Below, one piece after another: positions 1 to 64,000 of a DNA stretch of 64,000 nucleotides. The notes below the pieces were generated by a model. The model did not search any database and had not been told where the DNA came from. It saw only the letters and a program-made list of their open reading frames with translations. Source of the DNA: a virus (lineage: Duplodnaviria; Caudoviricetes); the IMG/VR virus record IMGVR_UViG_3300032225_001322, positions 64,001 to 128,000 of that record; one strand, written 5' to 3'. Position 1 is the first letter of the stretch. Every line of letters starts with the position of its first letter. Both the position numbers and the translations under genes were made by a program.

Positions 1-182
1 TCGTTGAGCATAATAACTACGGTGCCGTAGTCTTGTCCTGATTCGCCTTTGTAATCAAAAGAAAACAAATCTGCTTCTTCGGGGGAAGCGGCTGGCTTGC
101 CCTGATTGTTTAATGACTGTGGGTCAAAATTCTTGCTGATAAGCAAGTCATTTAGCTTCTGGTTAGCGTTGTTTTGTGCCAT
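1..182 (-). CDS. Hypothetical phage protein, 5' part only (runs off window start)
   Basis: Manual translation from ATG at 182 gives MAQNNANQKLNDLLISKNFDPQSLNNQGKPAASPEEADLFSFDYKGESGQDYGTVVIMLN, open to the edge; CTAAATA motif 7 nt upstream. Confidence 0.75.
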   Translation of the reverse strand, partial: MAQNNANQKLNDLLISKNFDPQSLNNQGKPAASPEEADLFSFDYKGESGQDYGTVVIMLN

Positions 183-207
183 AATATATTATTTAGCTAT
201 TTTTAAT

Positions 208-1770
208 TTAATACATTGTTGAAATAAAGGGCAACGGCGGGGTAATACTTTCCCCAAAATCTCGCATTTGAGTGTCCATTTCTGGGTGATATGTTTGCAA
301 CAAGATCATCATACGGGTAACTAGCAAGGCTGCCATGACTAAGTCGTCTGTACTGCCTGGTTTTGCCGCATAACTAACTCCGTTGGCTACAAAGGTTTTT
401 AATTCGGAAATCAGTGGGCGGCTACGCAATTTCATCTTGCCCGTCTCAATAAGAGTTTTCATTTTAGCGCAGGCAGTAAGTTTGTTTTTAGGGCTAGTAT
501 TAAAACCTTTCCGATACCTGCCGGCTCCTCGTGTAGGGTCAGACAGGAAATAGCCCTTGATGTTCTCTTCTCCAAATTGTTCTATAGAGATAAGAGCTGC
601 TTCTCCAATGGTATTGTTCTCGACAGAAAAGTAAATTGACTGTTCATCTTTAACAAAGCTATAAATGTATTTTACTATGTCGGCTAATATGCGAATTTGC
701 TCAGGAATAGGGGTACGGTTGTGTTTCCACTCACCTATCTGTTCAGTAGTATTGGCTTCAAAAATTTGTATAGCACTAGGATCGCCGCCAGTTCCTAGAC
801 TAGGATCAAGTCCAACACAATACATCTTACCTGGTTCAGGTTGTTTGTACCATCGTACTTGTGCTGTTCTGTATACTGGCTCGATGCCCTCTAAGTCTAT
901 GAGTTTAGCCGGCGCGATCAGCGTCTCATCATTGATAATAAATTCGCAATCCATCTCACGACGGAAACGATCTTCGCCTAATTGTGCTCGTTGTGCCGCG
1001 GCCCATGCGTCATCGCGGTCAGGATGTTCTCGCCAAAAACTACGGAAAGCACGGAAGCCGTTGATGCCTACTTCCTGCGGATTGCCGTGCGAATCTTCCA
1101 TTTTATTCGCACCTTTCCACAACAACGCAAATTGATCTTCGTCTGAGTTAGGAGTAGAAGTGATAATACATTTACCACCAGTTGCTAGTGTTGGAGAGAT
1201 TGAAGTCCAGAATTCTTGTGCTACAGAGGGTCGAACGAACGCGAACTCATCGCAATATAGTAGTGATATACTCATACCACGACCTGTGTTTTCTGTTGTT
1301 GTGGCTGACATAATACGCGAGCCGTTTTCAAATTCTATGGAGCCCTTGTTGTAGTTTGTCGCGCCAGCACGAATATGATCAGGGCACATTTCATAGGCAT
1401 AGCGTACACGAGTCATGATCTCTTGGGAGCCGTCATACTTGTGTGCGGCAATAAGAACGGTAGAGTCTGGCACAAACATAGCATACCATAGTAAGTAACC
1501 TGCGGCGCTAGTTGACTTACCTGTTTGTCGTGGCATCATAGAAATACTAAAACGATAATTGTGATATGTTTTAATTAATCGTTCTTGATATTCGTATGGA
1601 TGATACTGCATTTTTCCTCTAACCGGATGCTGGATATAGAAAAAGTTATCCATGAAGTACTCAGGGCCGGTTACTGGGTCAGCACAAAGAGCAAATTCCT
1701 TGAGCTGTTGTTCAGTCCAAACTTGTTTTTTATAGGGAGTTTTAGCTAACGAGCTTTGGTCAAAGGCCAT
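208..1770 (-). CDS. terL: Terminase large subunit (T4 gp17-like)
   Basis: Walker A-like MPRQTGKST, Walker B LLYCDEFAFV, motif III ITSTPN, nuclease acidic motifs GLDPSLG and DDLVMA. Confidence 0.95.
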   Translation of the reverse strand: MAFDQSSLAKTPYKKQVWTEQQLKEFALCADPVTGPEYFMDNFFYIQHPVRGKMQYHPYEYQERLIKTYHNYRFSISMMPRQTGKSTSAAGYLLWYAMFVPDSTVLIAAHKYDGSQEIMTRVRYAYEMCPDHIRAGATNYNKGSIEFENGSRIMSATTTENTGRGMSISLLYCDEFAFVRPSVAQEFWTSISPTLATGGKCIITSTPNSDEDQFALLWKGANKMEDSHGNPQEVGINGFRAFRSFWREHPDRDDAWAAAQRAQLGEDRFRREMDCEFIINDETLIAPAKLIDLEGIEPVYRTAQVRWYKQPEPGKMYCVGLDPSLGTGGDPSAIQIFEANTTEQIGEWKHNRTPIPEQIRILADIVKYIYSFVKDEQSIYFSVENNTIGEAALISIEQFGEENIKGYFLSDPTRGAGRYRKGFNTSPKNKLTACAKMKTLIETGKMKLRSRPLISELKTFVANGVSYAAKPGSTDDLVMAALLVTRMMILLQTYHPEMDTQMRDFGESITPPLPFISTMY

Positions 1771-1807
1771 ACTTGTATTTAATTGGATGGCCCATACTGG
1801 GCTAGTT

Positions 1808-2509
1808 TTATTTGCCTAGATTAAACTGTATGCCCGTAGCTTCTTCAACTTTAGACATTGTCGTTTGATATTTAGGTAAATCTGCTACAGGAAGTGGAGC
1901 ATTCGGCATCATGTATGCCATGACCTTGCCTGATGTACGCTCGATGATAATCTTGTATAAGCCATCGGGAACACCTACACCGTTGCCAATTACTTTATAA
2001 TGAGGCATAAAAACAGGACCAGAGATAATATAAAAATCACCGCCAGACATGGCCCAATCGCGTTCCCAAGTTTCCAATTGTTTCCAAATACCGCGATTGT
2101 TATTAGGAACTTGTGGAACCATATTGCTCAGGAAAAAACTTTCACTCATAATTTCTTTAGATTGTGTGTTGTTACCAGCGGGGCTCATGTGTCCGCGGTC
2201 ATATGGTTGTCCAGCATAATCTTTGAGAGTAGACTGACATTGTGGAAATACTTTAGGATCTGGACGGAAGTCATCTTGGCGTTTGAATCCGCCAGTAATT
2301 TTATCTTTGGTCAAATGTTCAAATACAGCAATAGGCCCTTTAACATCACATTTGTGTATGACAGCATAGTTGGTGTGACAAATTTCCTGATCTCCTAACT
2401 TAGCTGGATATAATGGAGTGCCGTTGACTGTAAACTGTGGGCATTCTTTTGCTATTTGTGCTAAAGTTGTTAGCGGTACAAACAATAATACTATTAATAA
2501 TTTTTTCAT
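1808..2509 (-). CDS. DNA/RNA non-specific endonuclease (Serratia NucA/EndoG family) with signal peptide
   Basis: YDRGHMSP active-site motif, SFFLSNMVPQ and NRGIWKQLE; N-terminus MKKLLIVLLFVPLTTLA resembles a Sec signal. Confidence 0.9.
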   Translation of the reverse strand: MKKLLIVLLFVPLTTLAQIAKECPQFTVNGTPLYPAKLGDQEICHTNYAVIHKCDVKGPIAVFEHLTKDKITGGFKRQDDFRPDPKVFPQCQSTLKDYAGQPYDRGHMSPAGNNTQSKEIMSESFFLSNMVPQVPNNNRGIWKQLETWERDWAMSGGDFYIISGPVFMPHYKVIGNGVGVPDGLYKIIIERTSGKVMAYMMPNAPLPVADLPKYQTTMSKVEEATGIQFNLGK

Positions 2510-2892
2510 CTTGGGTAACCTTTAAATGCTTTTACTGGACTTGTTTTATCTATTAACGGCGGCTCTTGGCTTGTTAAAGTTCCAATGGCTTTTTTGCCAC
2601 CGCCAATACCAGTCATTGCTAATGCCTTGTCGATAATTGGATCTACAGTTCCGTTCATACCGGCTACTACAGCATATTCGCCAAACACTTCTTCTGCGTC
2701 CCACGGTAATATGTAAGGATTAACGTCATCTTTAACAGCATCGCTTCTAGCACGGGCCATAGCCACACCAAATCTATAAGTTAGATATGGATCGCTGGAA
2801 GTTAATCCAGGAAGTATAAAAGTTTGACGCATTGGATCAGCTTGCTCAGGCGGCAATACTTTTTCTTCAGTGATAAATTCTTTAGCTCTCAT
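2506..2892 (-). CDS. Putative internal head protein (paralogue of 2889-3269)
   Basis: N-terminus MRAKEFITE resembles the T4 capsid-targeting sequence; C-terminus KTSPVKAFKGYPR shared with neighbour; ATGA coupling. Confidence 0.6.
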   Translation of the reverse strand: MRAKEFITEEKVLPPEQADPMRQTFILPGLTSSDPYLTYRFGVAMARARSDAVKDDVNPYILPWDAEEVFGEYAVVAGMNGTVDPIIDKALAMTGIGGGKKAIGTLTSQEPPLIDKTSPVKAFKGYPR

Positions 2893-3269
2893 CGACGTTT
2901 GTAGCCTTTGAATCCAGTTACTGGACTTGTTTTATGTGTGTCTGGATGTTCTGTGCTGCGATGATCTGAAACTGGATGATGAGACTCTGCGCCAATAGTT
3001 TTCATTGCGCCCACGATCATGTTATCTTCTTCTTTAGTATATGGATGTGCTGTGTTGTATTTTTCTGTCCAACTTCCAGGATCCATATCCTTGACTGGTT
3101 TATTATCTTTGCCATCATGACAGGCCGCGGCCATCATAACTCGATTTAAATGGTAAGTTCTATCGTATCCACCACTGTCACGCATACGCCTAGCGCCTGG
3201 CATAGCATGTTCGGCACCACCTGGGATTTTTCCAGCGCGATCCTCGGCGACGAACTCTTTAGCTCGCAT
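2889..3269 (-). CDS. Putative internal head protein (paralogue of 2506-2892)
   Basis: N-terminus MRAKEFVAE; C-terminus KTSPVTGFKGYKRR. Confidence 0.6.
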   Translation of the reverse strand: MRAKEFVAEDRAGKIPGGAEHAMPGARRMRDSGGYDRTYHLNRVMMAAACHDGKDNKPVKDMDPGSWTEKYNTAHPYTKEEDNMIVGAMKTIGAESHHPVSDHRSTEHPDTHKTSPVTGFKGYKRR

Positions 3270-3271
3270 GA

Positions 3272-3766
3272 TTAGCCTTGGCCGTTAACACCCGCAGTAG
3301 CAGATGATGCTGTGCCAAGTTCGCGAGCAGTTGAATTTCCACCAATAATAGTAAGTTTGTTTCCTGCGCCTACATAAATTTGTTGTTTAGAATTAGCCGC
3401 AATTTGTGGGTTAGCAGAATATAAATTGCCAACAGCAGCCGGAGTTACCGTGGCTGTTACAGTACCGTTAGCTGTAGCATTAGCACTAAGTGTAATACTT
3501 ACACCTGGATTATATGCTATTACTGTAGAACCGCCAGCAATACCTGTGCCAGCGATAGCAGCTCCAGTAGGAATATTAATAGTACCAGCTGTTGTAGCAA
3601 CATAACTACCATTGGTTGTTGTTACTGTGGTAGTAAAACTTAGTGGAGGTAATGCTACCGCGTACACATTATATGTAACCTCATTAGTTCCTGTTACAAT
3701 TTCTGCTTTGTCTGTGTACCAAGTAGCATTACTAAATGCTCCTGCTGTGACGTTGGCTTGACTCAT
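3272..3766 (-). CDS. Thr/Ala/Gly-rich putative virion surface protein
   Basis: 164 aa with beta-rich composition, upstream GGA Shine-Dalgarno-like site, inside the head gene block. Confidence 0.55.
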   Translation of the reverse strand: MSQANVTAGAFSNATWYTDKAEIVTGTNEVTYNVYAVALPPLSFTTTVTTTNGSYVATTAGTINIPTGAAIAGTGIAGGSTVIAYNPGVSITLSANATANGTVTATVTPAAVGNLYSANPQIAANSKQQIYVGAGNKLTIIGGNSTARELGTASSATAGVNGQG

Positions 3767-3779
3767 TTACTTTAATTCC

Positions 3780-6566
3780 TTATTTTGTTTTAAATGCTTG
3801 ATATAGACTTAAGAATGAATCAACGGACTCTTCCATAGTGTGTAAACGATCTTCCTGACTAGCAACTACTGGAATAGTAGTTTGTCCAGTTGATTTTTTA
3901 CGGTTTAACCCGCCACTATATTGCAGAGCATCATCTGTTTCTTCTTGATTAGTAGGATAGTCTGGTTCATTTTGTGAAACAGGAGCATCGGCTTCAGCTA
4001 GTTCATCGCATTGACAAGGAACACCACCGCATGTACCACATGGTTCTGCTGGATGTGTATCACCGGCATGGCTATGGGTTGATGTTACTCCCATTGACTG
4101 CAATAATTCTTTAAAGCGACTAACATCATCACCGTCTACAGTAATTGTAATACTTTCGTGATCTTGGCCGTCGTCGTTTTTAGTTGCTGTTGTATTAACA
4201 TTAACATTTTCTGCTAATAAAGTTTCATATTGGCGATTCCATGAATCATAAATACCGCCGCCAAATTTCATACCGCCTTTACTGGACTTAGGAGCTTCAG
4301 AAGTAGTTGCTACACTTCCAGAAGTTGTTGTTTCATCAACCTTTTCTTCTTTTTTGACTTTCTTTTTGCCGCCTTCCTCATCTTTACCAAGACGACCAGC
4401 AACAACATCACCTTGTGTTACTTTGTCGTATGGTTTAGCATTGTTGGCTAGATTACCGTCACCTTTGCCTTCTTCAGTTTTTTTAGATTTAACTTTTTCT
4501 GGCAAACCTTTGTGCTTAGTACTAGCAAAATCTTCAGCATCTTTTTTCTTCATGCCTTTGGCAACCTTAGCTACTTCTTTACTAGCTGGTTTTTCACCTT
4601 TTTGTGCGGCGTGAACCATACCCATAAATCGTTGTTGTTTTTTACTAACTGCTTTTTCTTGAATTGCTTGCCCGCAATGATGACATACTTCATCTACTTC
4701 TTCTTCGCGCATAGCATCTTTGGCCATTAGTTTGCTCTTACCTGTAGGACCACGAGCACCTGTAGCACCTTTTGTACCTGCTGGGCGGCCACGACCACGC
4801 TTAACTGATGGCTTGCCATCTTTGCTTATTGGAGCATCTGTGTCGTCATCTTCTGGTTCATCATCAAATCTGCGAGTATATACAGTCCCTGTGCTTACTT
4901 TACGCTTGTCAAACTTACCAGTACCTTTTTCTTTTTCACGCTGGGCTAACCAACGATCCATGTCGGCAAAACCTTCGTCAACTTCTGATTCATCGGGACT
5001 AATAGCGTTACCGATTGCGTTGCCAGCCATCGCACCGCGAATTGCGCCAACTGGGCCGCCAACTGCCGCGCCTGCAATGCCGCCTACCATAGCGCCACCA
5101 AGACCTTCGTCGCAATTACAAGCCTTCATAAACTTGCCGTGATCAAATCTTGGATTAGATGCTTTGAAAACACCTGCGTGATGTTTAGCAAGTTCCATGC
5201 GTTTAGCTGGATCTTCAATATGCTTTAACAAATCTGCTGTGTGTTGGAAGTGTTGACGAGTCATTGTTTCATCAAGTTCACTTGTATCTGTATATTCTTT
5301 ACCGCCTACATTAAATTTTTCACCTTTAGGTGTTGATTTAAGTTTTCCAGTAAACGCATTACCTTCAAACTCCATACCATTATATGCATCAGCATCGCCA
5401 GCAGAACCATTGTATGGTTTGGAAATAGCATCTTCTTTAGCTTGTTCTTTATCGTGCGGAGCTAATTTGCGATTTAGATAATCCATGATATCCTCTTCGC
5501 TATCATCAGTTTCATAATAATCACGCTTGTCTTTTAAACGATCCATTTTTCCTGGCACAGGAATATTACCTGGAATACCTTTTGATGGAGTTGGTGTATC
5601 ACATTCCATTTCAGTTTCGTCCATTTTGTCATAGCGATTGCGAATCTGATCCATTTTGTCTTTACCGGCATGCTCGCGACCAGCTTTGCGTAGAGCATCC
5701 ATGCCTTGCTTGCCATATTTTTTGTTACCTAAGTAGGCCTGTAAAGCACTTTCTTCCATACCATCTTCTTGTACTGGAAAAGTTTTGCCACCTACCGTGA
5801 ACTCACTCTTATGATCTTTTTTGGCATTGGCCAATGCGCCTGAAAATTCATTGCCTTCGTCGGTCATGTCTTCATTGGCATGACGTAATTTATTTAATAC
5901 TGCTCCAGCTACTCTTTCGCCAGCTTCCTTACTGCCATAACGCTCAGCAGCGCCTTTAGCAATCTTAGAAAAATTCTTGCCAGGCTTACCAATGTCTTTG
6001 CCAGCGGCTGCTTTTTTAGCAGAGTAATCAGTTTCGCCAACCATAGTGCGAACTGAACCTTGTAATAGTTTACCGTCAACACGAATACCTTTGTCTGCGT
6101 ATGCTTTGGCTTCTGCTTCGGTGTCAAAAGTTTTTACTGGTTTGCCGCCGTTGTGGCCAACAATACAAACTCCATATTTTGTTTCTGTTTTTTCTTCTAA
6201 GCTACCAGATCCACTAAAGTTCATTCCGCCTGTGCCGTCTTCTTTAACTTTTGCTAAACCTTTTTCACGGTTAGCAGCAGACTTGGCTGAAAGCTCTTTT
6301 TCTTTAGAACTAGCGCCTGGATTATTTTTGTTACGATTGTAAATGTCTACTTCTGTTTTTGCTTTTTTAGCATAACTATCTTTAGTAGATTGACTAATTT
6401 CATTTACTTGGCCTTCCATCAGTGCCTTCATGTCACTGCGTAAGGACTCTTCAAGAGATTTACGAACTGGTGACTTGTTAGCTGCCTTGGCTACTTCTTT
6501 AGCAATTTGTTCTTGCTCGTTGCCAATACTGTTTAATTTTTTATTAAGGTCGTAAAAAAAGCTCAT
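3780..6566 (-). CDS. Large charged internal head/prohead core protein with a DUF3008-like segment
   Basis: Lys/Glu-rich, many hydrophobic-X-Glu sites; segment KAVSKKQQRFMGMVHAAQKG...DFASTKHKGLPEKV is DUF3008-like; glycine zipper and KRGRGRP AT-hook-like motif. Confidence 0.6.
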   Translation of the reverse strand: MSFFYDLNKKLNSIGNEQEQIAKEVAKAANKSPVRKSLEESLRSDMKALMEGQVNEISQSTKDSYAKKAKTEVDIYNRNKNNPGASSKEKELSAKSAANREKGLAKVKEDGTGGMNFSGSGSLEEKTETKYGVCIVGHNGGKPVKTFDTEAEAKAYADKGIRVDGKLLQGSVRTMVGETDYSAKKAAAGKDIGKPGKNFSKIAKGAAERYGSKEAGERVAGAVLNKLRHANEDMTDEGNEFSGALANAKKDHKSEFTVGGKTFPVQEDGMEESALQAYLGNKKYGKQGMDALRKAGREHAGKDKMDQIRNRYDKMDETEMECDTPTPSKGIPGNIPVPGKMDRLKDKRDYYETDDSEEDIMDYLNRKLAPHDKEQAKEDAISKPYNGSAGDADAYNGMEFEGNAFTGKLKSTPKGEKFNVGGKEYTDTSELDETMTRQHFQHTADLLKHIEDPAKRMELAKHHAGVFKASNPRFDHGKFMKACNCDEGLGGAMVGGIAGAAVGGPVGAIRGAMAGNAIGNAISPDESEVDEGFADMDRWLAQREKEKGTGKFDKRKVSTGTVYTRRFDDEPEDDDTDAPISKDGKPSVKRGRGRPAGTKGATGARGPTGKSKLMAKDAMREEEVDEVCHHCGQAIQEKAVSKKQQRFMGMVHAAQKGEKPASKEVAKVAKGMKKKDAEDFASTKHKGLPEKVKSKKTEEGKGDGNLANNAKPYDKVTQGDVVAGRLGKDEEGGKKKVKKEEKVDETTTSGSVATTSEAPKSSKGGMKFGGGIYDSWNRQYETLLAENVNVNTTATKNDDGQDHESITITVDGDDVSRFKELLQSMGVTSTHSHAGDTHPAEPCGTCGGVPCQCDELAEADAPVSQNEPDYPTNQEETDDALQYSGGLNRKKSTGQTTIPVVASQEDRLHTMEESVDSFLSLYQAFKTK

Positions 6567-7180
6567 TTGTAGTTTCCTGATGGTTGTGCGCCAGTTGCTG
6601 GCTTGCGTGGACGCTTCTCTGCGTGTGTCATTGGACTGTCATCGCCCATGGGTAAATCGTTTGTTGTTTCAGCAGGCTTTGGACTGCCACCAGCAACGGT
6701 AAAGTTACTGCGATAAGAATTTTTTAATACAGCATGGTCATATGGATCGGCTGAATAATCTTTAATCAATTCTTTTTGTTTAGCATCATCTGCTGGGTAT
6801 GGTGCTGTTAAAACTGGATCTGTTTGAGCTTCAAGTTTTGCTTTATAATCAGCTTCATTATCCCCATAAACAGATGTCTGCATAATAATTTTATTTTCAT
6901 CAAAGCCAAGTAAACGAGCAATTTGTTTGATCTGTGGCTCAATAGCAGGATAGCGAAGTTCAACATCAATGCTGGTAACTTTTTCGTTTTCACATGCTGG
7001 AAAGTCAGCTGGCTTGGCTTGAATTGGAGTGCTTTTTTCGGCACCAATCTTTAATGGATCAAACTGATCCAATTTACCTTTGAGGGAATTATAAAATCCC
7101 TGGGGCAAATCACCAACTATTTTGATGCGATAGTTGTAGGTTCTTTCGCTTTCTGCTAAGTAATCTTTAAAATTTTTCAT
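6563..7180 (-). CDS. Conserved phage head-associated protein with capsid-targeting-like N-terminus
   Basis: N-terminus MKNFKDYLAE; perfect TATAAATA late promoter upstream. Confidence 0.55.
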   Translation of the reverse strand: MKNFKDYLAESERTYNYRIKIVGDLPQGFYNSLKGKLDQFDPLKIGAEKSTPIQAKPADFPACENEKVTSIDVELRYPAIEPQIKQIARLLGFDENKIIMQTSVYGDNEADYKAKLEAQTDPVLTAPYPADDAKQKELIKDYSADPYDHAVLKNSYRSNFTVAGGSPKPAETTNDLPMGDDSPMTHAEKRPRKPATGAQPSGNYK

Positions 7181-7197
7181 GATTGTTTCCTATATTA

Positions 7198-7205
7198 TAT
7201 TTATA
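7198..7205 (-). promoter_or_regulatory. T4-type late promoter TATAAATA
   Basis: Plus strand TATTTATA at 7198-7205, intergenic, 17 nt upstream of the ATG at 7180. Confidence 0.75.
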
Positions 7206-7706
7206 CTAATTGTCTTTTTGTGCTCTGTCGCTAAGTAAACGTTCTAAGAGGTCATTGCGAGTTAGTACTTGTCCTTCGGCCGTTGGAATACTGTTCAAAT
7301 CCCCAGTTTTTTTAGCAGCATCTTGATCTAACTTTAACTTTTTAAGTTGTAAGTCAATCATTTTTAATTTCTTATTCAGTTTAGTAGTTTTAGCGGTCAG
7401 TGCGTGTCCCAGCATATTACCAGCTACAGCAAACAATTCTGCGGCAAATCTGCTGTCTACATTCATGCCCAAATCTGATAAATCTTGATAGCTTTGTTTG
7501 GCTAAATCGGCTAGTTCATCTAGTTCTCGGTCGCTGGCAGCCAAGTCACGAATAGCAGGCAAAGCCTGGTCAATTTTATCTATAGTTTGGTCTAATTCTA
7601 CAATAGCATGACGAGTTTCTTCTTGGGTCATATTTTCAACAACAGGAATATCTTGTGGATCTTCAAGCTGATCAAATCCAAATAAGGTTTCTAACTTTTT
7701 AGTCAT
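7206..7706 (-). CDS. Probable terminase small subunit (T4 gp16-like)
   Basis: 166-aa helical/coiled-coil protein; central SRFAAELFAVAGNML and terminal VLTRNDLL pattern recall gp16; close to terL and gp4. Confidence 0.5.
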   Translation of the reverse strand: MTKKLETLFGFDQLEDPQDIPVVENMTQEETRHAIVELDQTIDKIDQALPAIRDLAASDRELDELADLAKQSYQDLSDLGMNVDSRFAAELFAVAGNMLGHALTAKTTKLNKKLKMIDLQLKKLKLDQDAAKKTGDLNSIPTAEGQVLTRNDLLERLLSDRAQKDN

Positions 7707-7738
7707 ACTGTTATTTACAGTATTTTGGCAGGGGTAGA

Positions 7739-8170
7739 TTACTTCTTGCCTTGATGGAATATTTGTTCTTCTGTGATAACTCTAAAAGTAAGCCCATTTT
7801 GTTTAGCCCATAATGTAGCAGCGTGCCATTTAGCATAGTTAAGAGCTACTATAGCTCTGTCGCGATCTTTCATCTTACTTTCAATTAAACTTTGTTTTTT
7901 GGGTTTAATTTCAATCAATTCAGCTCTTACTGTTTCTCTTGGACCGCGATAAGTTACGATAAAATCTGGAACATACATTGTTGTTTTGCCGGTTAACGGA
8001 TTGCGATAAGGAATACGGACTGGTTCGCTAGCCCAACTAATGACATTATCATTGGAGTCAAGGAACATCATAAAAGTCATTTCCCAACCAGAGCGAAACT
8101 TTGGTTTACCGTTGCCTACATATTTTTGTGAATTTTTTACTTCGTAGAAGCCTTGGCGGAAATTTGCCAT
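7739..8170 (-). CDS. Head completion nuclease (T4 gp4-like, TnsA-N/PD-(D/E)xK fold)
   Basis: KYVG, FRSGWE, WASEP.RIPY, YVPDF, IEIKP, KW.AA and F.VITE motifs. Confidence 0.85.
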   Translation of the reverse strand: MANFRQGFYEVKNSQKYVGNGKPKFRSGWEMTFMMFLDSNDNVISWASEPVRIPYRNPLTGKTTMYVPDFIVTYRGPRETVRAELIEIKPKKQSLIESKMKDRDRAIVALNYAKWHAATLWAKQNGLTFRVITEEQIFHQGKK

Positions 8171-8175
8171 GATGG

Positions 8176-8535
8176 TTACTGTTTGATGTTATGTGCTACG
8201 TAATAATTGGGAGTAGTTGGTTGTATTACTCCTAATTTAGTGGCAGGGCTTTGGAATGTGTTCAGATAAAAAGCAAACGTCACAGTAATCTGTGGTTTAG
8301 ACATTCCCTGGAGATTTTGTAACAATTCTGTAACTGGTATTCCCGAAGCGGCAGCCATACGGAACATTGTCACAGTAAAATTGCCAGCTTGGGTAGGTGT
8401 TTCGAACACACTCAACAGATAACTATAAACAGCATCATACTCTGGACCAGATACTGCTTGTTGATAATCATAAAATCCATCAAATATTTGTACTGTTAAA
8501 TCTGTTTTAGTATTAAAATTATTGATATTAGACAC
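8176..8535 (-). CDS. Hypothetical protein (tail gene block)
   Basis: 119-aa ORF with GTG start, tightly packed between neighbours. Confidence 0.65.
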   Translation of the reverse strand: MSNINNFNTKTDLTVQIFDGFYDYQQAVSGPEYDAVYSYLLSVFETPTQAGNFTVTMFRMAAASGIPVTELLQNLQGMSKPQITVTFAFYLNTFQSPATKLGVIQPTTPNYYVAHNIKQ

Positions 8536-8537
8536 GA

Positions 8538-9668
8538 TTATAATCCTGGAAAATTAAATCCGCCGCGGGATAATTGTCTAAGTTGTTTTTGACTAGCATT
8601 TTTTAATTCATCGGGAAGTCCAGCAAGAGGATTTCTACCACGGAATGTGTTATATGTAGTCATAGCTGTTTGTACGGCACCAAGCACATTCTGTAATCCA
8701 CCTTGTCCGCTGGCAAGGGCTTGTAAATCTTCTATAGTACCGGCAGCAGCATCCACTAGGCCACCTTGGCCAAATACTGATCGTGTTCCGCCTGGGCGAG
8801 TAATACCAGATGGTACTCTATCATAGTGTGCTGGATCAGCAAACCCAGGCACTCTAATTGATGGTTGTTGACTTCCAATGGCGCCCGAATAATATTTTAC
8901 AGTTTCATATTCGATAGTAACTTCATTCTTCATTGTGCCATTGCCTTCTGAATAATCGTAAGTATCATGATTCCATTGAGTAATAATAGGATTAATTAAA
9001 GTCCAAGCCGCATATTTCTTTTGACTCATACCATAGATAGTTATATCACGGAAAAATTGTGGTTTGCCAGTACTATTAGTTCCAAGATTAGTTCCGTCAG
9101 AATAACTTTCGCCTACAAACCCCCAGTCGGCACTTTGTAATGTCTGGCTATAGATATCATTGGTATTGTAATTAAATCCGCCAAATAATGATTGTAATTG
9201 GCCTAGTGTACCAGATCTATTAGGAACATTTTGATATTTTTGACTTGGATCTTTGTAATAATATGTAAAATAATTATACCACATATTACGAATTAAATCA
9301 GCTTGGTCGTCATGAAAAGTAATGCGACAAGGCTCATATCTCATTTTAGTCTGTACTAATCTTTTACGATTATATTGATTCATAACAGTAGTATCGATTT
9401 TAAACTTAGGTAACTCAATACTTTTAACCATTAAGCCAATACTTTCTACTGATCCTGATCCGTAAGCAGCTTGTAGCTGTGGGATCTGCCCAGTATTAAT
9501 ATTAAAAAATGTGTGGTATAGGAATTTAAGACGAGGACTTAGCTGATAACCGTTGGTCTCAAAAGTATAGGCGGCGTGTTCGTAATCCTTAACGCCAGGT
9601 AAAGCTGCGATGCCTTGACCGAATGATTGTAGTAAACTACCGCCCTGGCCGAAATAGCCGGTTCCCAT
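8538..9668 (-). CDS. Tail tube-like protein (baseplate tube initiator/cap, gp48/gp54-like)
   Basis: VKSIELPKF...NQYNRKR...YEPCRITFHDD and VTIEYE follow the tube-fold pattern; directly downstream of the tube gene. Confidence 0.6.
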   Translation of the reverse strand: MGTGYFGQGGSLLQSFGQGIAALPGVKDYEHAAYTFETNGYQLSPRLKFLYHTFFNINTGQIPQLQAAYGSGSVESIGLMVKSIELPKFKIDTTVMNQYNRKRLVQTKMRYEPCRITFHDDQADLIRNMWYNYFTYYYKDPSQKYQNVPNRSGTLGQLQSLFGGFNYNTNDIYSQTLQSADWGFVGESYSDGTNLGTNSTGKPQFFRDITIYGMSQKKYAAWTLINPIITQWNHDTYDYSEGNGTMKNEVTIEYETVKYYSGAIGSQQPSIRVPGFADPAHYDRVPSGITRPGGTRSVFGQGGLVDAAAGTIEDLQALASGQGGLQNVLGAVQTAMTTYNTFRGRNPLAGLPDELKNASQKQLRQLSRGGFNFPGL

Positions 9669-9673
9669 AGATT

Positions 9674-10330
9674 TTAAACCGTATTAGTATTGACGGAAGC
9701 TGCGCCAGTAGCCACAGTTCCAACTGTGTAAGCAATAGCTTGACCTACACCTGTTGGGGTTCCAGCGCCATTAACTTGGATTGCGTTATCGTATGTAATT
9801 GTTAAACTAACTTTAACTGCTTCTGATGTAGCATAATCCATTGTGTTATAATTAACATCTTTTAAGTAAGCGCCAAGGATATTCCATTCTTCTAATACTG
9901 TAGGTTCGTTAGTACCATTACCACCATCGAGTACTTGGAAGCCAATTGAGAATTTATAATCAATTCCTGAAGCTCCAGAACTTTGCTCCATAAAGTCTAA
10001 TTGTTTTTGTAATTGTTCACCAACTAATCTACTTACATTGCCTTGAGCATCATCGCGCAGATCGCATGTAATATCAGTCCAGGAGTGCTTACCAGCAAGT
10101 TTAACAGTACTATTGTAAATTGGTAATTTGATTTCTTCAAACTGTACATGCGGGCGATCAAACTTCATAACTTGTTTTGTAAGCTCTGTAGTAGGTGTGC
10201 TTACGCCAAAATTATTAAAGAAAACACGGAAGCGATATGCCAATTTAGGCATTAATAAGCCCTGTGTTGATGCGCTTTGACCGTCTGCCCCTAGTGGGAC
10301 TGTCATGTTAGTTAATGAGGATGTTGCCAT
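9674..10330 (-). CDS. Tail tube protein (T4 gp19-like)
   Basis: KLAGKHSWTDITCDLRDD, WNILGAY and LTITYD motifs; follows the sheath gene. Confidence 0.85.
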   Translation of the reverse strand: MATSSLTNMTVPLGADGQSASTQGLLMPKLAYRFRVFFNNFGVSTPTTELTKQVMKFDRPHVQFEEIKLPIYNSTVKLAGKHSWTDITCDLRDDAQGNVSRLVGEQLQKQLDFMEQSSGASGIDYKFSIGFQVLDGGNGTNEPTVLEEWNILGAYLKDVNYNTMDYATSEAVKVSLTITYDNAIQVNGAGTPTGVGQAIAYTVGTVATGAASVNTNTV

Positions 10331-10351
10331 TTGTTAATCTCCGATATACTT

Positions 10352-10358
10352 TATTTAG
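10352..10358 (-). promoter_or_regulatory. Late-promoter-like CTAAATA upstream of tail tube
   Basis: TATTTAG on plus strand, intergenic; GGAG Shine-Dalgarno downstream. Confidence 0.55.
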
Positions 10359-10364
10359 TTAATA

Positions 10365-10388
10365 AAGTTGGGCAAAAATGCCCAACTT
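10365..10388 (-). terminator. Stem-loop terminator after the sheath gene
   Basis: AAGTTGGGCA-AAAA-TGCCCAACTT perfect 10-bp stem just after the sheath stop, with a T-rich run at its 3' side on the minus strand. Confidence 0.65.
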
Positions 10389-10391
10389 ATA

Positions 10392-13300
10392 TTAGGCAGC
10401 CGCCTGCGCCGCAATCGCTCCAGTATTTTCAATACGCAATGGAATATAAATGAATTCTACTGCTTTTACTGGTTCAATCGCAATATCAACCCATAACTGA
10501 TTCTGATCGATTGTTGTTGGTGTATTGTTTGAACTATCACATACAACCAAGTAGTCATAGATACCGCGTTTAGCTACCAAGTCAATCATTAGACTTACGA
10601 CTGAGTTACTAATTTCTGTACGGGTAATTTGATCGTTTGGTTCAAACAAGTATTGCTTACCAATTTGATTAAGTCTAGCACGAACAAAGCACACTAAACG
10701 AGCCACGTTAATACGATCCAATGCGGTTGCTGTTGCTTGTAATGTCTTATTACCAAAGTTAGTAATACCTACACCTGGGATATAAGTAATTGGATTAATC
10801 TGGTTTGAGTACAATACATCGCGCAAGGATTGGCCAACACTTAATGTTTCAAATATACCAGTGATACCATTTAAGTAGCCTAATTGTTGTGCGTTGTCGA
10901 CTAATCCACGGCGTGTACCAGCCGGAGCTAACCAAGGGAAAGCTACTTCGTCACTGCGAATAATAGTACGAATCATCATGTGGCTCGGATAAGTTACAAC
11001 GAAGTTTCCAGTTAAGTCGGTTGTGCGACAACTTGGATAGAATGTTGCGCCATAAGCATCGCCAGCTGCTAAATTACCGTCTGCTGTTGCTAAACCTAAT
11101 CCATTATTATTGCTAGCCCATGTAGCTACATTTTCTGGAGTCAAACGCAATGGTGTATCAATAATGCTAAATGCTACATTATTGATTTCATTGTTTAATG
11201 CTTCCATATTAGGAGCTAATTCTGGATAACCAGTTACCGCAATTAAGTTATAGTTATTTTGCTCTTCACGGATTTGTGCGTTAGTATCGATAGCAACTCT
11301 TAAAGCTTCGACAATAATCTGACGCTGTGATTGACGGCCCATGTATGGACTGCCATCTGGACGACTACCAGTAGCACTTACCCATGTATTAAACACATCT
11401 TGTAATGCCCAATAAGACGCATTAGTATCCGGCTGTTCATTTGAATTATTTTCAATACAAGCATAAACTAGACTATTATACTGTACATATTCGCCAATAG
11501 TGTATGATGTAGTAGAATCCCAATCATATGTTGGGAAACTTTGATTATTGAAATAATTTAACTCAAACTGCTTAACATTGAATCCAGAACGACGAGTATT
11601 CCATAACAAGATACCTGTTGGATATAGTTCTGCCATAGGAGCATCTGGGTCTAAATAGTTGCTAGTCAACAAACTTTCGATTGTTGGTAGAGCATCGGCC
11701 ACAGGATCAGTTGTACCATTTGGTGCCCAACGAGCATCGGCGAAAAGAATTCCGCTTGACTGTGTTTGATCTGAATTTACAATCTGTACCCACTGATCAA
11801 CTCCGTCAACAGCTTGCCAACGATATATCAAAGGATAATCTTCTAAATCACTAGTATTAACCCATAGATCACCATATACCAATGGACTAGAGGACGCATC
11901 ATTTTGTGTTAGTGGTGCTGTGGCGCTAATAATAGGACCAGTAGCATTTGTCATAGATAAATCGTAACCGCGAGAATCAGATGTGACCGTTTGATAACCT
12001 TGCCATACTCCGTTATTTTGTATCATGATATCTACTTGTGTAGGATCACTGTAATACCAATATGTTCCACTTGTTGGATTTTCGCCTGGTGTAGTTTCAC
12101 TAGCTGTGTAACTAAATGTTGGGCTACCTACCCAATTACTTAAAATAACACCTGTTGCGGAGCCATTTACATAATTGTTGCGTACCAAGAAAGTACCGCT
12201 TGATGAAGTTTGTGCAATAAATCCAGCTGTTGTAAGTGGGGTGCCAGTGACATTTGTCAAGTAGATATCACCGCCTGCGCTATGTGTCAACACAATAGCA
12301 CCAGTACTTGCTATGCTAGCACTTACATAAGGAATATTAGCACTACTTACTGCTTCTATAAAGTCTGTAGCTGTCGTGCCGTTAATAGTTACAGTAACAG
12401 ATGTAATACTTGCTGTACCAGGCTGTGTAGCGCCAACAGTAAACTCATTACCATTTACAAAAGTTTGTGTGGTAGTTGTACCTGTAACAACTGTTGCTCC
12501 TGTGACATACCGACTTAGGATTAAATAACCAGACTTGCCATCGCTGAATGGATAACTTTGTGCATACAAAGACCCAGCTGGAATAGCTGTTCCACCTGTA
12601 CTTGGATCATAACCATAGATTGCCGTAGCATCACTAGTATATACTGGAACAGATTTAATAACATAAGCGCCTAATATGGAATTATATTGCTTCATTACCA
12701 ATGTTGTACCAAGATTAATACTGTTAGATTTCTGCCATATAGAACCTGTAGCTGCTGGTCGAGGACTAAATGTATTCCATTGTGGAACTGTATAACTTGG
12801 GCTATTCTGATATGCTGGTGGATAGTATGTTCCTGGTGTGATACCTAATGTTGTTAATGGTGTACCTGTACCGTTAGCAAGAACTACTGTACCTGCTCCA
12901 GACGAAACATTACCGCCAGCACCAGCTGTAACATTTGCTGTACTAGCAAAAGTCACACTAGATGTTGTAGCATTGGCAACAGAATATGTGCCGTTAAAAC
13001 TAGAATTATTAGCCCCATCAACAGTTATCTTACTACCAACCGCAAACGGAACACTACCTTGTGTACTGAAAGAAGCCACAGCAGATGTGCCGTTACCTAC
13101 AATACCAGTAATAGAAATACTAGTACCAGTAGCTGTAGAGTTAGCATATAGATATAATGATCCGCCGATATTGGCAGCATGTACACCAGGGATAGAGGCT
13201 GTAGTGATAGCATTAACTACACCAGTTACTGTGGCATTACCGCCAGACGGAACTGTAATTAAAGACCCGTTAACTGTAAATGTATTACTAGCAGTCAACG

Positions 13301-14039
13301 ATGTTGGTGTATAACTACCTTCTACCGTAGGCCACGCTAATTGCCAATCACCACTACCAACTTGTACCCAAGTATTATAATTGTTGATTAGTGTTGTGTC
13401 AGTAGTCTGACCAGTTGTTGCTCCGCCAGCTTTGAAATAAATTGGATTACTTGTATATGTGGTTGTAACAGCATATTGCCCGATACTACCATAGCTCTGT
13501 AATGGCACACTCGTATTTGCATTTAAATATTCAGAATTAGTAATATTCAATGGAATCTGATTAGTAAATGCGCCAGTAGTTTGATTCCATTGGAATAATC
13601 CCCATTGTGTGTTATCAGTATCTAACCAATATGTCCCGTTAGGAGGATTTCCTGTTGGGCGTGTCAATGAAGCTGAAAGCGCAGCTAAATCAACATTAGC
13701 ACGGAGTACATAGCACTGATTAGTAATACCTAATGCGGAATAAGCAGCTAATAAACCGTATTCGTTTAATTCGTAACCATTGATCGGAGTGCCATTTGTA
13801 GTAGTATAAAAGAACGGATTGCCGTACTGAGCAAGTAAAGCTCTTTGACTAGTAGCCAAGAACAATTGATCCGCATTAGCATTTAATGTGCCTGGAGCAA
13901 TTCCTGTGCCTGCTGCTGATAGTTTGTTACTAGCTGTAGCTATAACTATAAGTGGGACTGAATTTGTAGCGGCTGGTAAGTATTGACTTTCATCAACTAC
14001 TGTGACTTGTACGCCTGGAGATACTAATGTGTTTGCCAT
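10392..14039 (-). CDS. Contractile tail sheath protein (T4 gp18-like) with large inserted domains
   Basis: N-terminal LVSPGVQVTVVDES; C-terminal PWLAPAGTRRG, LYSNQINPI, LDRINVARL, LFEPND, IEPVKAVEFIYI. Confidence 0.93.
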   Translation of the reverse strand: MANTLVSPGVQVTVVDESQYLPAATNSVPLIVIATASNKLSAAGTGIAPGTLNANADQLFLATSQRALLAQYGNPFFYTTTNGTPINGYELNEYGLLAAYSALGITNQCYVLRANVDLAALSASLTRPTGNPPNGTYWLDTDNTQWGLFQWNQTTGAFTNQIPLNITNSEYLNANTSVPLQSYGSIGQYAVTTTYTSNPIYFKAGGATTGQTTDTTLINNYNTWVQVGSGDWQLAWPTVEGSYTPTSLTASNTFTVNGSLITVPSGGNATVTGVVNAITTASIPGVHAANIGGSLYLYANSTATGTSISITGIVGNGTSAVASFSTQGSVPFAVGSKITVDGANNSSFNGTYSVANATTSSVTFASTANVTAGAGGNVSSGAGTVVLANGTGTPLTTLGITPGTYYPPAYQNSPSYTVPQWNTFSPRPAATGSIWQKSNSINLGTTLVMKQYNSILGAYVIKSVPVYTSDATAIYGYDPSTGGTAIPAGSLYAQSYPFSDGKSGYLILSRYVTGATVVTGTTTTQTFVNGNEFTVGATQPGTASITSVTVTINGTTATDFIEAVSSANIPYVSASIASTGAIVLTHSAGGDIYLTNVTGTPLTTAGFIAQTSSSGTFLVRNNYVNGSATGVILSNWVGSPTFSYTASETTPGENPTSGTYWYYSDPTQVDIMIQNNGVWQGYQTVTSDSRGYDLSMTNATGPIISATAPLTQNDASSSPLVYGDLWVNTSDLEDYPLIYRWQAVDGVDQWVQIVNSDQTQSSGILFADARWAPNGTTDPVADALPTIESLLTSNYLDPDAPMAELYPTGILLWNTRRSGFNVKQFELNYFNNQSFPTYDWDSTTSYTIGEYVQYNSLVYACIENNSNEQPDTNASYWALQDVFNTWVSATGSRPDGSPYMGRQSQRQIIVEALRVAIDTNAQIREEQNNYNLIAVTGYPELAPNMEALNNEINNVAFSIIDTPLRLTPENVATWASNNNGLGLATADGNLAAGDAYGATFYPSCRTTDLTGNFVVTYPSHMMIRTIIRSDEVAFPWLAPAGTRRGLVDNAQQLGYLNGITGIFETLSVGQSLRDVLYSNQINPITYIPGVGITNFGNKTLQATATALDRINVARLVCFVRARLNQIGKQYLFEPNDQITRTEISNSVVSLMIDLVAKRGIYDYLVVCDSSNNTPTTIDQNQLWVDIAIEPVKAVEFIYIPLRIENTGAIAAQAAA

Positions 14040-14067
14040 AGCAAAAATCCTTTTTATTAATTATTAA

Positions 14068-14074
14068 TATTTAG
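14068..14074 (-). promoter_or_regulatory. Late-promoter-like CTAAATA upstream of sheath
   Basis: TATTTAG intergenic on plus strand; AAGGA Shine-Dalgarno between it and the ATG. Confidence 0.55.
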
Positions 14075-14140
14075 CATTTTAATCAAAAAGACTCCAATAA
14101 TCGCGGCCTATATAGTAGGTTCGCCCGCATAAATACCCGT

Positions 14141-14485
14141 ATGCGCCCCATATGTCCTGCTTGTAATCAACGCCCTAGGGCTATAGCTTATCATAGAAAC
14201 GATAAAATTTATTATCGTAGCAGATGTACAATGTGTATTCGCAAAAAAAGAAAAGAAAAAGTCCAAACTCCGCTATGGGAGTTAAAAGGCTATAAAAAGA
14301 AAACAGTTTGTGATCGTTGCGGGTTTAGATCTAGATGGGCGGCCCAACTACTAGTATTTCATATAGATGGAAATCTAAACAACAACGGAGTTCGTAATTT
14401 AAAAACTATATGCCAAAACTGTGTGATAGATGTTAAGAAAGCTGATTTACCGTGGAGGGCTGGAGATTTGTCACCAGATTCTTAA
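14141..14485 (+). CDS. Zinc-binding HNH-like protein
   Basis: CPAC, CTMC, CDRC and CQNC pairs plus HIDGNLNNN..NL; ATAAATA 5 nt upstream. Confidence 0.7.
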   Translation: MRPICPACNQRPRAIAYHRNDKIYYRSRCTMCIRKKRKEKVQTPLWELKGYKKKTVCDRCGFRSRWAAQLLVFHIDGNLNNNGVRNLKTICQNCVIDVKKADLPWRAGDLSPDS

Positions 14486-15098
14486 CTTGAGCGTATAAAT
14501 TGTCTAACCCGTCTGCATTATTATCTACTACATAATCAAACTCAGTCCCAATCCAAGCAGTCTCGCTGGCATGAATATTGTAGTTTTCCAGTAGAGTTTT
14601 GGCCCTACTCCAATTAAGATTTTTAGGGCCTTCGTTTACACTTTGAGCCAGCTCAAACCACTCGGGTTCAGGGCCACGGACAACACGGATCACAATACCG
14701 CCAGCATTCTTTATCGCTCGAATTTCGTTAGGAAAACGACAATCTGATATTACAACGTCGTCATGTGTCTTGCGTAATTTGTTTTCTAAACTAGCAATCC
14801 AGATGTCGTCGTGAAAGCTCTTTCTAGCCACCTCTGTACCCCAAAACTGTAATACCCAGCGTGGAGTAAGGTTGGGCATACTTAATCGTTCTGCCCACCA
14901 AGGGTCCACTTGTTCACGCCATTCTCTACTTTCGCGAGTACGGCCTTCTAATAATTCTCTGTCCCACCCAAATACTGATGATACAGCATCTTTAAGTGTA
15001 TGGGCAAATGATTCTCGTCGGAATTGGTGTATATTTTGTAAGTAGTCAGCAATAGTATCTTTGCCTGACCCGATCAATCCACAAATTCCAATAATCAT
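14433..15098 (-). CDS. Deoxynucleoside monophosphate kinase (T4 gp1-like)
   Basis: P-loop GLIGSGKDT, SFAHTLKD, TPRWVLQFWGTE, ISDCRFPNE, HASE. Confidence 0.92.
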   Translation of the reverse strand: MIIGICGLIGSGKDTIADYLQNIHQFRRESFAHTLKDAVSSVFGWDRELLEGRTRESREWREQVDPWWAERLSMPNLTPRWVLQFWGTEVARKSFHDDIWIASLENKLRKTHDDVVISDCRFPNEIRAIKNAGGIVIRVVRGPEPEWFELAQSVNEGPKNLNWSRAKTLLENYNIHASETAWIGTEFDYVVDNNADGLDNLYAQVKNLVTNLQPSTVNQLS

Positions 15099-15118
15099 AA
15101 TTCGTCCTTTTTTTAAAA

Positions 15119-15643
15119 TTACTTAATTTCTTTGATGTTCAAGTGTCTAAATGTCGCTTGTAACATATCGATCTGACGCTTACAGTCCTCCAGTGCGTGA
15201 TGTGAAGTGGGCGGACGAGGACAGTTGGGCCATAGGGAATATATAGTTCTTGCGTCGCGTACTTTATAGAACTGCCAAGGTTGTACTCTACCTAAAGATT
15301 TATATGCGTGTTCAAGGATATTCATGTCGTAAGTTGGACCGTTAGCCCATACAAAGTCGGCATGCCATGTTAGTTTGTGTAGGCCGTCTAGAGCATCACT
15401 TAGAGAAATCCTGCCTTCCTCGTTAAATGCTTCTGCACTTGCTTCGGGTTGGGTGGCCCACCAATTTATAGTATCGTCGGTAATAGCACGACCTTCTTGA
15501 CTTTCTAAAGTGACTCGAGCATAGAAATGATTTAATCCATACCCCATGCCAAATGGATCAAAAGATTGTGCTGCGATTGTTAAAATAGTAGCATCTGGCG
15601 TAGTTGCCAAACCTTCTATGTCGATCATTATGTGTTGTGCCAT
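15119..15643 (-). CDS. DEDDh 3'-5' exonuclease (Rv2179c/DexA-like)
   Basis: MIDIEGL, WANGPTYD, RDART and HHALEDC motifs. Confidence 0.85.
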   Translation of the reverse strand: MAQHIMIDIEGLATTPDATILTIAAQSFDPFGMGYGLNHFYARVTLESQEGRAITDDTINWWATQPEASAEAFNEEGRISLSDALDGLHKLTWHADFVWANGPTYDMNILEHAYKSLGRVQPWQFYKVRDARTIYSLWPNCPRPPTSHHALEDCKRQIDMLQATFRHLNIKEIK

Positions 15644-15649
15644 ACTGTA

Positions 15650-15678
15650 AGTATAACACGATTTAAAATTAATTACAA
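15650..15678 (-). promoter_or_regulatory. Sigma70-like promoter TTGTAA-17-TATACT with extended -10
   Basis: -35 at 15673-15678, -10 at 15650-15655, TG extension, 6 nt before the ATG at 15643. Confidence 0.6.
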
Positions 15679-15685
15679 GTAATTT

Positions 15686-16456
15686 TTAGCCAATTACCCA
15701 TGTAAGTGGCTGACTGCCATCAACATAGTTTTTCAAATCTTCGATACATTTTGCCATAACAGCCATGCCTTCAGCTTTCATTGCGGCTCCATTTAAGGTT
15801 GTGCCGCCCTGTGGGCCAGATATGGTGCCAAACTTTTCGCGAGCTTCGCCAATAATTAATTTACAGTTTCCGTACATATAGTCACGGATCCATTGACGAA
15901 TTTGGAAATCAGAAAGTAGATTTACTTCTGGTTTTAAGTTGTAAGTCCATAGTAAAACATTCTCACCAACACCCTTGGGATCGCGAATTAATTGTAATTT
16001 TTTGGTAACTGGGTTCCATGTATAGTTCATGTAAGCACCAAACATACGACCAGCAAGTTCAACATATTGTGAGTAGAAATCGTAGGTAGCAAGTCCACCT
16101 GCCACATTAAAATTCATCAAGTAAACATTCAATGTTGCCTGACTAAATGGGTCAAAGTTGGAGGCATATGGGCCGGTTGAATCACCAAATGTTCTACGGA
16201 ATATCTGACGAACTTGGATAACTTCTTCAGGTAAATCGTAGATGTTTACATTGGTTACGAGCTCCATAAAGGTATAACTTTCTTCATAAGCGTTTTGTGC
16301 CCGCTGACGATAAGTGCCTATTGTAGCACGATAAGCCGCTTCAAAATGACCGGCGTCTAGCTCAATATCAACGATTTCGTCGGCTAATTGAAGTCGAACA
16401 TATTCAATTAGTTGTTGTTTAAGGGTTTCTAATGTAGATTCAGATTGCAATGCCAT
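15686..16456 (-). CDS. Neck protein (T4 gp13-like head-tail adaptor)
   Basis: LADEIVDIELD, WIRDY, IIGEAREKF...GPQGGTTLNG pattern; CTAAATA at 16475-16481. Confidence 0.8.
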   Translation of the reverse strand: MALQSESTLETLKQQLIEYVRLQLADEIVDIELDAGHFEAAYRATIGTYRQRAQNAYEESYTFMELVTNVNIYDLPEEVIQVRQIFRRTFGDSTGPYASNFDPFSQATLNVYLMNFNVAGGLATYDFYSQYVELAGRMFGAYMNYTWNPVTKKLQLIRDPKGVGENVLLWTYNLKPEVNLLSDFQIRQWIRDYMYGNCKLIIGEAREKFGTISGPQGGTTLNGAAMKAEGMAVMAKCIEDLKNYVDGSQPLTWVIG

Positions 16457-16486
16457 ATGGACTCCATGTCCATATATTTAGCATTT

Positions 16487-17632
16487 TTACCAGGCTTTTA
16501 GAATGATTGTATTCTCGTTACCGCGCCCTGTAAACTTAGTTTCCGTAGCTTTAATATCTCCAAACGATTTACGCATTGCTGGCTTTCCGCCCGACATAAC
16601 TGCTTTAATTTGTTCGGCTGGTTTGCGTAAAGTTTTCTGTACAGTTGTCATAGCATCAAAAGCAATAATGGCAGAACCCTTGACCGTAAATGTACCTAAG
16701 TGTGCGTCGGCCATGACATGGATTAATTTGCGTTTTGCTGTATCGTACAACCAAGCTTCGCTTGCGTTCACAAGTTTTGCTGGGTTTTCAGACTTGAGAT
16801 TAAACTCTGCAAATTCTTTAAGGTACTTAAATTTGCTTGACTGTCTTTCTGGACTTACTGCTTTCTTAGCACGAGGCTTGCGTTCTACTTTCTTAATACT
16901 AATGTAAGACGAGCAGTCTGCTAGTACAGTTTCACAGAATTTTACGCATTGCTTTAGTTGTGCTTTGGACAAATGACTATAGCCTTCTACTAGTTGTTCG
17001 TCGGTGCCTTCTAACACTTCATTAAATTCTTGTAGGCGCAAATCCCATACTCGAGTAATGTTAGGAATCATCTGCGGACTAATATTCATGCCGCGAATTA
17101 GTGCGATAGGTTTAAAGTCAGCTGACATCTTTGCGCCAGCCACAATAAAATCATCAAACATTCCCTCGAGCTCTCCAGCACACTCACTTGCCTTTTCGCG
17201 AAGATGATCTTGAATAGTTAGTTTTACTTGGGCTGTTTCCTCGTCGGTGGCCGCGACTTTTTTGATTTCTTGTTTAGATTTAAGCATCAACGAAATCTGC
17301 TCATCTAAAACACATTGTTCGTGCTCGTTAAGTATTAATCCCATTACACTCATACGACATACCCAAGCTGGTGTCACACGAATTTGACTGTCAGGAATGC
17401 CACGTATTAGTCGAGCATCAGCTTTGCGATGATTAATTTCCAAATACATAGCAATCATATCTTTGGCATCTTTTTTGCCATAGTGATAATTGTACCATTG
17501 GAATGCATTAGCAAAGGAACTAATACGATTAGTTTCGTCTGGTTGAATTCGCCACTCTGGTTCAAAGCCAACATATTTGGTTTCGGCACCCTTGGGGTTT
17601 AATCTTTTAATTGTAGTTTCGTTTTTTGCCAT
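16487..17632 (-). CDS. Conserved hypothetical phage protein (basic C-terminal domain)
   Basis: 381-aa ORF with own sigma70-like promoter; C-terminal VKGSAI..FD, KTLRKP and GR.NENTIILK resemble an unnamed T4-superfamily protein. Confidence 0.75.
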   Translation of the reverse strand: MAKNETTIKRLNPKGAETKYVGFEPEWRIQPDETNRISSFANAFQWYNYHYGKKDAKDMIAMYLEINHRKADARLIRGIPDSQIRVTPAWVCRMSVMGLILNEHEQCVLDEQISLMLKSKQEIKKVAATDEETAQVKLTIQDHLREKASECAGELEGMFDDFIVAGAKMSADFKPIALIRGMNISPQMIPNITRVWDLRLQEFNEVLEGTDEQLVEGYSHLSKAQLKQCVKFCETVLADCSSYISIKKVERKPRAKKAVSPERQSSKFKYLKEFAEFNLKSENPAKLVNASEAWLYDTAKRKLIHVMADAHLGTFTVKGSAIIAFDAMTTVQKTLRKPAEQIKAVMSGGKPAMRKSFGDIKATETKFTGRGNENTIILKAW

Positions 17633-17641
17633 AGTTTTAAT

Positions 17642-17670
17642 AGTGTAATGTCTGTGGTGGTAAATGTCAA
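17642..17670 (-). promoter_or_regulatory. Sigma70-like promoter TTGACA-17-TACACT
   Basis: -35 at 17665-17670, -10 at 17642-17647, 9 nt before the ATG at 17632. Confidence 0.7.
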
Positions 17671-17918
17671 CCTATCAATGCCGCAAAGGTAATGTGTTGT
17701 TCCAAATTATCCAATAATCCGTTTACTTGTTTTTTCAATTCAATAAATTTTGATGTTTCTCGTTTAAGTCTACGACACTCTACAGATTCCTGACTTAGGG
17801 CAGTAATCGTTCGATCTACGCTGGCTAACATTTTGCGTAAATCACGATAAGCTACCTTGTTTTTTACAGCAGATATTTGCTTTTCTGCGTGATTTACCCT
17901 GTCTAAAATATCATCCAT
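17667..17918 (-). CDS. Small coiled-coil hypothetical protein (start revised to ATG 17918, MDDILD...)
   Basis: The ORF-track TTG start at 17954 is the -35 box of a promoter; the ATG lies 7 nt after TATAAT. Confidence 0.65.
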   Translation of the reverse strand: MDDILDRVNHAEKQISAVKNKVAYRDLRKMLASVDRTITALSQESVECRRLKRETSKFIELKKQVNGLLDNLEQHITFAALIG

Positions 17919-17925
17919 AACAGTA

Positions 17926-17954
17926 ATTATATAGTATTGGGAATTACTAGTCAA
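17926..17954 (-). promoter_or_regulatory. Sigma70-like promoter TTGACT-17-TATAAT
   Basis: -35 at 17949-17954, -10 at 17926-17931; divergent from the CTAAATA at 17966-17972. Confidence 0.75.
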
Positions 17955-17965
17955 CCTACAAAAAG

Positions 17966-17972
17966 CTAAATA
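17966..17972 (+). promoter_or_regulatory. Late-promoter-like CTAAATA for the plus-strand neck/tail-terminator operon
   Basis: 6 nt upstream of the ATG at 17979. Confidence 0.6.
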
Positions 17973-17978
17973 CTTATT

Positions 17979-19331
17979 ATGCCTAGATTGTCCTTATATA
18001 GACCCAATAGAACCTCAGATTACCAATTTTTGGATCGCACAATTTCCGAACGTTATACTGTTGGCGGCCTCGATGTCTTTGTTCACAAATATCTTGGTCC
18101 TATAGTAGACACTACAGATAACCCTGGAAATAAAGATGCTACCTTACCTGTTTATACTTCAGAAAATCCACTATTCATCGAAGATTTACTGTTACTAGAA
18201 AATCGCGATCGTGCTTACGATCCTAACATTTATATCATGCGTGGTGTTTATACCCAGAACGATATTAATTTTGATTTAACACAATTTGGTTTATTTTTAA
18301 ACAACGATACATTGTACATTACATTTCACTACAATGATATGATTGACACTTATGGCCGTAAATTAATGGCCGGCGATGTTCTTGAATTACCCAATCTCAA
18401 AGATTACTATCCATTGAATAGTAACATTACTAGAGCATTACCTAAATATTATGTAATTCAGGACGCTAGTTATGCTTCAGAAGGTTTTAGTCAAACTTGG
18501 CTTCCACATACTTGGCGTGTTAAAGCTACGCCAATGGTCAATGCTCAAGAGTATAAACAGATTATGGATCAACCATTTATGCCCGATAATATTTGGGACG
18601 ATGGTAATTTTTATCCTCGCGGTGATGTTGTCAATGACGGCGGAAAATATTACGAAGCCACGGCTAATGTGCCGCCAGGAACTCCTATTACCGATCCTAA
18701 TTATTGGGCATTGATTGAAAAACCAACTACATTAGGTGATGCTGATAGTACTCGCAATAAAGATTTAGCTATCAATGATACTTTAATTATACAAGCTAAT
18801 GCTGATGTTCCGCTGTCGGGTTATGACAATGTTAGCTTTTATATATTGCCAACCACGCCTGCTGGCGAGCCTAGCAGTGGAGGATTATTTGCCGGCGATA
18901 AAAATGTTACAGTAGATGGAACACAACAAGGCGAGGGCGAAACTCCCAAGAGTTTTGGATACACCATGGGTTATTTGACTGGCGATAAGATGGCACCAAA
19001 TGGATTGCCAGTTACACCGGGCGTTAGTTTTCCCATGGGTCCATCGACAGGAGATTATTGTTTGCGACTAGATTATTTTCCAAATCGTTTATTCCGTTAC
19101 AATGGAGCGATGTGGACAGCTATATCCGATGATGTGCGTACTGATTTAGACTGGGGCTTTGATAATAAAACTCAGCGTAGTTCGTTTGTTAATAATCCAT
19201 ATACAGTATCTACATCAGATCAAGGTAATATACCAAGCCGTCAGTCGTTGTCTGAATTACTTAAACCAGAAGCTGATAACGGCAATCAAGGTGGCAACAA
19301 ACCGCCTAAACCAAGACCCCCAGGACGATAA
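17979..19331 (+). CDS. Neck/head-closure protein (T4 gp14-like) with CBM5/12-like insert
   Basis: LTQFGLFL.ND.LYITFH and GDVLELP pattern; coupled by TAATG to the gp15-like gene. Confidence 0.6.
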   Translation: MPRLSLYRPNRTSDYQFLDRTISERYTVGGLDVFVHKYLGPIVDTTDNPGNKDATLPVYTSENPLFIEDLLLLENRDRAYDPNIYIMRGVYTQNDINFDLTQFGLFLNNDTLYITFHYNDMIDTYGRKLMAGDVLELPNLKDYYPLNSNITRALPKYYVIQDASYASEGFSQTWLPHTWRVKATPMVNAQEYKQIMDQPFMPDNIWDDGNFYPRGDVVNDGGKYYEATANVPPGTPITDPNYWALIEKPTTLGDADSTRNKDLAINDTLIIQANADVPLSGYDNVSFYILPTTPAGEPSSGGLFAGDKNVTVDGTQQGEGETPKSFGYTMGYLTGDKMAPNGLPVTPGVSFPMGPSTGDYCLRLDYFPNRLFRYNGAMWTAISDDVRTDLDWGFDNKTQRSSFVNNPYTVSTSDQGNIPSRQSLSELLKPEADNGNQGGNKPPKPRPPGR

Positions 19332-20731
19332 TGCAACAATATTTTTTCGACGAACAACTCCGTCGCTATCTAATTCAATTTGCTCGTATGTTTTCAGGCT
19401 TCCAAGTAGAGTTTGGACGCAACGAAGCAGGTGCTGCTGGAACTGGCGATACATTATATCGTGTACCCGTGCGTTATGGAGATGCTAGTCGGCAAGCACA
19501 AGTTATCCTACAAGAAAATAGTGCTAGTAATATGCCGTCAACTCCCTTGATGACATTTTATGTTACTGCTCTAGATTTTGATCGGCCACGCATGCAGAAT
19601 CCAACTTATGTTGATAACAAGAGTATCCGTCAGCGTGAATACGATTCAGCTACAGGAACTTATGAAACTACCCAAGGTAATGCTTTCCAAGTAGAGCGTT
19701 TTATGCCGGCTCCTTATAAATTAAGTATCAATTTAGATATCTGGACTAGTAATACTAATCAAAAAATGCAGTTACTGGAGCAAATATTGCCATTGTTCAA
19801 TCCAAGTTTGGAAATACAAAGTACAGATAGTTTTATGGATTGGACTAGTTTAAGTATTGTAGAGTTAGTATCTACAGGGTGGAGTAGTCGTGGTGTTCCG
19901 CAAGGTACCGAAGATCCTATTGATATTTCTACACTTAAATTTGTCTTGCCCATATGGTTATCATTGCCTGCTAAAGTTAAAAAACTTGGTGTTGTGGAGA
20001 CTATTATTGCTAGCATCTATGACGGCAAAGGCGACATGGTCAACGCTATTCGTAATAATGATTTGTTGTTAGGTACACGACAATATATTACGCCATACGG
20101 TTATCAAGTTGTATTAATTGGAAACAAATTACAAATTTTAGCTCGGTCAGCTGTAGTTGATGAAGCAAACAACGAATTGCCGCCACCAGATCCAGTGGAG
20201 CCAAGTAATCTAAATTGGACTCCTGTGGTCAACATGTATGGAACATTGCGTCCAGGTATTAGTATGATTGCCCTTACACAGGAAGATGGCTCAAAAGTAT
20301 TTGGTACCGTGGCGTTTGACCCGACAAATGATCAATTTCTATTGTTTACTGTCATCGAAGAATCGATTCCCCCTAACACATTATCGCCTGTAAGTTCAGT
20401 TATTAATCCCTTGGCAAGTGGTCCAGGACAAGGTTTGCCGGCAGCAAGTACAGGGCAGAGATATTTGTTAACTGAAGGTACTGGTAGTGATAATGGTTAT
20501 GCTCAAGCCTGGGCTGGTACTACTGGACAAATATTAGTCGCACATCCTAACGATATTATCGAGTACGATGGGAATCAATGGGTAATTTCTTTCAGTGCTG
20601 AGTCTAGTCCTGTAAATACACAATATGTCACCAATATTACAACCGAAATTCAATACAAATGGACTGGCCATAATTGGGTTAAATCATATCAAGGTCTCTA
20701 CCCAGGCGGCCAATGGGCACTAATAATTTAA
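19331..20731 (+). CDS. Tail sheath stabiliser/terminator (T4 gp15-like) with C-terminal extension
   Basis: YFFDEQLRRY..QF.RMFS, RVPVRYG, PAPYKLSINLDIWT, QLLEQILPLFNP. Confidence 0.85.
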   Translation: MQQYFFDEQLRRYLIQFARMFSGFQVEFGRNEAGAAGTGDTLYRVPVRYGDASRQAQVILQENSASNMPSTPLMTFYVTALDFDRPRMQNPTYVDNKSIRQREYDSATGTYETTQGNAFQVERFMPAPYKLSINLDIWTSNTNQKMQLLEQILPLFNPSLEIQSTDSFMDWTSLSIVELVSTGWSSRGVPQGTEDPIDISTLKFVLPIWLSLPAKVKKLGVVETIIASIYDGKGDMVNAIRNNDLLLGTRQYITPYGYQVVLIGNKLQILARSAVVDEANNELPPPDPVEPSNLNWTPVVNMYGTLRPGISMIALTQEDGSKVFGTVAFDPTNDQFLLFTVIEESIPPNTLSPVSSVINPLASGPGQGLPAASTGQRYLLTEGTGSDNGYAQAWAGTTGQILVAHPNDIIEYDGNQWVISFSAESSPVNTQYVTNITTEIQYKWTGHNWVKSYQGLYPGGQWALII

Positions 20732-21162
20732 AAATAGTCAACGCTGTTGGCATTTGGTTTTACAGTCAATCAACTAATCGATATTTGTATTTGGTTCGCA
20801 ATGATCCAAAACATCCAGACTCCTGGGGTTTACCTGGTGGCAAAATGGAGCCAGGTGAAAGTATTATGGCGGCCATGGTTCGCGAGTGCGAAGAAGAAAT
20901 TGGCAGTATGCCCGACTACGTTAAACTCATGCCGTTAGAGAAATTTACTAGCAGTGACGGTGGGTTCGCTTATAACACTTTTTTCTGTGTGGTAGAAAAT
21001 GAATTTAGTCCCAGACTGAATAACGAGCATTCGGGATATGCTTGGATTGATTCAGGCACTTGGCCTAAACCACTTCATCCAGGACTATGGTCAACTATAA
21101 ATTTTCAAGCAGTACAAAGTAAAATTTCTATTATACAACAACAACTTCAAACATCGCAGTAA
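20713..21162 (+). CDS. Nudix hydrolase
   Basis: Nudix box GGKMEPGESIMAAMVRECEEEIG; LNNEH..YAW; PLHPG. Confidence 0.92.
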   Translation: MGTNNLKIVNAVGIWFYSQSTNRYLYLVRNDPKHPDSWGLPGGKMEPGESIMAAMVRECEEEIGSMPDYVKLMPLEKFTSSDGGFAYNTFFCVVENEFSPRLNNEHSGYAWIDSGTWPKPLHPGLWSTINFQAVQSKISIIQQQLQTSQ

Positions 21163-21809
21163 GTAACAAAGTCTCTAAAATTAAAACACTTAGTATTAGG
21201 ACAACTTAACCATTCGTCGGGCATGTTAAGTTCATTGCCTACCATGATAAACTTAGTGCCAGAGTAGGCCTTAATTATTTTAGTCACTTGAAAAATCCAA
21301 TTATTTTGACCAATGTTGGATTCTTTGTCATATCCCAGCATAAATATTTCACTGTGTCCATCAAATGCCGCAAGATAGATAGGTAGTACAGCAGTACACA
21401 ACAAAGGGTTGTAGGGTATTAAATAAAACTCGCCTGGTCTTTTGACACAATTTTTGCTGGTAGTATAGACAATGTTATTTTCTGTATATTTGTTTTCAAT
21501 AAGTGGCAACAAATTATTTAAGTCTGTATCTACAGTAAAGTCTAATCTCATTTCACTAGCAATAGCAGCAGTACCATAAGTCTGTAGTGTTAGTGAACCT
21601 AACAAGCCACCGCGATGATCTTCTAATAGTTTATAATTAAATCTATCTCGACTTTCACTAGTACCTATTACAGCCGCGCGGCCACTCAAATGTTGATTTA
21701 CAATGGGATTTTCAATCCACTCTCGTTGTTCTTGTTTCTTACCGCCGGACCATTTGGACTCAATGATAACAAATTCGCCCGGATAATCTTTTCTGTATCT
21801 AGCTTCCAT
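21147..21809 (-). CDS. Maf/CstII-like glycosyltransferase-fold hypothetical protein
   Basis: RAAVIG..ESR, TYG and IYLAAFDGHSEIFMLGYD resemble Maf/DUF115/sialyltransferase-like motifs, but degenerate. Confidence 0.4.
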   Translation of the reverse strand: MEARYRKDYPGEFVIIESKWSGGKKQEQREWIENPIVNQHLSGRAAVIGTSESRDRFNYKLLEDHRGGLLGSLTLQTYGTAAIASEMRLDFTVDTDLNNLLPLIENKYTENNIVYTTSKNCVKRPGEFYLIPYNPLLCTAVLPIYLAAFDGHSEIFMLGYDKESNIGQNNWIFQVTKIIKAYSGTKFIMVGNELNMPDEWLSCPNTKCFNFRDFVTYCDV

Positions 21810-21810
21810 A

Positions 21811-23571
21811 TTATGCCGTGTAGGTAAATGTTGCTGGAGTACCAGGACTTGGTGTTGTATAAGTCAAGACGGTATAGCCTGGGGCCGCTGGCGGTGTAGT
21901 TACAGTTGCCCCTGGAGCTGTTCCTGGATAACTAGGAGTTGGTACTGCTATGATAACTGTGCCAGATCCGCCAGCTAGCCCAAGTCTATTGGGGGCTGAA
22001 CCGCCACCACCACCTGATCCACCAGAGCCAAGGCCGTTTACACCAGCTGTTTGTGGTCCACCCGATATGCCTCCACTACCACCACCTGCGTATGTTAATC
22101 CAGTGTATGACCAAGTATATCCAGTACCGCCAGCGCCGCCTCCACTGCCTGGTGCTCCAGGAGATCCAATGCTACCAGCACCTCCACCTCCACCGCCAGT
22201 TCTATAAGTTGCGCTGTCGGTACCACCGTTACCACCAGCAAAACCTAAACCGCCACTGGTGCTGCTAGGTTGTGTAGCTGACCCGCCAAGGCCAAGAGGC
22301 CCTCCTGAAGAAGGTGCTCCGCCGCCTCCACCTGATCCTCCTGGATTACCGCCAGTAAAACCAGATGCTCCATATCCGCCACCTAATGCTACGAGATTAC
22401 CTACTATATTTCCAGATATAATACTATTTCCACCATTAACGTTGCTTCCAACAGTTGACCCAGCACCAACAGTGATGGTATAGACTGTGCCACTAGATAA
22501 TGTAATTACTCCAGTTAATAATCCGCCACCACCACCACCGCCAGATCGTTCATCAACTCCAGGAGAGGTAGTACCGCCAGAGCCACCGCCTCCAACAACT
22601 AGATATTGTGCTGTGATAACTGGTGCCAATGTGCCCGGGCTAGTAAATGTATGTACATAGTATCCAGGTGCCGCTGGATTACTCGCTCCTGGTGTTACAG
22701 TTCCGCCGCCAAATAATTGTGTTGAGCTAGCATAAGCAATTGCAACTACACCAGAACCACCGGCGCCGTTAGTATAGTTGGCATAAGGACTACCGCACTG
22801 ATATCCGCCACCTGCTCCGCCGCCACCGGTTCCGGGTGTACCTGGATTTCCAGCTCCACTCAATCCATTAGCACCTGGTGTAGCATTGCCGCCACCGCCA
22901 GGTCCTCCACTACCTGCTGATAAACCCCCTGGGCCTAAAGATGGGTTAGCATATACACCGCCACCGCCGCCACCAGCGTATGTATTTCCAGTATATGTCC
23001 AAGTATATCCAGCACCGCCGTTACCTGTAGTTAAGCCTGGGGCACCGGCAGCTCCTGCGCCACCGCCACCACCTGATCTATCGTTTGGCGCAGTTGGTAT
23101 TTGGCCGCCACCGCCGCCACCTGGATAACCTTGTTGGGTAGGTCCTGGATAACCACTCCCTGATCCGCCTGTTGATGTGCCACCTGGTCTACTACCTCCA
23201 CCGCCAGAGCCGCCCGGTACACCATTAAGCCCATCTGTTCCAGCTCCACCACCACCACCTACAGCAGTTACAGTTGTAAATCCTGAGCCCGAAATACTAC
23301 TATTTGCTCCTGAATTTCCAGGAGGACCAAAACCATACGGTGGACTTGCTGTTGCTCCAGTTCCGCCAGAACCAACTGTGATGGTATACACAGCTGAAAG
23401 AGGAGATGTTATATTTCCCGACAAAACTCCGCCACCACCGCCACCGCCCCCAATTCGAACACCGCCTGCTCCGCCACCGCCCACAACTAGATATCGTATT
23501 GTAACAGATGGCTCAAATTGTATAGAAACTCCGCCTGAAAAAGTAATGCCGCCTGTGATCTCTAATGCCAT
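21811..23571 (-). CDS. Glycine-rich virion protein with two tandem Gly-rich domains
   Basis: Two domains each beginning YLVVGGGG(A/S)GG and ending GGSG(V/T)V.IA; locally GC-rich. Confidence 0.75.
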   Translation of the reverse strand: MALEITGGITFSGGVSIQFEPSVTIRYLVVGGGGAGGVRIGGGGGGGGVLSGNITSPLSAVYTITVGSGGTGATASPPYGFGPPGNSGANSSISGSGFTTVTAVGGGGGAGTDGLNGVPGGSGGGGSRPGGTSTGGSGSGYPGPTQQGYPGGGGGGQIPTAPNDRSGGGGGAGAAGAPGLTTGNGGAGYTWTYTGNTYAGGGGGGVYANPSLGPGGLSAGSGGPGGGGNATPGANGLSGAGNPGTPGTGGGGAGGGYQCGSPYANYTNGAGGSGVVAIAYASSTQLFGGGTVTPGASNPAAPGYYVHTFTSPGTLAPVITAQYLVVGGGGSGGTTSPGVDERSGGGGGGGLLTGVITLSSGTVYTITVGAGSTVGSNVNGGNSIISGNIVGNLVALGGGYGASGFTGGNPGGSGGGGGAPSSGGPLGLGGSATQPSSTSGGLGFAGGNGGTDSATYRTGGGGGGAGSIGSPGAPGSGGGAGGTGYTWSYTGLTYAGGGSGGISGGPQTAGVNGLGSGGSGGGGGSAPNRLGLAGGSGTVIIAVPTPSYPGTAPGATVTTPPAAPGYTVLTYTTPSPGTPATFTYTA

Positions 23572-23592
23572 TGTTCTATCCTATAGATTTAT

Positions 23593-23621
23593 AGTATATT
23601 TAGTAGAATACCCATAGTCAA
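23593..23621 (-). promoter_or_regulatory. Overlapping sigma70-like (TTGACT-17-TATACT) and late (CTAAATA) promoters
   Basis: -35 at 23616-23621, -10 at 23593-23598, CTAAATA at 23597-23603. Confidence 0.55.
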
Positions 23622-23622
23622 C

Positions 23623-23644
23623 AAAAAAGCACCCTAGAGTGCTT
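23623..23644 (-). terminator. Rho-independent terminator closing the RCC1/modification operon
   Basis: Minus strand AAGCACT-CTAG-GGTGCTT followed by TTTT. Confidence 0.7.
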
Positions 23645-23740
23645 GATTGTTTTTATTATACCGAGTTTACCGACCCACCAGCTAGATTTTTGACTCCACC
23701 TAGTCAGGAGTAACGTTTACTTAGTTAATTATATACCCAG

Positions 23741-23946
23741 TTAATTGTTTTTGCCCCAACTTACCCTGGACCATACTCGCTCATGCGACCAATATATAAA
23801 AGGCTTAACAATCATTTCTGTAGCGCCTATGCCTAGACTAAGAATAAATTCGCCAGTGATTATATAAGAAATTACTATTGTCGTTAGTGTACCACAACAA
23901 CGATAGCTGTAGGCTTTAACAAGACTGCGCCAGGCAGTCTCGCTAT
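23741..23946 (-). CDS. DUF2061-like small membrane protein (start codon unclear)
   Basis: ETAWRSLVKAYSYR...ISYIITG...IYWSHERVW matches the DUF2061 pattern; no in-frame start at the expected position. Confidence 0.65.
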
Positions 23947-24785
23947 TATTTAAGGCCCAGCTCTTTACGAATCTTTGTAGCACTGATGTCTGTAATGCTT
24001 TCATCAAATGTTTCTTCTCCGCTAGTATAACCCACGCCACGACCCCATCCAATGTGTACAATATTAGGCACTACTTGTATTTCATATTGCCCTTGATATA
24101 CAGGATCTAAATCACGCCGAATAAATGCTTTAACTTTTTCTACTTCAAATGGATTACTACCTTGCCATCCTTGCACATCACGAATTTGTATGACCACTTG
24201 ACCAGTACGGGCAATTAACCTTTCAAATAAGGCGCGGTGGCCATCATGCCAAGGTTGCCATCTTCCCATCATCTGCACTGTTTCTTTCTTCCAGTCAAAT
24301 CGAGGACGGCGACGATTGTCAATAATGTGTTGGCCGATAAACTCTGCCCACTTTTCTGCGTTTTGTTCTGTGATTCTAAAATCATATTGTTCAGGTTCAA
24401 CGAATGCCGCATTGGTATCGGCGTACCGACCTTCGCGGATAGTGTCTACCCAAATAGTCCAATCAGCTTTAAAGTTATTACGCATTTCAACTAAAGGAGC
24501 AACAAAGTCACAGATAACATAATCACCACCGGCTTCCATAGAGAACTGGAACATACGGATACTTTGACGAATACGACCATCATTACTGAAGTCCCAGTCA
24601 TTGTATTTTCTGCGAATATCGTCAGCATTAAACCAAGTTACTTGGCAATTAAAATCGCCAATGTGTTCGTTTAACGCACGACCATAACTCATATCACCGT
24701 GTTTTTCTAAGTACGTTTTAAGTTCTCCTGCTAAGGTAGTTTTACCTGAGCCAGGTAAGCCCATGATTAATATACGCTGTGACAT
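23946..24785 (-). CDS. cysC: Adenylylsulfate (APS) kinase fused to an HxGH nucleotidyltransferase domain
   Basis: GLPGSGKTT P-loop, NADDIR, DFS..GR, ICDFVAP and F.EP motifs; C-terminal GRWQPWHDGH, NPF and ISATKIR. Confidence 0.8.
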   Translation of the reverse strand: MSQRILIMGLPGSGKTTLAGELKTYLEKHGDMSYGRALNEHIGDFNCQVTWFNADDIRRKYNDWDFSNDGRIRQSIRMFQFSMEAGGDYVICDFVAPLVEMRNNFKADWTIWVDTIREGRYADTNAAFVEPEQYDFRITEQNAEKWAEFIGQHIIDNRRRPRFDWKKETVQMMGRWQPWHDGHRALFERLIARTGQVVIQIRDVQGWQGSNPFEVEKVKAFIRRDLDPVYQGQYEIQVVPNIVHIGWGRGVGYTSGEETFDESITDISATKIRKELGLK

Positions 24786-24801
24786 TGTTTTCCTTTAAAG
24801 T

Positions 24802-25080
24802 TTAAACTCCAGGTGTAGGAGCTGTTGGATCTGGTGTTCGCTCAACAACTTCATAAGCGGCATACCAATAGCCGTCGCCACCTAATGTAGGAGGAAGATC
24901 AGATAATCCGTGTGTTGCTGGATCATATGCTGGTAATGTAGGTGGATCAAAAACGATCACTACATTGTAAGGTGCTAACTGCTCAGGAGTAGGTTCTGAG
25001 GCAAAATGTACACCAGGTGTTTCATCAGCTACATTTACTCTACCTAAAAATTGTCCTTCGACTACTTTTGCATAATACAT
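24802..25080 (-). CDS. Small hypothetical protein (possible fibre-assembly type)
   Basis: 92 aa, AAGGA Shine-Dalgarno, PAYDPATH motif typical of fibre-adjacent small proteins. Confidence 0.55.
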   Translation of the reverse strand: MYYAKVVEGQFLGRVNVADETPGVHFASEPTPEQLAPYNVVIVFDPPTLPAYDPATHGLSDLPPTLGGDGYWYAAYEVVERTPDPTAPTPGV

Positions 25081-25105
25081 ATTTTATTTCCTTTGTTTTA
25101 TTATA

Positions 25106-27925
25106 CTACGGTCTCTTAAAATTAGCAAGATATTTTAAGAAAAAATCACTTTCCTCTTCAGGATCAACGACAAAGAAATCTATCATTTCGCCGTTTTCTC
25201 CATTCTGGAAAGCAACCTTCTCGGGTAATTTACCCTTGAAGGCAATACCATTTTGGGCACAATAACTATAAAAATGTTGTAATACACCCAACGACAATCT
25301 AATAGTCCAATCATCGCCGCACTTTTTCAAATCATTATGCCAAATATCCATACCCTTTTCTAGCCAAGTCATATCTGGGTTAGGATGCCCTGTAATAAAC
25401 TGACTCCAATAATCTACCATGATATAATGTCTAGCAAATACACGTTTAGGGTACGTTCTTACATTCTTATATATCAAATTAGCGTTTCTTCCTATGGCCT
25501 TACGCTTTAATGTTTCCTGATTTGCCAGTCCGTAGTGTGTTACATAAATGTGATCCTGCCAGAACATTTTGTTACCTAGGAAATGTTCATCATCTCTGCT
25601 GGGATATTCGTGTATGACGCCAGTAAATTGTATGCCAATATTATTTCTAAAGAATCTATCATGCATAACATCAACATTAACGCCATTTTCATGTGCTTTT
25701 TTGCTCATGGCTTGTACTTGGCGTAACAAAACACCATCGTAATAATCACTAATAATATATTTGTTCAAGGCCATGCTGTTTTCAAGCTGTTCGTCAGCAT
25801 CAATCCAAAAGATATAATCTCCGGTGGCAAGGCTAATAGAATAATTTCTTGCTCTAGCAAAGTTACCAAGCCCGTCCTCTTCTTCCCACACTAAATCATA
25901 AACTTTATCTGTGAATTTACGGGCAATATGTTTGGTATCATCGGTTGACCCTGTGTCTACAATTATAATCTCATCAGAGAAATCAGTGACAGTTTTTAAA
26001 CAACGACTAAGATTATCTTCTTCGTTACACACAATCATACAAGTAGATATAGTCTTGTACGGTCTAGTTTTGAGCCATTTGTCTTCGTAGTCAACATAAC
26101 CAAATTCAATGTTGTCATCTTTACTGGCGGTAAACCAGAACATCCAGTTACTGCACATTTCGCCCCTGCGACCCTTGGTGCTATGTGTATTTTTAGCTAT
26201 GGATAAATCAACATTTTTAAAAATAGCGTGTAAATCGTTTAATTCAAAGTGATGTACATGATGTATTTCTAATTTTTTCCGTTTAACCATATGTTCCCAC
26301 GGACCCATGGGTACAGTAAAATAAAACAATGTATTTTTGTTGGCAAGTTTCATCAAGAAATCAAGGAATTGTTGTGTATCTTCGATATGCTCTAGCAATT
26401 CTCCAACAAGTACAATGTCGGGTTGTAAGTCATATGTCAATACATTTCTAACATCGTCGACAATATAGTTTATCTGCGGATACTTCGTTTTATACTGTGA
26501 TTTAACATAGTCTAATACACCTTGTGATGAATCATACATAGTCAGTACTTCAATGTTTTTGGCAAATCTCTTCATCAAAGGTAATGAAAGAATACCATCG
26601 TTACTACCCAAGTCAAGGATTTTTAACTTCTTGTTGGGGAACATCTCAATTTCATTCTGGACAAGCTCAATTAACTTCATACCCCTGCCACTTAGATAAG
26701 CATCTTCATCTTTAGCTACAGGAGTAAAATCAGAAATAGTTAAGTTATCCTTTTCGCCTTGATCCAACATGTCACGATACTTTTGATCGCCAGTTAATTT
26801 CCAAGCGGCAACAATATCAGAATTATAAACTAATTGATCGATGATTTTGTCTTTGTATTTTTCATGTCTTTTGTTAAACATAAAATCAATTTCAGAGTTC
26901 CAAGATTTTGCTACTCTCTCCCAAGCATATGGTAGTATAGCTTTCTTAGCTTTGGTTACTTCGGCTTCGTAAACATCATCTTGATATTTGTCTAAATGTG
27001 CTAAAAACTTTGTTACATAATCTACAGTTCCGTAGTCGTCTGTAACCTTGACTTTAGTATCAGATTTTACAGTTTCTGACATGGCAAATTCATCTGTGGT
27101 AATAACTAAACAACCATTGTATTGTGCTTCGATAGCACTGATACAAGAAATCTCTGGGAAGTTTGTTGGATATACCATGTAGGCACACTTGGATAACAGT
27201 TCATAAAATTCACGCTTGGGCAAGTGACCAATCTGTTTGATATTGCGACTGTATTCTAATAAGTCTTCAACTTCCTTGTGTATCTTTTTAACATCGTCCG
27301 GCAATGTCAATGGATGCTCGTAGGTACAGATGTGTAGTGTCGCATCAGGATTGCGTTCAATAATCTCAGGCCAAATCTTTTCCAGTAATAATTTTAATCC
27401 ACGCTCAGGACGGCTAGCATAGATATAGTTGTTTTTCTTCTGCTCATATGGCACATACTCTGTTACAATCTCTTGGTCATATCCGTTAGAAGTCTTCCAC
27501 ACATAATTTGTTGGGTCAATATCATAGTTCTTAACAAATAAACCCTTGTGGAAGTCACTTAAACAGAATACCCTATCAGTACAACCTATAGCATCTCTAA
27601 AATTGTTAGTGTCAATATCGTGGCACCAGAGAATATTCATCTTACTATCAACCGGTAGTGCCAGGAAATCTGTAAATCTACTTACGATCAATGTATCAAA
27701 TTGTGATTTGTTGTCGTTAGTATATTGATCCACTGTACGATATTCTACACCATCGTACCAACCGGGGGAATCGCATTCGCAATAAACTACCACATCATTG
27801 CCCAGTTTGAACATCTCTCTGGCCATGTAGATTAGTGCCGATTCAGAACCGCCTAGTGCTTTTTCATTAACAGTATGTCCGTTAAATTTAAGTCCTGATG
27901 TTACAAATCCTATAGTTTTTTTCAT
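25106..27925 (-). CDS. Three-domain enzyme: GT4-like glycosyltransferase + class I SAM methyltransferase + GT2 glycosyltransferase
   Basis: LGGSE, ILWCHD, YASRPERGL and FPEISCISAIEAQ (GT-B); ILDLGSNDG and ELLEH (MTase); CMIVCNEE, VDTGSTD, ARN, WIDADE and IHE (GT2). Start revised to 27925 (ATGA overlap). Confidence 0.85.
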   Translation of the reverse strand: MKKTIGFVTSGLKFNGHTVNEKALGGSESALIYMAREMFKLGNDVVVYCECDSPGWYDGVEYRTVDQYTNDNKSQFDTLIVSRFTDFLALPVDSKMNILWCHDIDTNNFRDAIGCTDRVFCLSDFHKGLFVKNYDIDPTNYVWKTSNGYDQEIVTEYVPYEQKKNNYIYASRPERGLKLLLEKIWPEIIERNPDATLHICTYEHPLTLPDDVKKIHKEVEDLLEYSRNIKQIGHLPKREFYELLSKCAYMVYPTNFPEISCISAIEAQYNGCLVITTDEFAMSETVKSDTKVKVTDDYGTVDYVTKFLAHLDKYQDDVYEAEVTKAKKAILPYAWERVAKSWNSEIDFMFNKRHEKYKDKIIDQLVYNSDIVAAWKLTGDQKYRDMLDQGEKDNLTISDFTPVAKDEDAYLSGRGMKLIELVQNEIEMFPNKKLKILDLGSNDGILSLPLMKRFAKNIEVLTMYDSSQGVLDYVKSQYKTKYPQINYIVDDVRNVLTYDLQPDIVLVGELLEHIEDTQQFLDFLMKLANKNTLFYFTVPMGPWEHMVKRKKLEIHHVHHFELNDLHAIFKNVDLSIAKNTHSTKGRRGEMCSNWMFWFTASKDDNIEFGYVDYEDKWLKTRPYKTISTCMIVCNEEDNLSRCLKTVTDFSDEIIIVDTGSTDDTKHIARKFTDKVYDLVWEEEDGLGNFARARNYSISLATGDYIFWIDADEQLENSMALNKYIISDYYDGVLLRQVQAMSKKAHENGVNVDVMHDRFFRNNIGIQFTGVIHEYPSRDDEHFLGNKMFWQDHIYVTHYGLANQETLKRKAIGRNANLIYKNVRTYPKRVFARHYIMVDYWSQFITGHPNPDMTWLEKGMDIWHNDLKKCGDDWTIRLSLGVLQHFYSYCAQNGIAFKGKLPEKVAFQNGENGEMIDFFVVDPEEESDFFLKYLANFKRP

Positions 27926-29295
27926 TTGATGTCCTTGAGTACTTCTTTTAATTCTGTGTATGCTTCTTTCCAAATTTCTGGAGTTACTTGTCTAATCAAT
28001 CTTAAATTGTCACCATACCAACAAGCTGTTGGTTTGCCTTCTGCCCAAGTATAGTATTCCATAATTGGCACTAAAATAATAGTTTTCTTGCCCATGGCAC
28101 AAGCGGCATGTGCTACTGATGTACAACTTGTCACGATTAAGTCTAGATTATACATGATTCCCAACAAGTCGTCAAACGATTTAAGTTCCAAACTGAGGTC
28201 TTTAACTCGCGGGCTTTGTTTTAACTGTTCCATGCCCACATCACGCTGTATAGAGTATAAGGACCACCCATTGTCTTTTGGCATGGCATTAATCATGCTT
28301 TGTAAATTGAGTGTGCGATGTAATTCGTGGTCATATCTAGCGTTGCCTGCCCAGCGTAACCCTACTTTGTAATCGCCGGTTATAGTATTTTTATGTTTTT
28401 CGATATATTCTGGTTTGGCTTCTAAGTAAGGGCCAGTCCATAATTGATCGGCGTCAAGATCCAAAGTCTTTGGCAAATCCATCATAGGAGTCCAATAGTC
28501 ATAATCTCGTTTATTATATTCTTTGGTATTGATCATTTTGGTAAAACCAAGATGGCTATAAACACTGGTAATGCCATGTACTGACATAATAGAACAAGTC
28601 ATACCCATGGCTAATATGTTTTTAACAAATCTAACATTGATAATCTCGTCACCAATGCCGCCTTCTGCTACAAATAATAAATGCTTACCTGGGCGCGGTT
28701 TGCCATCCCATTCTGGCAGTCCATCTGTAACTTTGGAATATGAACCAAATACTTTTAATTTACGACCAATGGAAAGATGTTCCATACCTGCTTTAAAATC
28801 ACCTTGAGCTATATAGTGTACACCCATATTGAACAAGATAGAATCGGCCATGGTACCATCATACTTCCATAGATCTTTTTCTATGTTTTTTAATATTTCA
28901 TAGGATTCATCTTTCCTATTACAAGCAAATAATGCTGCTGAAAGGTCCAACATACCTTCGGCACCCATGTCTACATTGTTAGACATAAACTTAAATGCCG
29001 CCACTGCTTTAGTTGGTTTGTTTGCTGATAGATATACTTTAGCCAAGTTAGCAGATACTGCTAATTTTTCCTCAATAGACTTGGCCTGTTCCAATGCTTG
29101 CTCGCCGTATTCTATAGATTTAAGGAATTTTTTGGCTTTGTTATATCCAAAACAGTATAAATCGTTGCCCAACAAATCGTTTGGTACTACTTTATGTTTT
29201 TCAAAAGTTTCCAATAAAGTAACTATCTCGTCTAATAAATCAACACGGGCGAAGATTTCTATAGTTTGTTTTACAGCATCGTGATCGGTCATCAT
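27922..29295 (-). CDS. TPR-containing GT-B (GT9-like) glycosyltransferase
   Basis: Helical TPR-like N-terminus; WDG, EGGIGDEI..RF, PMMDLP, VGLRWAGN, LDLIVTSCTSVAHAACAMGK, WY..LRLIRQ. Confidence 0.8.
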   Translation of the reverse strand: MMTDHDAVKQTIEIFARVDLLDEIVTLLETFEKHKVVPNDLLGNDLYCFGYNKAKKFLKSIEYGEQALEQAKSIEEKLAVSANLAKVYLSANKPTKAVAAFKFMSNNVDMGAEGMLDLSAALFACNRKDESYEILKNIEKDLWKYDGTMADSILFNMGVHYIAQGDFKAGMEHLSIGRKLKVFGSYSKVTDGLPEWDGKPRPGKHLLFVAEGGIGDEIINVRFVKNILAMGMTCSIMSVHGITSVYSHLGFTKMINTKEYNKRDYDYWTPMMDLPKTLDLDADQLWTGPYLEAKPEYIEKHKNTITGDYKVGLRWAGNARYDHELHRTLNLQSMINAMPKDNGWSLYSIQRDVGMEQLKQSPRVKDLSLELKSFDDLLGIMYNLDLIVTSCTSVAHAACAMGKKTIILVPIMEYYTWAEGKPTACWYGDNLRLIRQVTPEIWKEAYTELKEVLKDIK

Positions 29296-30074
29296 AGTTC
29301 GTTTAATATTTCTTGTATTTTTGAATCAACTCTTTCGTTTGGAATACAAACAAAATCTTGATGCGTAATATATATTGTATAATCCATTGACTCTATAAAT
29401 TCTTTTAAATCATTTCCACCATTTACTTGCTTGGTATATTCTACAAATAAGAAAGGGCGATGCTTGTTAATGGTAGCAACAGCGCCTTTTAACACATGCA
29501 TTTCCATACCTTCAACATCTACTTTGACAAATACAATATTATCTATATTTTTAAAATATTCATCAATAATAATCTGGGGTACTCGATCACCGTTGCCAAA
29601 ATCTAATTCTTGTCCTACATCGCCTTCAAACTCGCCAGTCAATCCAACACTACCAAAACTGGAAGGTTGATAATAATTTAACTTGGGAATTGTAATGGGT
29701 TGAGTTGTATCGCCTACTGCTAGTCGTTCTACCCGAGCATTATCAATATTGTTTAACGCATAGTTGGCGCAATTTAAATAAAAGGTTTGTTCCTGTGGTT
29801 CAAATGCGTAGACAAAACCGCCAAATTGTTCTACATGTTTTGCTGCTTGGATGGCAAACACACCAATATTCGAACCTACATCTATAACAACAGGATTGGC
29901 AATATTAGTAAAATATCTTGATACAATATAAGCAGGAACCATACAGTCGATTCCTTTGTCTAAAATAAATTGCCCCACTCCAAAATTATTTTCTGGATTA
30001 TAATCAAACCTGTTAACCAACATGGTACCGCATTCAGCAGAAACCAGTACATTTCTGCGGGGTTTTCCTATCAT
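29292..30074 (-). CDS. FkbM-family methyltransferase
   Basis: VIDVGSNIG, YAFEPQ, KVDVEGME.VLKGA. Confidence 0.9.
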   Translation of the reverse strand: MIGKPRRNVLVSAECGTMLVNRFDYNPENNFGVGQFILDKGIDCMVPAYIVSRYFTNIANPVVIDVGSNIGVFAIQAAKHVEQFGGFVYAFEPQEQTFYLNCANYALNNIDNARVERLAVGDTTQPITIPKLNYYQPSSFGSVGLTGEFEGDVGQELDFGNGDRVPQIIIDEYFKNIDNIVFVKVDVEGMEMHVLKGAVATINKHRPFLFVEYTKQVNGGNDLKEFIESMDYTIYITHQDFVCIPNERVDSKIQEILNEL

Positions 30075-30643
30075 TTAATGACTTTCCACAAAAATCTTAC
30101 TTCCACTATCATGTTATTTCGTTCGCGAATCATCATTTGAAATTCTTTTTCTTCCGGTGATCCAGGTTTTATTTTTTGAACAATTGGTTGATATGCGGCA
30201 TCAATATTAAACGCATAATCAGTAATTTTAAAATCTACACCATAATAATAACCTAACTGCGAACTATGATCCCCAATAGTATCGCAATGACGATTATATT
30301 CTTTACTAAACAAAGTCATACCATCGATAGTAATCGGTCGCTTATGGGTAGGGTCATTTAAAAATACATCGTGTCTGTGATGCGGGACTAACACTTCAAT
30401 TTCAGTTCCAGATTTGCACACACGATACAATTCTTTCAAGCAATGGAAAAAATCTGGATCTCCTAAATGTTCTAATACATGATGTGCTTTAACTTCAGTG
30501 ACCGAATCATCGGCCCAGGGCCAAACGTCACGACCAATATCTAACACATAGTCTGGACTGAAATTGTCATCATAATCGACATTTAAAAACCCATCAAATT
30601 TAGATGGGCCGCTACCAATGTTTAATTTAATATCCGTTGACAT
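30071..30643 (-). CDS. Class I SAM-dependent methyltransferase-like protein
   Basis: LNIGSG, NVD, HVLEHL, ELYRVCK.G, DPTH. Confidence 0.8.
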   Translation of the reverse strand: MSTDIKLNIGSGPSKFDGFLNVDYDDNFSPDYVLDIGRDVWPWADDSVTEVKAHHVLEHLGDPDFFHCLKELYRVCKSGTEIEVLVPHHRHDVFLNDPTHKRPITIDGMTLFSKEYNRHCDTIGDHSSQLGYYYGVDFKITDYAFNIDAAYQPIVQKIKPGSPEEKEFQMMIRERNNMIVEVRFLWKVIK

Positions 30644-30649
30644 CAGCGG

Positions 30650-31429
30650 TTACTTAAGGTGTTTCCAGAAATCCATTTGCTCAAGATGATTAAACAAATC
30701 CATAGGTAATATTGTCTGGCGTTCTTTAAACTGTACCTTCTGACGGACATGATGTAAACCATTGATGTTCATGTCAGCGTCAAACTCGTCATAGTCGCCT
30801 TGGACATTTTCAAAGTCATGTTCATACCATGGCTCGCCGACGAATTCATAAATTTTCTTCATAACCAATTTAGGATTCTTAGCAAGTTGGTCGTATTGTA
30901 CGACCATGATGTTTTCTTTATTTGGTCCGAACATAGCTTGTTTGACACCGTCGTAGGCAAAGCCGACAAACGCACTTGGGTCTGTTAAATATTTGGCGCG
31001 ACTGTAAACACTCACGCCAGCACCTTGCGGAAACATGTTAGGTACATCATAAGGATTCTTGGCAAACAATGTTTCAAAGCTGTCGATGATCCAAGGAATG
31101 CTACGAATACATACAATAGTTTTAGCTTTAGGATACAAATCAGCCAGTAATGGTGTTAAGTATGTCCAACCGCGATTAGTATCAAATACTGTTGGCGAAC
31201 TATCTTTGTAATAGGTGTCAGTAACAGAGTGGATTAACTCTTTGCGTTTTTCTTTAGGACATTGAAACCGATATCCGCCTTGTGACTGCGACTCTTCGAT
31301 AATAGCTCTATAAAAACGAGCCAATGGTCCCGAGATTGAACTATTAAATTTTGGATTCTGTTTTAGAATTGACGATAATAGTGTTGTGCCCGCACGTGGT
31401 AGGCCAGAGATGAAATGAATATTTTCCAT
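30650..31429 (-). CDS. PAPS-dependent sulfotransferase (Sulfotransfer_3-like)
   Basis: 5'-PSB loop SGLPRAGTTLL; 3'-PB region IVCIR...IIDS; YDQL..NP...IYEF. Confidence 0.88.
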   Translation of the reverse strand: MENIHFISGLPRAGTTLLSSILKQNPKFNSSISGPLARFYRAIIEESQSQGGYRFQCPKEKRKELIHSVTDTYYKDSSPTVFDTNRGWTYLTPLLADLYPKAKTIVCIRSIPWIIDSFETLFAKNPYDVPNMFPQGAGVSVYSRAKYLTDPSAFVGFAYDGVKQAMFGPNKENIMVVQYDQLAKNPKLVMKKIYEFVGEPWYEHDFENVQGDYDEFDADMNINGLHHVRQKVQFKERQTILPMDLFNHLEQMDFWKHLK

Positions 31430-31457
31430 GATAATTTTTCCGTTTTAATACTGCTAA

Positions 31458-32108
31458 TTAGATTGTACTTGGTTCTTGGGGGATTGTCAAGTCTTGCGTG
31501 GGTTTTAAGAAGAAAAACTGGAGCAGTCTAGCCGTTTGTTGACTGTCACCAAACACATCATTGTATGAATGGAACACCCAAGGGCGGAACAATACCAATT
31601 CATTGGTTTTTAATTCAATGCGGCTAGTTTCTTCCCATTTATCTTCCCAATTATTATTTTCAAAGGACATGAAAGCTTCGATGTGTTCGTAGGAATATAA
31701 TTTTTCTTTGGATAACTCTTCTGGATCCATGGGAACATGATCCCATCCAGTGCGTTTGTGTTTGTAAAATTTTAAATAATGCGGATTCTCGGATTTGTTT
31801 AGAGATACAATACCAACCCATTGTGTGTTAGGTTCTGGGTATTGGATACATACTGATCTAGCCGGCAGTTCATCCGCTTGATTGCTAATAAATGTTCCAG
31901 ATCCAGGTACAAATTCAAAAGCTGAAATATCTTCTGGTACTCCAATGATGTTTTGAATATGTCTCAGCATGTCATCATTGGCAAAAGGCATTGGGCAAAT
32001 TTTACCTTGTAACATATTTTCATTTTTTACAAAGTCAAGATTCACAAAAAGTGTCTTCATTTGCTCGGGGTCGTTGTAAAACCCGCTGTCAATAATAAGT
32101 TGTTTCAT
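31458..32108 (-). CDS. DUF6445 / 2OG-Fe(II) oxygenase-like protein
   Basis: FYNDP, FYKHKRTG, NELVLFRP..FHS and RLLQFFF pattern; HxD not evident. Confidence 0.55.
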   Translation of the reverse strand: MKQLIIDSGFYNDPEQMKTLFVNLDFVKNENMLQGKICPMPFANDDMLRHIQNIIGVPEDISAFEFVPGSGTFISNQADELPARSVCIQYPEPNTQWVGIVSLNKSENPHYLKFYKHKRTGWDHVPMDPEELSKEKLYSYEHIEAFMSFENNNWEDKWEETSRIELKTNELVLFRPWVFHSYNDVFGDSQQTARLLQFFFLKPTQDLTIPQEPSTI

Positions 32109-32124
32109 TAATCACCTGTCTAAA

Positions 32125-35100
32125 TTAAAGAATTTGCTGTGCCAAAATCTGACGGGCACCTGTAGCAAAGTTCCAATTATTTAGTGACCCAACTTGGGTG
32201 AGTATAGAAATGTTAGTAGTAGAGTTATTGCCTTGTTGTCCTTGGGCATTATAGCCACACATCCATAGGGTGCCATTATTTTGTATGGCTGCCATCTGCA
32301 GTGCGCCGGCGCCAATCTGTACCCAAGTGCTGGCTGTGCCTATTTGTACGGGACTTGATACGCCTACTGTAGTGTTAAGGCCTAATTGTCCTTGGCTATT
32401 TAACCCCCATGCCCACAATGTTCCATTACTTTGTATGGCATAACTTGAATATCCGCCAGCAGCAATCTGTTTCCAAAGAGTTAGTGCACCTATTTGTACT
32501 GGGCTAGAATAACCATTAATATTACTAGTACCTAACTGTCCGTAGACATTATATCCCCATGCCCATAAACTACCATTGCTTTGTAATGCTAAGGCGCTGG
32601 CAGATGTGGAGTTAACAGAAATCCGTGTCCACGTACTTAACGCACCTACTTGCACTGGACTGGAGAAATTAGTAGTATTATTTTGACCCAACTGTCCTTG
32701 AGCATTATATCCCCATGCCCATAGCGTGCCATTATTTTGTAAAGCATAACTAGAAAAATTGCCGCCTGCTGTTTGTGTCCAAGTAGCTAATGCTCCAATT
32801 TGTACTGGAGTCGAAGCACCGACACTAGTACTGGAAGTATTGTTGCCTAACTGACCATAGCCATTGTATCCACAACTCCATAAATTACCAGGGCTTTGTA
32901 CTGCTAACCAATGAGAGTTACCAGCGGCCAATTGAGTCCAGTTACTTATTGAATATAATGTTGTTGACCCTACTAACTGAATCGGGCTACTAGTGTTATT
33001 TATACCACTGGTTCCTGTTGTTCCCACTAAAAATAATGTGCCAGTACTATTAGTGGCAGGCGATGCAATAATAGCACTAGCAAAACATTTGTATCCGTCG
33101 GCTACAGAAGTTCTTACATAATAACTTTGAGTGCCCACCTGCACAGGACTAGAATATTGTATTGTGCTAGTATTAAGGCCTAGTACTCCATTAGTATTAT
33201 TGCCCCAGGCCCACAATGTTCCATTGCTTTGTACAGCCAGTGTACTCAGTTGACCAGAATCTACTTGGGTCCAATAATTTAACGCACCTACTTGTACTGG
33301 ACTTGATCGATTTGTTAAATCATTAAGACCCAATTGTCCATAACTATTATTACCCCAGGACCATAGCGTGCCTGGAGTTTGCAAAGCAAAAGTCGAACCG
33401 TAACCGCAAACAATTTGTGACCAAGTGGTCAATGCGCCCACTTGGGTTGGGCTTGAACGAGCAACGGTGTTTCCGAGTCCCAGCTGACCACTACCATTGA
33501 ACCCCCAAGCCCATAGTGTGCCATTACTTTGTAGGGCCATGGTAAATCCTGCCCCAGATGCAATTTGTTTCCAAACTGATCCGCCGGGCATCAATATTGG
33601 AGATAAAACAGTATTTCCTGAATTGGTGTTTAATCCCAATTGGCCATTACTATCAGCTCCCCAAACATATAATGCGCCGTTATCTTGTATGCCAAAACTA
33701 GAAAAATTGCCAGCTGCTATCTGTGTCCAATTGCTTGATGTACCTATCTGTGTCGGGCTACTTCTATCGGTCGAATTGCTCTGTCCTAATTGACCAAAAG
33801 CATTGTTACCCCATGCCCATAGCGTGCCAGGACTTTGGATAGCTAAAACATAAGGATATGTTGTGCCTGTTGCTAGAGAAGTCCAGGTATTTGATGTGCC
33901 CACTTGTGCTGGGCTATTAGTGCTTGTTGTGGTAGTGTTAAGGCCCAATTGGCCAAAGGTGTTGGAGCCCCATGCCCATAGTGTGCCATCATTTTGTATG
34001 CCTAACCAAGAAATGCCATTGACAGGTTGGTTAAACGCAGGAATAATTATCTGCCTCCACCCTTGATAAATGGGAAATGGTACTTGTACTGGACTGGAAG
34101 TATTATTAGTGCCACTAGTATTAACACCCAACTGGCCATATGAATTGCTGCCCCACGACCACAATGTGCCTGGACTTTGTATGCCTAATGAGAAATAATT
34201 ATATCCGCAAGATATTTGTGTAAACAATGTAGGTATGACCGCTACTTGAACTGGACTGGAGCGATTGGTTGTGTCGCTGAGTCCTAAATTACCATAAAAA
34301 TTAGAGCCCCATGAATATAGCGTACCGAGAGTTTGCAATGCTACTGTCCAAGATGCCCCGCAAGCGACTCGAGTCCAGGAGGCAGCCACTTGAACTGGAC
34401 TGGAACGATCAGTTGTGTCACCGAGCCCCAATTGGCCAGATGAATTTTGTCCCCATGCCCATAATGCTCCATTGGTTGTTACAGAAGTTGTGTAATAATT
34501 ACCGCAGGCAAGTTGATTCCATATACTTAATGCGCCCACTTGTACTGGACTAGAATAATTTGTTGCAGTGTTGAGTCCCAGTTGCCCTTGGCCATTATAT
34601 CCCCAAGACCATAATGTGCCATTGCTTTGTATGGCTACTGAGTGATAAGCGCCGCAAGCAATTTGTGTCCATGAGTTCAATGCGCCCACTTGTACCGGAC
34701 TGCTTCTAATGGTTGTGTTGCTGAGGCCTAATTGTCCAAAGACGGCCTGCCCCCAAGACCATAGTGTGCCAGGTGTTTGTATAGCAAGGGTAAAGCTATA
34801 TCCGCAAGCGACTCGAGTCCACAAGCTCAATGCGCCCACTTGAACTGGACTGGAACGATCAGTTGTGTTGCTAAGTCCTAACTGTCCTACATTATTTTGC
34901 CCCCAAGACCATAATGTGCCATTGCTTTGTACAGCAAGGGTAAATTGTTTACCGCAAGCAACTTGAGTCCACAAGCTCAATGCCCCCACTTGTACTGGAC
35001 TGGAATAAAGTGTTGTAGTGTTAAGTCCCAGTTGGCCGTATCCATCCGTGCCCCATGCCCATAGTGTGCCTGGACTTTGTATAGCTGTTGTAAAATCTAA

Positions 35101-35448
35101 TCCGCAGGCAACTTGGGTCCAATAACTCAATGCACCAACTTGTACAGGACTTGACCTATTGGTTCTATCGCCAAGTCCCAATTGACCAAGCGCATTATTA
35201 CCCCATGTCCATAAGGTGCCATTTAAACGAAGCGCAGCAGATTGGCCACCGCCGGCAGAACTGGTAGACCAATATACGGCTGTAGTATCTGGTCCAACTT
35301 GAACTGGACTACTATAATTAGTAGTATTACCTTGACCTAGTTGACCAATACTATTATTGCCCCAGGCATATAATGTGTTGTTGTTGGAAAAGCCAGCTGT
35401 ATTAAAATATCTATTGGCAAGCAGTTGATTGGTTACATTAAAGGTCAT
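32125..35448 (-). CDS. RCC1-repeat beta-propeller protein (about 21 repeats)
   Basis: About 51-aa repeat A(I/L)QSNGTLW(A/S/T)WGxNxxGQLG...SSPVQVG. Confidence 0.92.
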   Translation of the reverse strand: MTFNVTNQLLANRYFNTAGFSNNNTLYAWGNNSIGQLGQGNTTNYSSPVQVGPDTTAVYWSTSSAGGGQSAALRLNGTLWTWGNNALGQLGLGDRTNRSSPVQVGALSYWTQVACGLDFTTAIQSPGTLWAWGTDGYGQLGLNTTTLYSSPVQVGALSLWTQVACGKQFTLAVQSNGTLWSWGQNNVGQLGLSNTTDRSSPVQVGALSLWTRVACGYSFTLAIQTPGTLWSWGQAVFGQLGLSNTTIRSSPVQVGALNSWTQIACGAYHSVAIQSNGTLWSWGYNGQGQLGLNTATNYSSPVQVGALSIWNQLACGNYYTTSVTTNGALWAWGQNSSGQLGLGDTTDRSSPVQVAASWTRVACGASWTVALQTLGTLYSWGSNFYGNLGLSDTTNRSSPVQVAVIPTLFTQISCGYNYFSLGIQSPGTLWSWGSNSYGQLGVNTSGTNNTSSPVQVPFPIYQGWRQIIIPAFNQPVNGISWLGIQNDGTLWAWGSNTFGQLGLNTTTTSTNSPAQVGTSNTWTSLATGTTYPYVLAIQSPGTLWAWGNNAFGQLGQSNSTDRSSPTQIGTSSNWTQIAAGNFSSFGIQDNGALYVWGADSNGQLGLNTNSGNTVLSPILMPGGSVWKQIASGAGFTMALQSNGTLWAWGFNGSGQLGLGNTVARSSPTQVGALTTWSQIVCGYGSTFALQTPGTLWSWGNNSYGQLGLNDLTNRSSPVQVGALNYWTQVDSGQLSTLAVQSNGTLWAWGNNTNGVLGLNTSTIQYSSPVQVGTQSYYVRTSVADGYKCFASAIIASPATNSTGTLFLVGTTGTSGINNTSSPIQLVGSTTLYSISNWTQLAAGNSHWLAVQSPGNLWSCGYNGYGQLGNNTSSTSVGASTPVQIGALATWTQTAGGNFSSYALQNNGTLWAWGYNAQGQLGQNNTTNFSSPVQVGALSTWTRISVNSTSASALALQSNGSLWAWGYNVYGQLGTSNINGYSSPVQIGALTLWKQIAAGGYSSYAIQSNGTLWAWGLNSQGQLGLNTTVGVSSPVQIGTASTWVQIGAGALQMAAIQNNGTLWMCGYNAQGQQGNNSTTNISILTQVGSLNNWNFATGARQILAQQIL

Positions 35449-38400
35449 TGTATTTCTGCCAAGGTAGTAAAGTTCATAGCATATACTGTCATATACTTAC
35501 TTAGTGTTCCCACTTGTACAGGTGTTGATGTGTTTGTAAAATTACCTTGGCCCAGTTGACCATAACTGTTTGTTCCCCATGTCCATAGTGTGCCATTACT
35601 TTGTAGTGCCGCAGTATGACTATACCCGCAGGCTACACGACTCCAGTTTGTGCCTAGGCCTACTTGTACCAAACTACTTCGATGAGTTAAATCGCCGAGA
35701 CCCAATTGGCCATAGGAATTATTGCCCCAGGCATATAATACTCCTGTGTTTTGTACAGCCATGGCATAATTTAATCCGCAACACACTTGTGACCAATTTG
35801 ATTGTGTGGAGATCTGTAAAGGAGAAACTGTAGCTAGATAACCTAATTGACCAGAGCTGTTTTGTCCCCAGGTAGACCATACACTAGTACTTTGTAATCC
35901 TGATGAAAAGAAATAACCTCCTGCAGATTGAACCCAATTACTAGCAGTACCTACTTGTACCGGACTGGCACTATCACTTGTATTACCTCGACCCAACTGC
36001 CCAGTGTTATTATACCCCATCATATATAGTACGCCATTTTGTATAGCTGAACTGGTATAGACACTGGCAGAAATTGATGTCCATCCAGACAATGCGCCAA
36101 CTTGTACAGGACTAGAACGATTTGTTGTATCACCTAGACCTAATGCTCCAACTGTGTCCTGACCCCATGACCATAATGTGCCATTACTTTGTATTGCCAA
36201 AGCGTAAAAATATCCTCCGTAGACTTGAGTCCAGGTGCTTAATGTACCTACTTGTACTGGACTGCTTCTATTTGTAACATCAGATAGACCTAATGCGCCA
36301 GATTGTCCTGACCCCCAAGCCCATAATGTTCCATTGCTTTGTATAGCATAACTATTAAAAAACCCAGCAGAAATTTTAGCCCAACTAGTTAGTGCCCCAA
36401 TTTGTATTGGACTAGAAACAGAAGTTGTACTGTTATTTCCTAATTGAAATTGACCATTAGACCCCCATGCCCATAGTGTACCGTTGCTTTGTAATGCTAA
36501 CATGTGCCGGGTTCCCACAGATACCCGAGTCCAAATACTCAATGCTCCTATTTGTACAGGACTAGAATATTGTAGTGTATTGTTTTGTGCTAGTTGGCCA
36601 TAAGCATCATCTCCCCAAGCCCATAGTGTACCGGGGCTTTGTATAGCAGCAGCGGTCCGATTTCCGCAAGCGACTTGAGTCCATGTATTTCTTGAACCTA
36701 TCTGATTAGGGCTTGATACCGCTAACAATGATGTTGGATTGTTGCCCAATTGGCCATAACTATTTTCCCCAAAACTCCATATAGTACCATTGCTTTGTAA
36801 ACCAAGACAAAAAGCATAACCACATGCTATCTGTTTCCAAGTATTCATGTATGTGGCACTTGGTACTAACTGATTACCAGTCGAAAGAGAAAAATTAGTA
36901 GTCTGCCCGAAACTATTATTTCCCCAAGACCATAGTGTGCCATTGCTTTGTACATAGACACCAAACTGATCACCCACGCTTGCTGATTTTACGGGTGTGC
37001 TTAGTGTAGGATCCAACGGCACTGGGTTTGCGATAATCGCGCATGAAGCTAGAGTATCTGTGGTATCAAAAATATAATAATTAGAATTTAATATTCTATT
37101 TGAATTGCCACCCCATACATATAAATTGTTATTAGAATTTATTGCCGCACCCCAGAAACTATTCTGCGAACCTGCGGGAAATCCAGTCCATACACCCACG
37201 GTGCCTATTTGTGTAGCTGAACTTCTATATGATGTTGTATTATACCCAAGTTGGCCAAAACTATTCAATCCCCATGTCCACAATGTGCCATTGCTTTGTA
37301 CAGCAAGGGTGTAGTTATATCCGCAAGAAACTCTTGACCAGTTACTGGCTGTGCCTACTTGTACTGGTGATAATACATTTGAGCTTGCTGAATTATTGCC
37401 CAATTGCCCATAACTATTTGTTCCCCAGGCCCATAGTGTGCCAGGTGTTTGTATAGCTGCAGTGTGCGAGTATCCGCAAGCAACTTGAGTCCATAAACTT
37501 AGTGCGCCCACTTGTACTGGCGATGAATAAGATGTGGTGGTAGTATTAAGTCCTAACTGGCCATTGAGATTGAGACCCCAAGTCCATAATGTGCCAGGAC
37601 TTTGTATGCCGGCTGCCTGACCAATTTGCCCCCCAGCTGAAATTTGTGTCCAATAATTTAATGCTCCTACTTGTACTGCGCCTAATACACTAGATAGTGT
37701 TGTGGTGTTTAAACCTAACTGACCAATACTATTATTGCCCCAGGCCCATAGTGTTCCAGGACTTTGAATAGCATAATTGGAATAATAACTTGACGCTATT
37801 TTAGTCGCGGTAACAGTCGGTAATGCGCCGCCAATTTGTAGTGGACTACTTGCGCTCGGCACCGATGTGGAGTTTTGTCCCAGTTGACCAAATAGATTTC
37901 TACCCCAAGCATATAATTGATTGCTAGATGACGCCCATGACCATTGGGTAATATATCCTGTAGTAGGTAACGCCCAATTTCCTAAACTTCCAACTTGTAC
38001 TGGACTTGAAAAATTACTTAATGTTGTAGTATTATTTCCTAATTGACCATAACTATTTGAACCCCAAGTCCATAATGTGCCATTGCTTTGAACAGCTAGA
38101 GCATTATAATATCCGCAAAAAACATTAGTCCATGTACTCAATGTTCCTACTTGTACAGGACTAGAATAACTTGTTGAAGTGTTAAGTCCTAATTGCCCGT
38201 ATCCATCATTACCCCATGCCCACAATGTACCATTGCTTTGTACAGCCATTGAAAATCCGTATAAATTACCTGGCGCCGAGGCGCATGAAATTTGAGTCCA
38301 TACACTCAATGTGCCCACTTGTACTGGACTAGATATTCTAGTTGTACTAGTATTAACACCTAATTGCCCAGTTACATTATAACCACACATCCATAAGGTA

Positions 38401-39515
38401 CCATTGGATTGAATGAAGCCTGAGTGGGCATGCCCTGCCGAAATACGAGTCCAGGTAGTTAATGCGCCCACTTGCACTGGGGTGGAAAAGGTTCCACCAT
38501 TAGTATTAAGTCCTAATTGTCCATTGCCGTTTGTTCCCCAAGACCATAGTGTGCCATCATTTTTTATAGCTAAACTAAAATCATTGCCGCCTGCTACTCG
38601 ATTCCAATTACTCAATGCGCCCACTTGTACTGGGGTGGAAAAGGTTCCGCCCGAGGTATTAAGGCCAAGACTACCACTTGCATTATTGCCCCATGCCCAT
38701 AGTGTGCCTGGTGTTTGTATAGCCAGCACACCTAGTCGAGATCCAGAAACATTAGTCCACAGAGAAGATGAGCCTACTTGTACTAGACTTGATGCATCAG
38801 TTGTACTACCAGTTCCTAATGTACCAAACACTCCCCGACCAATCGCCCATAGTGTGCCATCATTTTTTATAGCATATCCGTTACCTAGACCTACACCAAT
38901 TTGAGTGTACACAGCAAGAGGAGCAGCGACAACTTGAACTGGACTGGAATAGTTAGTAGTATTATTTTGACCTAACTGACCAAACCCATTAGTTCCCCAA
39001 GCATACAGTGAGCCGTTAGATACTATACTTAAACCACTAAAACTTGAAATTAATACCGTTGCCCAATTACTTAACGCACCTACTTGTACTGGACTTGAAT
39101 AATAAGTTGAAGTGTTTAGTCCTAATTGACCAAAAGCATTATTACCCCAGGCCCATAGTGTGCCGTTGCTTTGAATAGCCAAAGTTGAATAATATCCGCT
39201 GCTAATTTGGCTCCATAAACTTAGTGCACCTACTTGTATTGGACTAGAAATATTAGTAGCACTATTATTACCTAACTGGCCATAACTATTGTTACCCCAT
39301 GACCATAATGTACCATTGCTTTGTAAAGCTAGACTAGATTGGCCGCCAGAGCTACCGGCTTGACTGGCAGAAACTGCTACCCATTGGTTATTAGATCCTG
39401 CTGTTTGATTTGGAGCCGAGGTGCTAAATCTATAATTGCGGCCAATCTCATACATAGTGTTACTTGTAATAACATAGTTGGTATTTTGTCTAAAGCCGTA
39501 CGCGAAATCTGCCAT
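35445..39515 (-). CDS. RCC1-repeat beta-propeller protein (about 25-26 repeats)
   Basis: Same repeat; ATGA overlap with the downstream gene. Confidence 0.92.
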   Translation of the reverse strand: MADFAYGFRQNTNYVITSNTMYEIGRNYRFSTSAPNQTAGSNNQWVAVSASQAGSSGGQSSLALQSNGTLWSWGNNSYGQLGNNSATNISSPIQVGALSLWSQISSGYYSTLAIQSNGTLWAWGNNAFGQLGLNTSTYYSSPVQVGALSNWATVLISSFSGLSIVSNGSLYAWGTNGFGQLGQNNTTNYSSPVQVVAAPLAVYTQIGVGLGNGYAIKNDGTLWAIGRGVFGTLGTGSTTDASSLVQVGSSSLWTNVSGSRLGVLAIQTPGTLWAWGNNASGSLGLNTSGGTFSTPVQVGALSNWNRVAGGNDFSLAIKNDGTLWSWGTNGNGQLGLNTNGGTFSTPVQVGALTTWTRISAGHAHSGFIQSNGTLWMCGYNVTGQLGVNTSTTRISSPVQVGTLSVWTQISCASAPGNLYGFSMAVQSNGTLWAWGNDGYGQLGLNTSTSYSSPVQVGTLSTWTNVFCGYYNALAVQSNGTLWTWGSNSYGQLGNNTTTLSNFSSPVQVGSLGNWALPTTGYITQWSWASSSNQLYAWGRNLFGQLGQNSTSVPSASSPLQIGGALPTVTATKIASSYYSNYAIQSPGTLWAWGNNSIGQLGLNTTTLSSVLGAVQVGALNYWTQISAGGQIGQAAGIQSPGTLWTWGLNLNGQLGLNTTTTSYSSPVQVGALSLWTQVACGYSHTAAIQTPGTLWAWGTNSYGQLGNNSASSNVLSPVQVGTASNWSRVSCGYNYTLAVQSNGTLWTWGLNSFGQLGYNTTSYRSSATQIGTVGVWTGFPAGSQNSFWGAAINSNNNLYVWGGNSNRILNSNYYIFDTTDTLASCAIIANPVPLDPTLSTPVKSASVGDQFGVYVQSNGTLWSWGNNSFGQTTNFSLSTGNQLVPSATYMNTWKQIACGYAFCLGLQSNGTIWSFGENSYGQLGNNPTSLLAVSSPNQIGSRNTWTQVACGNRTAAAIQSPGTLWAWGDDAYGQLAQNNTLQYSSPVQIGALSIWTRVSVGTRHMLALQSNGTLWAWGSNGQFQLGNNSTTSVSSPIQIGALTSWAKISAGFFNSYAIQSNGTLWAWGSGQSGALGLSDVTNRSSPVQVGTLSTWTQVYGGYFYALAIQSNGTLWSWGQDTVGALGLGDTTNRSSPVQVGALSGWTSISASVYTSSAIQNGVLYMMGYNNTGQLGRGNTSDSASPVQVGTASNWVQSAGGYFFSSGLQSTSVWSTWGQNSSGQLGYLATVSPLQISTQSNWSQVCCGLNYAMAVQNTGVLYAWGNNSYGQLGLGDLTHRSSLVQVGLGTNWSRVACGYSHTAALQSNGTLWTWGTNSYGQLGQGNFTNTSTPVQVGTLSKYMTVYAMNFTTLAEIQ

Positions 39516-39519
39516 TTAA

Positions 39520-40971
39520 TTAAAGTCCGTATGCTTGTTTATTTACGGGAATTCCGCTGGGATTCAATCCTAATTGACCAAAACTATTATTGCCCCACGA
39601 CCATAATGTGCCATTGCTTTGTATGGCTGTTGAATAGAGATTTCCAGCAGAAATTTTAGTCCATGTACTCAATGCACCCACTTGTACTGGACTTGATCTA
39701 TTAGTTGTATCACTTTGGCCTAATTGACCCCATACATTATATCCCCATGACCAAAGTGTGCCTGGAGTTTGTAAAGCAAGTATGCTATATCCACAAGCAA
39801 CTTGAGTCCATGTACTCAACGCACCCACTTGTACTGGACTAGATATTCTAACTATATTAGTATTAACACCTAATTGCCCATTTAGATTATTTCCCCATGT
39901 CCATAATGTTCCGTTACTTTGGATAGCTGCGGTAAAAGTATTTCCTGAAGAAATTCTAGACCACGTGCTTAGTGCTCCAATTTGTGCTGGACTACTTCTA
40001 TCTGTTATATCACCAAGACCCAACTGACTAGCATTGTTTCTACCCCATGCCCACAGGGTACCGTTGGACTGAATAGCCATAGTAAAATTATATCCGCAAG
40101 ATACTTGCGTCCATGTACTTACTGTGCCTGATTGTACTGGATTTGAAATAGCACTGAGTGTCGAAGTATTGATACCTAATTGTCCGTTGCTATTATTTCC
40201 CCACGACCACAACGTACCATCATTTTTTAAAGCAAAAGCAAAATAATTGCCGGCAGATATTCGAGTCCATGTACTCAGTGCGCCTATTTGAACTGGACTT
40301 AGAATATTTGTTCCAATTGAGCCAACACCTAATTGACCATAAGTGTTTCCACCCCATGTCCATAAACTACCATTACTAAGTAAAGCTAATGTTACACCTT
40401 GTCCCACAGTAAGTTGTGACCATCCCCATAATATACCATTAACTTGTACTGGACTTGATCTATTGGTTGTATTGCTTTGACCTAATTGTCCAAGATCATT
40501 AAGGCCCCACATCCATAAATTACTATTAGTGGGATTTTGAATAGCTCCAGTATTATAAGACCCAGTTGATACGGCAGTCCAGTTACTTGATGTTCCTACT
40601 TGTACTGGGCTTGATCTAGCAGTGACACCAACTTGCCAATCTGTAGTCTGTGGATAGTTTTCTGCCAAAAGAAAGTTTGCTCTTATTAAACTTTGAGCAT
40701 TGGCACGACTTTGATAAAATACTGCAGTAGGCCCAACACCAGTGATTGTAGTAGAGTCTTGATCAACTTGTATGCCTGGTAAAGATTGAGCATAGTTAAT
40801 AGCCCCATTTAAATTACCAACAGGATAGGTCTGCGTCAATAACTGTTGACCAAATACCACAGTCTTTCTATTAGTAACAGCCGCTTGGATGCCTTGATAG
40901 TTAGGATCATTACCTGGTATATATGTGCTGTCTAGATCAACGGCATTGGTTTGATAATTACTAGAGGTCAT
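39520..40971 (-). CDS. RCC1-repeat protein (7 canonical repeats plus divergent N-terminus)
   Basis: Seven LW(M/T/S/A)WG repeats. Confidence 0.9.
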   Translation of the reverse strand: MTSSNYQTNAVDLDSTYIPGNDPNYQGIQAAVTNRKTVVFGQQLLTQTYPVGNLNGAINYAQSLPGIQVDQDSTTITGVGPTAVFYQSRANAQSLIRANFLLAENYPQTTDWQVGVTARSSPVQVGTSSNWTAVSTGSYNTGAIQNPTNSNLWMWGLNDLGQLGQSNTTNRSSPVQVNGILWGWSQLTVGQGVTLALLSNGSLWTWGGNTYGQLGVGSIGTNILSPVQIGALSTWTRISAGNYFAFALKNDGTLWSWGNNSNGQLGINTSTLSAISNPVQSGTVSTWTQVSCGYNFTMAIQSNGTLWAWGRNNASQLGLGDITDRSSPAQIGALSTWSRISSGNTFTAAIQSNGTLWTWGNNLNGQLGVNTNIVRISSPVQVGALSTWTQVACGYSILALQTPGTLWSWGYNVWGQLGQSDTTNRSSPVQVGALSTWTKISAGNLYSTAIQSNGTLWSWGNNSFGQLGLNPSGIPVNKQAYGL

Positions 40972-43142
40972 TTAAATAATATTATAGAAGAGCCAGCTTT
41001 GGTTTCTACCTTTGTTGTAGTATTTATTGACCCAATCTGTACTGGGCTGTATTGATATGTGTTGGTATTGGCACTGATACCCAACTGACCATAGGTGTTG
41101 TTACCAAATCCATATACTGTGCTGTTCACGCTGACTAATAATGTGGTGTCTTGATTGGTAGCCACATTGTTCCAAAAATTACTGACAAATTTCTGTGTTG
41201 GGTATGTAAAGTTTGTGGTAGTGTTGGCACTGACTTTATTACCGACTCCGCCGCCCCACAAATTATTACTTCCGTCAACTAACCAAATGTCATAGTCGTC
41301 CATGGCGGCATTTTGAATACCAGTGGCATAGGTTATCTGTACTGGGCTTGATCTATTTGTCGTATCACTTAACCCTAGTTGGTATTGATTGTTTTTACCA
41401 AATACCCAAGCATTGTTGCTGTTGTCAATTAACATACTTCCGTAGTCAGCGGCCACAGCTCTTGACCAATTAGTGCCTGAACCAATTTGTGTTAATGATG
41501 AGTACGAACTAGTTGTAGTATTAAGTCCCAACTGCCCATAGCTATTATTGCCTATACTCCAAGCAGTACCGTTGGTCTGTACTCCAACGAAATGATATTG
41601 GCCAGTGTCATAACTTGTCCAAGCAATACTATTAGTTGTGTCTATAGTGGGAATATCTACAGTACTAGTCTGTACTAGAGTGTTATCCGCTGTTCGTCTA
41701 AAATAACTTTGACTGTTACTGGCCGCGACTTTATTATAGTTTGCTGTGTTAAACTGACTGGGATAATTGGTAAGTGAATATGCCGCTGGGTTATATTGTC
41801 CCAATTGGCCAAAACTATTTGATCCCCAGGCCCATAATGTGCCATTGTTTTGTATAGCCGAAACAAAATTCACGACTCCTGATATTTGAGTCCATGCGCT
41901 CAATGTGCCAACTTGAACCGGACTTGATATGATAAAAGTAGAAGTGTTAATACCTACTTGTCCGACATTGTTTAAACCCCAAGCCCATAGTGTGCCAGGG
42001 CTTTGTATAGCAAAAGCACCTTCGTATGAAGAAGTTACTTGGCTCCATGAGCTTAACGAACCTACTTGCGTAAGACTTGATCTATCTGTTAGATCACCAA
42101 GCCCTAGCTGTCCGCCTGCGTTACGACCGCATGACCATAGTGTGCCATTGCTTTGTAGGGCAAAAGTAGCATGAACACCAGCAGAAATTTTAGTCCAAGT
42201 AGTTAAAGCGCCTACTTGTACTGGACTAGAATAATTTGTTTGATTATTTTGTCCCAGTTGACCAAAACTGTTTAACCCCCAGGTCCATAGTGTGCCATTA
42301 CTTTGTAATGCCACTGAATGACCAAATCCAGGAAAAACTTGACTCCATGAACTAAGAGCGCCTACTTGTACAGGACTAGAATAATTAGTGCTAGTATTAA
42401 GGCCTAGTTGACCATAACTGTTACTGCCCCAAGACCATAGTGTGCCATTGCTTAGAATAGCTAGAGAGAAATAAGCGCCACCTGAAATAGTCACCCATGT
42501 ACTTAAAGCACCTATTTGTACTGGGCTTATGACATTACTTAATGTTGAAGTGTTTGTGCCAAGCTGACCAAAACTATTGTTGCCCCAAGCCCATAGTGTG
42601 CCTGGGCTTTGTAATGCCAACGTGTACTCGTAGCCCCCAGAAACACTAGTCCATGCGCTCAATGTGCCGACTTGAATTGGGCTAGAACGATTTACTATAT
42701 CACCGAGACCTAATTGACCAAATGAATTTAATCCCCAAGTCCACAATGTGTTATTATTTTTTATGGCCGCCATCCAACTATTACTGCTACTATCATTACT
42801 GAGTAGGCTAGTCCAAATACTCAGCCCACCTACTTGTACAGGACTGCTTCTACCGGTTGTGTCCGCTACCGCTTGACCAGCAAAAAATGGTTGATTATTC
42901 TGATTGACAAAAGCTAGCCCAAGGCCATTTCTAAGATATGCCGCATCAATCCAAGCAGGATAGGCTAATTGATTAGTTAATGCTACTGGACTAGAATATC
43001 CAGCGTTAAGAGTGTTAACGCCTAACTGGCCGTAGCTGTTGTTGCCAAATGCTTGGGCACTAGGAAAATTGGCCCAGCCGCTATAATTACTTATTTTAGC
43101 AAAGTTTGCGGTAGCATCTTGACTATCCTGGATAAACGGCAT
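40968..43142 (-). CDS. RCC1-repeat protein (7 canonical plus about 7 divergent repeats)
   Basis: Canonical repeats flanked by degenerate AQAFG/PFFAG and AWSIG/AWVFG/LWGGG/VYGFG blades. Confidence 0.9.
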   Translation of the reverse strand: MPFIQDSQDATANFAKISNYSGWANFPSAQAFGNNSYGQLGVNTLNAGYSSPVALTNQLAYPAWIDAAYLRNGLGLAFVNQNNQPFFAGQAVADTTGRSSPVQVGGLSIWTSLLSNDSSSNSWMAAIKNNNTLWTWGLNSFGQLGLGDIVNRSSPIQVGTLSAWTSVSGGYEYTLALQSPGTLWAWGNNSFGQLGTNTSTLSNVISPVQIGALSTWVTISGGAYFSLAILSNGTLWSWGSNSYGQLGLNTSTNYSSPVQVGALSSWSQVFPGFGHSVALQSNGTLWTWGLNSFGQLGQNNQTNYSSPVQVGALTTWTKISAGVHATFALQSNGTLWSCGRNAGGQLGLGDLTDRSSLTQVGSLSSWSQVTSSYEGAFAIQSPGTLWAWGLNNVGQVGINTSTFIISSPVQVGTLSAWTQISGVVNFVSAIQNNGTLWAWGSNSFGQLGQYNPAAYSLTNYPSQFNTANYNKVAASNSQSYFRRTADNTLVQTSTVDIPTIDTTNSIAWTSYDTGQYHFVGVQTNGTAWSIGNNSYGQLGLNTTTSSYSSLTQIGSGTNWSRAVAADYGSMLIDNSNNAWVFGKNNQYQLGLSDTTNRSSPVQITYATGIQNAAMDDYDIWLVDGSNNLWGGGVGNKVSANTTTNFTYPTQKFVSNFWNNVATNQDTTLLVSVNSTVYGFGNNTYGQLGISANTNTYQYSPVQIGSINTTTKVETKAGSSIILFK

Positions 43143-44929
43143 TACTTGTTCTCCAGTTTTTTAACTTGTTCAGACAGCGTTTTTACTGCCTCAACTAGTA
43201 TGCCAATCACTCCATTGTAGTTTAATGCCTTGCCGTTGTCTGAGTCTGTTACCAGTTGGGGCAAATATCGTTCGACATCCTGTGCTATGAGACCAGCCGA
43301 TTGTGCTCCGGTGTCGGTGAATTCAAATGTTACACCGCGTAGGTTTTCGATGATAGCCAATGCGTTGGCTATAATTTCAATATTTGATTTCTTTTCAGCA
43401 TCGGATGTAGTATTAAATACTGTAGAGCTTAGTGTACCGGTGCTGGGCACATAGTTTAATTTGGTACTACTAGTATTCACATTGGCAAATGACCCAGATG
43501 TTGTATTACCTAGTAATGGATAAAATGTATTAGCAGATGATAGTTGGTCCACAATAGTAATAGTGGGCGGTAAACCAGATAACTGACTACCATTACCAAA
43601 ATAATAACTAGCTGTGATGTTGCCATTAGCACTAAAAATATTGGCAAATATTACATTGGCGCCAGTAATATTACCGCCAGTACCTGTGCCTGTTATAAAA
43701 TTAACACCAGTAATATTACCAGTAGAACTTATGTTACCAGCATAGACATTACCTGTGCCAGAAAATATGCCGCCAGCGCCAATAGTTATTAACGCACCAG
43801 CGATAATATTGCCAGAACCAGAAATATTACCACCAGTACCCGAAGTGAATACATTGGCGCCTGTTACATTACCAGTGGTACTAAAACTCGATGTAGCAGA
43901 AAAATTACCTGTACTAATGTTGGCGCTGAATATATTACCGCTAGTGCTGAAGAGGTTAGCAGCAAGAAAAGTATTAGCCGAGATAACATTGGCACCAGTA
44001 ATATTACCGCCAGTTATTCCCACCGTAGTAAAATTATTACCTGTAATATTACCGCTGGCACTTAGATTGCCAGCAAAGATATTACCAGTGCCAGATAGTA
44101 TGCCGCCAGTACCTGTAGTAATTAATGCCCCAGCAATGATGTTACCGGTACCAGAAATATTGCCACCAGAACCTGTAGTTGATATTGAGTTACCAGCATA
44201 GATATTACCAGTGGCACTGATAACGCCAGTACCGCCTGTACTTATAAGTCCTATACCTGTTACATTACCAGCAACACTAATATTACCGGTCGATAAAAAA
44301 TTGCCAGCATAGATATTACCAGTTCCAGAAATTACTCCAGTACCACCTGTACTTGCGAATCCTAAACCTGTTACATTACCGCTGGCACTTATAGCACCAG
44401 TGACATTTAATCCTGTGGGAGTGAATACTGCTACATTACCTGTGCCGCTTACACCAACTGTTACATTGGCATTGGCTGTAGCTATGACTATGTTGCTTTG
44501 CCCATTGGCGATAGTAGTGGGCGTAGTGCTTAACCCAGTAAGTAATGCTCCGTTACCAATAAAATAATTACTGGTTGTGATATTGCCAGATACACTAAAA
44601 GTGCCAGTTGTCGCAATATTGCCAGCAGTGATAGTCCCGGTTACTGATTCATTACCGCTAATAATACTATTGTTACTATAGATATTACCGCTAGTAGATA
44701 TATTTCCACTAGTTAAAATATTACCGCTAACATTGCCGCCAATTATATTAGGAGCATAGATATTGCCTGCGGAAGAAATGTAACTAGTAGCAGTAATATA
44801 TCCATTGGCTGTAATATTAGCAAATGGTAATATTACTCTAGACCAAGCATTGCTAGCACTGGCATACTGATAAGTTATACCATTTATTGTAGTTTGTTGG
44901 CCGTTTGTTGGTGTGCTAGGGAATGACAT
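43142..44929 (-). CDS. Tail fibre with C-terminal intramolecular chaperone (Peptidase S74-like)
   Basis: TSDAEKKSNI...LRGVTF...GLIAQDVE..LPQLV...LNYNG.IGILVEAVK; GNI/GNV shaft repeats; MSFPSTPTNGQ N-terminal anchor-type motif. Confidence 0.88.
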   Translation of the reverse strand: MSFPSTPTNGQQTTINGITYQYASASNAWSRVILPFANITANGYITATSYISSAGNIYAPNIIGGNVSGNILTSGNISTSGNIYSNNSIISGNESVTGTITAGNIATTGTFSVSGNITTSNYFIGNGALLTGLSTTPTTIANGQSNIVIATANANVTVGVSGTGNVAVFTPTGLNVTGAISASGNVTGLGFASTGGTGVISGTGNIYAGNFLSTGNISVAGNVTGIGLISTGGTGVISATGNIYAGNSISTTGSGGNISGTGNIIAGALITTGTGGILSGTGNIFAGNLSASGNITGNNFTTVGITGGNITGANVISANTFLAANLFSTSGNIFSANISTGNFSATSSFSTTGNVTGANVFTSGTGGNISGSGNIIAGALITIGAGGIFSGTGNVYAGNISSTGNITGVNFITGTGTGGNITGANVIFANIFSANGNITASYYFGNGSQLSGLPPTITIVDQLSSANTFYPLLGNTTSGSFANVNTSSTKLNYVPSTGTLSSTVFNTTSDAEKKSNIEIIANALAIIENLRGVTFEFTDTGAQSAGLIAQDVERYLPQLVTDSDNGKALNYNGVIGILVEAVKTLSEQVKKLENK

Positions 44930-44935
44930 AATATA

Positions 44936-44942
44936 TATTTAT
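44936..44942 (-). promoter_or_regulatory. Late-promoter-like ATAAATA heading the fibre/RCC1/modification operon
   Basis: TATTTAT on plus strand, 6 nt upstream of the ATG at 44929. Confidence 0.6.
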
Positions 44943-44944
44943 TA

Positions 44945-45033
44945 GTTTATGCTAGTAAGTATAATCATGTCATAATACCCAAAAAGACAATTATCTGCTG
45001 TTGTGGCAGGGCTATCACACTACTAGCATAAAC
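44945..45033. repeat. Intergenic 13-bp perfect inverted repeat enclosing 63 nt
   Basis: GTTTATGCTAGTA at 44945-44957 and TACTAGCATAAAC at 45021-45033. Confidence 0.8.
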
Positions 45034-45038
45034 CGCTA

Positions 45039-47918
45039 TTAAGACTGGTTCTCAGTCCAACTGAAACGAGCATTAACTGAATTTGTACCATTCAACGGCG
45101 TGGCACATACAGTTAAAATGTCAGGCCCGTCTGGATACAAATTAGTAGGGTTAGTTGGAACGTTGTATGAAGTACCGCCACTCAATATACTAGTTCCAAT
45201 ATCTCTAATCTGGTTCAACGGCTGTGATGTTGCGCTGTTCGGACTAGTAAAGAAGCTATATATAGTCTCGCCGCCAAATATAGTAGTATTCGCACCATGT
45301 AAACTCAATTGAGTTAAACTAGATCCACCAACTGGAGCAAATGTTCCACCACTCGGTACACCGTTCAATACCAAGTCGATACGGAACGAAGTGTTACCTG
45401 TTGTGAAAGCGTCAATCTGTACTGGCTGTACCTGCATACGAGTTATAATCTCTCTAACACCTAATATTCCAGTAACGCCACTATCAGTACTTGGTGCTAA
45501 ACGCATACTTAGTAGAGCACTACGCACATTACCTGCTTGATTGGTTAAGGTAGTTGCCATACCAGCACTGAATACATATTGGTTGTCATCAGATTGTCCA
45601 CCGTCGATGATTACACTAGTACCCCAGTGATTTAAGGTACTACTTGCCTGTGGGCTGTATAATTCAACTTTAATTGGAGCAGTTGCTGAATATGTAAATG
45701 TTTGTGCTGAAGCATTGCCGCCTGTCTGAGCACGACTAGTAATAGTAAATGTATTTCCGACTATAGCACTATATGAAATATATTCGATAGCGGCCGCAGT
45801 GGCTGCTGACTGAGTTATTACCACAGTTCCTGAACTTGGGAATCCTGATGTGCTAGCTACTGAAATACTAGCGCCAGTAGTGGCTGAGCTAGATAGTGTA
45901 GCTGCTAGTTGAGTTATTGGAGGTTGAGTATTAGTTTCATATCTACCAGGTTGGTTACCTGAACGCATGAAAGCCACTTGGTTTAAGTTATTGTTAGGTA
46001 CACGATGACAGTAGATAACTTCACCGCGATTATTTTTAAATCCAAATCGTATAGCGCCAGCACCATACCAGCTATAGTCCATGTAGAACATCTGCATCTT
46101 AGTCAAGTCCACATTAAATAAACTAGCACCTGTTCCGTTACATGGATCAATATTCCATGTACTTTGTGCGTACTTTGTATCAACTACTACTGATAAAAAA
46201 TCGCTGACAATGTTATTTGCGCCGCGATATTCGGGGTAGATATACATTGTTGTATTACTGGTAATTTGTTGTACAAGATAAGTCTGACCAGCAAGTACAA
46301 TATATTGCCCTGGTGTTACTTGATTACTAAAAGTAGTATTAGTTCCTGTTACTGTTTGACTGCCAGCGGTTACTGCAATAGTTCCAGAAGCATAAGTAGT
46401 AGCTGATCTCTTGACCGCATATAATGTTTGACCGTCATATTCAAAGAACATACCATTTTGATCACTGAACATACCAATACGATTCTTGGCACCATACCAG
46501 CTGTATGGATTGGCTGTTATTGTTGGAGATCCTACAGCTGGACTAGTAGCTGGAGCGGACAATGCTGTATATGTAAATGTAGTCACTGACGGAGCAGTAA
46601 CAACTGTGAAATTTCCATTATAAGCACTTAGTGTAGCGCCAGCAATAGTAACTACTGCGCCTGGATTTAATCCATGTGGGAATAGTGTGTTCACTGTGCA
46701 AGTAGTACCACTACTTGTAATGTTATTAACATAGATTATTGGTTTCATACTACTACCAGTTGAGAACTGAATTCCTTTACCAGCTTGGTAACGGAAATTG
46801 CGTCGTGTCTGACGAATAGTTTGATAACCATGTGAAGCAGTTTGATTACTAAATGCTATTCCACCAAGCTGTGGACGACTTTCTACATAACCTAGTTGAC
46901 GCGGATACAATGTGACGTTTGCTGCAGTAGTTATAGTTCCGCCAGTAGCAGTGGAAGTATATGTAAATGTATTACTAGTTGGAGTCGTTGATACAATCCA
47001 AGATCCATTAACTGATCCACCAGTTGCTCCTGTGGTACCAGTGACATAGATGCCAGATCCAACTCGTAATCCGTGATCGTTAGTTGTTGTTACTGTAACA
47101 ACAGCATTGGCGGCCACTGTCATATTACCGCCGGCACTACCTGCTATAGGAATAGCCGAACCACTAAACCAATAACCAGGATAGATATAAGTTTTATTAG
47201 GATTGAATAGTGTAGTAGCCGGAGTACTAGTTGTAATATATTGGAAACTGGTATTTGCTACCACGTTGTTTGCCAACCAGAAACCGTCGGCATTACCCAT
47301 GTCCAATGTACCTTGAATAAAGATTGGTGTGCCGTTGGCAATACCAGTGGTATTATTTAGACTAACGGTTACAAGATTACCTGAAGCCGCCACATTGGAT
47401 AATGTATATGATGATCCCTGGGAATTACCACCATTGGCCCAGAAGCTTAAAGTAGTTGCTGTATTACTAATAGGACTTGCTACATTATAAAACATACTAG
47501 GACGATTGTTTAATAAACAAAGATTTTCCCATTTACCTGGTTGTGTACCATATTCAAAGTCAGTATCAATCAAACCCTGCGGAGTAGAAACACGCAATTT
47601 ATCCACCGGATCGCGCATTGTTTCATTTGGAGTGATTAAATCATAAGATTCTTCGTATAGGATAGAGATTTTGTCAGTTGAGTTAAGGCCTGAGCAGTTA
47701 TAACTTAATACAACGTTACAGGTCTCCAAACCAGTGCTTGTGGACACTGAGTTGGTAATATTTGCTCCTAGACTAGGATCGCTAAAATTATAAAGTACTA
47801 CGCCTGTTGTTACATCTGTGATCAACAATAGTTGCTCTGGGCGAAGATTTTTTCCATTTACAAATACTGTATTAGTACTTGGGGTAAATGTGTAGTTTTC
47901 TATAATTACGTGTCGCAT
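45039..47918 (-). CDS. Virion structural protein with repeated small beta domains
   Basis: DPVDKLRVSTPQ.LIDTDFEYG.Q..KWE N-terminal motif; repeated HGL..G..(I/V).(I/V).G....NG modules; DYSWYGAG. Confidence 0.7.
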   Translation of the reverse strand: MRHVIIENYTFTPSTNTVFVNGKNLRPEQLLLITDVTTGVVLYNFSDPSLGANITNSVSTSTGLETCNVVLSYNCSGLNSTDKISILYEESYDLITPNETMRDPVDKLRVSTPQGLIDTDFEYGTQPGKWENLCLLNNRPSMFYNVASPISNTATTLSFWANGGNSQGSSYTLSNVAASGNLVTVSLNNTTGIANGTPIFIQGTLDMGNADGFWLANNVVANTSFQYITTSTPATTLFNPNKTYIYPGYWFSGSAIPIAGSAGGNMTVAANAVVTVTTTNDHGLRVGSGIYVTGTTGATGGSVNGSWIVSTTPTSNTFTYTSTATGGTITTAANVTLYPRQLGYVESRPQLGGIAFSNQTASHGYQTIRQTRRNFRYQAGKGIQFSTGSSMKPIIYVNNITSSGTTCTVNTLFPHGLNPGAVVTIAGATLSAYNGNFTVVTAPSVTTFTYTALSAPATSPAVGSPTITANPYSWYGAKNRIGMFSDQNGMFFEYDGQTLYAVKRSATTYASGTIAVTAGSQTVTGTNTTFSNQVTPGQYIVLAGQTYLVQQITSNTTMYIYPEYRGANNIVSDFLSVVVDTKYAQSTWNIDPCNGTGASLFNVDLTKMQMFYMDYSWYGAGAIRFGFKNNRGEVIYCHRVPNNNLNQVAFMRSGNQPGRYETNTQPPITQLAATLSSSATTGASISVASTSGFPSSGTVVITQSAATAAAIEYISYSAIVGNTFTITSRAQTGGNASAQTFTYSATAPIKVELYSPQASSTLNHWGTSVIIDGGQSDDNQYVFSAGMATTLTNQAGNVRSALLSMRLAPSTDSGVTGILGVREIITRMQVQPVQIDAFTTGNTSFRIDLVLNGVPSGGTFAPVGGSSLTQLSLHGANTTIFGGETIYSFFTSPNSATSQPLNQIRDIGTSILSGGTSYNVPTNPTNLYPDGPDILTVCATPLNGTNSVNARFSWTENQS

Positions 47919-47927
47919 CTTTTTTCC

Positions 47928-50900
47928 TTAATCTGAAATCGCTATAGTAGTTGCTGAATATGGGTATCTCAACAGCTGCGAATCTGTAGCTGTATTTACC
48001 TGAGTTATGTTCACTTGAGTGCCTTTGGCAGGAGGTCTGTAAAGAACTACGGAATTGGCTGTAGCACTATAACCCAAAGTTGTTACTTTGAACCCTTTAA
48101 AACTGACATCCACACACCAGAAAGGCCATACCCAAGTTTTAACAAATGGGGTCTGTATTGCCCCGTTTAGTGCTACCTGTAACTGTTTACTGTTAGCGAT
48201 ACCAGCAACATTGGCCTGATTATTTTTTAACGCAAATACACCTGTTTTGCCATTAGTTTGAGTTGAAACATCGTTAAATACCACTGGGCCTGTAAACAAC
48301 GGTTGCGTTGTTACTGTAGCTCCGAAATCATCTATCCAATAATAGTTTGTACCGTCAAAAGTAAATCTATATTGTATATTAGTGCTGGTATCATACCAAA
48401 AATCACCAGTAGTAGGATTTGTTGGAGCACTAGCACTAGATGTAGATCGAACGCCGCCGGCTACAATATTACCAGTAGCAGTGATATTGCCGGTTATAGC
48501 AATATTAGTTGGTGTAAATACTGCTACATTGCCTACTCCGCTTACTGAAACAGTAACATTGGCATTTTGACTAGCAATGGATATATTGCTTGAGCCATTA
48601 CTAAAAGTACCTACATTTGCTAAAACACCGACTAATTGGCTACCGTTACCAATAAAATAATTACCAAGTACATTGCCCGTGGCCGTTACATAACCACTCG
48701 TAAGGATATTTCCGCCGATAATATTACCTGGAGCAGATATGCCACCACCCGATCCACTGTATATAAAGGCATTACCATATACATTGCCCGTTACGCTTAA
48801 ACCAGTTGGAGACACTACGACTACATTTCCGACTCCACTTACATCCATTGTTATATTAGCATTGGCTCCGGCTATGTTTACATTACTTTGACCGCTGTAG
48901 ATAATATTACTAGCGCCGCCACCGTTTCCGCCAGAGATGCCAGTTAAGAACGCTCCGTTACCATAGATATAATTACCAGTGATGTTACCAGTGGCACTTA
49001 CTACACCAGTTACATTAACTCCAGTATTAGAAAAAGTAGCAACAATATTAGCTGTGTTACTGCCATTAGCAATAATTCTTACAACGCCATTGCGTTCATT
49101 ACTACCAAGAATTAAATTACCGCCACCACCGTTGGCATTGCCTTGAGAGTACAAATATGTATCATTGGGTGCTACACTAGTGCCTAGACTATTGTAAGGA
49201 TTTACATTGGAATAATTATTTCCAGCAACACCAAAGTCACCAAAGTACGCTACGTCATTACCGTTGTTAGCTGTAACAATTATTTCTGTGGTCGCCGCAG
49301 TACCGCTATTAATATTTTGGAAGTTAACCTGTGAATATGAATTAGCATTGCCAGCAAACTGAACAACAACATTTGAACCTAATGGTGTAAATCCAGGTAC
49401 ACCTGCGTATAACGCACTATTACCTGAAACACTATTACCGTAGAATATACCAGCACCATTGGCTGTAATATTACTTGTACTTTGGAATGTTCCAATTACA
49501 GTTAAATTATTGCTGAAGTACCCGTTATAGCCATTGATATTACCTAGGCCTGTTTGGACAATATTGGCGCTAGTTGTAATATTACCAGCGGCACTTACTA
49601 AGCCAGCTGTTGTGACATTGCCAGCGATAGCATTACCTGTAGCACTTACTAAACCAGCTGTTGTGACATTGCCAGCGATAGCATTACCTGTAGCACTTAC
49701 TAAACCAGCTGTTAAAATATTACCTACTTGAGCATTGCCAGTAGCACTGATTAATCCGCTAGTTAAAATATTGCCGCCGGTTACATTGCCGTTGGCAGCG
49801 ATAGTACCTAATACACTTAAACCAGTTGGGGTAAATACCGCTATATTTCCTACAGTACTAACTGAAATTGTTACATTGGCGTTTGCTGATCCAATATTTA
49901 GATTACTATTTCCATTTACAACATTAGATACACTAGTGATAATACCAGTCAACTGACTACCGTTACCAATAAAATAATTACCAGTTACATTGCCTGTAGC
50001 ACTAACAACACCACCGGTTAATAAATTACCGCCAATAATGTTACCAACAGAACTTACTGTGGAAGCAGCGTTAAATGTGTTGGCCGAAATAACATTGGCG
50101 CCAGATAAGTTGCCGCCTGAACCAGTTCCGGCAATAACAGCACCGCTAGCATAGACATTGCCAGCGGCACTTACTTGTCCACTGGTTAAGATATTTCCGC
50201 CTGTAATATTACCTGAGCCAGATACTAGTCCGCCAGTAACTAAATTACCAACAGTGGCTGTGCCTGTAGAACTAATTAGCCCAGCTGTTGTAATATTACC
50301 GCCAGTTATATTGCTAGTAGCACTAATTAATCCGCCAGTTAATACATTACCACCAGCACTGATATTATTACTTGTTATAATATTGCCGCCAGATACATTA
50401 CCTGTGGCAATTACATTGCTGCCGGTTGATAAATTACCAACACTACTAATACCTAAACTAGCTACCCAAACATTGGATGCTGTATTATACAACAATGTTG
50501 CGTATTCTGCTCCAAGAGGACCAACACCAATACCGCCGTTATTAGCCGCAGTAGCATTGGCCGCGTTATTGGCCATGTTAATTTGTAAATCGTTTGTAGT
50601 AACAATGTTTGAATTAATTGTAGTTGTAGTACCTTGAACTGTCAAGTTACCTGTAATAACCACGTTACCATCTGTGCCGCCTGATCCATTTGGATCAATA
50701 GTTAATGTCGGTCCAGCGCCAACAATTAAATTTCCACTTAATACAATACCACCAACTGAAATTGTACCGTTAGATGTTACATTTCCTATAGTAGCATTAC
50801 CAGAGATGCTGGCGGTAGTAGCTAGTAAATTACCAGAAATATTATTACCAGTTACATTGCCAGTGGCGCTTATTAAACCTGACGTTAAGATATTTCCAGC

Positions 50901-52001
50901 AATAGCATTACCAGTAGCACTTACATTACCTGAAGTTAATAAATTGCCACCGGTTACAGTTCCAACAATGGTAGCATATCCACTGGCTATAATATTGCCG
51001 CCAGAAACTATATTACCATAAGCACTTACAACACCACTTTGATTAATTACTGTAGTGGTACCAGGAGTACCAAAAATACCAGCTGGAGCATAGACATTTC
51101 CAACAGATGAAATAAATCCGCTAGATAATAAATTGCCGCCTGAAATATTAGCAGCTGATGTGATATTTCCACTAGCACTTACTGTAACAGCGTTAAATGT
51201 ATTAGCTGAAATAATGTTGGCACCAGTAATATTACCACCAGTACCGCCGCCACTAACAATATTGCCGCCATATACATTGCCACTAGCACTTACTAGGCCA
51301 CTAGTTAAAATATTACCGCCAGTTACATTACTTGTAACACTTAATCCAGTTGGAGTGAATACTGCTACATTACCTACTGTGCTTACCGATACAGTAACAT
51401 TGGCATTGGCACTAGCTATGGCAACGTTACTATTGCCATTGAATATTGTATTACTTGATGTGGTAACGCCAGTTAATAGTGCGCCGTTACCAAGAATATA
51501 ATTACCTTGAACATTTCCTGTAGCAGTTACATTACCCGCATATACATTGCCTGTGGCGCTGAATATATTAGCAGATACGAGATTAGCACCAGTGATGTTA
51601 CCTCCAGAACCTCCTGCGCTTATAATGGAGTTAGCATATACATTACCACTAGCACTAACAAATCCAGCAGTCAATACATTTCCGCCAGTAATATTACCGT
51701 TGGCCGCTACAGTACCTAGTACACTTAATCCAGTTGGTGTTACTACTACAACATTGCCTATTGTGCTAACAGAAAGAGTGATATTGGCATTAGCTGCCGC
51801 GATACTAACATTACTATTTCCATTAAGAATCGCTGATCCAGCACTTGTTGTAATGCCGGTTAATAATGAGCCATTACCAATAAAATAATTGCCGGTACCG
51901 GCATAGACATTACCTACGGCTGAAACATAAGTTCCTGCTGTTAAGAATGTATTGACATTGGCATTACCATATATCGTTGTGCCACTTAGTAACTTAGCCA
52001 T
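47928..52001 (-). CDS. Long tail fibre-like protein with Gly-Asn repeats
   Basis: About 17-aa SATGN(V/I)xxGN(I/V)LTxG repeats; MAKLLSGT N-terminus; APTNPTTGDFWYD motif near the C-terminus. Confidence 0.8.
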   Translation of the reverse strand: MAKLLSGTTIYGNANVNTFLTAGTYVSAVGNVYAGTGNYFIGNGSLLTGITTSAGSAILNGNSNVSIAAANANITLSVSTIGNVVVVTPTGLSVLGTVAANGNITGGNVLTAGFVSASGNVYANSIISAGGSGGNITGANLVSANIFSATGNVYAGNVTATGNVQGNYILGNGALLTGVTTSSNTIFNGNSNVAIASANANVTVSVSTVGNVAVFTPTGLSVTSNVTGGNILTSGLVSASGNVYGGNIVSGGGTGGNITGANIISANTFNAVTVSASGNITSAANISGGNLLSSGFISSVGNVYAPAGIFGTPGTTTVINQSGVVSAYGNIVSGGNIIASGYATIVGTVTGGNLLTSGNVSATGNAIAGNILTSGLISATGNVTGNNISGNLLATTASISGNATIGNVTSNGTISVGGIVLSGNLIVGAGPTLTIDPNGSGGTDGNVVITGNLTVQGTTTTINSNIVTTNDLQINMANNAANATAANNGGIGVGPLGAEYATLLYNTASNVWVASLGISSVGNLSTGSNVIATGNVSGGNIITSNNISAGGNVLTGGLISATSNITGGNITTAGLISSTGTATVGNLVTGGLVSGSGNITGGNILTSGQVSAAGNVYASGAVIAGTGSGGNLSGANVISANTFNAASTVSSVGNIIGGNLLTGGVVSATGNVTGNYFIGNGSQLTGIITSVSNVVNGNSNLNIGSANANVTISVSTVGNIAVFTPTGLSVLGTIAANGNVTGGNILTSGLISATGNAQVGNILTAGLVSATGNAIAGNVTTAGLVSATGNAIAGNVTTAGLVSAAGNITTSANIVQTGLGNINGYNGYFSNNLTVIGTFQSTSNITANGAGIFYGNSVSGNSALYAGVPGFTPLGSNVVVQFAGNANSYSQVNFQNINSGTAATTEIIVTANNGNDVAYFGDFGVAGNNYSNVNPYNSLGTSVAPNDTYLYSQGNANGGGGNLILGSNERNGVVRIIANGSNTANIVATFSNTGVNVTGVVSATGNITGNYIYGNGAFLTGISGGNGGGASNIIYSGQSNVNIAGANANITMDVSGVGNVVVVSPTGLSVTGNVYGNAFIYSGSGGGISAPGNIIGGNILTSGYVTATGNVLGNYFIGNGSQLVGVLANVGTFSNGSSNISIASQNANVTVSVSGVGNVAVFTPTNIAITGNITATGNIVAGGVRSTSSASAPTNPTTGDFWYDTSTNIQYRFTFDGTNYYWIDDFGATVTTQPLFTGPVVFNDVSTQTNGKTGVFALKNNQANVAGIANSKQLQVALNGAIQTPFVKTWVWPFWCVDVSFKGFKVTTLGYSATANSVVLYRPPAKGTQVNITQVNTATDSQLLRYPYSATTIAISD
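49591..49713 (-). repeat. Near-perfect 51-nt tandem repeat (17-aa unit AGLVSATGNAIAGNVTT)
   Basis: GCACTTACTAA(G/A)CCAGCTGTTGTGACATTGCCAGCGATAGCATTACCTGTA, two full copies plus a partial. Confidence 0.85.
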
Positions 52002-52011
52002 AGTACCCTAT

Positions 52012-52233
52012 TTAACTTATGCCAGTGACTTCGTCAAATATCCCTTGTACTAACATAGTTCCAGTATTAGTAATGCGTAAAGGAACACTTGGGCCTGTGA
52101 CTTCGTCGAACAGACCTGCGTAAACCGCCGATTGAGCGATGGATGCGTTACTGTAAGTAACCTCGTCAAATTGAATAGTGTTGGCTATTAGTAAATTACC
52201 TGTGTTCAAAAGTCTTGCAGCTAGAAATGCCAT
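52012..52233 (-). CDS. Small protein with three FDEVT repeats (putative fibre adaptor)
   Basis: QFDEVT, LFDEVT, IFDEVT; AGGAG Shine-Dalgarno; paralogous to both termini of 56298-57167. Confidence 0.75.
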   Translation of the reverse strand: MAFLAARLLNTGNLLIANTIQFDEVTYSNASIAQSAVYAGLFDEVTGPSVPLRITNTGTMLVQGIFDEVTGIS

Positions 52234-52245
52234 TAGTTTCTCCTA

Positions 52246-55200
52246 TTAACCAAATGTAAAGTCAATACTTACCAAGCTAGAATTATAAGTTACATGTCCG
52301 CCGGGACCAGCCGCGTTACTATTGGCTAGATTCAAATACGCAGTAGTTCCAATATTACCAGTTGCGCTTACCTGTCCTGCTGTTATTAAATTACCAGCAG
52401 TTGTATTACCTGTAGCACTTATTAGTCCAGCCGTTAAAATGTTGCCATGTATAGCATTACCAGTACTTGACATCAACCCAGCTGTTAAGATATTTCCAGC
52501 GGTAGCATTACCTGTAGCTGATATTAATCCAGCTGTAGTGACATTGCCACCTGTTACATTGCCATTAGCCGCTATAGTACCTAATACGCTTAACCCAGTT
52601 GGTGTAAATACCGCTACGTTACCTACGGTACTAACACTAATAGTAACATTGGCATTTGCCGCGGCAATGTTTAAATTACTGCCGCCATTTACTACATTGG
52701 ATACTGATGTAATAATACCAGTTAACTGACTACCATTACCTAAAATATAATTACCTGTAACATTACCTGTAGCACTAACAAAGCCACTTGTTAAAATATT
52801 TCCTGCCTGAATATTGCCTGAAGCAGATATGCCTCCGCCACCGCTACCAGCTAATATAAATGCGTTACCGTAAATATTGCCGCCAGCACTTAATATGCCA
52901 GCTGTAGTGATATTGCCACCAGCAATGTTAGCTACCGATGTAATGTTGCCTGTAGCACTTACTGTGCCACCTGTTGCTAAATTGCCTACTGTAGCTGTAC
53001 CAGTAGCACTAATTAATCCAGCTGTTGTAAGATTACCTGCTATAGCGTTACCAGTAGCACTAATTAATCCAGCTGTTGTAACATTACCTGCTATAGCGTT
53101 ACCGGTAGCTGATATTAATCCAACTGTAGTAATATTACCTGCTGTAGCGTTACCGGTAGCACTAATTAATCCAGCTGTTGTAACATTACCACCACTAACA
53201 TTGCCGTTAGCGGCTATAGTACCTAGTACACTTAACCCGGTTGGTGTTACTACTACAACATTGCCTACTGTACTAACAGAAAGGGTAATATTAGCATTGG
53301 CTGTCGCAATATTTAAATTACTGCCGCCATTTACTACATTGGATACTGATGTAATAATACCAGTTAACTGACTACCGTTACCTAAAATATAATTACCAGT
53401 AATATTGCCTGTAGCACTTACTAGTCCAATAGTAGTGACATTGCCACCAATAACATTGCCTGTAGCTGTTACATAGCCGCTGGTTAATAAATTGCCACCA
53501 ATAATATTGCCTGAACCAGATAATGTGCCACCAGTGCCAGTAGATATGAATGTGTTAGCATATACATTACCTGTCGCTGTGATTAATCCAGCTGTTACAA
53601 TATTACCTGCTGTAGCATTGCCAGTAGCTGATATTAATCCAACTGTAGTAATATTACCTGCTGTCGCGTTACCGGTAGCACTGATCAATCCAGCTGTTAA
53701 AATGTTTCCACCAGTTATACTATTAGCACTTGTAATTGTACCAGTAGCACTAATTGTGCCACCTGTTGCTAAATTACCACCAGTAATAGTAGTTGCTGAT
53801 GTAATTGTGCTTGTGGCACTAATTAATCCAGCTGTTAAGATGTTTCCACCAATAATATTGCCAGTACTACTATTAGTACCAGCATTGATTATATTACCAG
53901 AATAAACATTACCAGTCGCACTGATTAATCCGCCAGTTGTGACATTACCACCTGTTACATTGCCTGTAGCATTAACGGATGTTCCAGCTTGCAGTGCGCC
54001 AGTAACACTTAAACTTGTACCAGTAGCGGCACCAATATTTGGTGTTGTTAAATTAGCACTAGCTTTGACACTAATATTGCCGCCGCCATCAAATGCTGTT
54101 GTAACATTGTCAACTCTAGCATTAATTACTGTGCCAGCAATACTAATACCGTTGCCACTTGTATATGTTTGACTACTACTAAATTGAGCAAAAGTAATAT
54201 TACTTGTGCCGAATGTAATTGTGCCTGTTGGGCCATTAACTATATAAGCACTACCAGCATTGACATTACCGTTGGTTACGAAGAAATAATCGTTAAGACT
54301 TAACTGAGTAACACTATCTGGACCATATTCATCTGTGTCAGTTGAACGAACAATCGCTGTAGAATTAGACCAAGTATATATACCGTTAAACGCAGCATTG
54401 CCTTCGTTTTTAACTAAGATACGAGTACCTACGGTTTGAACATTACCGGTATCAATTAAATTGAACGAGCCTGTAGTTTGAATATACGCACCAATACCAT
54501 TACCAATACCGTTAGGTTGATTATATGTAACAGTACCGCCTGTGGTTGTAGCTAAGTTTGCTGTGGTAGCCACGTATACCGGTGTATGATAGGCGATTCC
54601 TGTTGACACCATAGTGTCAACATAATATTTGGTAGCCGCGTCACTATTTGCTACTGGGTTTAATGCTAAATTATTAATGTAAGTAGCATTTCCAGAAGGT
54701 AATACAATGTTACCAGTACCACCTGGGAATAAATTAATGTGGGCATTGCCGCCTGTGGCAACAGTTACGCCACTAGCACCATAAATGTTAGCTGTGTTAA
54801 CAATACCACTAGTTGTAATATTTCCAGTTGCTGATATCAATCCACCAGTTAAAACATTGCCAGCATTAACATTACTTGTTGCTGTGATAAATCCAGTGAT
54901 TGTTGTGTTGGCTGCTGCTAATGCGCCAGTAGCACTCAACTGCCCAGCAGTTAAAATATTACCGCCAGTTACATTACCAGTGGCTGTAACTACGCCAGCT
55001 GTTGTAACATTGCCAGATGTAGCATTGCCTGTGGCACTTACTAGACCAGCTGTTAAAACATTTCCAACTTGAGCATTACCAGTAGCACTCATTGTGCCAC
55101 CAGTAGCTAAATTGCCACCAGTAATTGTAGTTGCTGATGTAATTGTTGCGGTAGCCGAAATTAATCCAGCTGTTAAAATATTTCCGCCAATGATATTACC

Positions 55201-56283
55201 AACACTACTACTACTGCCAGCATTAATTAAATTACCAACATAGGCATTACCTGTTACACTTACTAATCCAGCTGTCGTAATGTTGCCTGCTGTAGCATTA
55301 CCAGTAGCGCTTACTAGTCCACCAGTTACAATATTTCCACCAGAAATATTAGCTGCTGACGTTATAGTTGATGTCGCTGAAATTAAACCAGCTGTTAAAA
55401 TGTTACCGCCAGTGATATTACCAGCACTACTGCTACTACCTGCGTTGATTATATTACCAGCGTAAACATTACCTGTTGCTGTAATCAAGCCAGCAGTACT
55501 AATATTACCAGCTATAGCATTACCGGTAGCACTTAATGTACCACCAGTAGCTAAATTTCCGCCATTAATTGTATTTGCTGATGTGATAGTGCCTGTAGAA
55601 CTAATCAAACCTGGAGTTAATAAATTGCCGCCAGCTATGTTGCCAGTGACACTTAATAGATTTGTTGCTGCGTTAAATGTGAATGCTGAACTAGCACCCA
55701 AATTACCGTTATTATTATATTGTACTTGTGTGTTCGAGCCTGAAGCTGTAATGTTACCGCTGATACTACCAGCAAATGTACCAACGAAATAGTTACCGTA
55801 TACATTACCTGCGGCGCTTACTATACCAGCTGTAAGTATATTGCCACCAGTTACATTGCCTGTAGCAGTTACTAGTCCAGTTGTTTGTACATTTCCGCTG
55901 ATAATATTACCAATTACACTTACTGTAGTGTCAAAAGAAATATTACCATAGATGTTACCAGTAACGCTAAGATTTTGTGCGTAGACATTACCAGAGGCGC
56001 TTACCAGTCCACCTGTTAAAATATTGGCGCCGCTAATATTTGCCGCTGATGTTATTGTGGAAGTCGCAGAGATTAAACCAGAAGTTAACAAATTACCAAC
56101 AGTAGCATTACCGGTTGCGCTAAACAAGCCAGCTGTTAAAATGTTGCCAGCCTGGGCATTACCTGTGGCACTAATTAAACCAGTTGTTGTGACATTGCCA
56201 CCAATAACATTACCAGTGATACTGGCGAATGTCTGAATATTAATATTACCGTATACCGAAGTACCTGAAAGCAGCTTTGCCAT
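52246..56283 (-). CDS. Long tail fibre-like protein with Gly-Asn repeats
   Basis: MAKLLSGT N-terminus; DAATKYYVD and RILVKNE...NGIY domain; C-terminal YNSSLVSIDFTFG. Confidence 0.8.
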   Translation of the reverse strand: MAKLLSGTSVYGNINIQTFASITGNVIGGNVTTTGLISATGNAQAGNILTAGLFSATGNATVGNLLTSGLISATSTITSAANISGANILTGGLVSASGNVYAQNLSVTGNIYGNISFDTTVSVIGNIISGNVQTTGLVTATGNVTGGNILTAGIVSAAGNVYGNYFVGTFAGSISGNITASGSNTQVQYNNNGNLGASSAFTFNAATNLLSVTGNIAGGNLLTPGLISSTGTITSANTINGGNLATGGTLSATGNAIAGNISTAGLITATGNVYAGNIINAGSSSSAGNITGGNILTAGLISATSTITSAANISGGNIVTGGLVSATGNATAGNITTAGLVSVTGNAYVGNLINAGSSSSVGNIIGGNILTAGLISATATITSATTITGGNLATGGTMSATGNAQVGNVLTAGLVSATGNATSGNVTTAGVVTATGNVTGGNILTAGQLSATGALAAANTTITGFITATSNVNAGNVLTGGLISATGNITTSGIVNTANIYGASGVTVATGGNAHINLFPGGTGNIVLPSGNATYINNLALNPVANSDAATKYYVDTMVSTGIAYHTPVYVATTANLATTTGGTVTYNQPNGIGNGIGAYIQTTGSFNLIDTGNVQTVGTRILVKNEGNAAFNGIYTWSNSTAIVRSTDTDEYGPDSVTQLSLNDYFFVTNGNVNAGSAYIVNGPTGTITFGTSNITFAQFSSSQTYTSGNGISIAGTVINARVDNVTTAFDGGGNISVKASANLTTPNIGAATGTSLSVTGALQAGTSVNATGNVTGGNVTTGGLISATGNVYSGNIINAGTNSSTGNIIGGNILTAGLISATSTITSATTITGGNLATGGTISATGTITSANSITGGNILTAGLISATGNATAGNITTVGLISATGNATAGNIVTAGLITATGNVYANTFISTGTGGTLSGSGNIIGGNLLTSGYVTATGNVIGGNVTTIGLVSATGNITGNYILGNGSQLTGIITSVSNVVNGGSNLNIATANANITLSVSTVGNVVVVTPTGLSVLGTIAANGNVSGGNVTTAGLISATGNATAGNITTVGLISATGNAIAGNVTTAGLISATGNAIAGNLTTAGLISATGTATVGNLATGGTVSATGNITSVANIAGGNITTAGILSAGGNIYGNAFILAGSGGGGISASGNIQAGNILTSGFVSATGNVTGNYILGNGSQLTGIITSVSNVVNGGSNLNIAAANANVTISVSTVGNVAVFTPTGLSVLGTIAANGNVTGGNVTTAGLISATGNATAGNILTAGLMSSTGNAIHGNILTAGLISATGNTTAGNLITAGQVSATGNIGTTAYLNLANSNAAGPGGHVTYNSSLVSIDFTFG

Positions 56284-56297
56284 TTGTTATTATCCTT

Positions 56298-57167
56298 TTA
56301 AACTATACCTGTTTCTTCATCAAAATACCCAGAAACCTGTAAAGTTCCTGTGCTTAATTGTCTCTGTACTGTATTTACCGTAAATGGCTTAGAACCGCTA
56401 GCGCCAGGGGTTCCTGCCACCTGAACTTTGAAATTATTTGGACTAGAATCAATGAGTAGCCCGCCATTGTCGCTCATACATAGCAATAATTGTGTGTTGG
56501 TTATGGGTACTAACGCTGCATAGGGCGGAGTAAAATTAGTAGTATATAATGCTGTGCCTACTACTATTCTTAGATTACTTACATAACTGGTAGATCCGTT
56601 ATTACCGATACCGTTGTTATCGTTAAATCCGTTGACCACCCAATTATCAGATGTACTCATTGGACTGCTGGTCATATATCCACCATCGCCAATACCATTA
56701 ATGTAGATTGCCCTAAGTCCAGTGGCAGTGCAACTTACGGCCACATGATACCAAGCATTAGCCGCATAAGTTGAGCCTGTAGTTATAGTCACTGGATAGC
56801 TGGTTCCGTCGCCTTGTTTGATTGTAAATTTATCGGCGGCAGTATAACCCCAATCTAAAGCAAAGCTCTGTCCATATTGTGTGCCGTTGCCAATACTAAA
56901 AATTGCGCCGGATGCCTGTGGGTATACCCAAGTTTCAAATGTCCACGCTGTGCCGCTAGCGCCAATATTAAAAACTGTACTAGTACCTGATAGATAATTT
57001 CCAGCGCCAGCAAAAGTAATACTGCCAGCAGATAAAAATACTTCGTCAAATAATTTAGCATAAATTGCTTCAGGAGCTATACTAATCCAGGTTTTTGTGA
57101 TTTCATCAAAATATGCATTGGTTAGTAGTATTCCGTCGGCGGTAAGTCTAGAAGTTAAAGTAGGCAT
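56298..57167 (-). CDS. LamG/ConA-like lectin domain inserted in an FDE-repeat scaffold
   Basis: WTFETWVY, WYHVAV, IYING, SNLRIV.GTALYT.NFTPP (LamG); FDEIT, FDEVF and FDEET flanks. Confidence 0.82.
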   Translation of the reverse strand: MPTLTSRLTADGILLTNAYFDEITKTWISIAPEAIYAKLFDEVFLSAGSITFAGAGNYLSGTSTVFNIGASGTAWTFETWVYPQASGAIFSIGNGTQYGQSFALDWGYTAADKFTIKQGDGTSYPVTITTGSTYAANAWYHVAVSCTATGLRAIYINGIGDGGYMTSSPMSTSDNWVVNGFNDNNGIGNNGSTSYVSNLRIVVGTALYTTNFTPPYAALVPITNTQLLLCMSDNGGLLIDSSPNNFKVQVAGTPGASGSKPFTVNTVQRQLSTGTLQVSGYFDEETGIV

Positions 57168-57169
57168 AA

Positions 57170-57838
57170 TTAATTAAAAATAGTGTCCAAACTTCCAGTC
57201 GATGAATTGTATATTTGGTATACTGCTACGTTTCCGCTATTTGCCCAATTTACAGTATTATTAACAATTACGTTATTGCTGGTAACATTGCCTGTAAAAC
57301 TTGGACTTTGTACAACATCAAATGTAATTGTATCAGCGGCATTATTTCCAGTGATAGAAATATTATTACCGCTAATAAATGATACTTGAGTACTTACACC
57401 ATTGGCTACAACATTAGAGCTACCTACAACATTAATAATACTGAAAGAATTTCCAGTATTTTGTAAGAATATTAATCCTGTAACACCTATATCAATAGGA
57501 TCATCTGTAACTAATTTCCAAGACGTATCAGCATACTCGGTACCTTCGGTAACCATGACAATCATACCAGCATTAATTTCGCCAGTAGTGTTGCTGTCAT
57601 TAGTTCTAATCCAAGTGCCGTTAGATCCCGTACCTGCTACTGATACATAGTACAGTCCGTTTTGACTAGCAGTAGCTTGACCAGCTACTAAGACTCTGTC
57701 ATTAGTATTGAGACTGACTCCGTCGACTATTTTAGGAGCGCCACCTGATAAAGTGACATTAGCTAGCGAAATTACTCGCGTGGCTTGTTTGTAATCAATA
57801 TCTGATATTTGTTCTGCGCGGATTCGTGTTAGGCCCAT
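57170..57838 (-). CDS. Short fibre-related protein
   Basis: DYKQATRV...VDGVSL..NDRVLV.GQ...QNGLY fibre-associated domain; C-terminal YNSSTGSLDTIFN; CTAAATA at 57861-57867. Confidence 0.75.
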   Translation of the reverse strand: MGLTRIRAEQISDIDYKQATRVISLANVTLSGGAPKIVDGVSLNTNDRVLVAGQATASQNGLYYVSVAGTGSNGTWIRTNDSNTTGEINAGMIVMVTEGTEYADTSWKLVTDDPIDIGVTGLIFLQNTGNSFSIINVVGSSNVVANGVSTQVSFISGNNISITGNNAADTITFDVVQSPSFTGNVTSNNVIVNNTVNWANSGNVAVYQIYNSSTGSLDTIFN

Positions 57839-57869
57839 TGTTCTTCCAAGTTATTAGTATTATTTAGTC

Positions 57870-57902
57870 AAAATAACAGGACCACTTGGGTCCCGTCATT
57901 TC
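57870..57902 (-). terminator. Stem-loop terminator after 57922-62091
   Basis: Minus strand AAAATGACGGGACC-CAAGT-GGTCCTGTTATTTT; the two mismatches become G-U pairs only on the minus-strand RNA. Confidence 0.65.
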
Positions 57903-57921
57903 TTACTTTACCTTAATTTTT

Positions 57922-60900
57922 TTAAGATAATGTAATGTTTGCACTTCTTGTAACGCCGTCTGTGCCACGAACTAATATAGCTAAAGTCGTGTTATTAACT
58001 AATTGGAAACTCATAGTTGAATTAGCAGTTAAACTTGGAGCTGCTGGATTAAGTTGCGCTACTAAGTTACCAGTAGTATTAACTTGGCCTACTGTTTGCG
58101 ATACAGAAACTATAGCATTACCAGGACTATTAGAAATAGCTGTTACACTTGTTGTTGTTGTAATTTCACGAACATCAATAATATCAGCTATTTCTGGAGC
58201 TTCTGTGAATGTCAACACGCAAGTTGGGTAAGTTCCACTCACAGAGTATGCTGTAGTTGGGATTTGTACCACACCGTTAATAGTAACAATACAACTATTA
58301 GTTGTTTGACTTGAGCCCAGTGTAAATGTTACTGTAGAACCATCACCATTAAACTGTTCGTTAGTAATAACTGTGTAACTAGAGCCGCCTACTGCTACCC
58401 AAGCTGCGCCATTCCAGATTTCACATTGTGAAATTGTGCTGTTATAACGTAACATACCAGTTGCTGGTGTACCAGGACGATCTCCTGTACTACCAACTGG
58501 AATTAACATACTGTCAGTGGCGTTAATTGCTAGTGTTGCGCCTGCTGTTTCTGTAACGTTAGCACCAAGTGTTACAGTACCTGTTGTAACATCAACAAGC
58601 ATTGTAGTACCAGCTTGGATATTGCCAGTAGAGCTTACATTACCACCAGTTAAAATATTTCCGCCAATTACATTAGCAGTAGCACTAACATCACCAACTG
58701 TTAATACATTACCAACTGTAGCATTACCTACGGCACTAATATCAATGCCAGCAAATATATTGCCAGTAGCACTAATATCAATGCCAGCAAATATATTGCC
58801 AGTAGCACTAACATTACCACCAGTCAATAAATTGGCGCCAGTAACATTACCACTTGAACTAATAGTACCAGAATTTAATGATGTCAATGTGCCAACTGAA
58901 GTTATATTTGGTTGAGAATTAGTAGTTAATGTGCCAGTTAAGAATGTGCCTATTACATTGCCAGTAGTACTGAGATTGCCAACAAAGTCAACACCTGTGT
59001 CGTAGAATGTTGCGGCTATATTTGAACTTGCGCCAACAGCAATAACTAAATTACCATCTGCGCTAGCAATGTTAGCATAACTTCCACCATTACTAATCTT
59101 AGTAGAACTTACGTTAGCAGCGTTAATATTACTAATATATGCGCCGTCACCAAACAAGTACTGACCTGCGCCAACATTACCAGTGGCTGATACATTAGCA
59201 AACAATCCAACATTACCGTAAACATTGCCAGTTGCTGTTAATGTTGTTGCACTAATTACATTAGCTCCGGAAATATTGCCGCCTGATCCTGAAGTAGCAA
59301 AATTAGCCGCTGTTACATTGCCGCCTGCGCTAACATTGCCGCCAGCACTAACGTTATTACCGTCAGTAGTGAATGTTGAAGTACTAGATAATCTACCAGT
59401 GCTATCAGCATTACCAAATACAATTTGACCTGCGCCAACGTTTGTATCGTAGATATTAGCAGAACTAATATTACCGCCGTAAACATTACCAACTGCGCTT
59501 AACAATCCATAAGAAACTATGTTTCCAGCATTTACATCGGCCGTTACATTTAAGTTAGTTTTTACATTACCGGTAAGCGATAAATTACCAGTCGTAATAT
59601 TACCTATTTGAGCATTGCCTGTGACACTGAGTGTCTGAGCTTGGAATATATTGCCTATTACACTACCTGTTACACTTAAACTATCACCAGTAGCTGCTCC
59701 AATATTTGGTGTCGTAAATGCTGCGTTAGCTGGAACGTGTAACTGATTGGATCCGTTTACACTAATAGTATTACCATCGTATAATGCGTCAATTAATGTG
59801 CCGGTAACCGCAATAGCATTTCCGCCGGTGTATTGGCCTGCGGCTGAGAACTGTACCCAATAATAGAATGTTGTACCAACTACAAGTGGACCTGGATTAG
59901 TTATGGTATTGGTACTTGCCCAACCAGAACTAGAATTATCAGAAGTTCCAGGCGAAGTGATAAATGTATAGGCACTATACATGTCTGATGCTACATCGTT
60001 ATCAGCAGAACGAGTTAATACTAGCGCAGCACTTGGACTACCAGCTGTTGTTACATCGTAGATACCGTTGTATGCCGCACTAGGAGTTGTTCCAGCAGGG
60101 ATAGAAGCTACTAATGGCTCATTCTTAATAAGAACACGCATGCCAGTTGTAAGTTGTACGCCATCAATAGTTACATTACCGGTAGCACCAAATGTAATAG
60201 TTGCGCCAACTCCAGATGCTCCGTTATTGTATGTGTATGACTGACCTGTAGTGGCTAAAATTGTGCCAGTTGTTGCGGTGTTGCTGGATGCTTTAACTTG
60301 TAATCCAGAAATAGCTCCGTCGACATACGCTTTATTAACAGCGTCTGCTGCTTGTTCTGGACTTGGAACATTATTAATATAGGTGTTACCAACATTAATA
60401 TTACCAACTACACTGAATAACAATCCGTCGTATGTTGAAGTAATTGTTAAAGCGTTACCACGAAGAGCGTTACCAACAAAAGTTTGTTGTGTACTGATAT
60501 TACCTGTAGCACTAATATTAGCACTGGCTTCTATATTACTTGCGTAGATGTTGCCAGTTGCTGTAAATGTTACAGCACTAACAATATTAGCACCTGTAAT
60601 ATTACCTTGTGCGCCTGTTGTGGCAAAATTAGCACCGTAAACATTGCCAGTAGCACTTACATAATTAACTGTGGTAACATTGTTAGCATTAACATTGTAT
60701 GTAGCATTTAAATTGGCAATAACATTGCCACTTAAACTTAATTGATTACTATTAAGTGAGTCATAAGCAACTACATTGCCGCCAGCACTTACAGTAGTTA
60801 CAGCATATAAATTTTGTGCCGTAGCATCTAATGTTACATTTAACGCACTGATAACATTGCCGGCTAAACTTAATTGATTACCATTAAGTGAGTCATAAGC

Positions 60901-62091
60901 AACTACATTGCCGCCAGCACTTACATTAGCTACAGCGTTGACATTTCCAGCTGTGGCATTTAATGTTACATTTAAATCACTGATAACATTACCACTTAGA
61001 CTTAAATCAGCTGTGTTAACTGCCCCACTAGCTGTTACTAAATTACCAGTAGCACTAATATTTCCACTAGCACTAATATCAGCATTGCCATTTTGATATG
61101 TAACAACGATATTATTGTTAACAGTTAATACATTGGAAGTGGCATTAGCACCTACTTGTACTGGACCAACGTATAATGTACTTGGACTGAGGTAAAGGTC
61201 TTTCCATACACTAGTTGCATTACCTAATGAATATGTAGCATTGGCTGTAGGAATAATATTGCCATCGACATTTAGATTTCCAACAATATTACCGCTTAAA
61301 CTTAAATTGCCTGCATTTACTGAATTACCAGTGTCAATATTACCTATAACACTTAGGCCGTTGTCATAGAATATAGAATTTACATTGTTATTGATAGTAA
61401 TGGTTAAATTGCCATTAGGAGCACCAATGTTAGCACTACTGGTGCCGTTACTAATCTTAGTAGACGAAACATTACTAGCGTTAATATTACTAATATAATA
61501 ACCGTCACCAACAAAGTAGTTAGCTGTAGCAATGTTTCCGCTAGCACTGATCAATCCAACAGCATAGATATTGCCGGAAGCAATATTACCAGTTACATTC
61601 AATGTGCTGGTTACATTGCCAATTAAAGATACATTGCCAGCGATTAAATCGCCAGTAACATTGGCGTTGGCTGTTTTAAGGTCGGCATAACTTAAAATAG
61701 CAATATTTGTATGATCACCTGCGCCGGAGCTTGTGAAAACTGTGACAAATGTTTGTAAACTTTCATCCCAAACAAACGCAACGTTGTTTGATGTACCGCG
61801 TTGGCCAATAAAACCAATATCTACTGTTGGACTACCTGTTTGTGTACTGGCTAACAGTAATAGGGGGTCTTCAATTGTTGTATTTGTTGTATCAATTGCT
61901 GTAGAATTTCCGTTAACTACCAAGTTACCTTGAATTGTAAAATTATTACCATAGGTAAAGTTATTAGCCAGTAGTGTTGAAGTAATGGAATATGGTTGAA
62001 TTTTGGTATTAGCGTTAATACCAAATTGAGTATTACCACCGACTGCGTCAGTGATTTGATTATTATTAATTCTTGTAAGATTTCCGGGCAC
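57922..62091 (-). CDS. Long tail fibre-like protein (GTG start)
   Basis: AGGAG Shine-Dalgarno; Gly-Asn repeats; DAVNKAYVD and RVLIKNE domain; GMLRYNS and FNGDGSTVTFTL modules; ATAAATA at 62116-62122. Confidence 0.82.
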   Translation of the reverse strand: MPGNLTRINNNQITDAVGGNTQFGINANTKIQPYSITSTLLANNFTYGNNFTIQGNLVVNGNSTAIDTTNTTIEDPLLLLASTQTGSPTVDIGFIGQRGTSNNVAFVWDESLQTFVTVFTSSGAGDHTNIAILSYADLKTANANVTGDLIAGNVSLIGNVTSTLNVTGNIASGNIYAVGLISASGNIATANYFVGDGYYISNINASNVSSTKISNGTSSANIGAPNGNLTITINNNVNSIFYDNGLSVIGNIDTGNSVNAGNLSLSGNIVGNLNVDGNIIPTANATYSLGNATSVWKDLYLSPSTLYVGPVQVGANATSNVLTVNNNIVVTYQNGNADISASGNISATGNLVTASGAVNTADLSLSGNVISDLNVTLNATAGNVNAVANVSAGGNVVAYDSLNGNQLSLAGNVISALNVTLDATAQNLYAVTTVSAGGNVVAYDSLNSNQLSLSGNVIANLNATYNVNANNVTTVNYVSATGNVYGANFATTGAQGNITGANIVSAVTFTATGNIYASNIEASANISATGNISTQQTFVGNALRGNALTITSTYDGLLFSVVGNINVGNTYINNVPSPEQAADAVNKAYVDGAISGLQVKASSNTATTGTILATTGQSYTYNNGASGVGATITFGATGNVTIDGVQLTTGMRVLIKNEPLVASIPAGTTPSAAYNGIYDVTTAGSPSAALVLTRSADNDVASDMYSAYTFITSPGTSDNSSSGWASTNTITNPGPLVVGTTFYYWVQFSAAGQYTGGNAIAVTGTLIDALYDGNTISVNGSNQLHVPANAAFTTPNIGAATGDSLSVTGSVIGNIFQAQTLSVTGNAQIGNITTGNLSLTGNVKTNLNVTADVNAGNIVSYGLLSAVGNVYGGNISSANIYDTNVGAGQIVFGNADSTGRLSSTSTFTTDGNNVSAGGNVSAGGNVTAANFATSGSGGNISGANVISATTLTATGNVYGNVGLFANVSATGNVGAGQYLFGDGAYISNINAANVSSTKISNGGSYANIASADGNLVIAVGASSNIAATFYDTGVDFVGNLSTTGNVIGTFLTGTLTTNSQPNITSVGTLTSLNSGTISSSGNVTGANLLTGGNVSATGNIFAGIDISATGNIFAGIDISAVGNATVGNVLTVGDVSATANVIGGNILTGGNVSSTGNIQAGTTMLVDVTTGTVTLGANVTETAGATLAINATDSMLIPVGSTGDRPGTPATGMLRYNSTISQCEIWNGAAWVAVGGSSYTVITNEQFNGDGSTVTFTLGSSQTTNSCIVTINGVVQIPTTAYSVSGTYPTCVLTFTEAPEIADIIDVREITTTTSVTAISNSPGNAIVSVSQTVGQVNTTGNLVAQLNPAAPSLTANSTMSFQLVNNTTLAILVRGTDGVTRSANITLS

Positions 62092-62154
62092 GGTAGTAGT
62101 CTCCTGTTATGAAGTTATTTATTCGCTTAGGGAGAAAATTGGTTTTGAGGGTCA

Positions 62155-62181
62155 TTAATTGCTGATTTGGTCAGCAATTAA
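62155..62181. terminator. Perfect 11-bp hairpin between fibre genes (terminator or mRNA stabiliser)
   Basis: TTAATTGCTGA-TTTGG-TCAGCAATTAA; no clear U tract. Confidence 0.45.
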
Positions 62182-62190
62182 CAGAGTATA

Positions 62191-64000
62191 TTATCCAACC
62201 CGCCAGCTGACACCATCACTGAATACTGGCACATTATTTGACCCGCCACTGCCCACGTTAGCATAGAATGTAGTAGTATTACCGTCAGTAACAAATGCTC
62301 TAGTACCGTTGCCAGCTGTGGCTGCGGCAGGTAATGTAGCCACTGTGTACAGACGATTTTGTGATAATCCAGCATTAATAATATTGCCGCCGTATATGTT
62401 GCCGGCTGTACTTATAATTCCTGTGCTGATTAAATTTCCGCCAGTGATATTTCCAGTGCCTGAAATTGATCCTGTGCCATTACCTGTTGAAATAAATGCG
62501 TTTCCGTATATATTTCCAGTAACACTCATTGTACCTGTTAATATACTACCAGTACTAGCAAATGTTGCTACATTATTTCCAGTAACAGCAACAGTAACGT
62601 TACTATTAGCAGTTACTACAACATTGCTAGTACCATTAGTAATACTGTTTCCACTGCCAGCAGATATACCTGTTAATAATGCGCCGTTACCTAAAATATA
62701 ACTACCAGTGATATTGCCAGTAGCTGTAATAGTTCCGGCACTAATTAAATTGCCGCCGTATATATTACCGGTGCCGGAAATAGAACCGGCTCCTCCCGTG
62801 GATACTAATCCAGCGGCATAAACATTACCAGTAGCACTTATTAATCCAGTTACATATTCGCCGGTTGAGGCAAATACAACAACATTACTAGTGCCAGCTA
62901 CACCGACCGTAATATTAGCATTAGCACCGGTTACAACTATATTACTTGTGCCATTAGCGATGTTACCGCCGCTGGCAGTTATTCCAGTTAATAATGCGCC
63001 GTTACCTAAAATATAGCTACCAGTAACATTGCCAGTAGCACTTACTACGCCGCCAGTTAAAATATTTCCATGTATAGCATTGCCAGTTGAACTAACTATT
63101 CCAGCTGTTAATACATTGCCTAAAGTAGCGTTACCTGCTACTGATATAGCATTAGTGGCCGCATTAAATGTAAATCCTGAACTTGCTCCAGCATTTCCAT
63201 TGGCATTGTAGATTACTTGTGTGTTTGATCCAGGTACTGTTAAATTACCTGTGATATTTCCTTGGAAAGTACCCACAAAAAGATTAGCAGTAACATTCCC
63301 ACTAGTAGATAAATTACCAGTAGTTATATTTCCTGTTACACTTAAACTTGTTAACACACCAGTGCTTGTAATATTTGGCTGTGCGTTTGTTGTTACTGTG
63401 GCTGCCACAGTAGCATTGGCTACCACTCCACTTATATTAGCGCCTTGAATGTTGCTTAATGTATTTCCAGATCCAACAAATTGACCGGCTGTTATATTCC
63501 CACTTACTGATACAGTTGTACCTGTGTGAGTTGTAGCATTAACGTTGCCGCCAAGAATATTTCCTGCGGCTGATATAGTGCCGGTACTCAACAAATTACC
63601 ACTGGTAGTATTCCCAGTAATTACTAACGCATTTGTTCCAGCATTAAATGTAAACCCAGCACTAGCATTGGCCTGACCATTGTTATTATAAATTACTTGA
63701 GTATTAGAACCAGGTACAGTAATATTGCCTGAAATATTTCCTTGGAAAGTGCCAAGGAAAGTGCCAGCTGTTGAAATATTTCCAGTAGCACTGATAATAC
63801 CAGCCGTTAATAAATTACCAGGAGTAACATTTCCACTTACACTTAAACTTGTTAACACGCCAACACTAGTAATGTTTGCTTGAGCATTTCCTGTAACTGT
63901 ATTTGCTGTATTTGCTGTGGCAACATTACCAGTAACATTGGCACCTTGGATATTACTTAATGTATTTCCAGCCCCGGCAAATTGACCGGCTGTGACTTGA
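62191..64000 (-). CDS. Tail fibre-like Gly-Asn repeat protein, 3' part (start lies beyond the window)
   Basis: Frame stays open from 63858 to the window end (QVTAGQFAGAGNTLSNIQG...); PGSNTQVIYN repeats; C-terminal YTVATLP...FSDGVSWRVG. Confidence 0.8.
   Translation of the reverse strand, partial: QVTAGQFAGAGNTLSNIQGANVTGNVATANTANTVTGNAQANITSVGVLTSLSVSGNVTPGNLLTAGIISATGNISTAGTFLGTFQGNISGNITVPGSNTQVIYNNNGQANASAGFTFNAGTNALVITGNTTSGNLLSTGTISAAGNILGGNVNATTHTGTTVSVSGNITAGQFVGSGNTLSNIQGANISGVVANATVAATVTTNAQPNITSTGVLTSLSVTGNITTGNLSTSGNVTANLFVGTFQGNITGNLTVPGSNTQVIYNANGNAGASSGFTFNAATNAISVAGNATLGNVLTAGIVSSTGNAIHGNILTGGVVSATGNVTGSYILGNGALLTGITASGGNIANGTSNIVVTGANANITVGVAGTSNVVVFASTGEYVTGLISATGNVYAAGLVSTGGAGSISGTGNIYGGNLISAGTITATGNITGSYILGNGALLTGISAGSGNSITNGTSNVVVTANSNVTVAVTGNNVATFASTGSILTGTMSVTGNIYGNAFISTGNGTGSISGTGNITGGNLISTGIISTAGNIYGGNIINAGLSQNRLYTVATLPAAATAGNGTRAFVTDGNTTTFYANVGSGGSNNVPVFSDGVSWRVG

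Follow-up and report, generated by a model that had tools for sequence, protein, structure and literature searches.

Why does the tail-fibre gene block of a phage hold four RCC1-propeller proteins together with glycosyltransferases, methyltransferases, a sulfotransferase and an APS-kinase-like protein, and what would those enzymes modify? The window analyzed here, a stretch of 64,000 nucleotides (IMGVR_UViG_3300032225_001322:64001-128000), is part of a freshwater jumbo myophage (151.9-kb contig, ~43% complete). Inside its tail-fibre gene block, 14 tightly spaced minus-strand open reading frames lie at 23623-44942. A sequence-only reading of this block had proposed one late operon encoding a self-contained pathway that builds a methylated, sulfated glycan on virion surface proteins. 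Our analysis bears out the enzymes, RCC1 proteins and fibre as a functional unit, but not the single late transcript, the self-contained pathway or the sulfated glycan. We consider the best explanation (probability roughly 0.6) to be a mobile tail-fibre-region module, in which soluble enzymes would modify RCC1 propellers in the host cytoplasm before or during assembly. Because the pairing of RCC1 proteins with these enzymes recurs in many unrelated water phages, the propellers are what the enzymes most likely decorate. The features of the block, from its upstream to its downstream end, are as follows.

44936-44942, minus strand: ATAAATA late-promoter-like motif, 7 nt ahead of the S74 fibre ATG
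43142-44929, minus strand: S74 fibre gene, 595 aa, C-terminal S74 chaperone
40968-43142, minus strand: RCC1 protein a, 724 aa
39520-40971, minus strand: RCC1 protein b, 483 aa
35445-39515, minus strand: RCC1 protein c, 1356 aa
32125-35448, minus strand: RCC1 protein d, 1107 aa
31458-32108, minus strand: DUF6445-like protein, 216 aa
31462-31490, minus strand: sigma-70-like promoter TTGACA-17-TACAAT ahead of the sulfotransferase gene, 11/12 match to consensus
30650-31429, minus strand: PAPS-type sulfotransferase, 259 aa
30071-30643, minus strand: small class I SAM methyltransferase, 190 aa
29292-30074, minus strand: FkbM-family methyltransferase, 260 aa
27922-29295, minus strand: TPR + GT9-fold (GT-B) glycosyltransferase, 457 aa
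25106-27973, minus strand: GT4 + SAM methyltransferase + GT2 enzyme, 955 aa from a TTG start, later ATG possible
25100-25128, minus strand: second sigma-70-like promoter TTGCTA-17-TATAAT, ahead of the 92-aa gene
24802-25080, minus strand: 92-aa protein without family match
23946-24785, minus strand: APS-kinase-like + HxGH nucleotidyltransferase fusion (kinase ~residues 1-155, nucleotidyltransferase ~165-279)
23741-24061, minus strand: DUF2061 hydrophobic protein (domain proper 23741-23923)
23627-23644, minus strand: intrinsic terminator, hairpin then T-run

This layout confirms 14 same-strand genes, overlapping or less than 30 nt apart, in the order first described, as well as the ATAAATA at the upstream end and the terminator at the downstream end. 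Neighbouring genes overlap by 1-4 nt or are separated by 4-28 nt, with two exceptions that both stem from far-upstream TTG starts (a 52-nt overlap at the GT4-methyltransferase-GT2 gene and a 116-nt overlap at DUF2061).

The two glycosyltransferases had been described as protein-directed types, and their nearest solved relatives do act on proteins (TibC in fold, GmaR and SunS in sequence, OGT and SPY in architecture). In the first, a TPR half precedes a C-terminal half that is without a Pfam match and is predicted to fold as a GT9-type GT-B enzyme (AF2 pLDDT 82.8). Residues 187/199-457 of the model match 3tov (VIA Z 17.4), WaaF (1psw; 16.7), 2h1f (16.4) and TibC (16.1), with an rmsd of 2.8-3.2 over 232-243 residues for 3tov, 1psw and 2h1f; the next fold class, UDP-GlcNAc 2-epimerases, reaches a VIA Z of at most 12. 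By their superposition on WaaC, WaaF and 3tov, the modelled residues 199-457 qualify as a CAZy GT9 fold. As WaaC and WaaF, which act on LPS, score like TibC (Z 16-17), the GT9 fold cannot separate a protein from a lipid acceptor. The window protein has no Pfam Glyco_transf_9 (PF01075) match, and a capsid-side TPR-GT9 paralog in genome G001 stays just under the cut-off of 22 bits, at 21.4. Whole-chain Foldseek matches are led by SPY, OGT and HMW1C (E 6e-7 to 1e-3), and the combination of TPR with GT-B is common to GT41; the alignment of the catalytic half, however, favours GT9 enzymes, with a VIA Z of 16-17, over OGT, with a Z of 9.9 and an rmsd of ~18.

The second enzyme joins GT4, methyltransferase and GT2 domains in a single chain, as assigned by Pfam. 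Its GT2 domain has GmaR (6e-25) and SunS/7msk (1e-11 to 1e-12) as best solved relatives. GmaR is the Listeria flagellin O-GlcNAc transferase, and SunS and ThuS are peptide S-glycosyltransferases, so that all act on proteins or peptides; the phage domain differs from them in its fusion to a GT4 domain and a methyltransferase. Membership in the SunS family itself was ruled out, because the NCBIfam match (4e-17) reaches 62 bits, far under the cut-off of 350. None of the cassette enzymes has a transmembrane segment, as cytoplasmic modification of virion proteins requires, and the sole hydrophobic segment of the block is in DUF2061. Pfam and NCBIfam matched no flippase, polymerase, priming phosphoglycosyltransferase or lipid-carrier gene among the cassette proteins, and a GmhA gene was not found in the ~43%-complete contig.

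The sulfotransferase matches Pfam Sulfotransfer_3 (6e-16; 59.8 bits against a cut-off of 27) and Sulfotransfer_1 (5e-11). Residues G9, P11, R12 and G14 of the loop GLPRSGS, together with R109 and S117, are invariant among 13 members, and by loop, motif and Pfam score the protein is a predicted PAPS-dependent sulfotransferase. The best solved relatives of the family profile are TPST1/2 (3.5e-10 to 1.5e-9, positions 5-204 of 259), ahead of polyketide, cytosolic and heparan-sulfate enzymes (the last at ~0.007). Because these best relatives are protein-tyrosine sulfotransferases, the sulfate acceptor may be a protein rather than a sugar, and the sulfated glycan proposed earlier is not supported.

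It is possible, if rather unlikely, that the sulfotransferase sulfates the RCC1 protein directly, on tyrosine or serine/threonine in the manner of TPST/RaxST, with glycosylation and methylation as separate events and no sulfated glycan at all. This alternative falls within the broad reading of RCC1 proteins as the target. Besides the TPST1/2 ranking, it draws on several phage lineages whose sulfotransferase forms one chain with the GT9 domain and stands where the TPR substrate-binding half would be, an arrangement that fits both domains docking on one protein. Fused enzymes, however, often act successively on one growing product. Few bacterial carbohydrate sulfotransferases of the same Pfam family have been solved, so the TPST ranking may reflect sampling, and the sole NCBIfam match, limited to the PAPS loop, is the Nod-factor sulfotransferase NoeE.

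Of the two separate methyltransferases, the small one matches Methyltransf_11 weakly (7e-4) and shows a clear class I SAM motif in its relatives. The other is a FkbM enzyme (TIGR01444 8e-25; Pfam Methyltransf_21 6e-18) whose gene is missing from some otherwise similar cassettes.

For the kinase fusion, several comparisons point to an N-terminal APS kinase domain: Pfam APS_kinase scores 28.9 bits against a cut-off of 21.1, Foldseek matches for the modelled domain are led by APS kinases (~20 of the best-ranked chains, target TM 0.6-0.75), and the Aeropyrum enzyme has aligned counterparts of the motifs NADDIR, DWDFS..GRIRQ and FVAP. The APS-kinase fold and motifs and the HxGH fusion recall the APS kinase CysC and the bifunctional PAPS synthases (PDB 7yq1, 4bzp, 1x6v, 2gks). 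ATP sulfurylase belongs to the HxGH nucleotidyltransferase superfamily, but the C-terminal HxGH domain of the phage protein (AF2 model poor, pLDDT 26-60) matches archaeal NMNAT models (~4e-5) and MJ0541 and no sulfurylase family, and its assignment as ATP sulfurylase was rejected. The fusion also differs from PAPS synthases in being conserved without a sulfotransferase and in being paired or fused with a membrane-type DUF2061. We found the fusion in at least 600 loci, most without a nearby sulfotransferase or RCC1 gene, including in genomes estimated to be 98-100% complete. As it is kept in genomes that lack a sulfotransferase, it serves more than this pathway. The APS kinase placed in the operon is thus identified as a domain, but it belongs to a clade-wide gene rather than a cassette-specific one; kinase-only copies adjoin cassettes in other phages. 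Together with the absence of any nucleotide-sugar synthesis gene from the window's cassette, this speaks against a self-contained pathway; an epimerase or UDP-galactopyranose mutase is present in relatives. The DUF2061 domain (Pfam 3e-16) is read in the +1 frame with respect to the kinase gene and lacks a start codon close by; in relatives its start codon overlaps the kinase stop, and in P0002 and P0003 it is fused to the kinase.

The fibre and the putative RCC1 acceptors are encoded upstream. The fibre matches Pfam Peptidase_S74 (E 4e-12) and the PHROG tail fibre and long tail fibre distal subunit families. RCC1 protein a matches Pfam RCC1 (1e-87) and WD40_RLD (7e-99), and protein b matches RCC1 (1e-73) behind a non-RCC1 N-terminus of ~120 aa. 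Proteins c (2e-196, 23 repeat matches) and d (6e-200, 19 repeat matches) each have repeat numbers consistent with several propellers; d also matches the PHROG 'tail protein' family phrog_20500 (1e-13). Protein c shows an excess of N-x-S/T over shuffles (z 5.6) that is confounded by repeat homology. RCC1 proteins also occur in tail-fibre modules of unrelated phages, and those of Clostridioides, Brevibacillus and Bacillus phages come without such enzymes, so modification is no general need of phage RCC1 proteins. The virion proteome of phAPEC6 contains proteins that its authors name 'DNA condensation protein' (PMC7247149), apparently their name for RCC1-like proteins.

The linkage between enzymes and propellers carries the main reading. 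A glycosyltransferase-anchored scan of viral contigs gave 43 non-redundant clusters (<90% mutual identity), of which 37 hold RCC1, 32 a sulfotransferase, 29 the small methyltransferase (mostly overlapping or abutting the GT9 gene) and 21 an S74-type fibre; the Gly-rich protein is in 0/43. In 35/36 loci, an RCC1 gene lies no more than 3 kb from GT9; the nearest one shares the strand of GT9 in 34 and is upstream of it in 32, usually as the immediate neighbour. This co-occurrence, a check that the sequence-only reading had itself proposed, is strong support for the earlier view of the enzymes and the RCC1 and fibre genes as a unit. Terminases on these contigs are 24-60% identical to the window's, which indicates that many phage lineages carry the module. 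The sulfotransferase-GT9 fusions of several lineages also count in favour of the main reading. As a general caveat on linkage, a hypervariable fibre island could give co-transfer without an enzyme-substrate relation.

In a kinase-anchored control set (n=52), RCC1, GT9 and sulfotransferase occur together in 8 loci, none of them in 43 and the sulfotransferase only in 1 (Fisher p 1e-9, with phylogenetically dependent loci). Close relatives that have no RCC1 are without the sulfotransferase too: whole genomes G001-G005 lack both, and the cassette-bearing genomes G006-G010 all have RCC1. Among deposited phages, the best matches to RCC1 protein b (42-46% identity) come from precisely those records with a GT9 enzyme: the annotated cultured cyanophages S-SRM01 and BUCT-ZZ01, where the module comes after the tail-fibre gene, and the unannotated AG-345-E08, where three matches lie within ~7 kb of each other. 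There are exceptions: GT9 loci L112 and L131 have no RCC1 despite full flanks, and phage sulfotransferases in S-SKS1 and S-SCSM1 do not adjoin RCC1. Our literature search found no paper describing an RCC1-plus-enzyme module.

Could the same linkage arise if the enzymes decorated other virion proteins (the capsid, the S74 fibre or further fibres), or if the RCC1 proteins were scaffolds or lectins, with a shared exchangeable island holding the genes together? The S74-type fibres near the module agree with this, as does the clade's second TPR-GT9 paralog, which adjoins the major capsid gene in back-to-back orientation and indicates that members of this enzyme family need not go with RCC1; the main reading draws on this paralog as well. 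In addition, two of the window's RCC1 proteins have repeats from the very start and no recognizable virion-attachment domain. We nevertheless judge it less probable still than direct sulfation: RCC1 is the most constant non-enzyme partner, a distinct RCC1 subfamily goes with the TPR+GT9 enzyme, the sulfotransferase and the small SAM methyltransferase, and in BUCT-ZZ01 the module is reduced to an RCC1 gene and a single GT9-bearing gene.

The promoters bear on when the enzymes would be made. A T4-type late promoter is TATAAATA ~10 nt upstream of the transcript start. The ATAAATA before the fibre gene is not the complete octamer, whose exact form occurs twice in the window, below a shuffle expectation of ~10. 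The shorter motif [ACT]TAAATA occurs 22 times on the minus strand of the window, strongly concentrated before gene starts, and lies at most 45 nt upstream of 10 of the 17 minus-strand gene starts that follow a gap of at least 20 nt; it precedes the fibre gene and other structural genes. By contrast with the proposed single 21-kb late transcript, sigma-70-like -35/-10 pairs precede the sulfotransferase and 92-aa genes, and the first pair is kept in loci L002-L005 and L007 despite diverged flanks. Since the enzyme genes have sigma-70-like promoters of their own, the 14-gene block is probably not transcribed as one late unit.

It is very improbable that the enzymes form an island for auxiliary metabolism or host takeover, remodelling the host LPS core, exopolysaccharide or S-layer glycan (for example as a superinfection block). 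In favour of this, GT9 is the classical LPS heptosyltransferase family, the GT domains fall into the PHROGs category 'moron, auxiliary metabolic gene and host takeover', promoters of sigma-70 type hint at expression that is not late, and the cassette has a lower GC content (0.36-0.38) than its neighbours (0.40-0.45). Against it, the transferases are without membrane segments, no flippase or lipid-carrier gene was detected among the cassette proteins, and the near-obligate RCC1 linkage in fibre modules across lineages, the TPR fusion and the GmaR/SunS-type GT2 domain would all be left unexplained.

For propeller modification, we infer RCC1 as the acceptor, and likewise in what order the steps run, which sugar is used, where the sulfate goes and when the enzymes are made. 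The TPR+GT9-fold enzyme would pick a propeller via its TPR half and attach the first sugar, in the mode of FlmG, OGT and TibC. The GmaR/SunS-like GT2 and the GT4 domains of the triple enzyme would then add or lengthen sugars. Methylation of the product would fall to the methyltransferase domain of that chain, the small SAM methyltransferase and the FkbM enzyme. Finally, the sulfotransferase would add sulfate from PAPS, whose supply the adjoining APS-kinase-like protein may help. Transcription of the enzymes would probably start at their own sigma-70-like promoters, supplemented by read-through from the late fibre promoter, so that the enzymes would be in place by the time the late RCC1 proteins are produced. 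A bolder version, tentative and on balance doubtful, is that many aquatic phages sulfate, glycosylate and methylate fibre propeller heads, and that in this clade the sulfate donor comes from a minimal PAPS synthase, so far undescribed, which DUF2061 would anchor in the membrane. If true, the virion would have a negatively charged, methyl-capped coat tuning adsorption or shielding receptor-binding parts, and the minimal PAPS synthase of this clade would consist of an APS-kinase domain and an NMNAT-like adenylyltransferase.

Known systems offer parallels for parts of this scheme. The gene for TibC/Aah adjoins that of a repeat-rich surface protein (TibA/AIDA-I) that is O-glycosylated in the cytoplasm. 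TibC (PDB 4rap, 4rb4) shares the GT9-type GT-B fold (rmsd 3.0, 243 residues aligned), but it is an iron-containing dodecamer without a TPR half, of a class that uses ADP-heptose as donor, whereas the phage family has one invariant cysteine (C391, across 13 members). FlmG of Caulobacter crescentus is a soluble, cytoplasmic flagellin O-glycosyltransferase that binds its substrate with the N-terminal half and has a GT-B fold in the C-terminal half; it is produced before assembly and modifies several paralogous structural proteins that are yet to be assembled (PMC7591256). The phage TPR-GT resembles it in architecture, solubility and gene linkage with its presumed substrates; FlmG, however, transfers pseudaminic acid to flagellin, with neither a sulfotransferase nor a phage involved. 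In chlorovirus PBCV-1, the multidomain GT/GT/methyltransferase enzymes A064R and A111/114R build capsid glycans (PMC7826918, PMC9614988, PMC5408694). These too are virus-encoded, soluble glycosyltransferase and methyltransferase chains acting on a virion structural protein, but of eukaryotic giant viruses and with the major capsid protein as acceptor. Mycobacteriophages modify their own virion proteins with their own glycosyltransferases (Freeman et al. 2023, PMC10527164, cited in PMC12582341). Modification is shown experimentally there, as against genomic evidence here, and the system has other enzyme families, without a sulfotransferase, methyltransferase, APS kinase or propeller proteins.

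Two smaller proteins accompany the cassette. The DUF6445-like protein has no match in Pfam or NCBIfam; it has atlas (language-model feature) matches to viral DUF6445 clusters (0.96), and its own profile is matched in 13/43 GT9-anchored loci. The 92-aa protein, likewise without a Pfam or NCBIfam family match, is 54-77% identical in related cassettes and has a weak atlas lead to tail-fibre assembly proteins (0.86).

Comparative genomics gives good support to the view that the modifying enzymes and the RCC1/fibre proteins encoded in the minus-strand block at 23623-44942 form one functional system. The sequence-only reading had described this block as 14 tightly spaced genes, running from an S74-type fibre through four RCC1 propeller proteins (a-d), a DUF6445-like protein and an enzyme cassette (a sulfotransferase, a methyltransferase, here the small methyltransferase, an FkbM methyltransferase, a TPR-linked glycosyltransferase at 27922-29295, here “TPR-GT9”, and a triple enzyme GT4-methyltransferase-GT2 at 25106-27973) to a 92-aa gene, a kinase fusion (23946-24785) and DUF2061. 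The ORF layout bears out the number, order and spacing of the genes, family searches bear out their assignments, and both the terminator (23644-23627) and the ATAAATA (44942-44936) are present. Every long ORF between 21147 and the window’s right end is on the minus strand. G+C content is 0.36-0.38 in the cassette versus 0.43-0.45 in the RCC1 genes and ~0.40 in the remaining window, and no deposited phage was matched when the 21-kb block was queried by megablast. The source contig, of which the window covers bases 64001-128000, is an IMG/VR virus of 151,910 bases with an estimated completeness of ~43% (CheckV). As the large terminase encoded in the window is 51% identical to that of the Pseudomonas jumbo phage PA5oct, and a 1215-aa tail sheath, a tail tube and baseplate-wedge-like and fibre-like proteins are also present, the window must come from part of a jumbo myophage genome. 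Contigs related to it are as long as 344-372 kb and carry terminal repeats.

A module consisting of an RCC1 propeller, the TPR-GT9, a sulfotransferase and the small methyltransferase recurs in uncultured viral contigs, with > 500 stretches matched and 80 of them examined, and in two cultured cyanophages, and its place is always the host-recognition region. These 80 loci were gathered in an independent scan that used only the glycosyltransferase family as its anchor, and they collapse into 43 clusters at < 90% identity. RCC1 genes are present in 37 of the 43 clusters, in one case visible only when TAG is read through (a recoded phage); in four of the six clusters without RCC1, the upstream flank is shorter than 1.7 kb or the contig end truncates the locus. 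A sulfotransferase is found in 32 clusters, the small methyltransferase in 29, an S74-type fibre in 21 and an APS-kinase-like gene in 16. In 35 of 36 loci the nearest RCC1 gene lies within 3 kb; it shares the strand in 34 loci and is located upstream in 32. The co-occurrence of RCC1 clusters and enzymes in related phages, which had been proposed as a check, is thus positive. Since the terminases of module-carrying contigs are only 24-60% identical to that of the window, the module crosses deep phage lineages. At the level of whole genomes, RCC1 genes occur in each of five that bear the cassette, and five large relatives with the kinase fusion and no cassette (two estimated to be 98-100% complete) have neither an RCC1 gene nor a sulfotransferase.

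The comparison was also anchored on the kinase fusion, of which at least 600 viral stretches hold a copy. Of 52 such loci whose upstream flank reaches 8 kb or more, 43 are devoid of RCC1, the sulfotransferase and TPR-GT9, all of which are present in eight others; the remaining locus has a sulfotransferase only. In the eight loci with the three genes together, the sulfotransferase and glycosyltransferase are 25-30% identical to those of the window, versus 76-78% for the kinase. A single-protein scan with the window’s sulfotransferase, which reaches close relatives only, found 14 loci; a profile search finds more divergent sulfotransferases in many further loci. Cassette content differs even between near-identical relatives, with the small methyltransferase and FkbM genes gained or lost, and a more distant cassette beside the same kinase gene (L092:4720-10001) encodes a sulfotransferase-GT9 fusion, GT25, Methyltransf_24, GT2 and a UDP-galactopyranose mutase, the last of which suggests a product containing galactofuranose. 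Such variability is consistent with diversifying surface decoration.

Of 50,697 deposited phage records, only 24 contain a match to the window’s RCC1 protein. The top matches, at 42-46% identity, are in S-SRM01, BUCT-ZZ01 and AG-345-E08 (a single-cell virus), and these are precisely the records in which the glycosyltransferase is encoded. The T4-like cyanophage S-SRM01 (Kyanoviridae) has the gene order long-tail-fibre distal subunit, RCC1, DUF4376 protein, RCC1, TPR protein, 2OG oxygenase, four unknowns, RCC1, sulfotransferase, unknown, GT2-methyltransferase, unknown and nucleotide-sugar epimerase; in BUCT-ZZ01 it is tail fibre, small protein, RCC1 and a 571-aa protein with a GT9 domain. The S-SRM01 paper makes no mention of these genes, and full-text literature searches found no published description of the module. 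Relatives of the glycosyltransferase in bacterial “genomes” (Bdellovibrio, Saccharibacteria and other MAG contigs) also adjoin RCC1, and we discount them as independent cellular evidence because several of these contigs look viral, one (L210) carrying the phage kinase fusion.

The block had been read as one late transcript, a wording that we reject because sigma-70-like promoters lie within it. Exact copies of the T4 late octamer are few in the window. The related sequence [ACT]TAAATA has 22 copies on the minus strand and is found no more than 45 nt upstream, at a spacing of 10-35 nt, of 10 of the 17 gene starts preceded by a gap of at least 20 nt, among them those of the S74 fibre gene and of a Gly-rich gene beyond the terminator; it is likely to be a late-promoter element of this phage.

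Transcription signals and the gene following the terminator
1770, 7180, 10330, 14039, 16456, 23571, 44929, 52001, 57838 and 62091, minus strand: gene starts with an upstream [ACT]TAAATA
31490-31462, minus strand: sigma-70-like pair TTGACA-17-TACAAT, before the sulfotransferase gene
25128-25100, minus strand: sigma-70-like pair TTGCTA-17-TATAAT, before the 92-aa gene
21811-23571, after the terminator: gene for a Gly/Pro-rich protein (Pfam Gly_rich_2, 8e-23), at a local G+C peak of 0.50

Neither the sulfotransferase gene nor the 92-aa gene has [ACT]TAAATA in front of it; they are preceded by the sigma-70-like pairs, the first of which is kept in loci L002-L005 and L007 even amid unalignable flanking sequence. 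No terminator-like site stronger than chance was found between the fibre/RCC1 genes and the cassette. Given these promoters, the block is better read as a late fibre/RCC1 unit plus a separately promoted enzyme cassette that could also be reached by read-through. The Gly-rich protein is near the module in none of the 43 glycosyltransferase-anchored clusters.

The enzyme types favour protein acceptors. Pfam detects only TPR repeats in the TPR-GT9 protein, and a sequence-profile search of its family against the PDB returned TPR proteins only, so that the glycosyltransferase half is visible only through the predicted fold. The AlphaFold model (13 relatives, pLDDT 82.8) has an N-terminal helical-repeat half and a C-terminal GT-B half that superimposes on GT9 enzymes (Z 17.4 for 3tov, 16.7 for WaaF and 16.1 for TibC). 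TibC heptosylates an adhesin, and LPS heptosyltransferases score equally against this half. When the whole chain is searched with Foldseek, the TPR-bearing protein glycosyltransferases SPY, OGT and HMW1C rank first; the TPR-plus-GT-B plan resembles that of OGT, SPY and FlmG, and in FlmG it is the N-terminal half that determines substrate choice (PMC7591256). For the GT2 domain of the triple enzyme, the nearest solved proteins are GmaR (6e-25) and the peptide S-glycosyltransferases SunS/ThuS (~1e-12); the domain scores far under the SunS family cut-off. The cassette enzymes are free of hydrophobic segments, and no gene of a lipid-carrier pathway came to light, which fits cytoplasmic action on soluble proteins. 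A search of the ~43% complete contig for GmhA (PF13580), which would help to supply ADP-heptose, gave no hit. The sulfotransferase takes the place of the TPR half in fusions with the GT9 domain that occur in at least six lineages. Its family profile best matches protein-tyrosine sulfotransferases (3.5e-10 over most of the domain), and therefore the sulfate target could be either a sugar or the protein itself; the sulfated glycan of the sequence-only reading is unsupported as stated.

Sulfation also needs PAPS, which the kinase fusion plausibly supplies, judging from its kinase half: this half exceeds the Pfam cut-off for APS kinase, has the APS-kinase fold and motifs, and APS kinases make up its top Foldseek hits, ~20 of the best-ranked chains (the AF2 model of the fusion is usable for the kinase half alone). 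The nucleotidyltransferase half (HxGH) matches archaeal NMNAT, not ATP sulfurylase, in sequence comparison. Kinase-only versions (137-160 aa) are the sole homologues in three genomes estimated to be 99-100% complete, where they sit immediately beside the cassette. We do not regard the fusion as a dedicated cassette gene, because it is highly conserved (73-93% identity within the window’s clade) and also occurs, surrounded by clamp-loader, radical-SAM, DnaJ and ClpB genes, in genomes that lack a sulfotransferase altogether. In a complete 344-kb relative (L023:4236-16313), this clamp-loader, radical-SAM, DnaJ and ClpB-like context is followed by a GH19-like protein and is non-structural, unlike that of the window. 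The idea of a self-contained pathway finds no support, as the window’s cassette lacks a sugar-activation gene.

The DUF2061 ORF is in the +1 frame and overlaps the kinase gene, whereas the domain itself begins two codons after the kinase stop with no nearby start codon (23741-24061; 23946-23990). Four relatives (L019, L020, L025, L032) have an ATG, GTG or TTG start overlapping the kinase stop, and the start seems to have been lost in the window, L016, L018 and L023; translation from a far-upstream TTG, by reinitiation or by a +1 shift at AAA-TAA is possible. Kinase-DUF2061 fusion proteins exist (P0002, P0003).

Several indirect observations suggest that RCC1 proteins are part of the virion. 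Their genes lie inside tail-fibre modules in the window, S-SRM01, BUCT-ZZ01, Clostridioides phage LIBA2945, Brevibacillus phage Jenst and Bacillus phage SP-15. The LIBA2945 order (fibre, RCC1, small protein, fibre, glycine-rich protein, without enzymes) is close to that of the window once the enzymes are taken out. RCC1 stretches occur in PHROG “tail protein” families, and the RCC1 proteins of L092 carry TIG and He_PIG Ig-like domains. In the jumbo coliphage phAPEC6, six “DNA condensation protein” products were detected in virions by mass spectrometry (PMC7247149); this appears to be the authors’ name for RCC1-like proteins. Counting against a virion role, the repeats of the window’s RCC1 proteins c and d begin at the very start. 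A conserved R-S-S-P-V-Q-V-G segment after GQLG is specific to the enzyme-linked RCC1 family and is a candidate modification site. N-x-S/T triplets are in excess in the two large RCC1 proteins (32125-39515; 48 versus 23 and 55 versus 29 predicted from composition, z ~6), with NGT, NNS and NxS in nearly every blade. We did not adopt N-glycosylation at these sequons, because the excess stems from the repeated blades and the NGT position is mostly DGT in the wider enzyme-linked family.

To our knowledge, phage-encoded modification of virion proteins has been shown experimentally in only a few systems, namely mycobacteriophages and chloroviruses, and searches of full texts turned up no report of a sulfated phage particle. 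Decoration of the propellers, if it occurs, would mean that host ranges predicted only from fibre sequence overlook a layer of specificity. It would also give a concrete role to phage RCC1 proteins, so far annotated as “chromosome condensation,” and would make a new class of cytoplasmic protein glycosyltransferase, with its matched acceptor, usable in glyco-engineering. The cultured carriers, Synechococcus phages S-SRM01 and BUCT-ZZ01, open the question of decoration to direct testing.

The clade has also conserved a shorter, second paralog of TPR-GT9 (384-386 aa), which in the window’s genome lies outside the window (contig bases 138701-139639, plus strand). Its copy in the complete relative G001 (L260:8275-9429, minus strand) stands back to back with the gene for a gp23-like major capsid protein. 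The two come after the genes for the portal and the prohead protease, in a portal-protease-capsid block. The paralog is a candidate capsid-modifying enzyme, and its position in G001 places the TPR-GT9 family next to virion genes independently. G010, a 276-kb module carrier with terminal repeats (locus L173), appears to use recoded TAG, with six in-frame TAG codons in its terminase match and five in its RCC1 match. In the 372-kb contig G006, the large terminase match is split over two ORFs ~1.2 kb apart (20998-21738 and 22933-23757), perhaps through insertion of an intron, intein or homing element.

Follow-up and report, generated by a model that had tools for sequence, protein, structure and literature searches.

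Five consecutive genes of a Caudoviricetes virus appear to encode one segmented fibre with three-part joints, a reading to which we assign a probability of about 0.6; contact between the parts is inferred, with no interface predicted or measured. The genes lie in a window of 64,000 nucleotides, by which we mean the whole stretch of DNA analysed (positions 64,001 to 128,000 of IMG/VR record IMGVR_UViG_3300032225_001322). The original prediction was that a protein with repeated FDE motifs acts as a joint between successive fibre segments, and this is supported by comparative tests of gene order, contigs selected by the head motif, chain polarity, and fibre termini. All five open reading frames are present on the minus strand with the termini first read from them, and are listed here with their C-terminal (tail) and N-terminal (head) tags:

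57170-57838, minus strand: P0001, the chain starter, 222 aa, C-terminus ...YNSSTGSLDTIFN, tail tag present and head tag absent
57173-57211, minus strand: tail tag 1, the final 13 codons of P0001 (...Y-N-S-S-T-G-S-L-D-T-I-F-N)
56298-57167, minus strand: connector 1, P0002, 289 aa, with FDE at residues 20, 40, and 282 (FDE repeats 1-2 at residues 1-45, Laminin_G_3 insert at 71-183, repeat 3 at ~265-289)
52246-56283, minus strand: middle fibre segment P0003, 1345 aa, GN-rich repeats, MAKLLSGT start, C-terminus ...YNSSLVSIDFTFG
56242-56283, minus strand: head tag of P0003
52249-52287, minus strand: tail tag 2, at the end of P0003
52012-52233, minus strand: connector 2, P0004, 73 aa, a bare FDE module with three FDE motifs
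47928-52001, minus strand: terminal fibre segment P0005, 1357 aa, MAKLLSGT start, without tail tag
51960-52001, minus strand: head tag of P0005

The gaps between the five genes are, in order, 2, 14, 12, and 10 nt. The N-terminal domain of P0001 matches tail-fibre and head-decoration PHROGs, its homologues on other contigs are tail-only starters, and the C-terminal region of P0005 has a weak match to a virion-protein PHROG. The insert of P0002 is a lectin-like Laminin_G_3 domain (PF13385, concanavalin A-like lectin family, residues 71-183; E 9.8e-11, 42.5 bits against a curated Pfam cut-off of 27.6), and the PHROG matches of this protein are to LamG-containing structural PHROGs only; P0004 has no match in Pfam or PHROG. 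Across the whole record (151,910 bp; 693 ORFs of at least 40 aa), there are two ORFs with at least two FDE motifs, two heads, and two tails (short tail pattern S-[LI]-D-x-x-F-x-stop), and all of these motifs are confined to two consecutive tail/FDE/head triads. The claim that a C-terminal motif, an FDE protein, and a MAKLLSGT start recur as a triad at successive junctions is thus borne out, with exactly two in the record. P0003 and P0005 are paralogous to each other, as are P0002 and P0004, which fits the further proposal that such a fibre could grow by duplicating a cassette. A megablast search of GenBank phages with this region gave no match, and promoter and terminator scans stayed at background level. 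The Gp23 capsid family had no match in the fragment; control genomes gave no response either.

Judged from sequence comparisons, the recurrence of the tail/FDE/head order on other viral contigs is far beyond chance. We counted 73 distinct (non-identical) full triads over all loci (IMG/VR contigs), and among contigs found with the FDE profile, a tail lies upstream and a head downstream of each FDE gene in 32 of 32 viral contigs; the motif order that was to be looked for in phage genomes is therefore conserved. An independent sample was picked by the head DNA pattern alone, with no FDE criterion, and yielded at least 84 head-pattern matches, all at ORF starts among the matches listed. Among these listed matches, an FDE gene is directly upstream of the head in about 55 of 80 head-selected contigs, most contigs without an upstream FDE gene are cut by the locus edge, and 10 contigs (~1 in 8) have a phrog_5838-like protein just upstream of the head instead. 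Two loci, L027 and L028, include an FDE-cargo gene without an adjoining head gene. Independent occurrence of the motifs in other genomes, named at the outset as part of a result that would count against a joint, is mostly not seen, with the phrog_5838-like neighbours and L027 and L028 as the exceptions. Conservation of the junction spans at least 339 protein clusters from uncultured phages; when GenBank phages were searched by tblastn with two other FDE proteins, the matches were LamG parts only, or none, and scanning 185,579 prokaryote genomes with alignment A1 revealed no relatives. Adjacency and co-inheritance of one cassette could also yield much of the motif co-occurrence.

The head tag comprises the first ~14 residues of a segment (M-A-K-L-x-S-G-T-R-I-Y-G) and the tail tag the last ~14 (consensus Y-x-x-Y-N-x-x-T-x-S-L-D-[TF]-x-F-x-stop, from a logo of the 73 triads). 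The aligned termini of fibre segments are much better conserved than the adjoining bodies, with a mean identity of 71% over residues 1-14 of the head versus 21% over residues 15-60, and of 50% over the last 14 residues of the tail versus 18% over the stretch before. By similarity matrices, tail and head also follow connector similarity (rho 0.59 and 0.47, respectively) at least as well as they follow their own protein bodies (rho 0.45 and 0.37). This link consists of matrix correlations only, as ~50 non-independent triads are too weak for column-by-column covariation. Within the window, the first 12 residues of the two heads are almost identical, so segment order cannot be specified by the head alone.

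Conserved ends on mosaic fibre bodies, together with a gene spacing of 2-14 nt, could instead mark nucleic-acid signals, either for translational coupling or as recombination hot spots at which fibre cassettes are shuffled, with the FDE gene as a passenger. We find this barely credible. Third codon positions of the head vary almost freely (mean entropy 1.27 bits versus 0.53-0.70), and residues K3 and R9, left free in the head DNA pattern, are nonetheless 76-85% conserved among the matches listed. At the codon level, then, conservation of the head acts on the peptide, not the DNA, and it is the terminal peptides that we observe under selection. The connector is itself a confidently folded (AF2) and widely conserved protein, which counts against a mere passenger.

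The ~70-aa FDE module consists of three repeats that each close with F-D-E-V-T and whose mutual homology is supported by hhalign at 98% and 92%. Exactly three motifs are found in 148 of 172 family members, and fusion to a fibre with a head or tail is never seen (0/172), in keeping with the expectation for a single connector shared by three fibre chains. With 84 sequences, AF2 models the P0004 module as all beta (pLDDT 91.9, pTM 0.76), with ~2-3 short strands per repeat and seven called in total. A fold that depends on a partner had been suggested by a pLDDT of 49.8 with 18 sequences and was ruled out by the value of 91.9; the bare module folds alone, so nothing forces a partner-dependent fold. 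No similar fold was found in the PDB by Foldseek, nor by VIA-align against 48,161 chains, and since a pseudo-trimer within one chain could not align with an individual chain of a trimeric fibre, this null leaves a likeness to the gp34 tower possible. The sole match of a BFVD fold search was an uncharacterised 74-aa homologue, the ESM Atlas gave no usable match, a PDB sequence search with the FDE profile gave one chance match only (E 1.8), and the module has no entry in Pfam, PHROG, or PDB. Cargo is carried at the N-terminus, at the C-terminus, or between repeats 1/2 or 2/3, reaches ~1,400 aa in size, and includes LamG lectins and large beta-helix-like proteins; Laminin_G_3 cargo is also present in family members P0046, P0050, P0054, P0058, P0086, and P0111.

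In the knee of the T4 long tail fibre, gp34 is the proximal trimer, gp35 the kneecap monomer, and gp36 the distal trimer. The FDE protein had been likened in role to gp35, and this analogy is strengthened by a gp36-type head and a split topology, though without detectable gp35 sequence homology. Gene order is the same in both systems (fibre, connector, fibre), with a small connector encoded between the genes of its proximal and distal partners. The N-terminal motif of T4 gp36, M-A-D-L-K-x-G-S-T-x-G-G, has the part M-A-x-L-x-x-G-[ST]-x-x-x-G in common with the heads. In the whole T4 genome, the head pattern matches only once, where gene 36 begins, and it is kept by 118 of 120 gp36 homologues. 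Comparison of heads with gp36 N-termini by hhalign gave probabilities of 74-92% (P 7e-7 to 3e-5); the profiles align in register starting at Met1, and nothing emerged from the reversed control. The bodies, in contrast, are unrelated GN-rich repeats, and at E <= 0.1 neither P0003 nor P0005 matches PF03903, the gp36 family profile.

For gp35, the likeness is one of architecture. It is a monomer that joins trimers (PMC3004832), which matches the three-repeat single-chain logic proposed for the FDE connector, and its fibre-joining "tower-like" domain is formed by residues 1-21 and 324-372, ~70 aa, around inserted globular domains (bioRxiv 10.64898/2026.03.06.709160). P0002 matches this joining domain, drawn from the N- and C-termini, in size and split topology, at the topology level only. 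Unlike gp35, P0002 has Laminin_G_3 as its only Pfam match, with no ILEI/PANDER-like or CBM-like domains, and P0004 has none; gp35 homologues carry PF15711. The FDE system also differs in being used serially, twice, and in occurring as a bare 73-aa form, with cargo that is LamG or absent. Alignment A1 against T4 gp35 reached an hhalign probability of 0.3%; for the module profile and the columns that cover the tower in 21 gp35 homologues it was 0.4-4.3% (P ~0.01, terminal F-[DR]-E-V only), and the T4 genome had no match to the FDE profile. We do not claim sequence homology between the module and gp35, as the hhalign result is not significant, or between the tail and the C-terminal end of gp34, for which the comparison was likewise not significant.

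Small proteins whose genes directly follow a fibre gene and which bind the C-terminal end of a fibre are also represented by T2 gp38 and Mu/P2 Tfa. In T2-type phages, gp38 sits on the gp37 tip, and genes for Tfa/gp38-type chaperones lie just downstream of the client fibre gene. The FDE protein could be a non-structural assembly chaperone of this kind for the upstream fibre C-terminus, absent from the virion: its gene is immediately downstream of a fibre gene with a conserved C-terminal tag, and its bare form is small (73 aa). Several observations make this quite improbable. Whereas gp38 and Tfa end a fibre, a further head-tagged segment comes after FDE in nearly every case, and the conserved head on that next gene would be unexplained. 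Cargo of up to ~1,400 aa and lectin domains would be unexpected in a chaperone, no such gene follows the terminal fibre, and P0002 and P0004 have no Pfam or PHROG match to the Tfa, gp38, or Caudo_TAP tail-fibre assembly families.

The proteins show the polarity that a linear chain predicts, in which the first has a tail only, the middle both head and tail, and the last a head only. Among complete tail-bearing proteins, 36 are without a head and 15 have both tags, and 60 of 72 head-bearing proteins are without a tail, some of the head-only proteins being just 90-230 aa long. These counts bear on another possibility, that the FDE module merely caps the C-terminal tip of the upstream fibre or serves as an anchor there for a lectin or other adhesin, in the manner of gp38 on gp37 in T2-type phages, while the head-bearing fibre attaches elsewhere (e.g., to the baseplate) and the adjacency of the genes is clustering. 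Cargo domains are indeed typical binding modules (Laminin_G_3), the FDE-cargo proteins of L027 and L028 have no head gene directly downstream, the head motif can also come after a phrog_5838-like protein, and the strongest similarity-matrix link is that of tail with connector (rho 0.59). We nevertheless consider a cap unlikely: it gives no account of a last fibre without tail and cap, a first protein without head, or the short head-only proteins, and it leaves unexplained both the near-invariable FDE-then-head adjacency of the 73 triads and a head that is equivalent to the N-terminal motif of T4 gp36, itself the kneecap's partner.

Synechococcus phage S-SRM01 is the sole cultured phage found with the tail/FDE/head system, of which it is a true member. 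It has one triad, gp331-gp332-gp333, in which gp331 ends with a tail tag, gp332 begins with an FDE module (profile E 2.2e-7), and gp333 begins with a head variant; gp331 and gp333 are annotated as baseplate wedge subunits and gp332 as a hypothetical protein. In contrast to the window, there is a single junction, the middle repeat is degenerate (F-S-E), and the head of gp333 has no I-Y-G part; unlike in P0002, the cargo is C-terminal to the module rather than inserted.

Under the segmented-fibre model that we favour, the order along the fibre would be P0001, connector 1, P0003, connector 2, and P0005, and each junction would combine the tail of the proximal segment, a ~70-aa all-beta connector, and the head of the distal segment. 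The connector is proposed to act as a single chain that presents a pseudo-threefold surface through its three repeats, so that one copy could dock onto all three tail peptides of a trimer together with all three head peptides of the trimer that follows. This docking is modelled on T4, in which monomeric gp35 joins trimeric gp34 to trimeric gp36. Loops between repeats and both ends of the module would remain free, which may allow cargo to be side-mounted at the joint, like the LamG lectin in P0002. Physical contact, the 3:1:3 stoichiometry, the trimeric state of the fibres, and the presence of the connector in the virion are all inferred, with no virion proteomics for any carrier. The culture of S-SRM01 makes the model directly testable.

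A broader idea, which we hold only tentatively, is that tail, three-repeat connector, and head form a general plug-and-socket standard of aquatic myophages, of which the T4 knee is one diverged example, and that three beta repeats in one chain mimic a trimer seen in cross-section. If so, any tail-tagged segment could couple to any head-tagged one, the joint could bear a lectin or a side arm of 1,000 aa, and segment order would follow from the pairing of tail variants (D-T-x-F versus D-F-x-F) with their cognate connectors. A middle segment, having both head and tail, might then be added repeatedly to give fibres of variable length.

To our knowledge, the assembly of long multi-gene phage fibres is understood in detail for T4 only. 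Our analysis identifies a portable, short junction (~14 residues, a 70-aa domain, and 14 residues) that may account for many of the small ORFs that lie, without annotation, between giant fibre genes, would make the order of fibre segments readable from sequence alone, and ties cyanophage-type systems to the T4 knee via a common gp36-type head. Such a junction would also offer a natural route to swapping distal tips or hanging binding domains while leaving the rest of the fibre untouched.

At 151,910 bp, the parent IMG/VR virus record has a CheckV completeness of 43%, so its source is probably a jumbo phage; the window covers bases 64001-128000 of this record. All five open reading frames (ORFs) of the original prediction are present on the minus strand with the ends it claimed. 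They are spaced 2-14 nt apart and, in the proposed chain order, comprise:

57170-57838, minus strand: P0001, putative starter, 222 aa, C-terminus is a tail tag
56298-57167, minus strand: P0002, putative connector 1, 289 aa, three FDE motifs, the last two of which flank an inserted Laminin_G_3 domain
52246-56283, minus strand: P0003, putative middle fibre, 1345 aa, N-terminus is the head MAKLLSGT, C-terminus a second tail tag
52012-52233, minus strand: P0004, putative connector 2, 73 aa, solely three FDE repeats
47928-52001, minus strand: P0005, putative terminal fibre, 1357 aa, head present, no tail

Here the tail is the conserved C-terminal tag of a proximal segment, the head is the conserved N-terminal tag of a distal one, and the FDE module is the three-repeat domain encoded between them. 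The claim that this triad occurs at two consecutive junctions is confirmed: among the 693 ORFs of the whole record, the motifs are confined to P0001-P0005, where tail, FDE motifs, and head each occur in exactly two proteins. Because the P0004 alignment covers only residues 1-43 and 269-288 of P0002, the latter is the bare FDE module carrying an inserted lectin domain. The fibres P0003 and P0005 are paralogues (712 aa aligned at 46% identity). P0003 and P0004 share a reading frame (window 52012-52290, minus strand), with only a stop codon and four further codons between them; read-through of the stop would give a tail-connector fusion. Assignment of the cluster to the tail module rests only on annotation, namely PHROG matches of its neighbours to tail-fibre and baseplate families.

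Fetching IMG/VR loci with the FDE profile gave 32 contigs, usually with two triads each, and the order of tail gene, FDE gene, and head gene was identical in 32/32. With 73 complete triads after duplicate removal, the motif order is thus conserved in other genomes, which had been proposed as a check. The first gene ends in ...N-x(4-5)-S-[LIF]-[DE]-x-x-F-x-stop, and the third begins M-A-[KLN]-L-x-x-G-T-x-[IV]-Y-G. To avoid selection on the connector, we also searched IMG/VR using nothing but a degenerate DNA pattern of the head. Among the matches listed, there were at least 84 in 80 loci, every one at an ORF start; an FDE gene lay directly upstream in about 55 of 80 informative cases, a phrog_5838-like protein (roughly 1,015 aa, C-terminus ...S-W-T-E-A-Q-A; homologous to the product of window 45039-47918) in ten, and most remaining cases were ended by the locus edge. 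The cultured Synechococcus phage S-SRM01 carries a triad (gp331-gp333); no FDE module was found in other GenBank phages or in the prokaryote genomes searched.

The distribution of tags suggests a polarity. Among 51 complete tail-bearing proteins, 36 lack a head (111-1,871 aa) and begin with other N-termini, while the other 15 (574-1,691 aa) carry both tags. A tail is absent from 60 of the 72 head-bearing proteins; these 60 span 90 to 2,253 aa, and many are too small to be independent fibres. Such putative starter, middle, and terminator classes are what a linear chain would predict; they are not predicted if the FDE protein were instead a cap or a chaperone. Constraint on the tags is much stronger than on adjoining sequence: mean pairwise identity is 71% for head residues 1-14 versus 21% for residues 15-60, and 50% for the last 14 tail residues versus 18% for the stretch before them. 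Since third codon positions of the head are nearly free, and K3 and R9 are 76-85% conserved though unspecified in the search pattern, conservation acts on the peptide. Pairwise similarities of tails and heads correlate with connector similarity (rho 0.59 and 0.47) no less strongly than with similarity of their own protein bodies (0.45 and 0.37), but the support is weak, the body comparison being ungapped and noisy.

In T4, the monomeric gp35 kneecap connects the gp34 trimer with the gp36-gp37 distal rod (PMC3004832), and the gene order 34-35-36/37 parallels the fibre order. The gp35 "tower-like" domain is reported to be built from residues 1-21 together with 324-372, between which lie ILEI-like and CBM-like domains (2026 preprint, 10.64898/2026.03.06.709160); in size and split topology it equals the FDE module as found in P0002. 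The pattern M-A-x-L-x-x-G-[ST] matches just once across both strands of the T4 genome, on the initiation codon of gene 36 (reversed pattern: zero matches), and is kept in 118/120 gp36 homologues. When a profile of 72 heads is compared with one of 25 gp36 N-termini, the two align in register from Met1 (probability 74-92%, P 7e-7 to 3e-5; reversed control 0.3%). We therefore infer that the head and the gp36 N-terminus are probably homologous. Similarity was not significant between the tail and the gp34 C-terminus or between the FDE module and gp35, leaving membership of the connector in the gp35 family unsupported. By analogy, the connector would correspond to gp35, to which it is possibly very remotely related.

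The phrog_5838-like virion protein directly after the terminal fibre (45039-47918, minus strand; 959 aa) ends ...F-S-W-T-E-N-Q-S; in three contigs the phrog_5838-like gene itself comes after a gene with a tail tag plus one encoding a variant FDE-like protein, and this virion protein may be a node of such chains that brings its own socket. A fibre with an S74-type chaperone-like C-terminus (43142-44929, minus strand) begins M-S-F-P-S-T-P-T-N-G-Q..., an N-terminus of the same type as in tail-only starters of other contigs (M-A-F-P-x-S-P-x-x-G-Q), and this looks like a second, distinct attachment tag. Outside the window, a 666-aa ORF of the same genome (132082-134082, minus strand) begins M-S-I-N-T-T-K-L-L-S-G-R, and S-SRM01 gp331 (L003:8330-8989, in the S-SRM01 locus) begins M-S-K-F-L-S-G-R; their K-[LF]-L-S-G-R is head-like, with no FDE gene before it. 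A 487-aa tail-fibre/baseplate-like protein (134439-135902, minus strand) ends ...P-Y-I-L-A-I-S-G-D, its S-SRM01 counterpart gp329 (L003:6136-7995) ends ...P-F-I-L-A-L-G-G-D, and P0005 ends ...T-I-A-I-S-D (window 47928-47950); these shared endings may be another conserved C-terminal tag. Some tail-only starters (in loci L030, L036, L138, and others) begin M-A-N-T-I-L-Q-I-K-R-T-T-V-A-G-R-Q-P, similar to K-R-S-x-x-A-G-x-x-P at the N-termini of S-SRM01 gp329 and of T4 gp37, the latter being the end bound by gp36 (PMC3004832). Directly downstream of the fibre cluster lie four large RCC1-repeat proteins (32125-43142, minus strand; PHROG "regulator of chromosome condensation"), which also occur beside the S-SRM01 fibre genes.

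P0004 has 23 close relatives in metagenomes (66-84 aa, apart from one 44-aa fragment), and querying 1.84 billion representatives with the family profile yielded 339 clusters at E <= 0.001. Motif offsets are fixed (about 19, 39, and 65), 148/172 family members have exactly three motifs, and the repeats are mutually homologous by hhalign (R1/R3 98%, the remaining two pairs 92%). The module stands alone, forms the N-terminus of roughly 300-aa proteins, is split by an insert between repeats 2/3 or 1/2, or forms the very C-terminal end of proteins of 600-1,450 aa; identifiable cargo is Laminin_G_3 or a glycine-rich domain. Four members (P0060, P0062, P0072, and P0155; 1,000-1,450 aa, module in the last 70 residues) begin M-A-T-Y-Y-W-V-G-G-T-G-x-W, have no Pfam match, and would be very large side arms at fibre joints. 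Since 0/172 members carry a head or tail, the module is never fused to the fibres it separates. It matches nothing in Pfam, PHROG, or PDB by sequence. AF2 models reached pLDDT 50 with an 18-sequence alignment, and pLDDT 91.9 and pTM 0.76 with 84 diverse sequences; the latter predicts an all-beta domain in which seven short strands are called, giving each repeat two to three. The only structural neighbour found for it in PDB and BFVD is one uncharacterised homologue.

Altogether, comparative evidence and the specific link to the T4 knee support the proposal that the FDE protein joins segments, although contact, 3:1:3 stoichiometry, and presence in the virion are not shown. The three equivalent repeats of a single connector chain would form a pseudo-threefold face, with three tail peptides docked against one side, three head peptides against the opposite side, and cargo suspended from the free loops or ends. 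Within each repeat, the acidic D-E residues may interact with the conserved K3 and R9 of a single head chain, which is inference only. The tails of one genome's two junctions differ consistently (D-T-I-F versus D-F-T-F), as do its connectors (about 49% identity), whereas its two heads are nearly identical; it is therefore probably the tail side that determines segment order. In principle, a middle segment could add more than once. Both points are speculative. The connector represents a new, widespread, and unannotated family of a kind of device that is already known.
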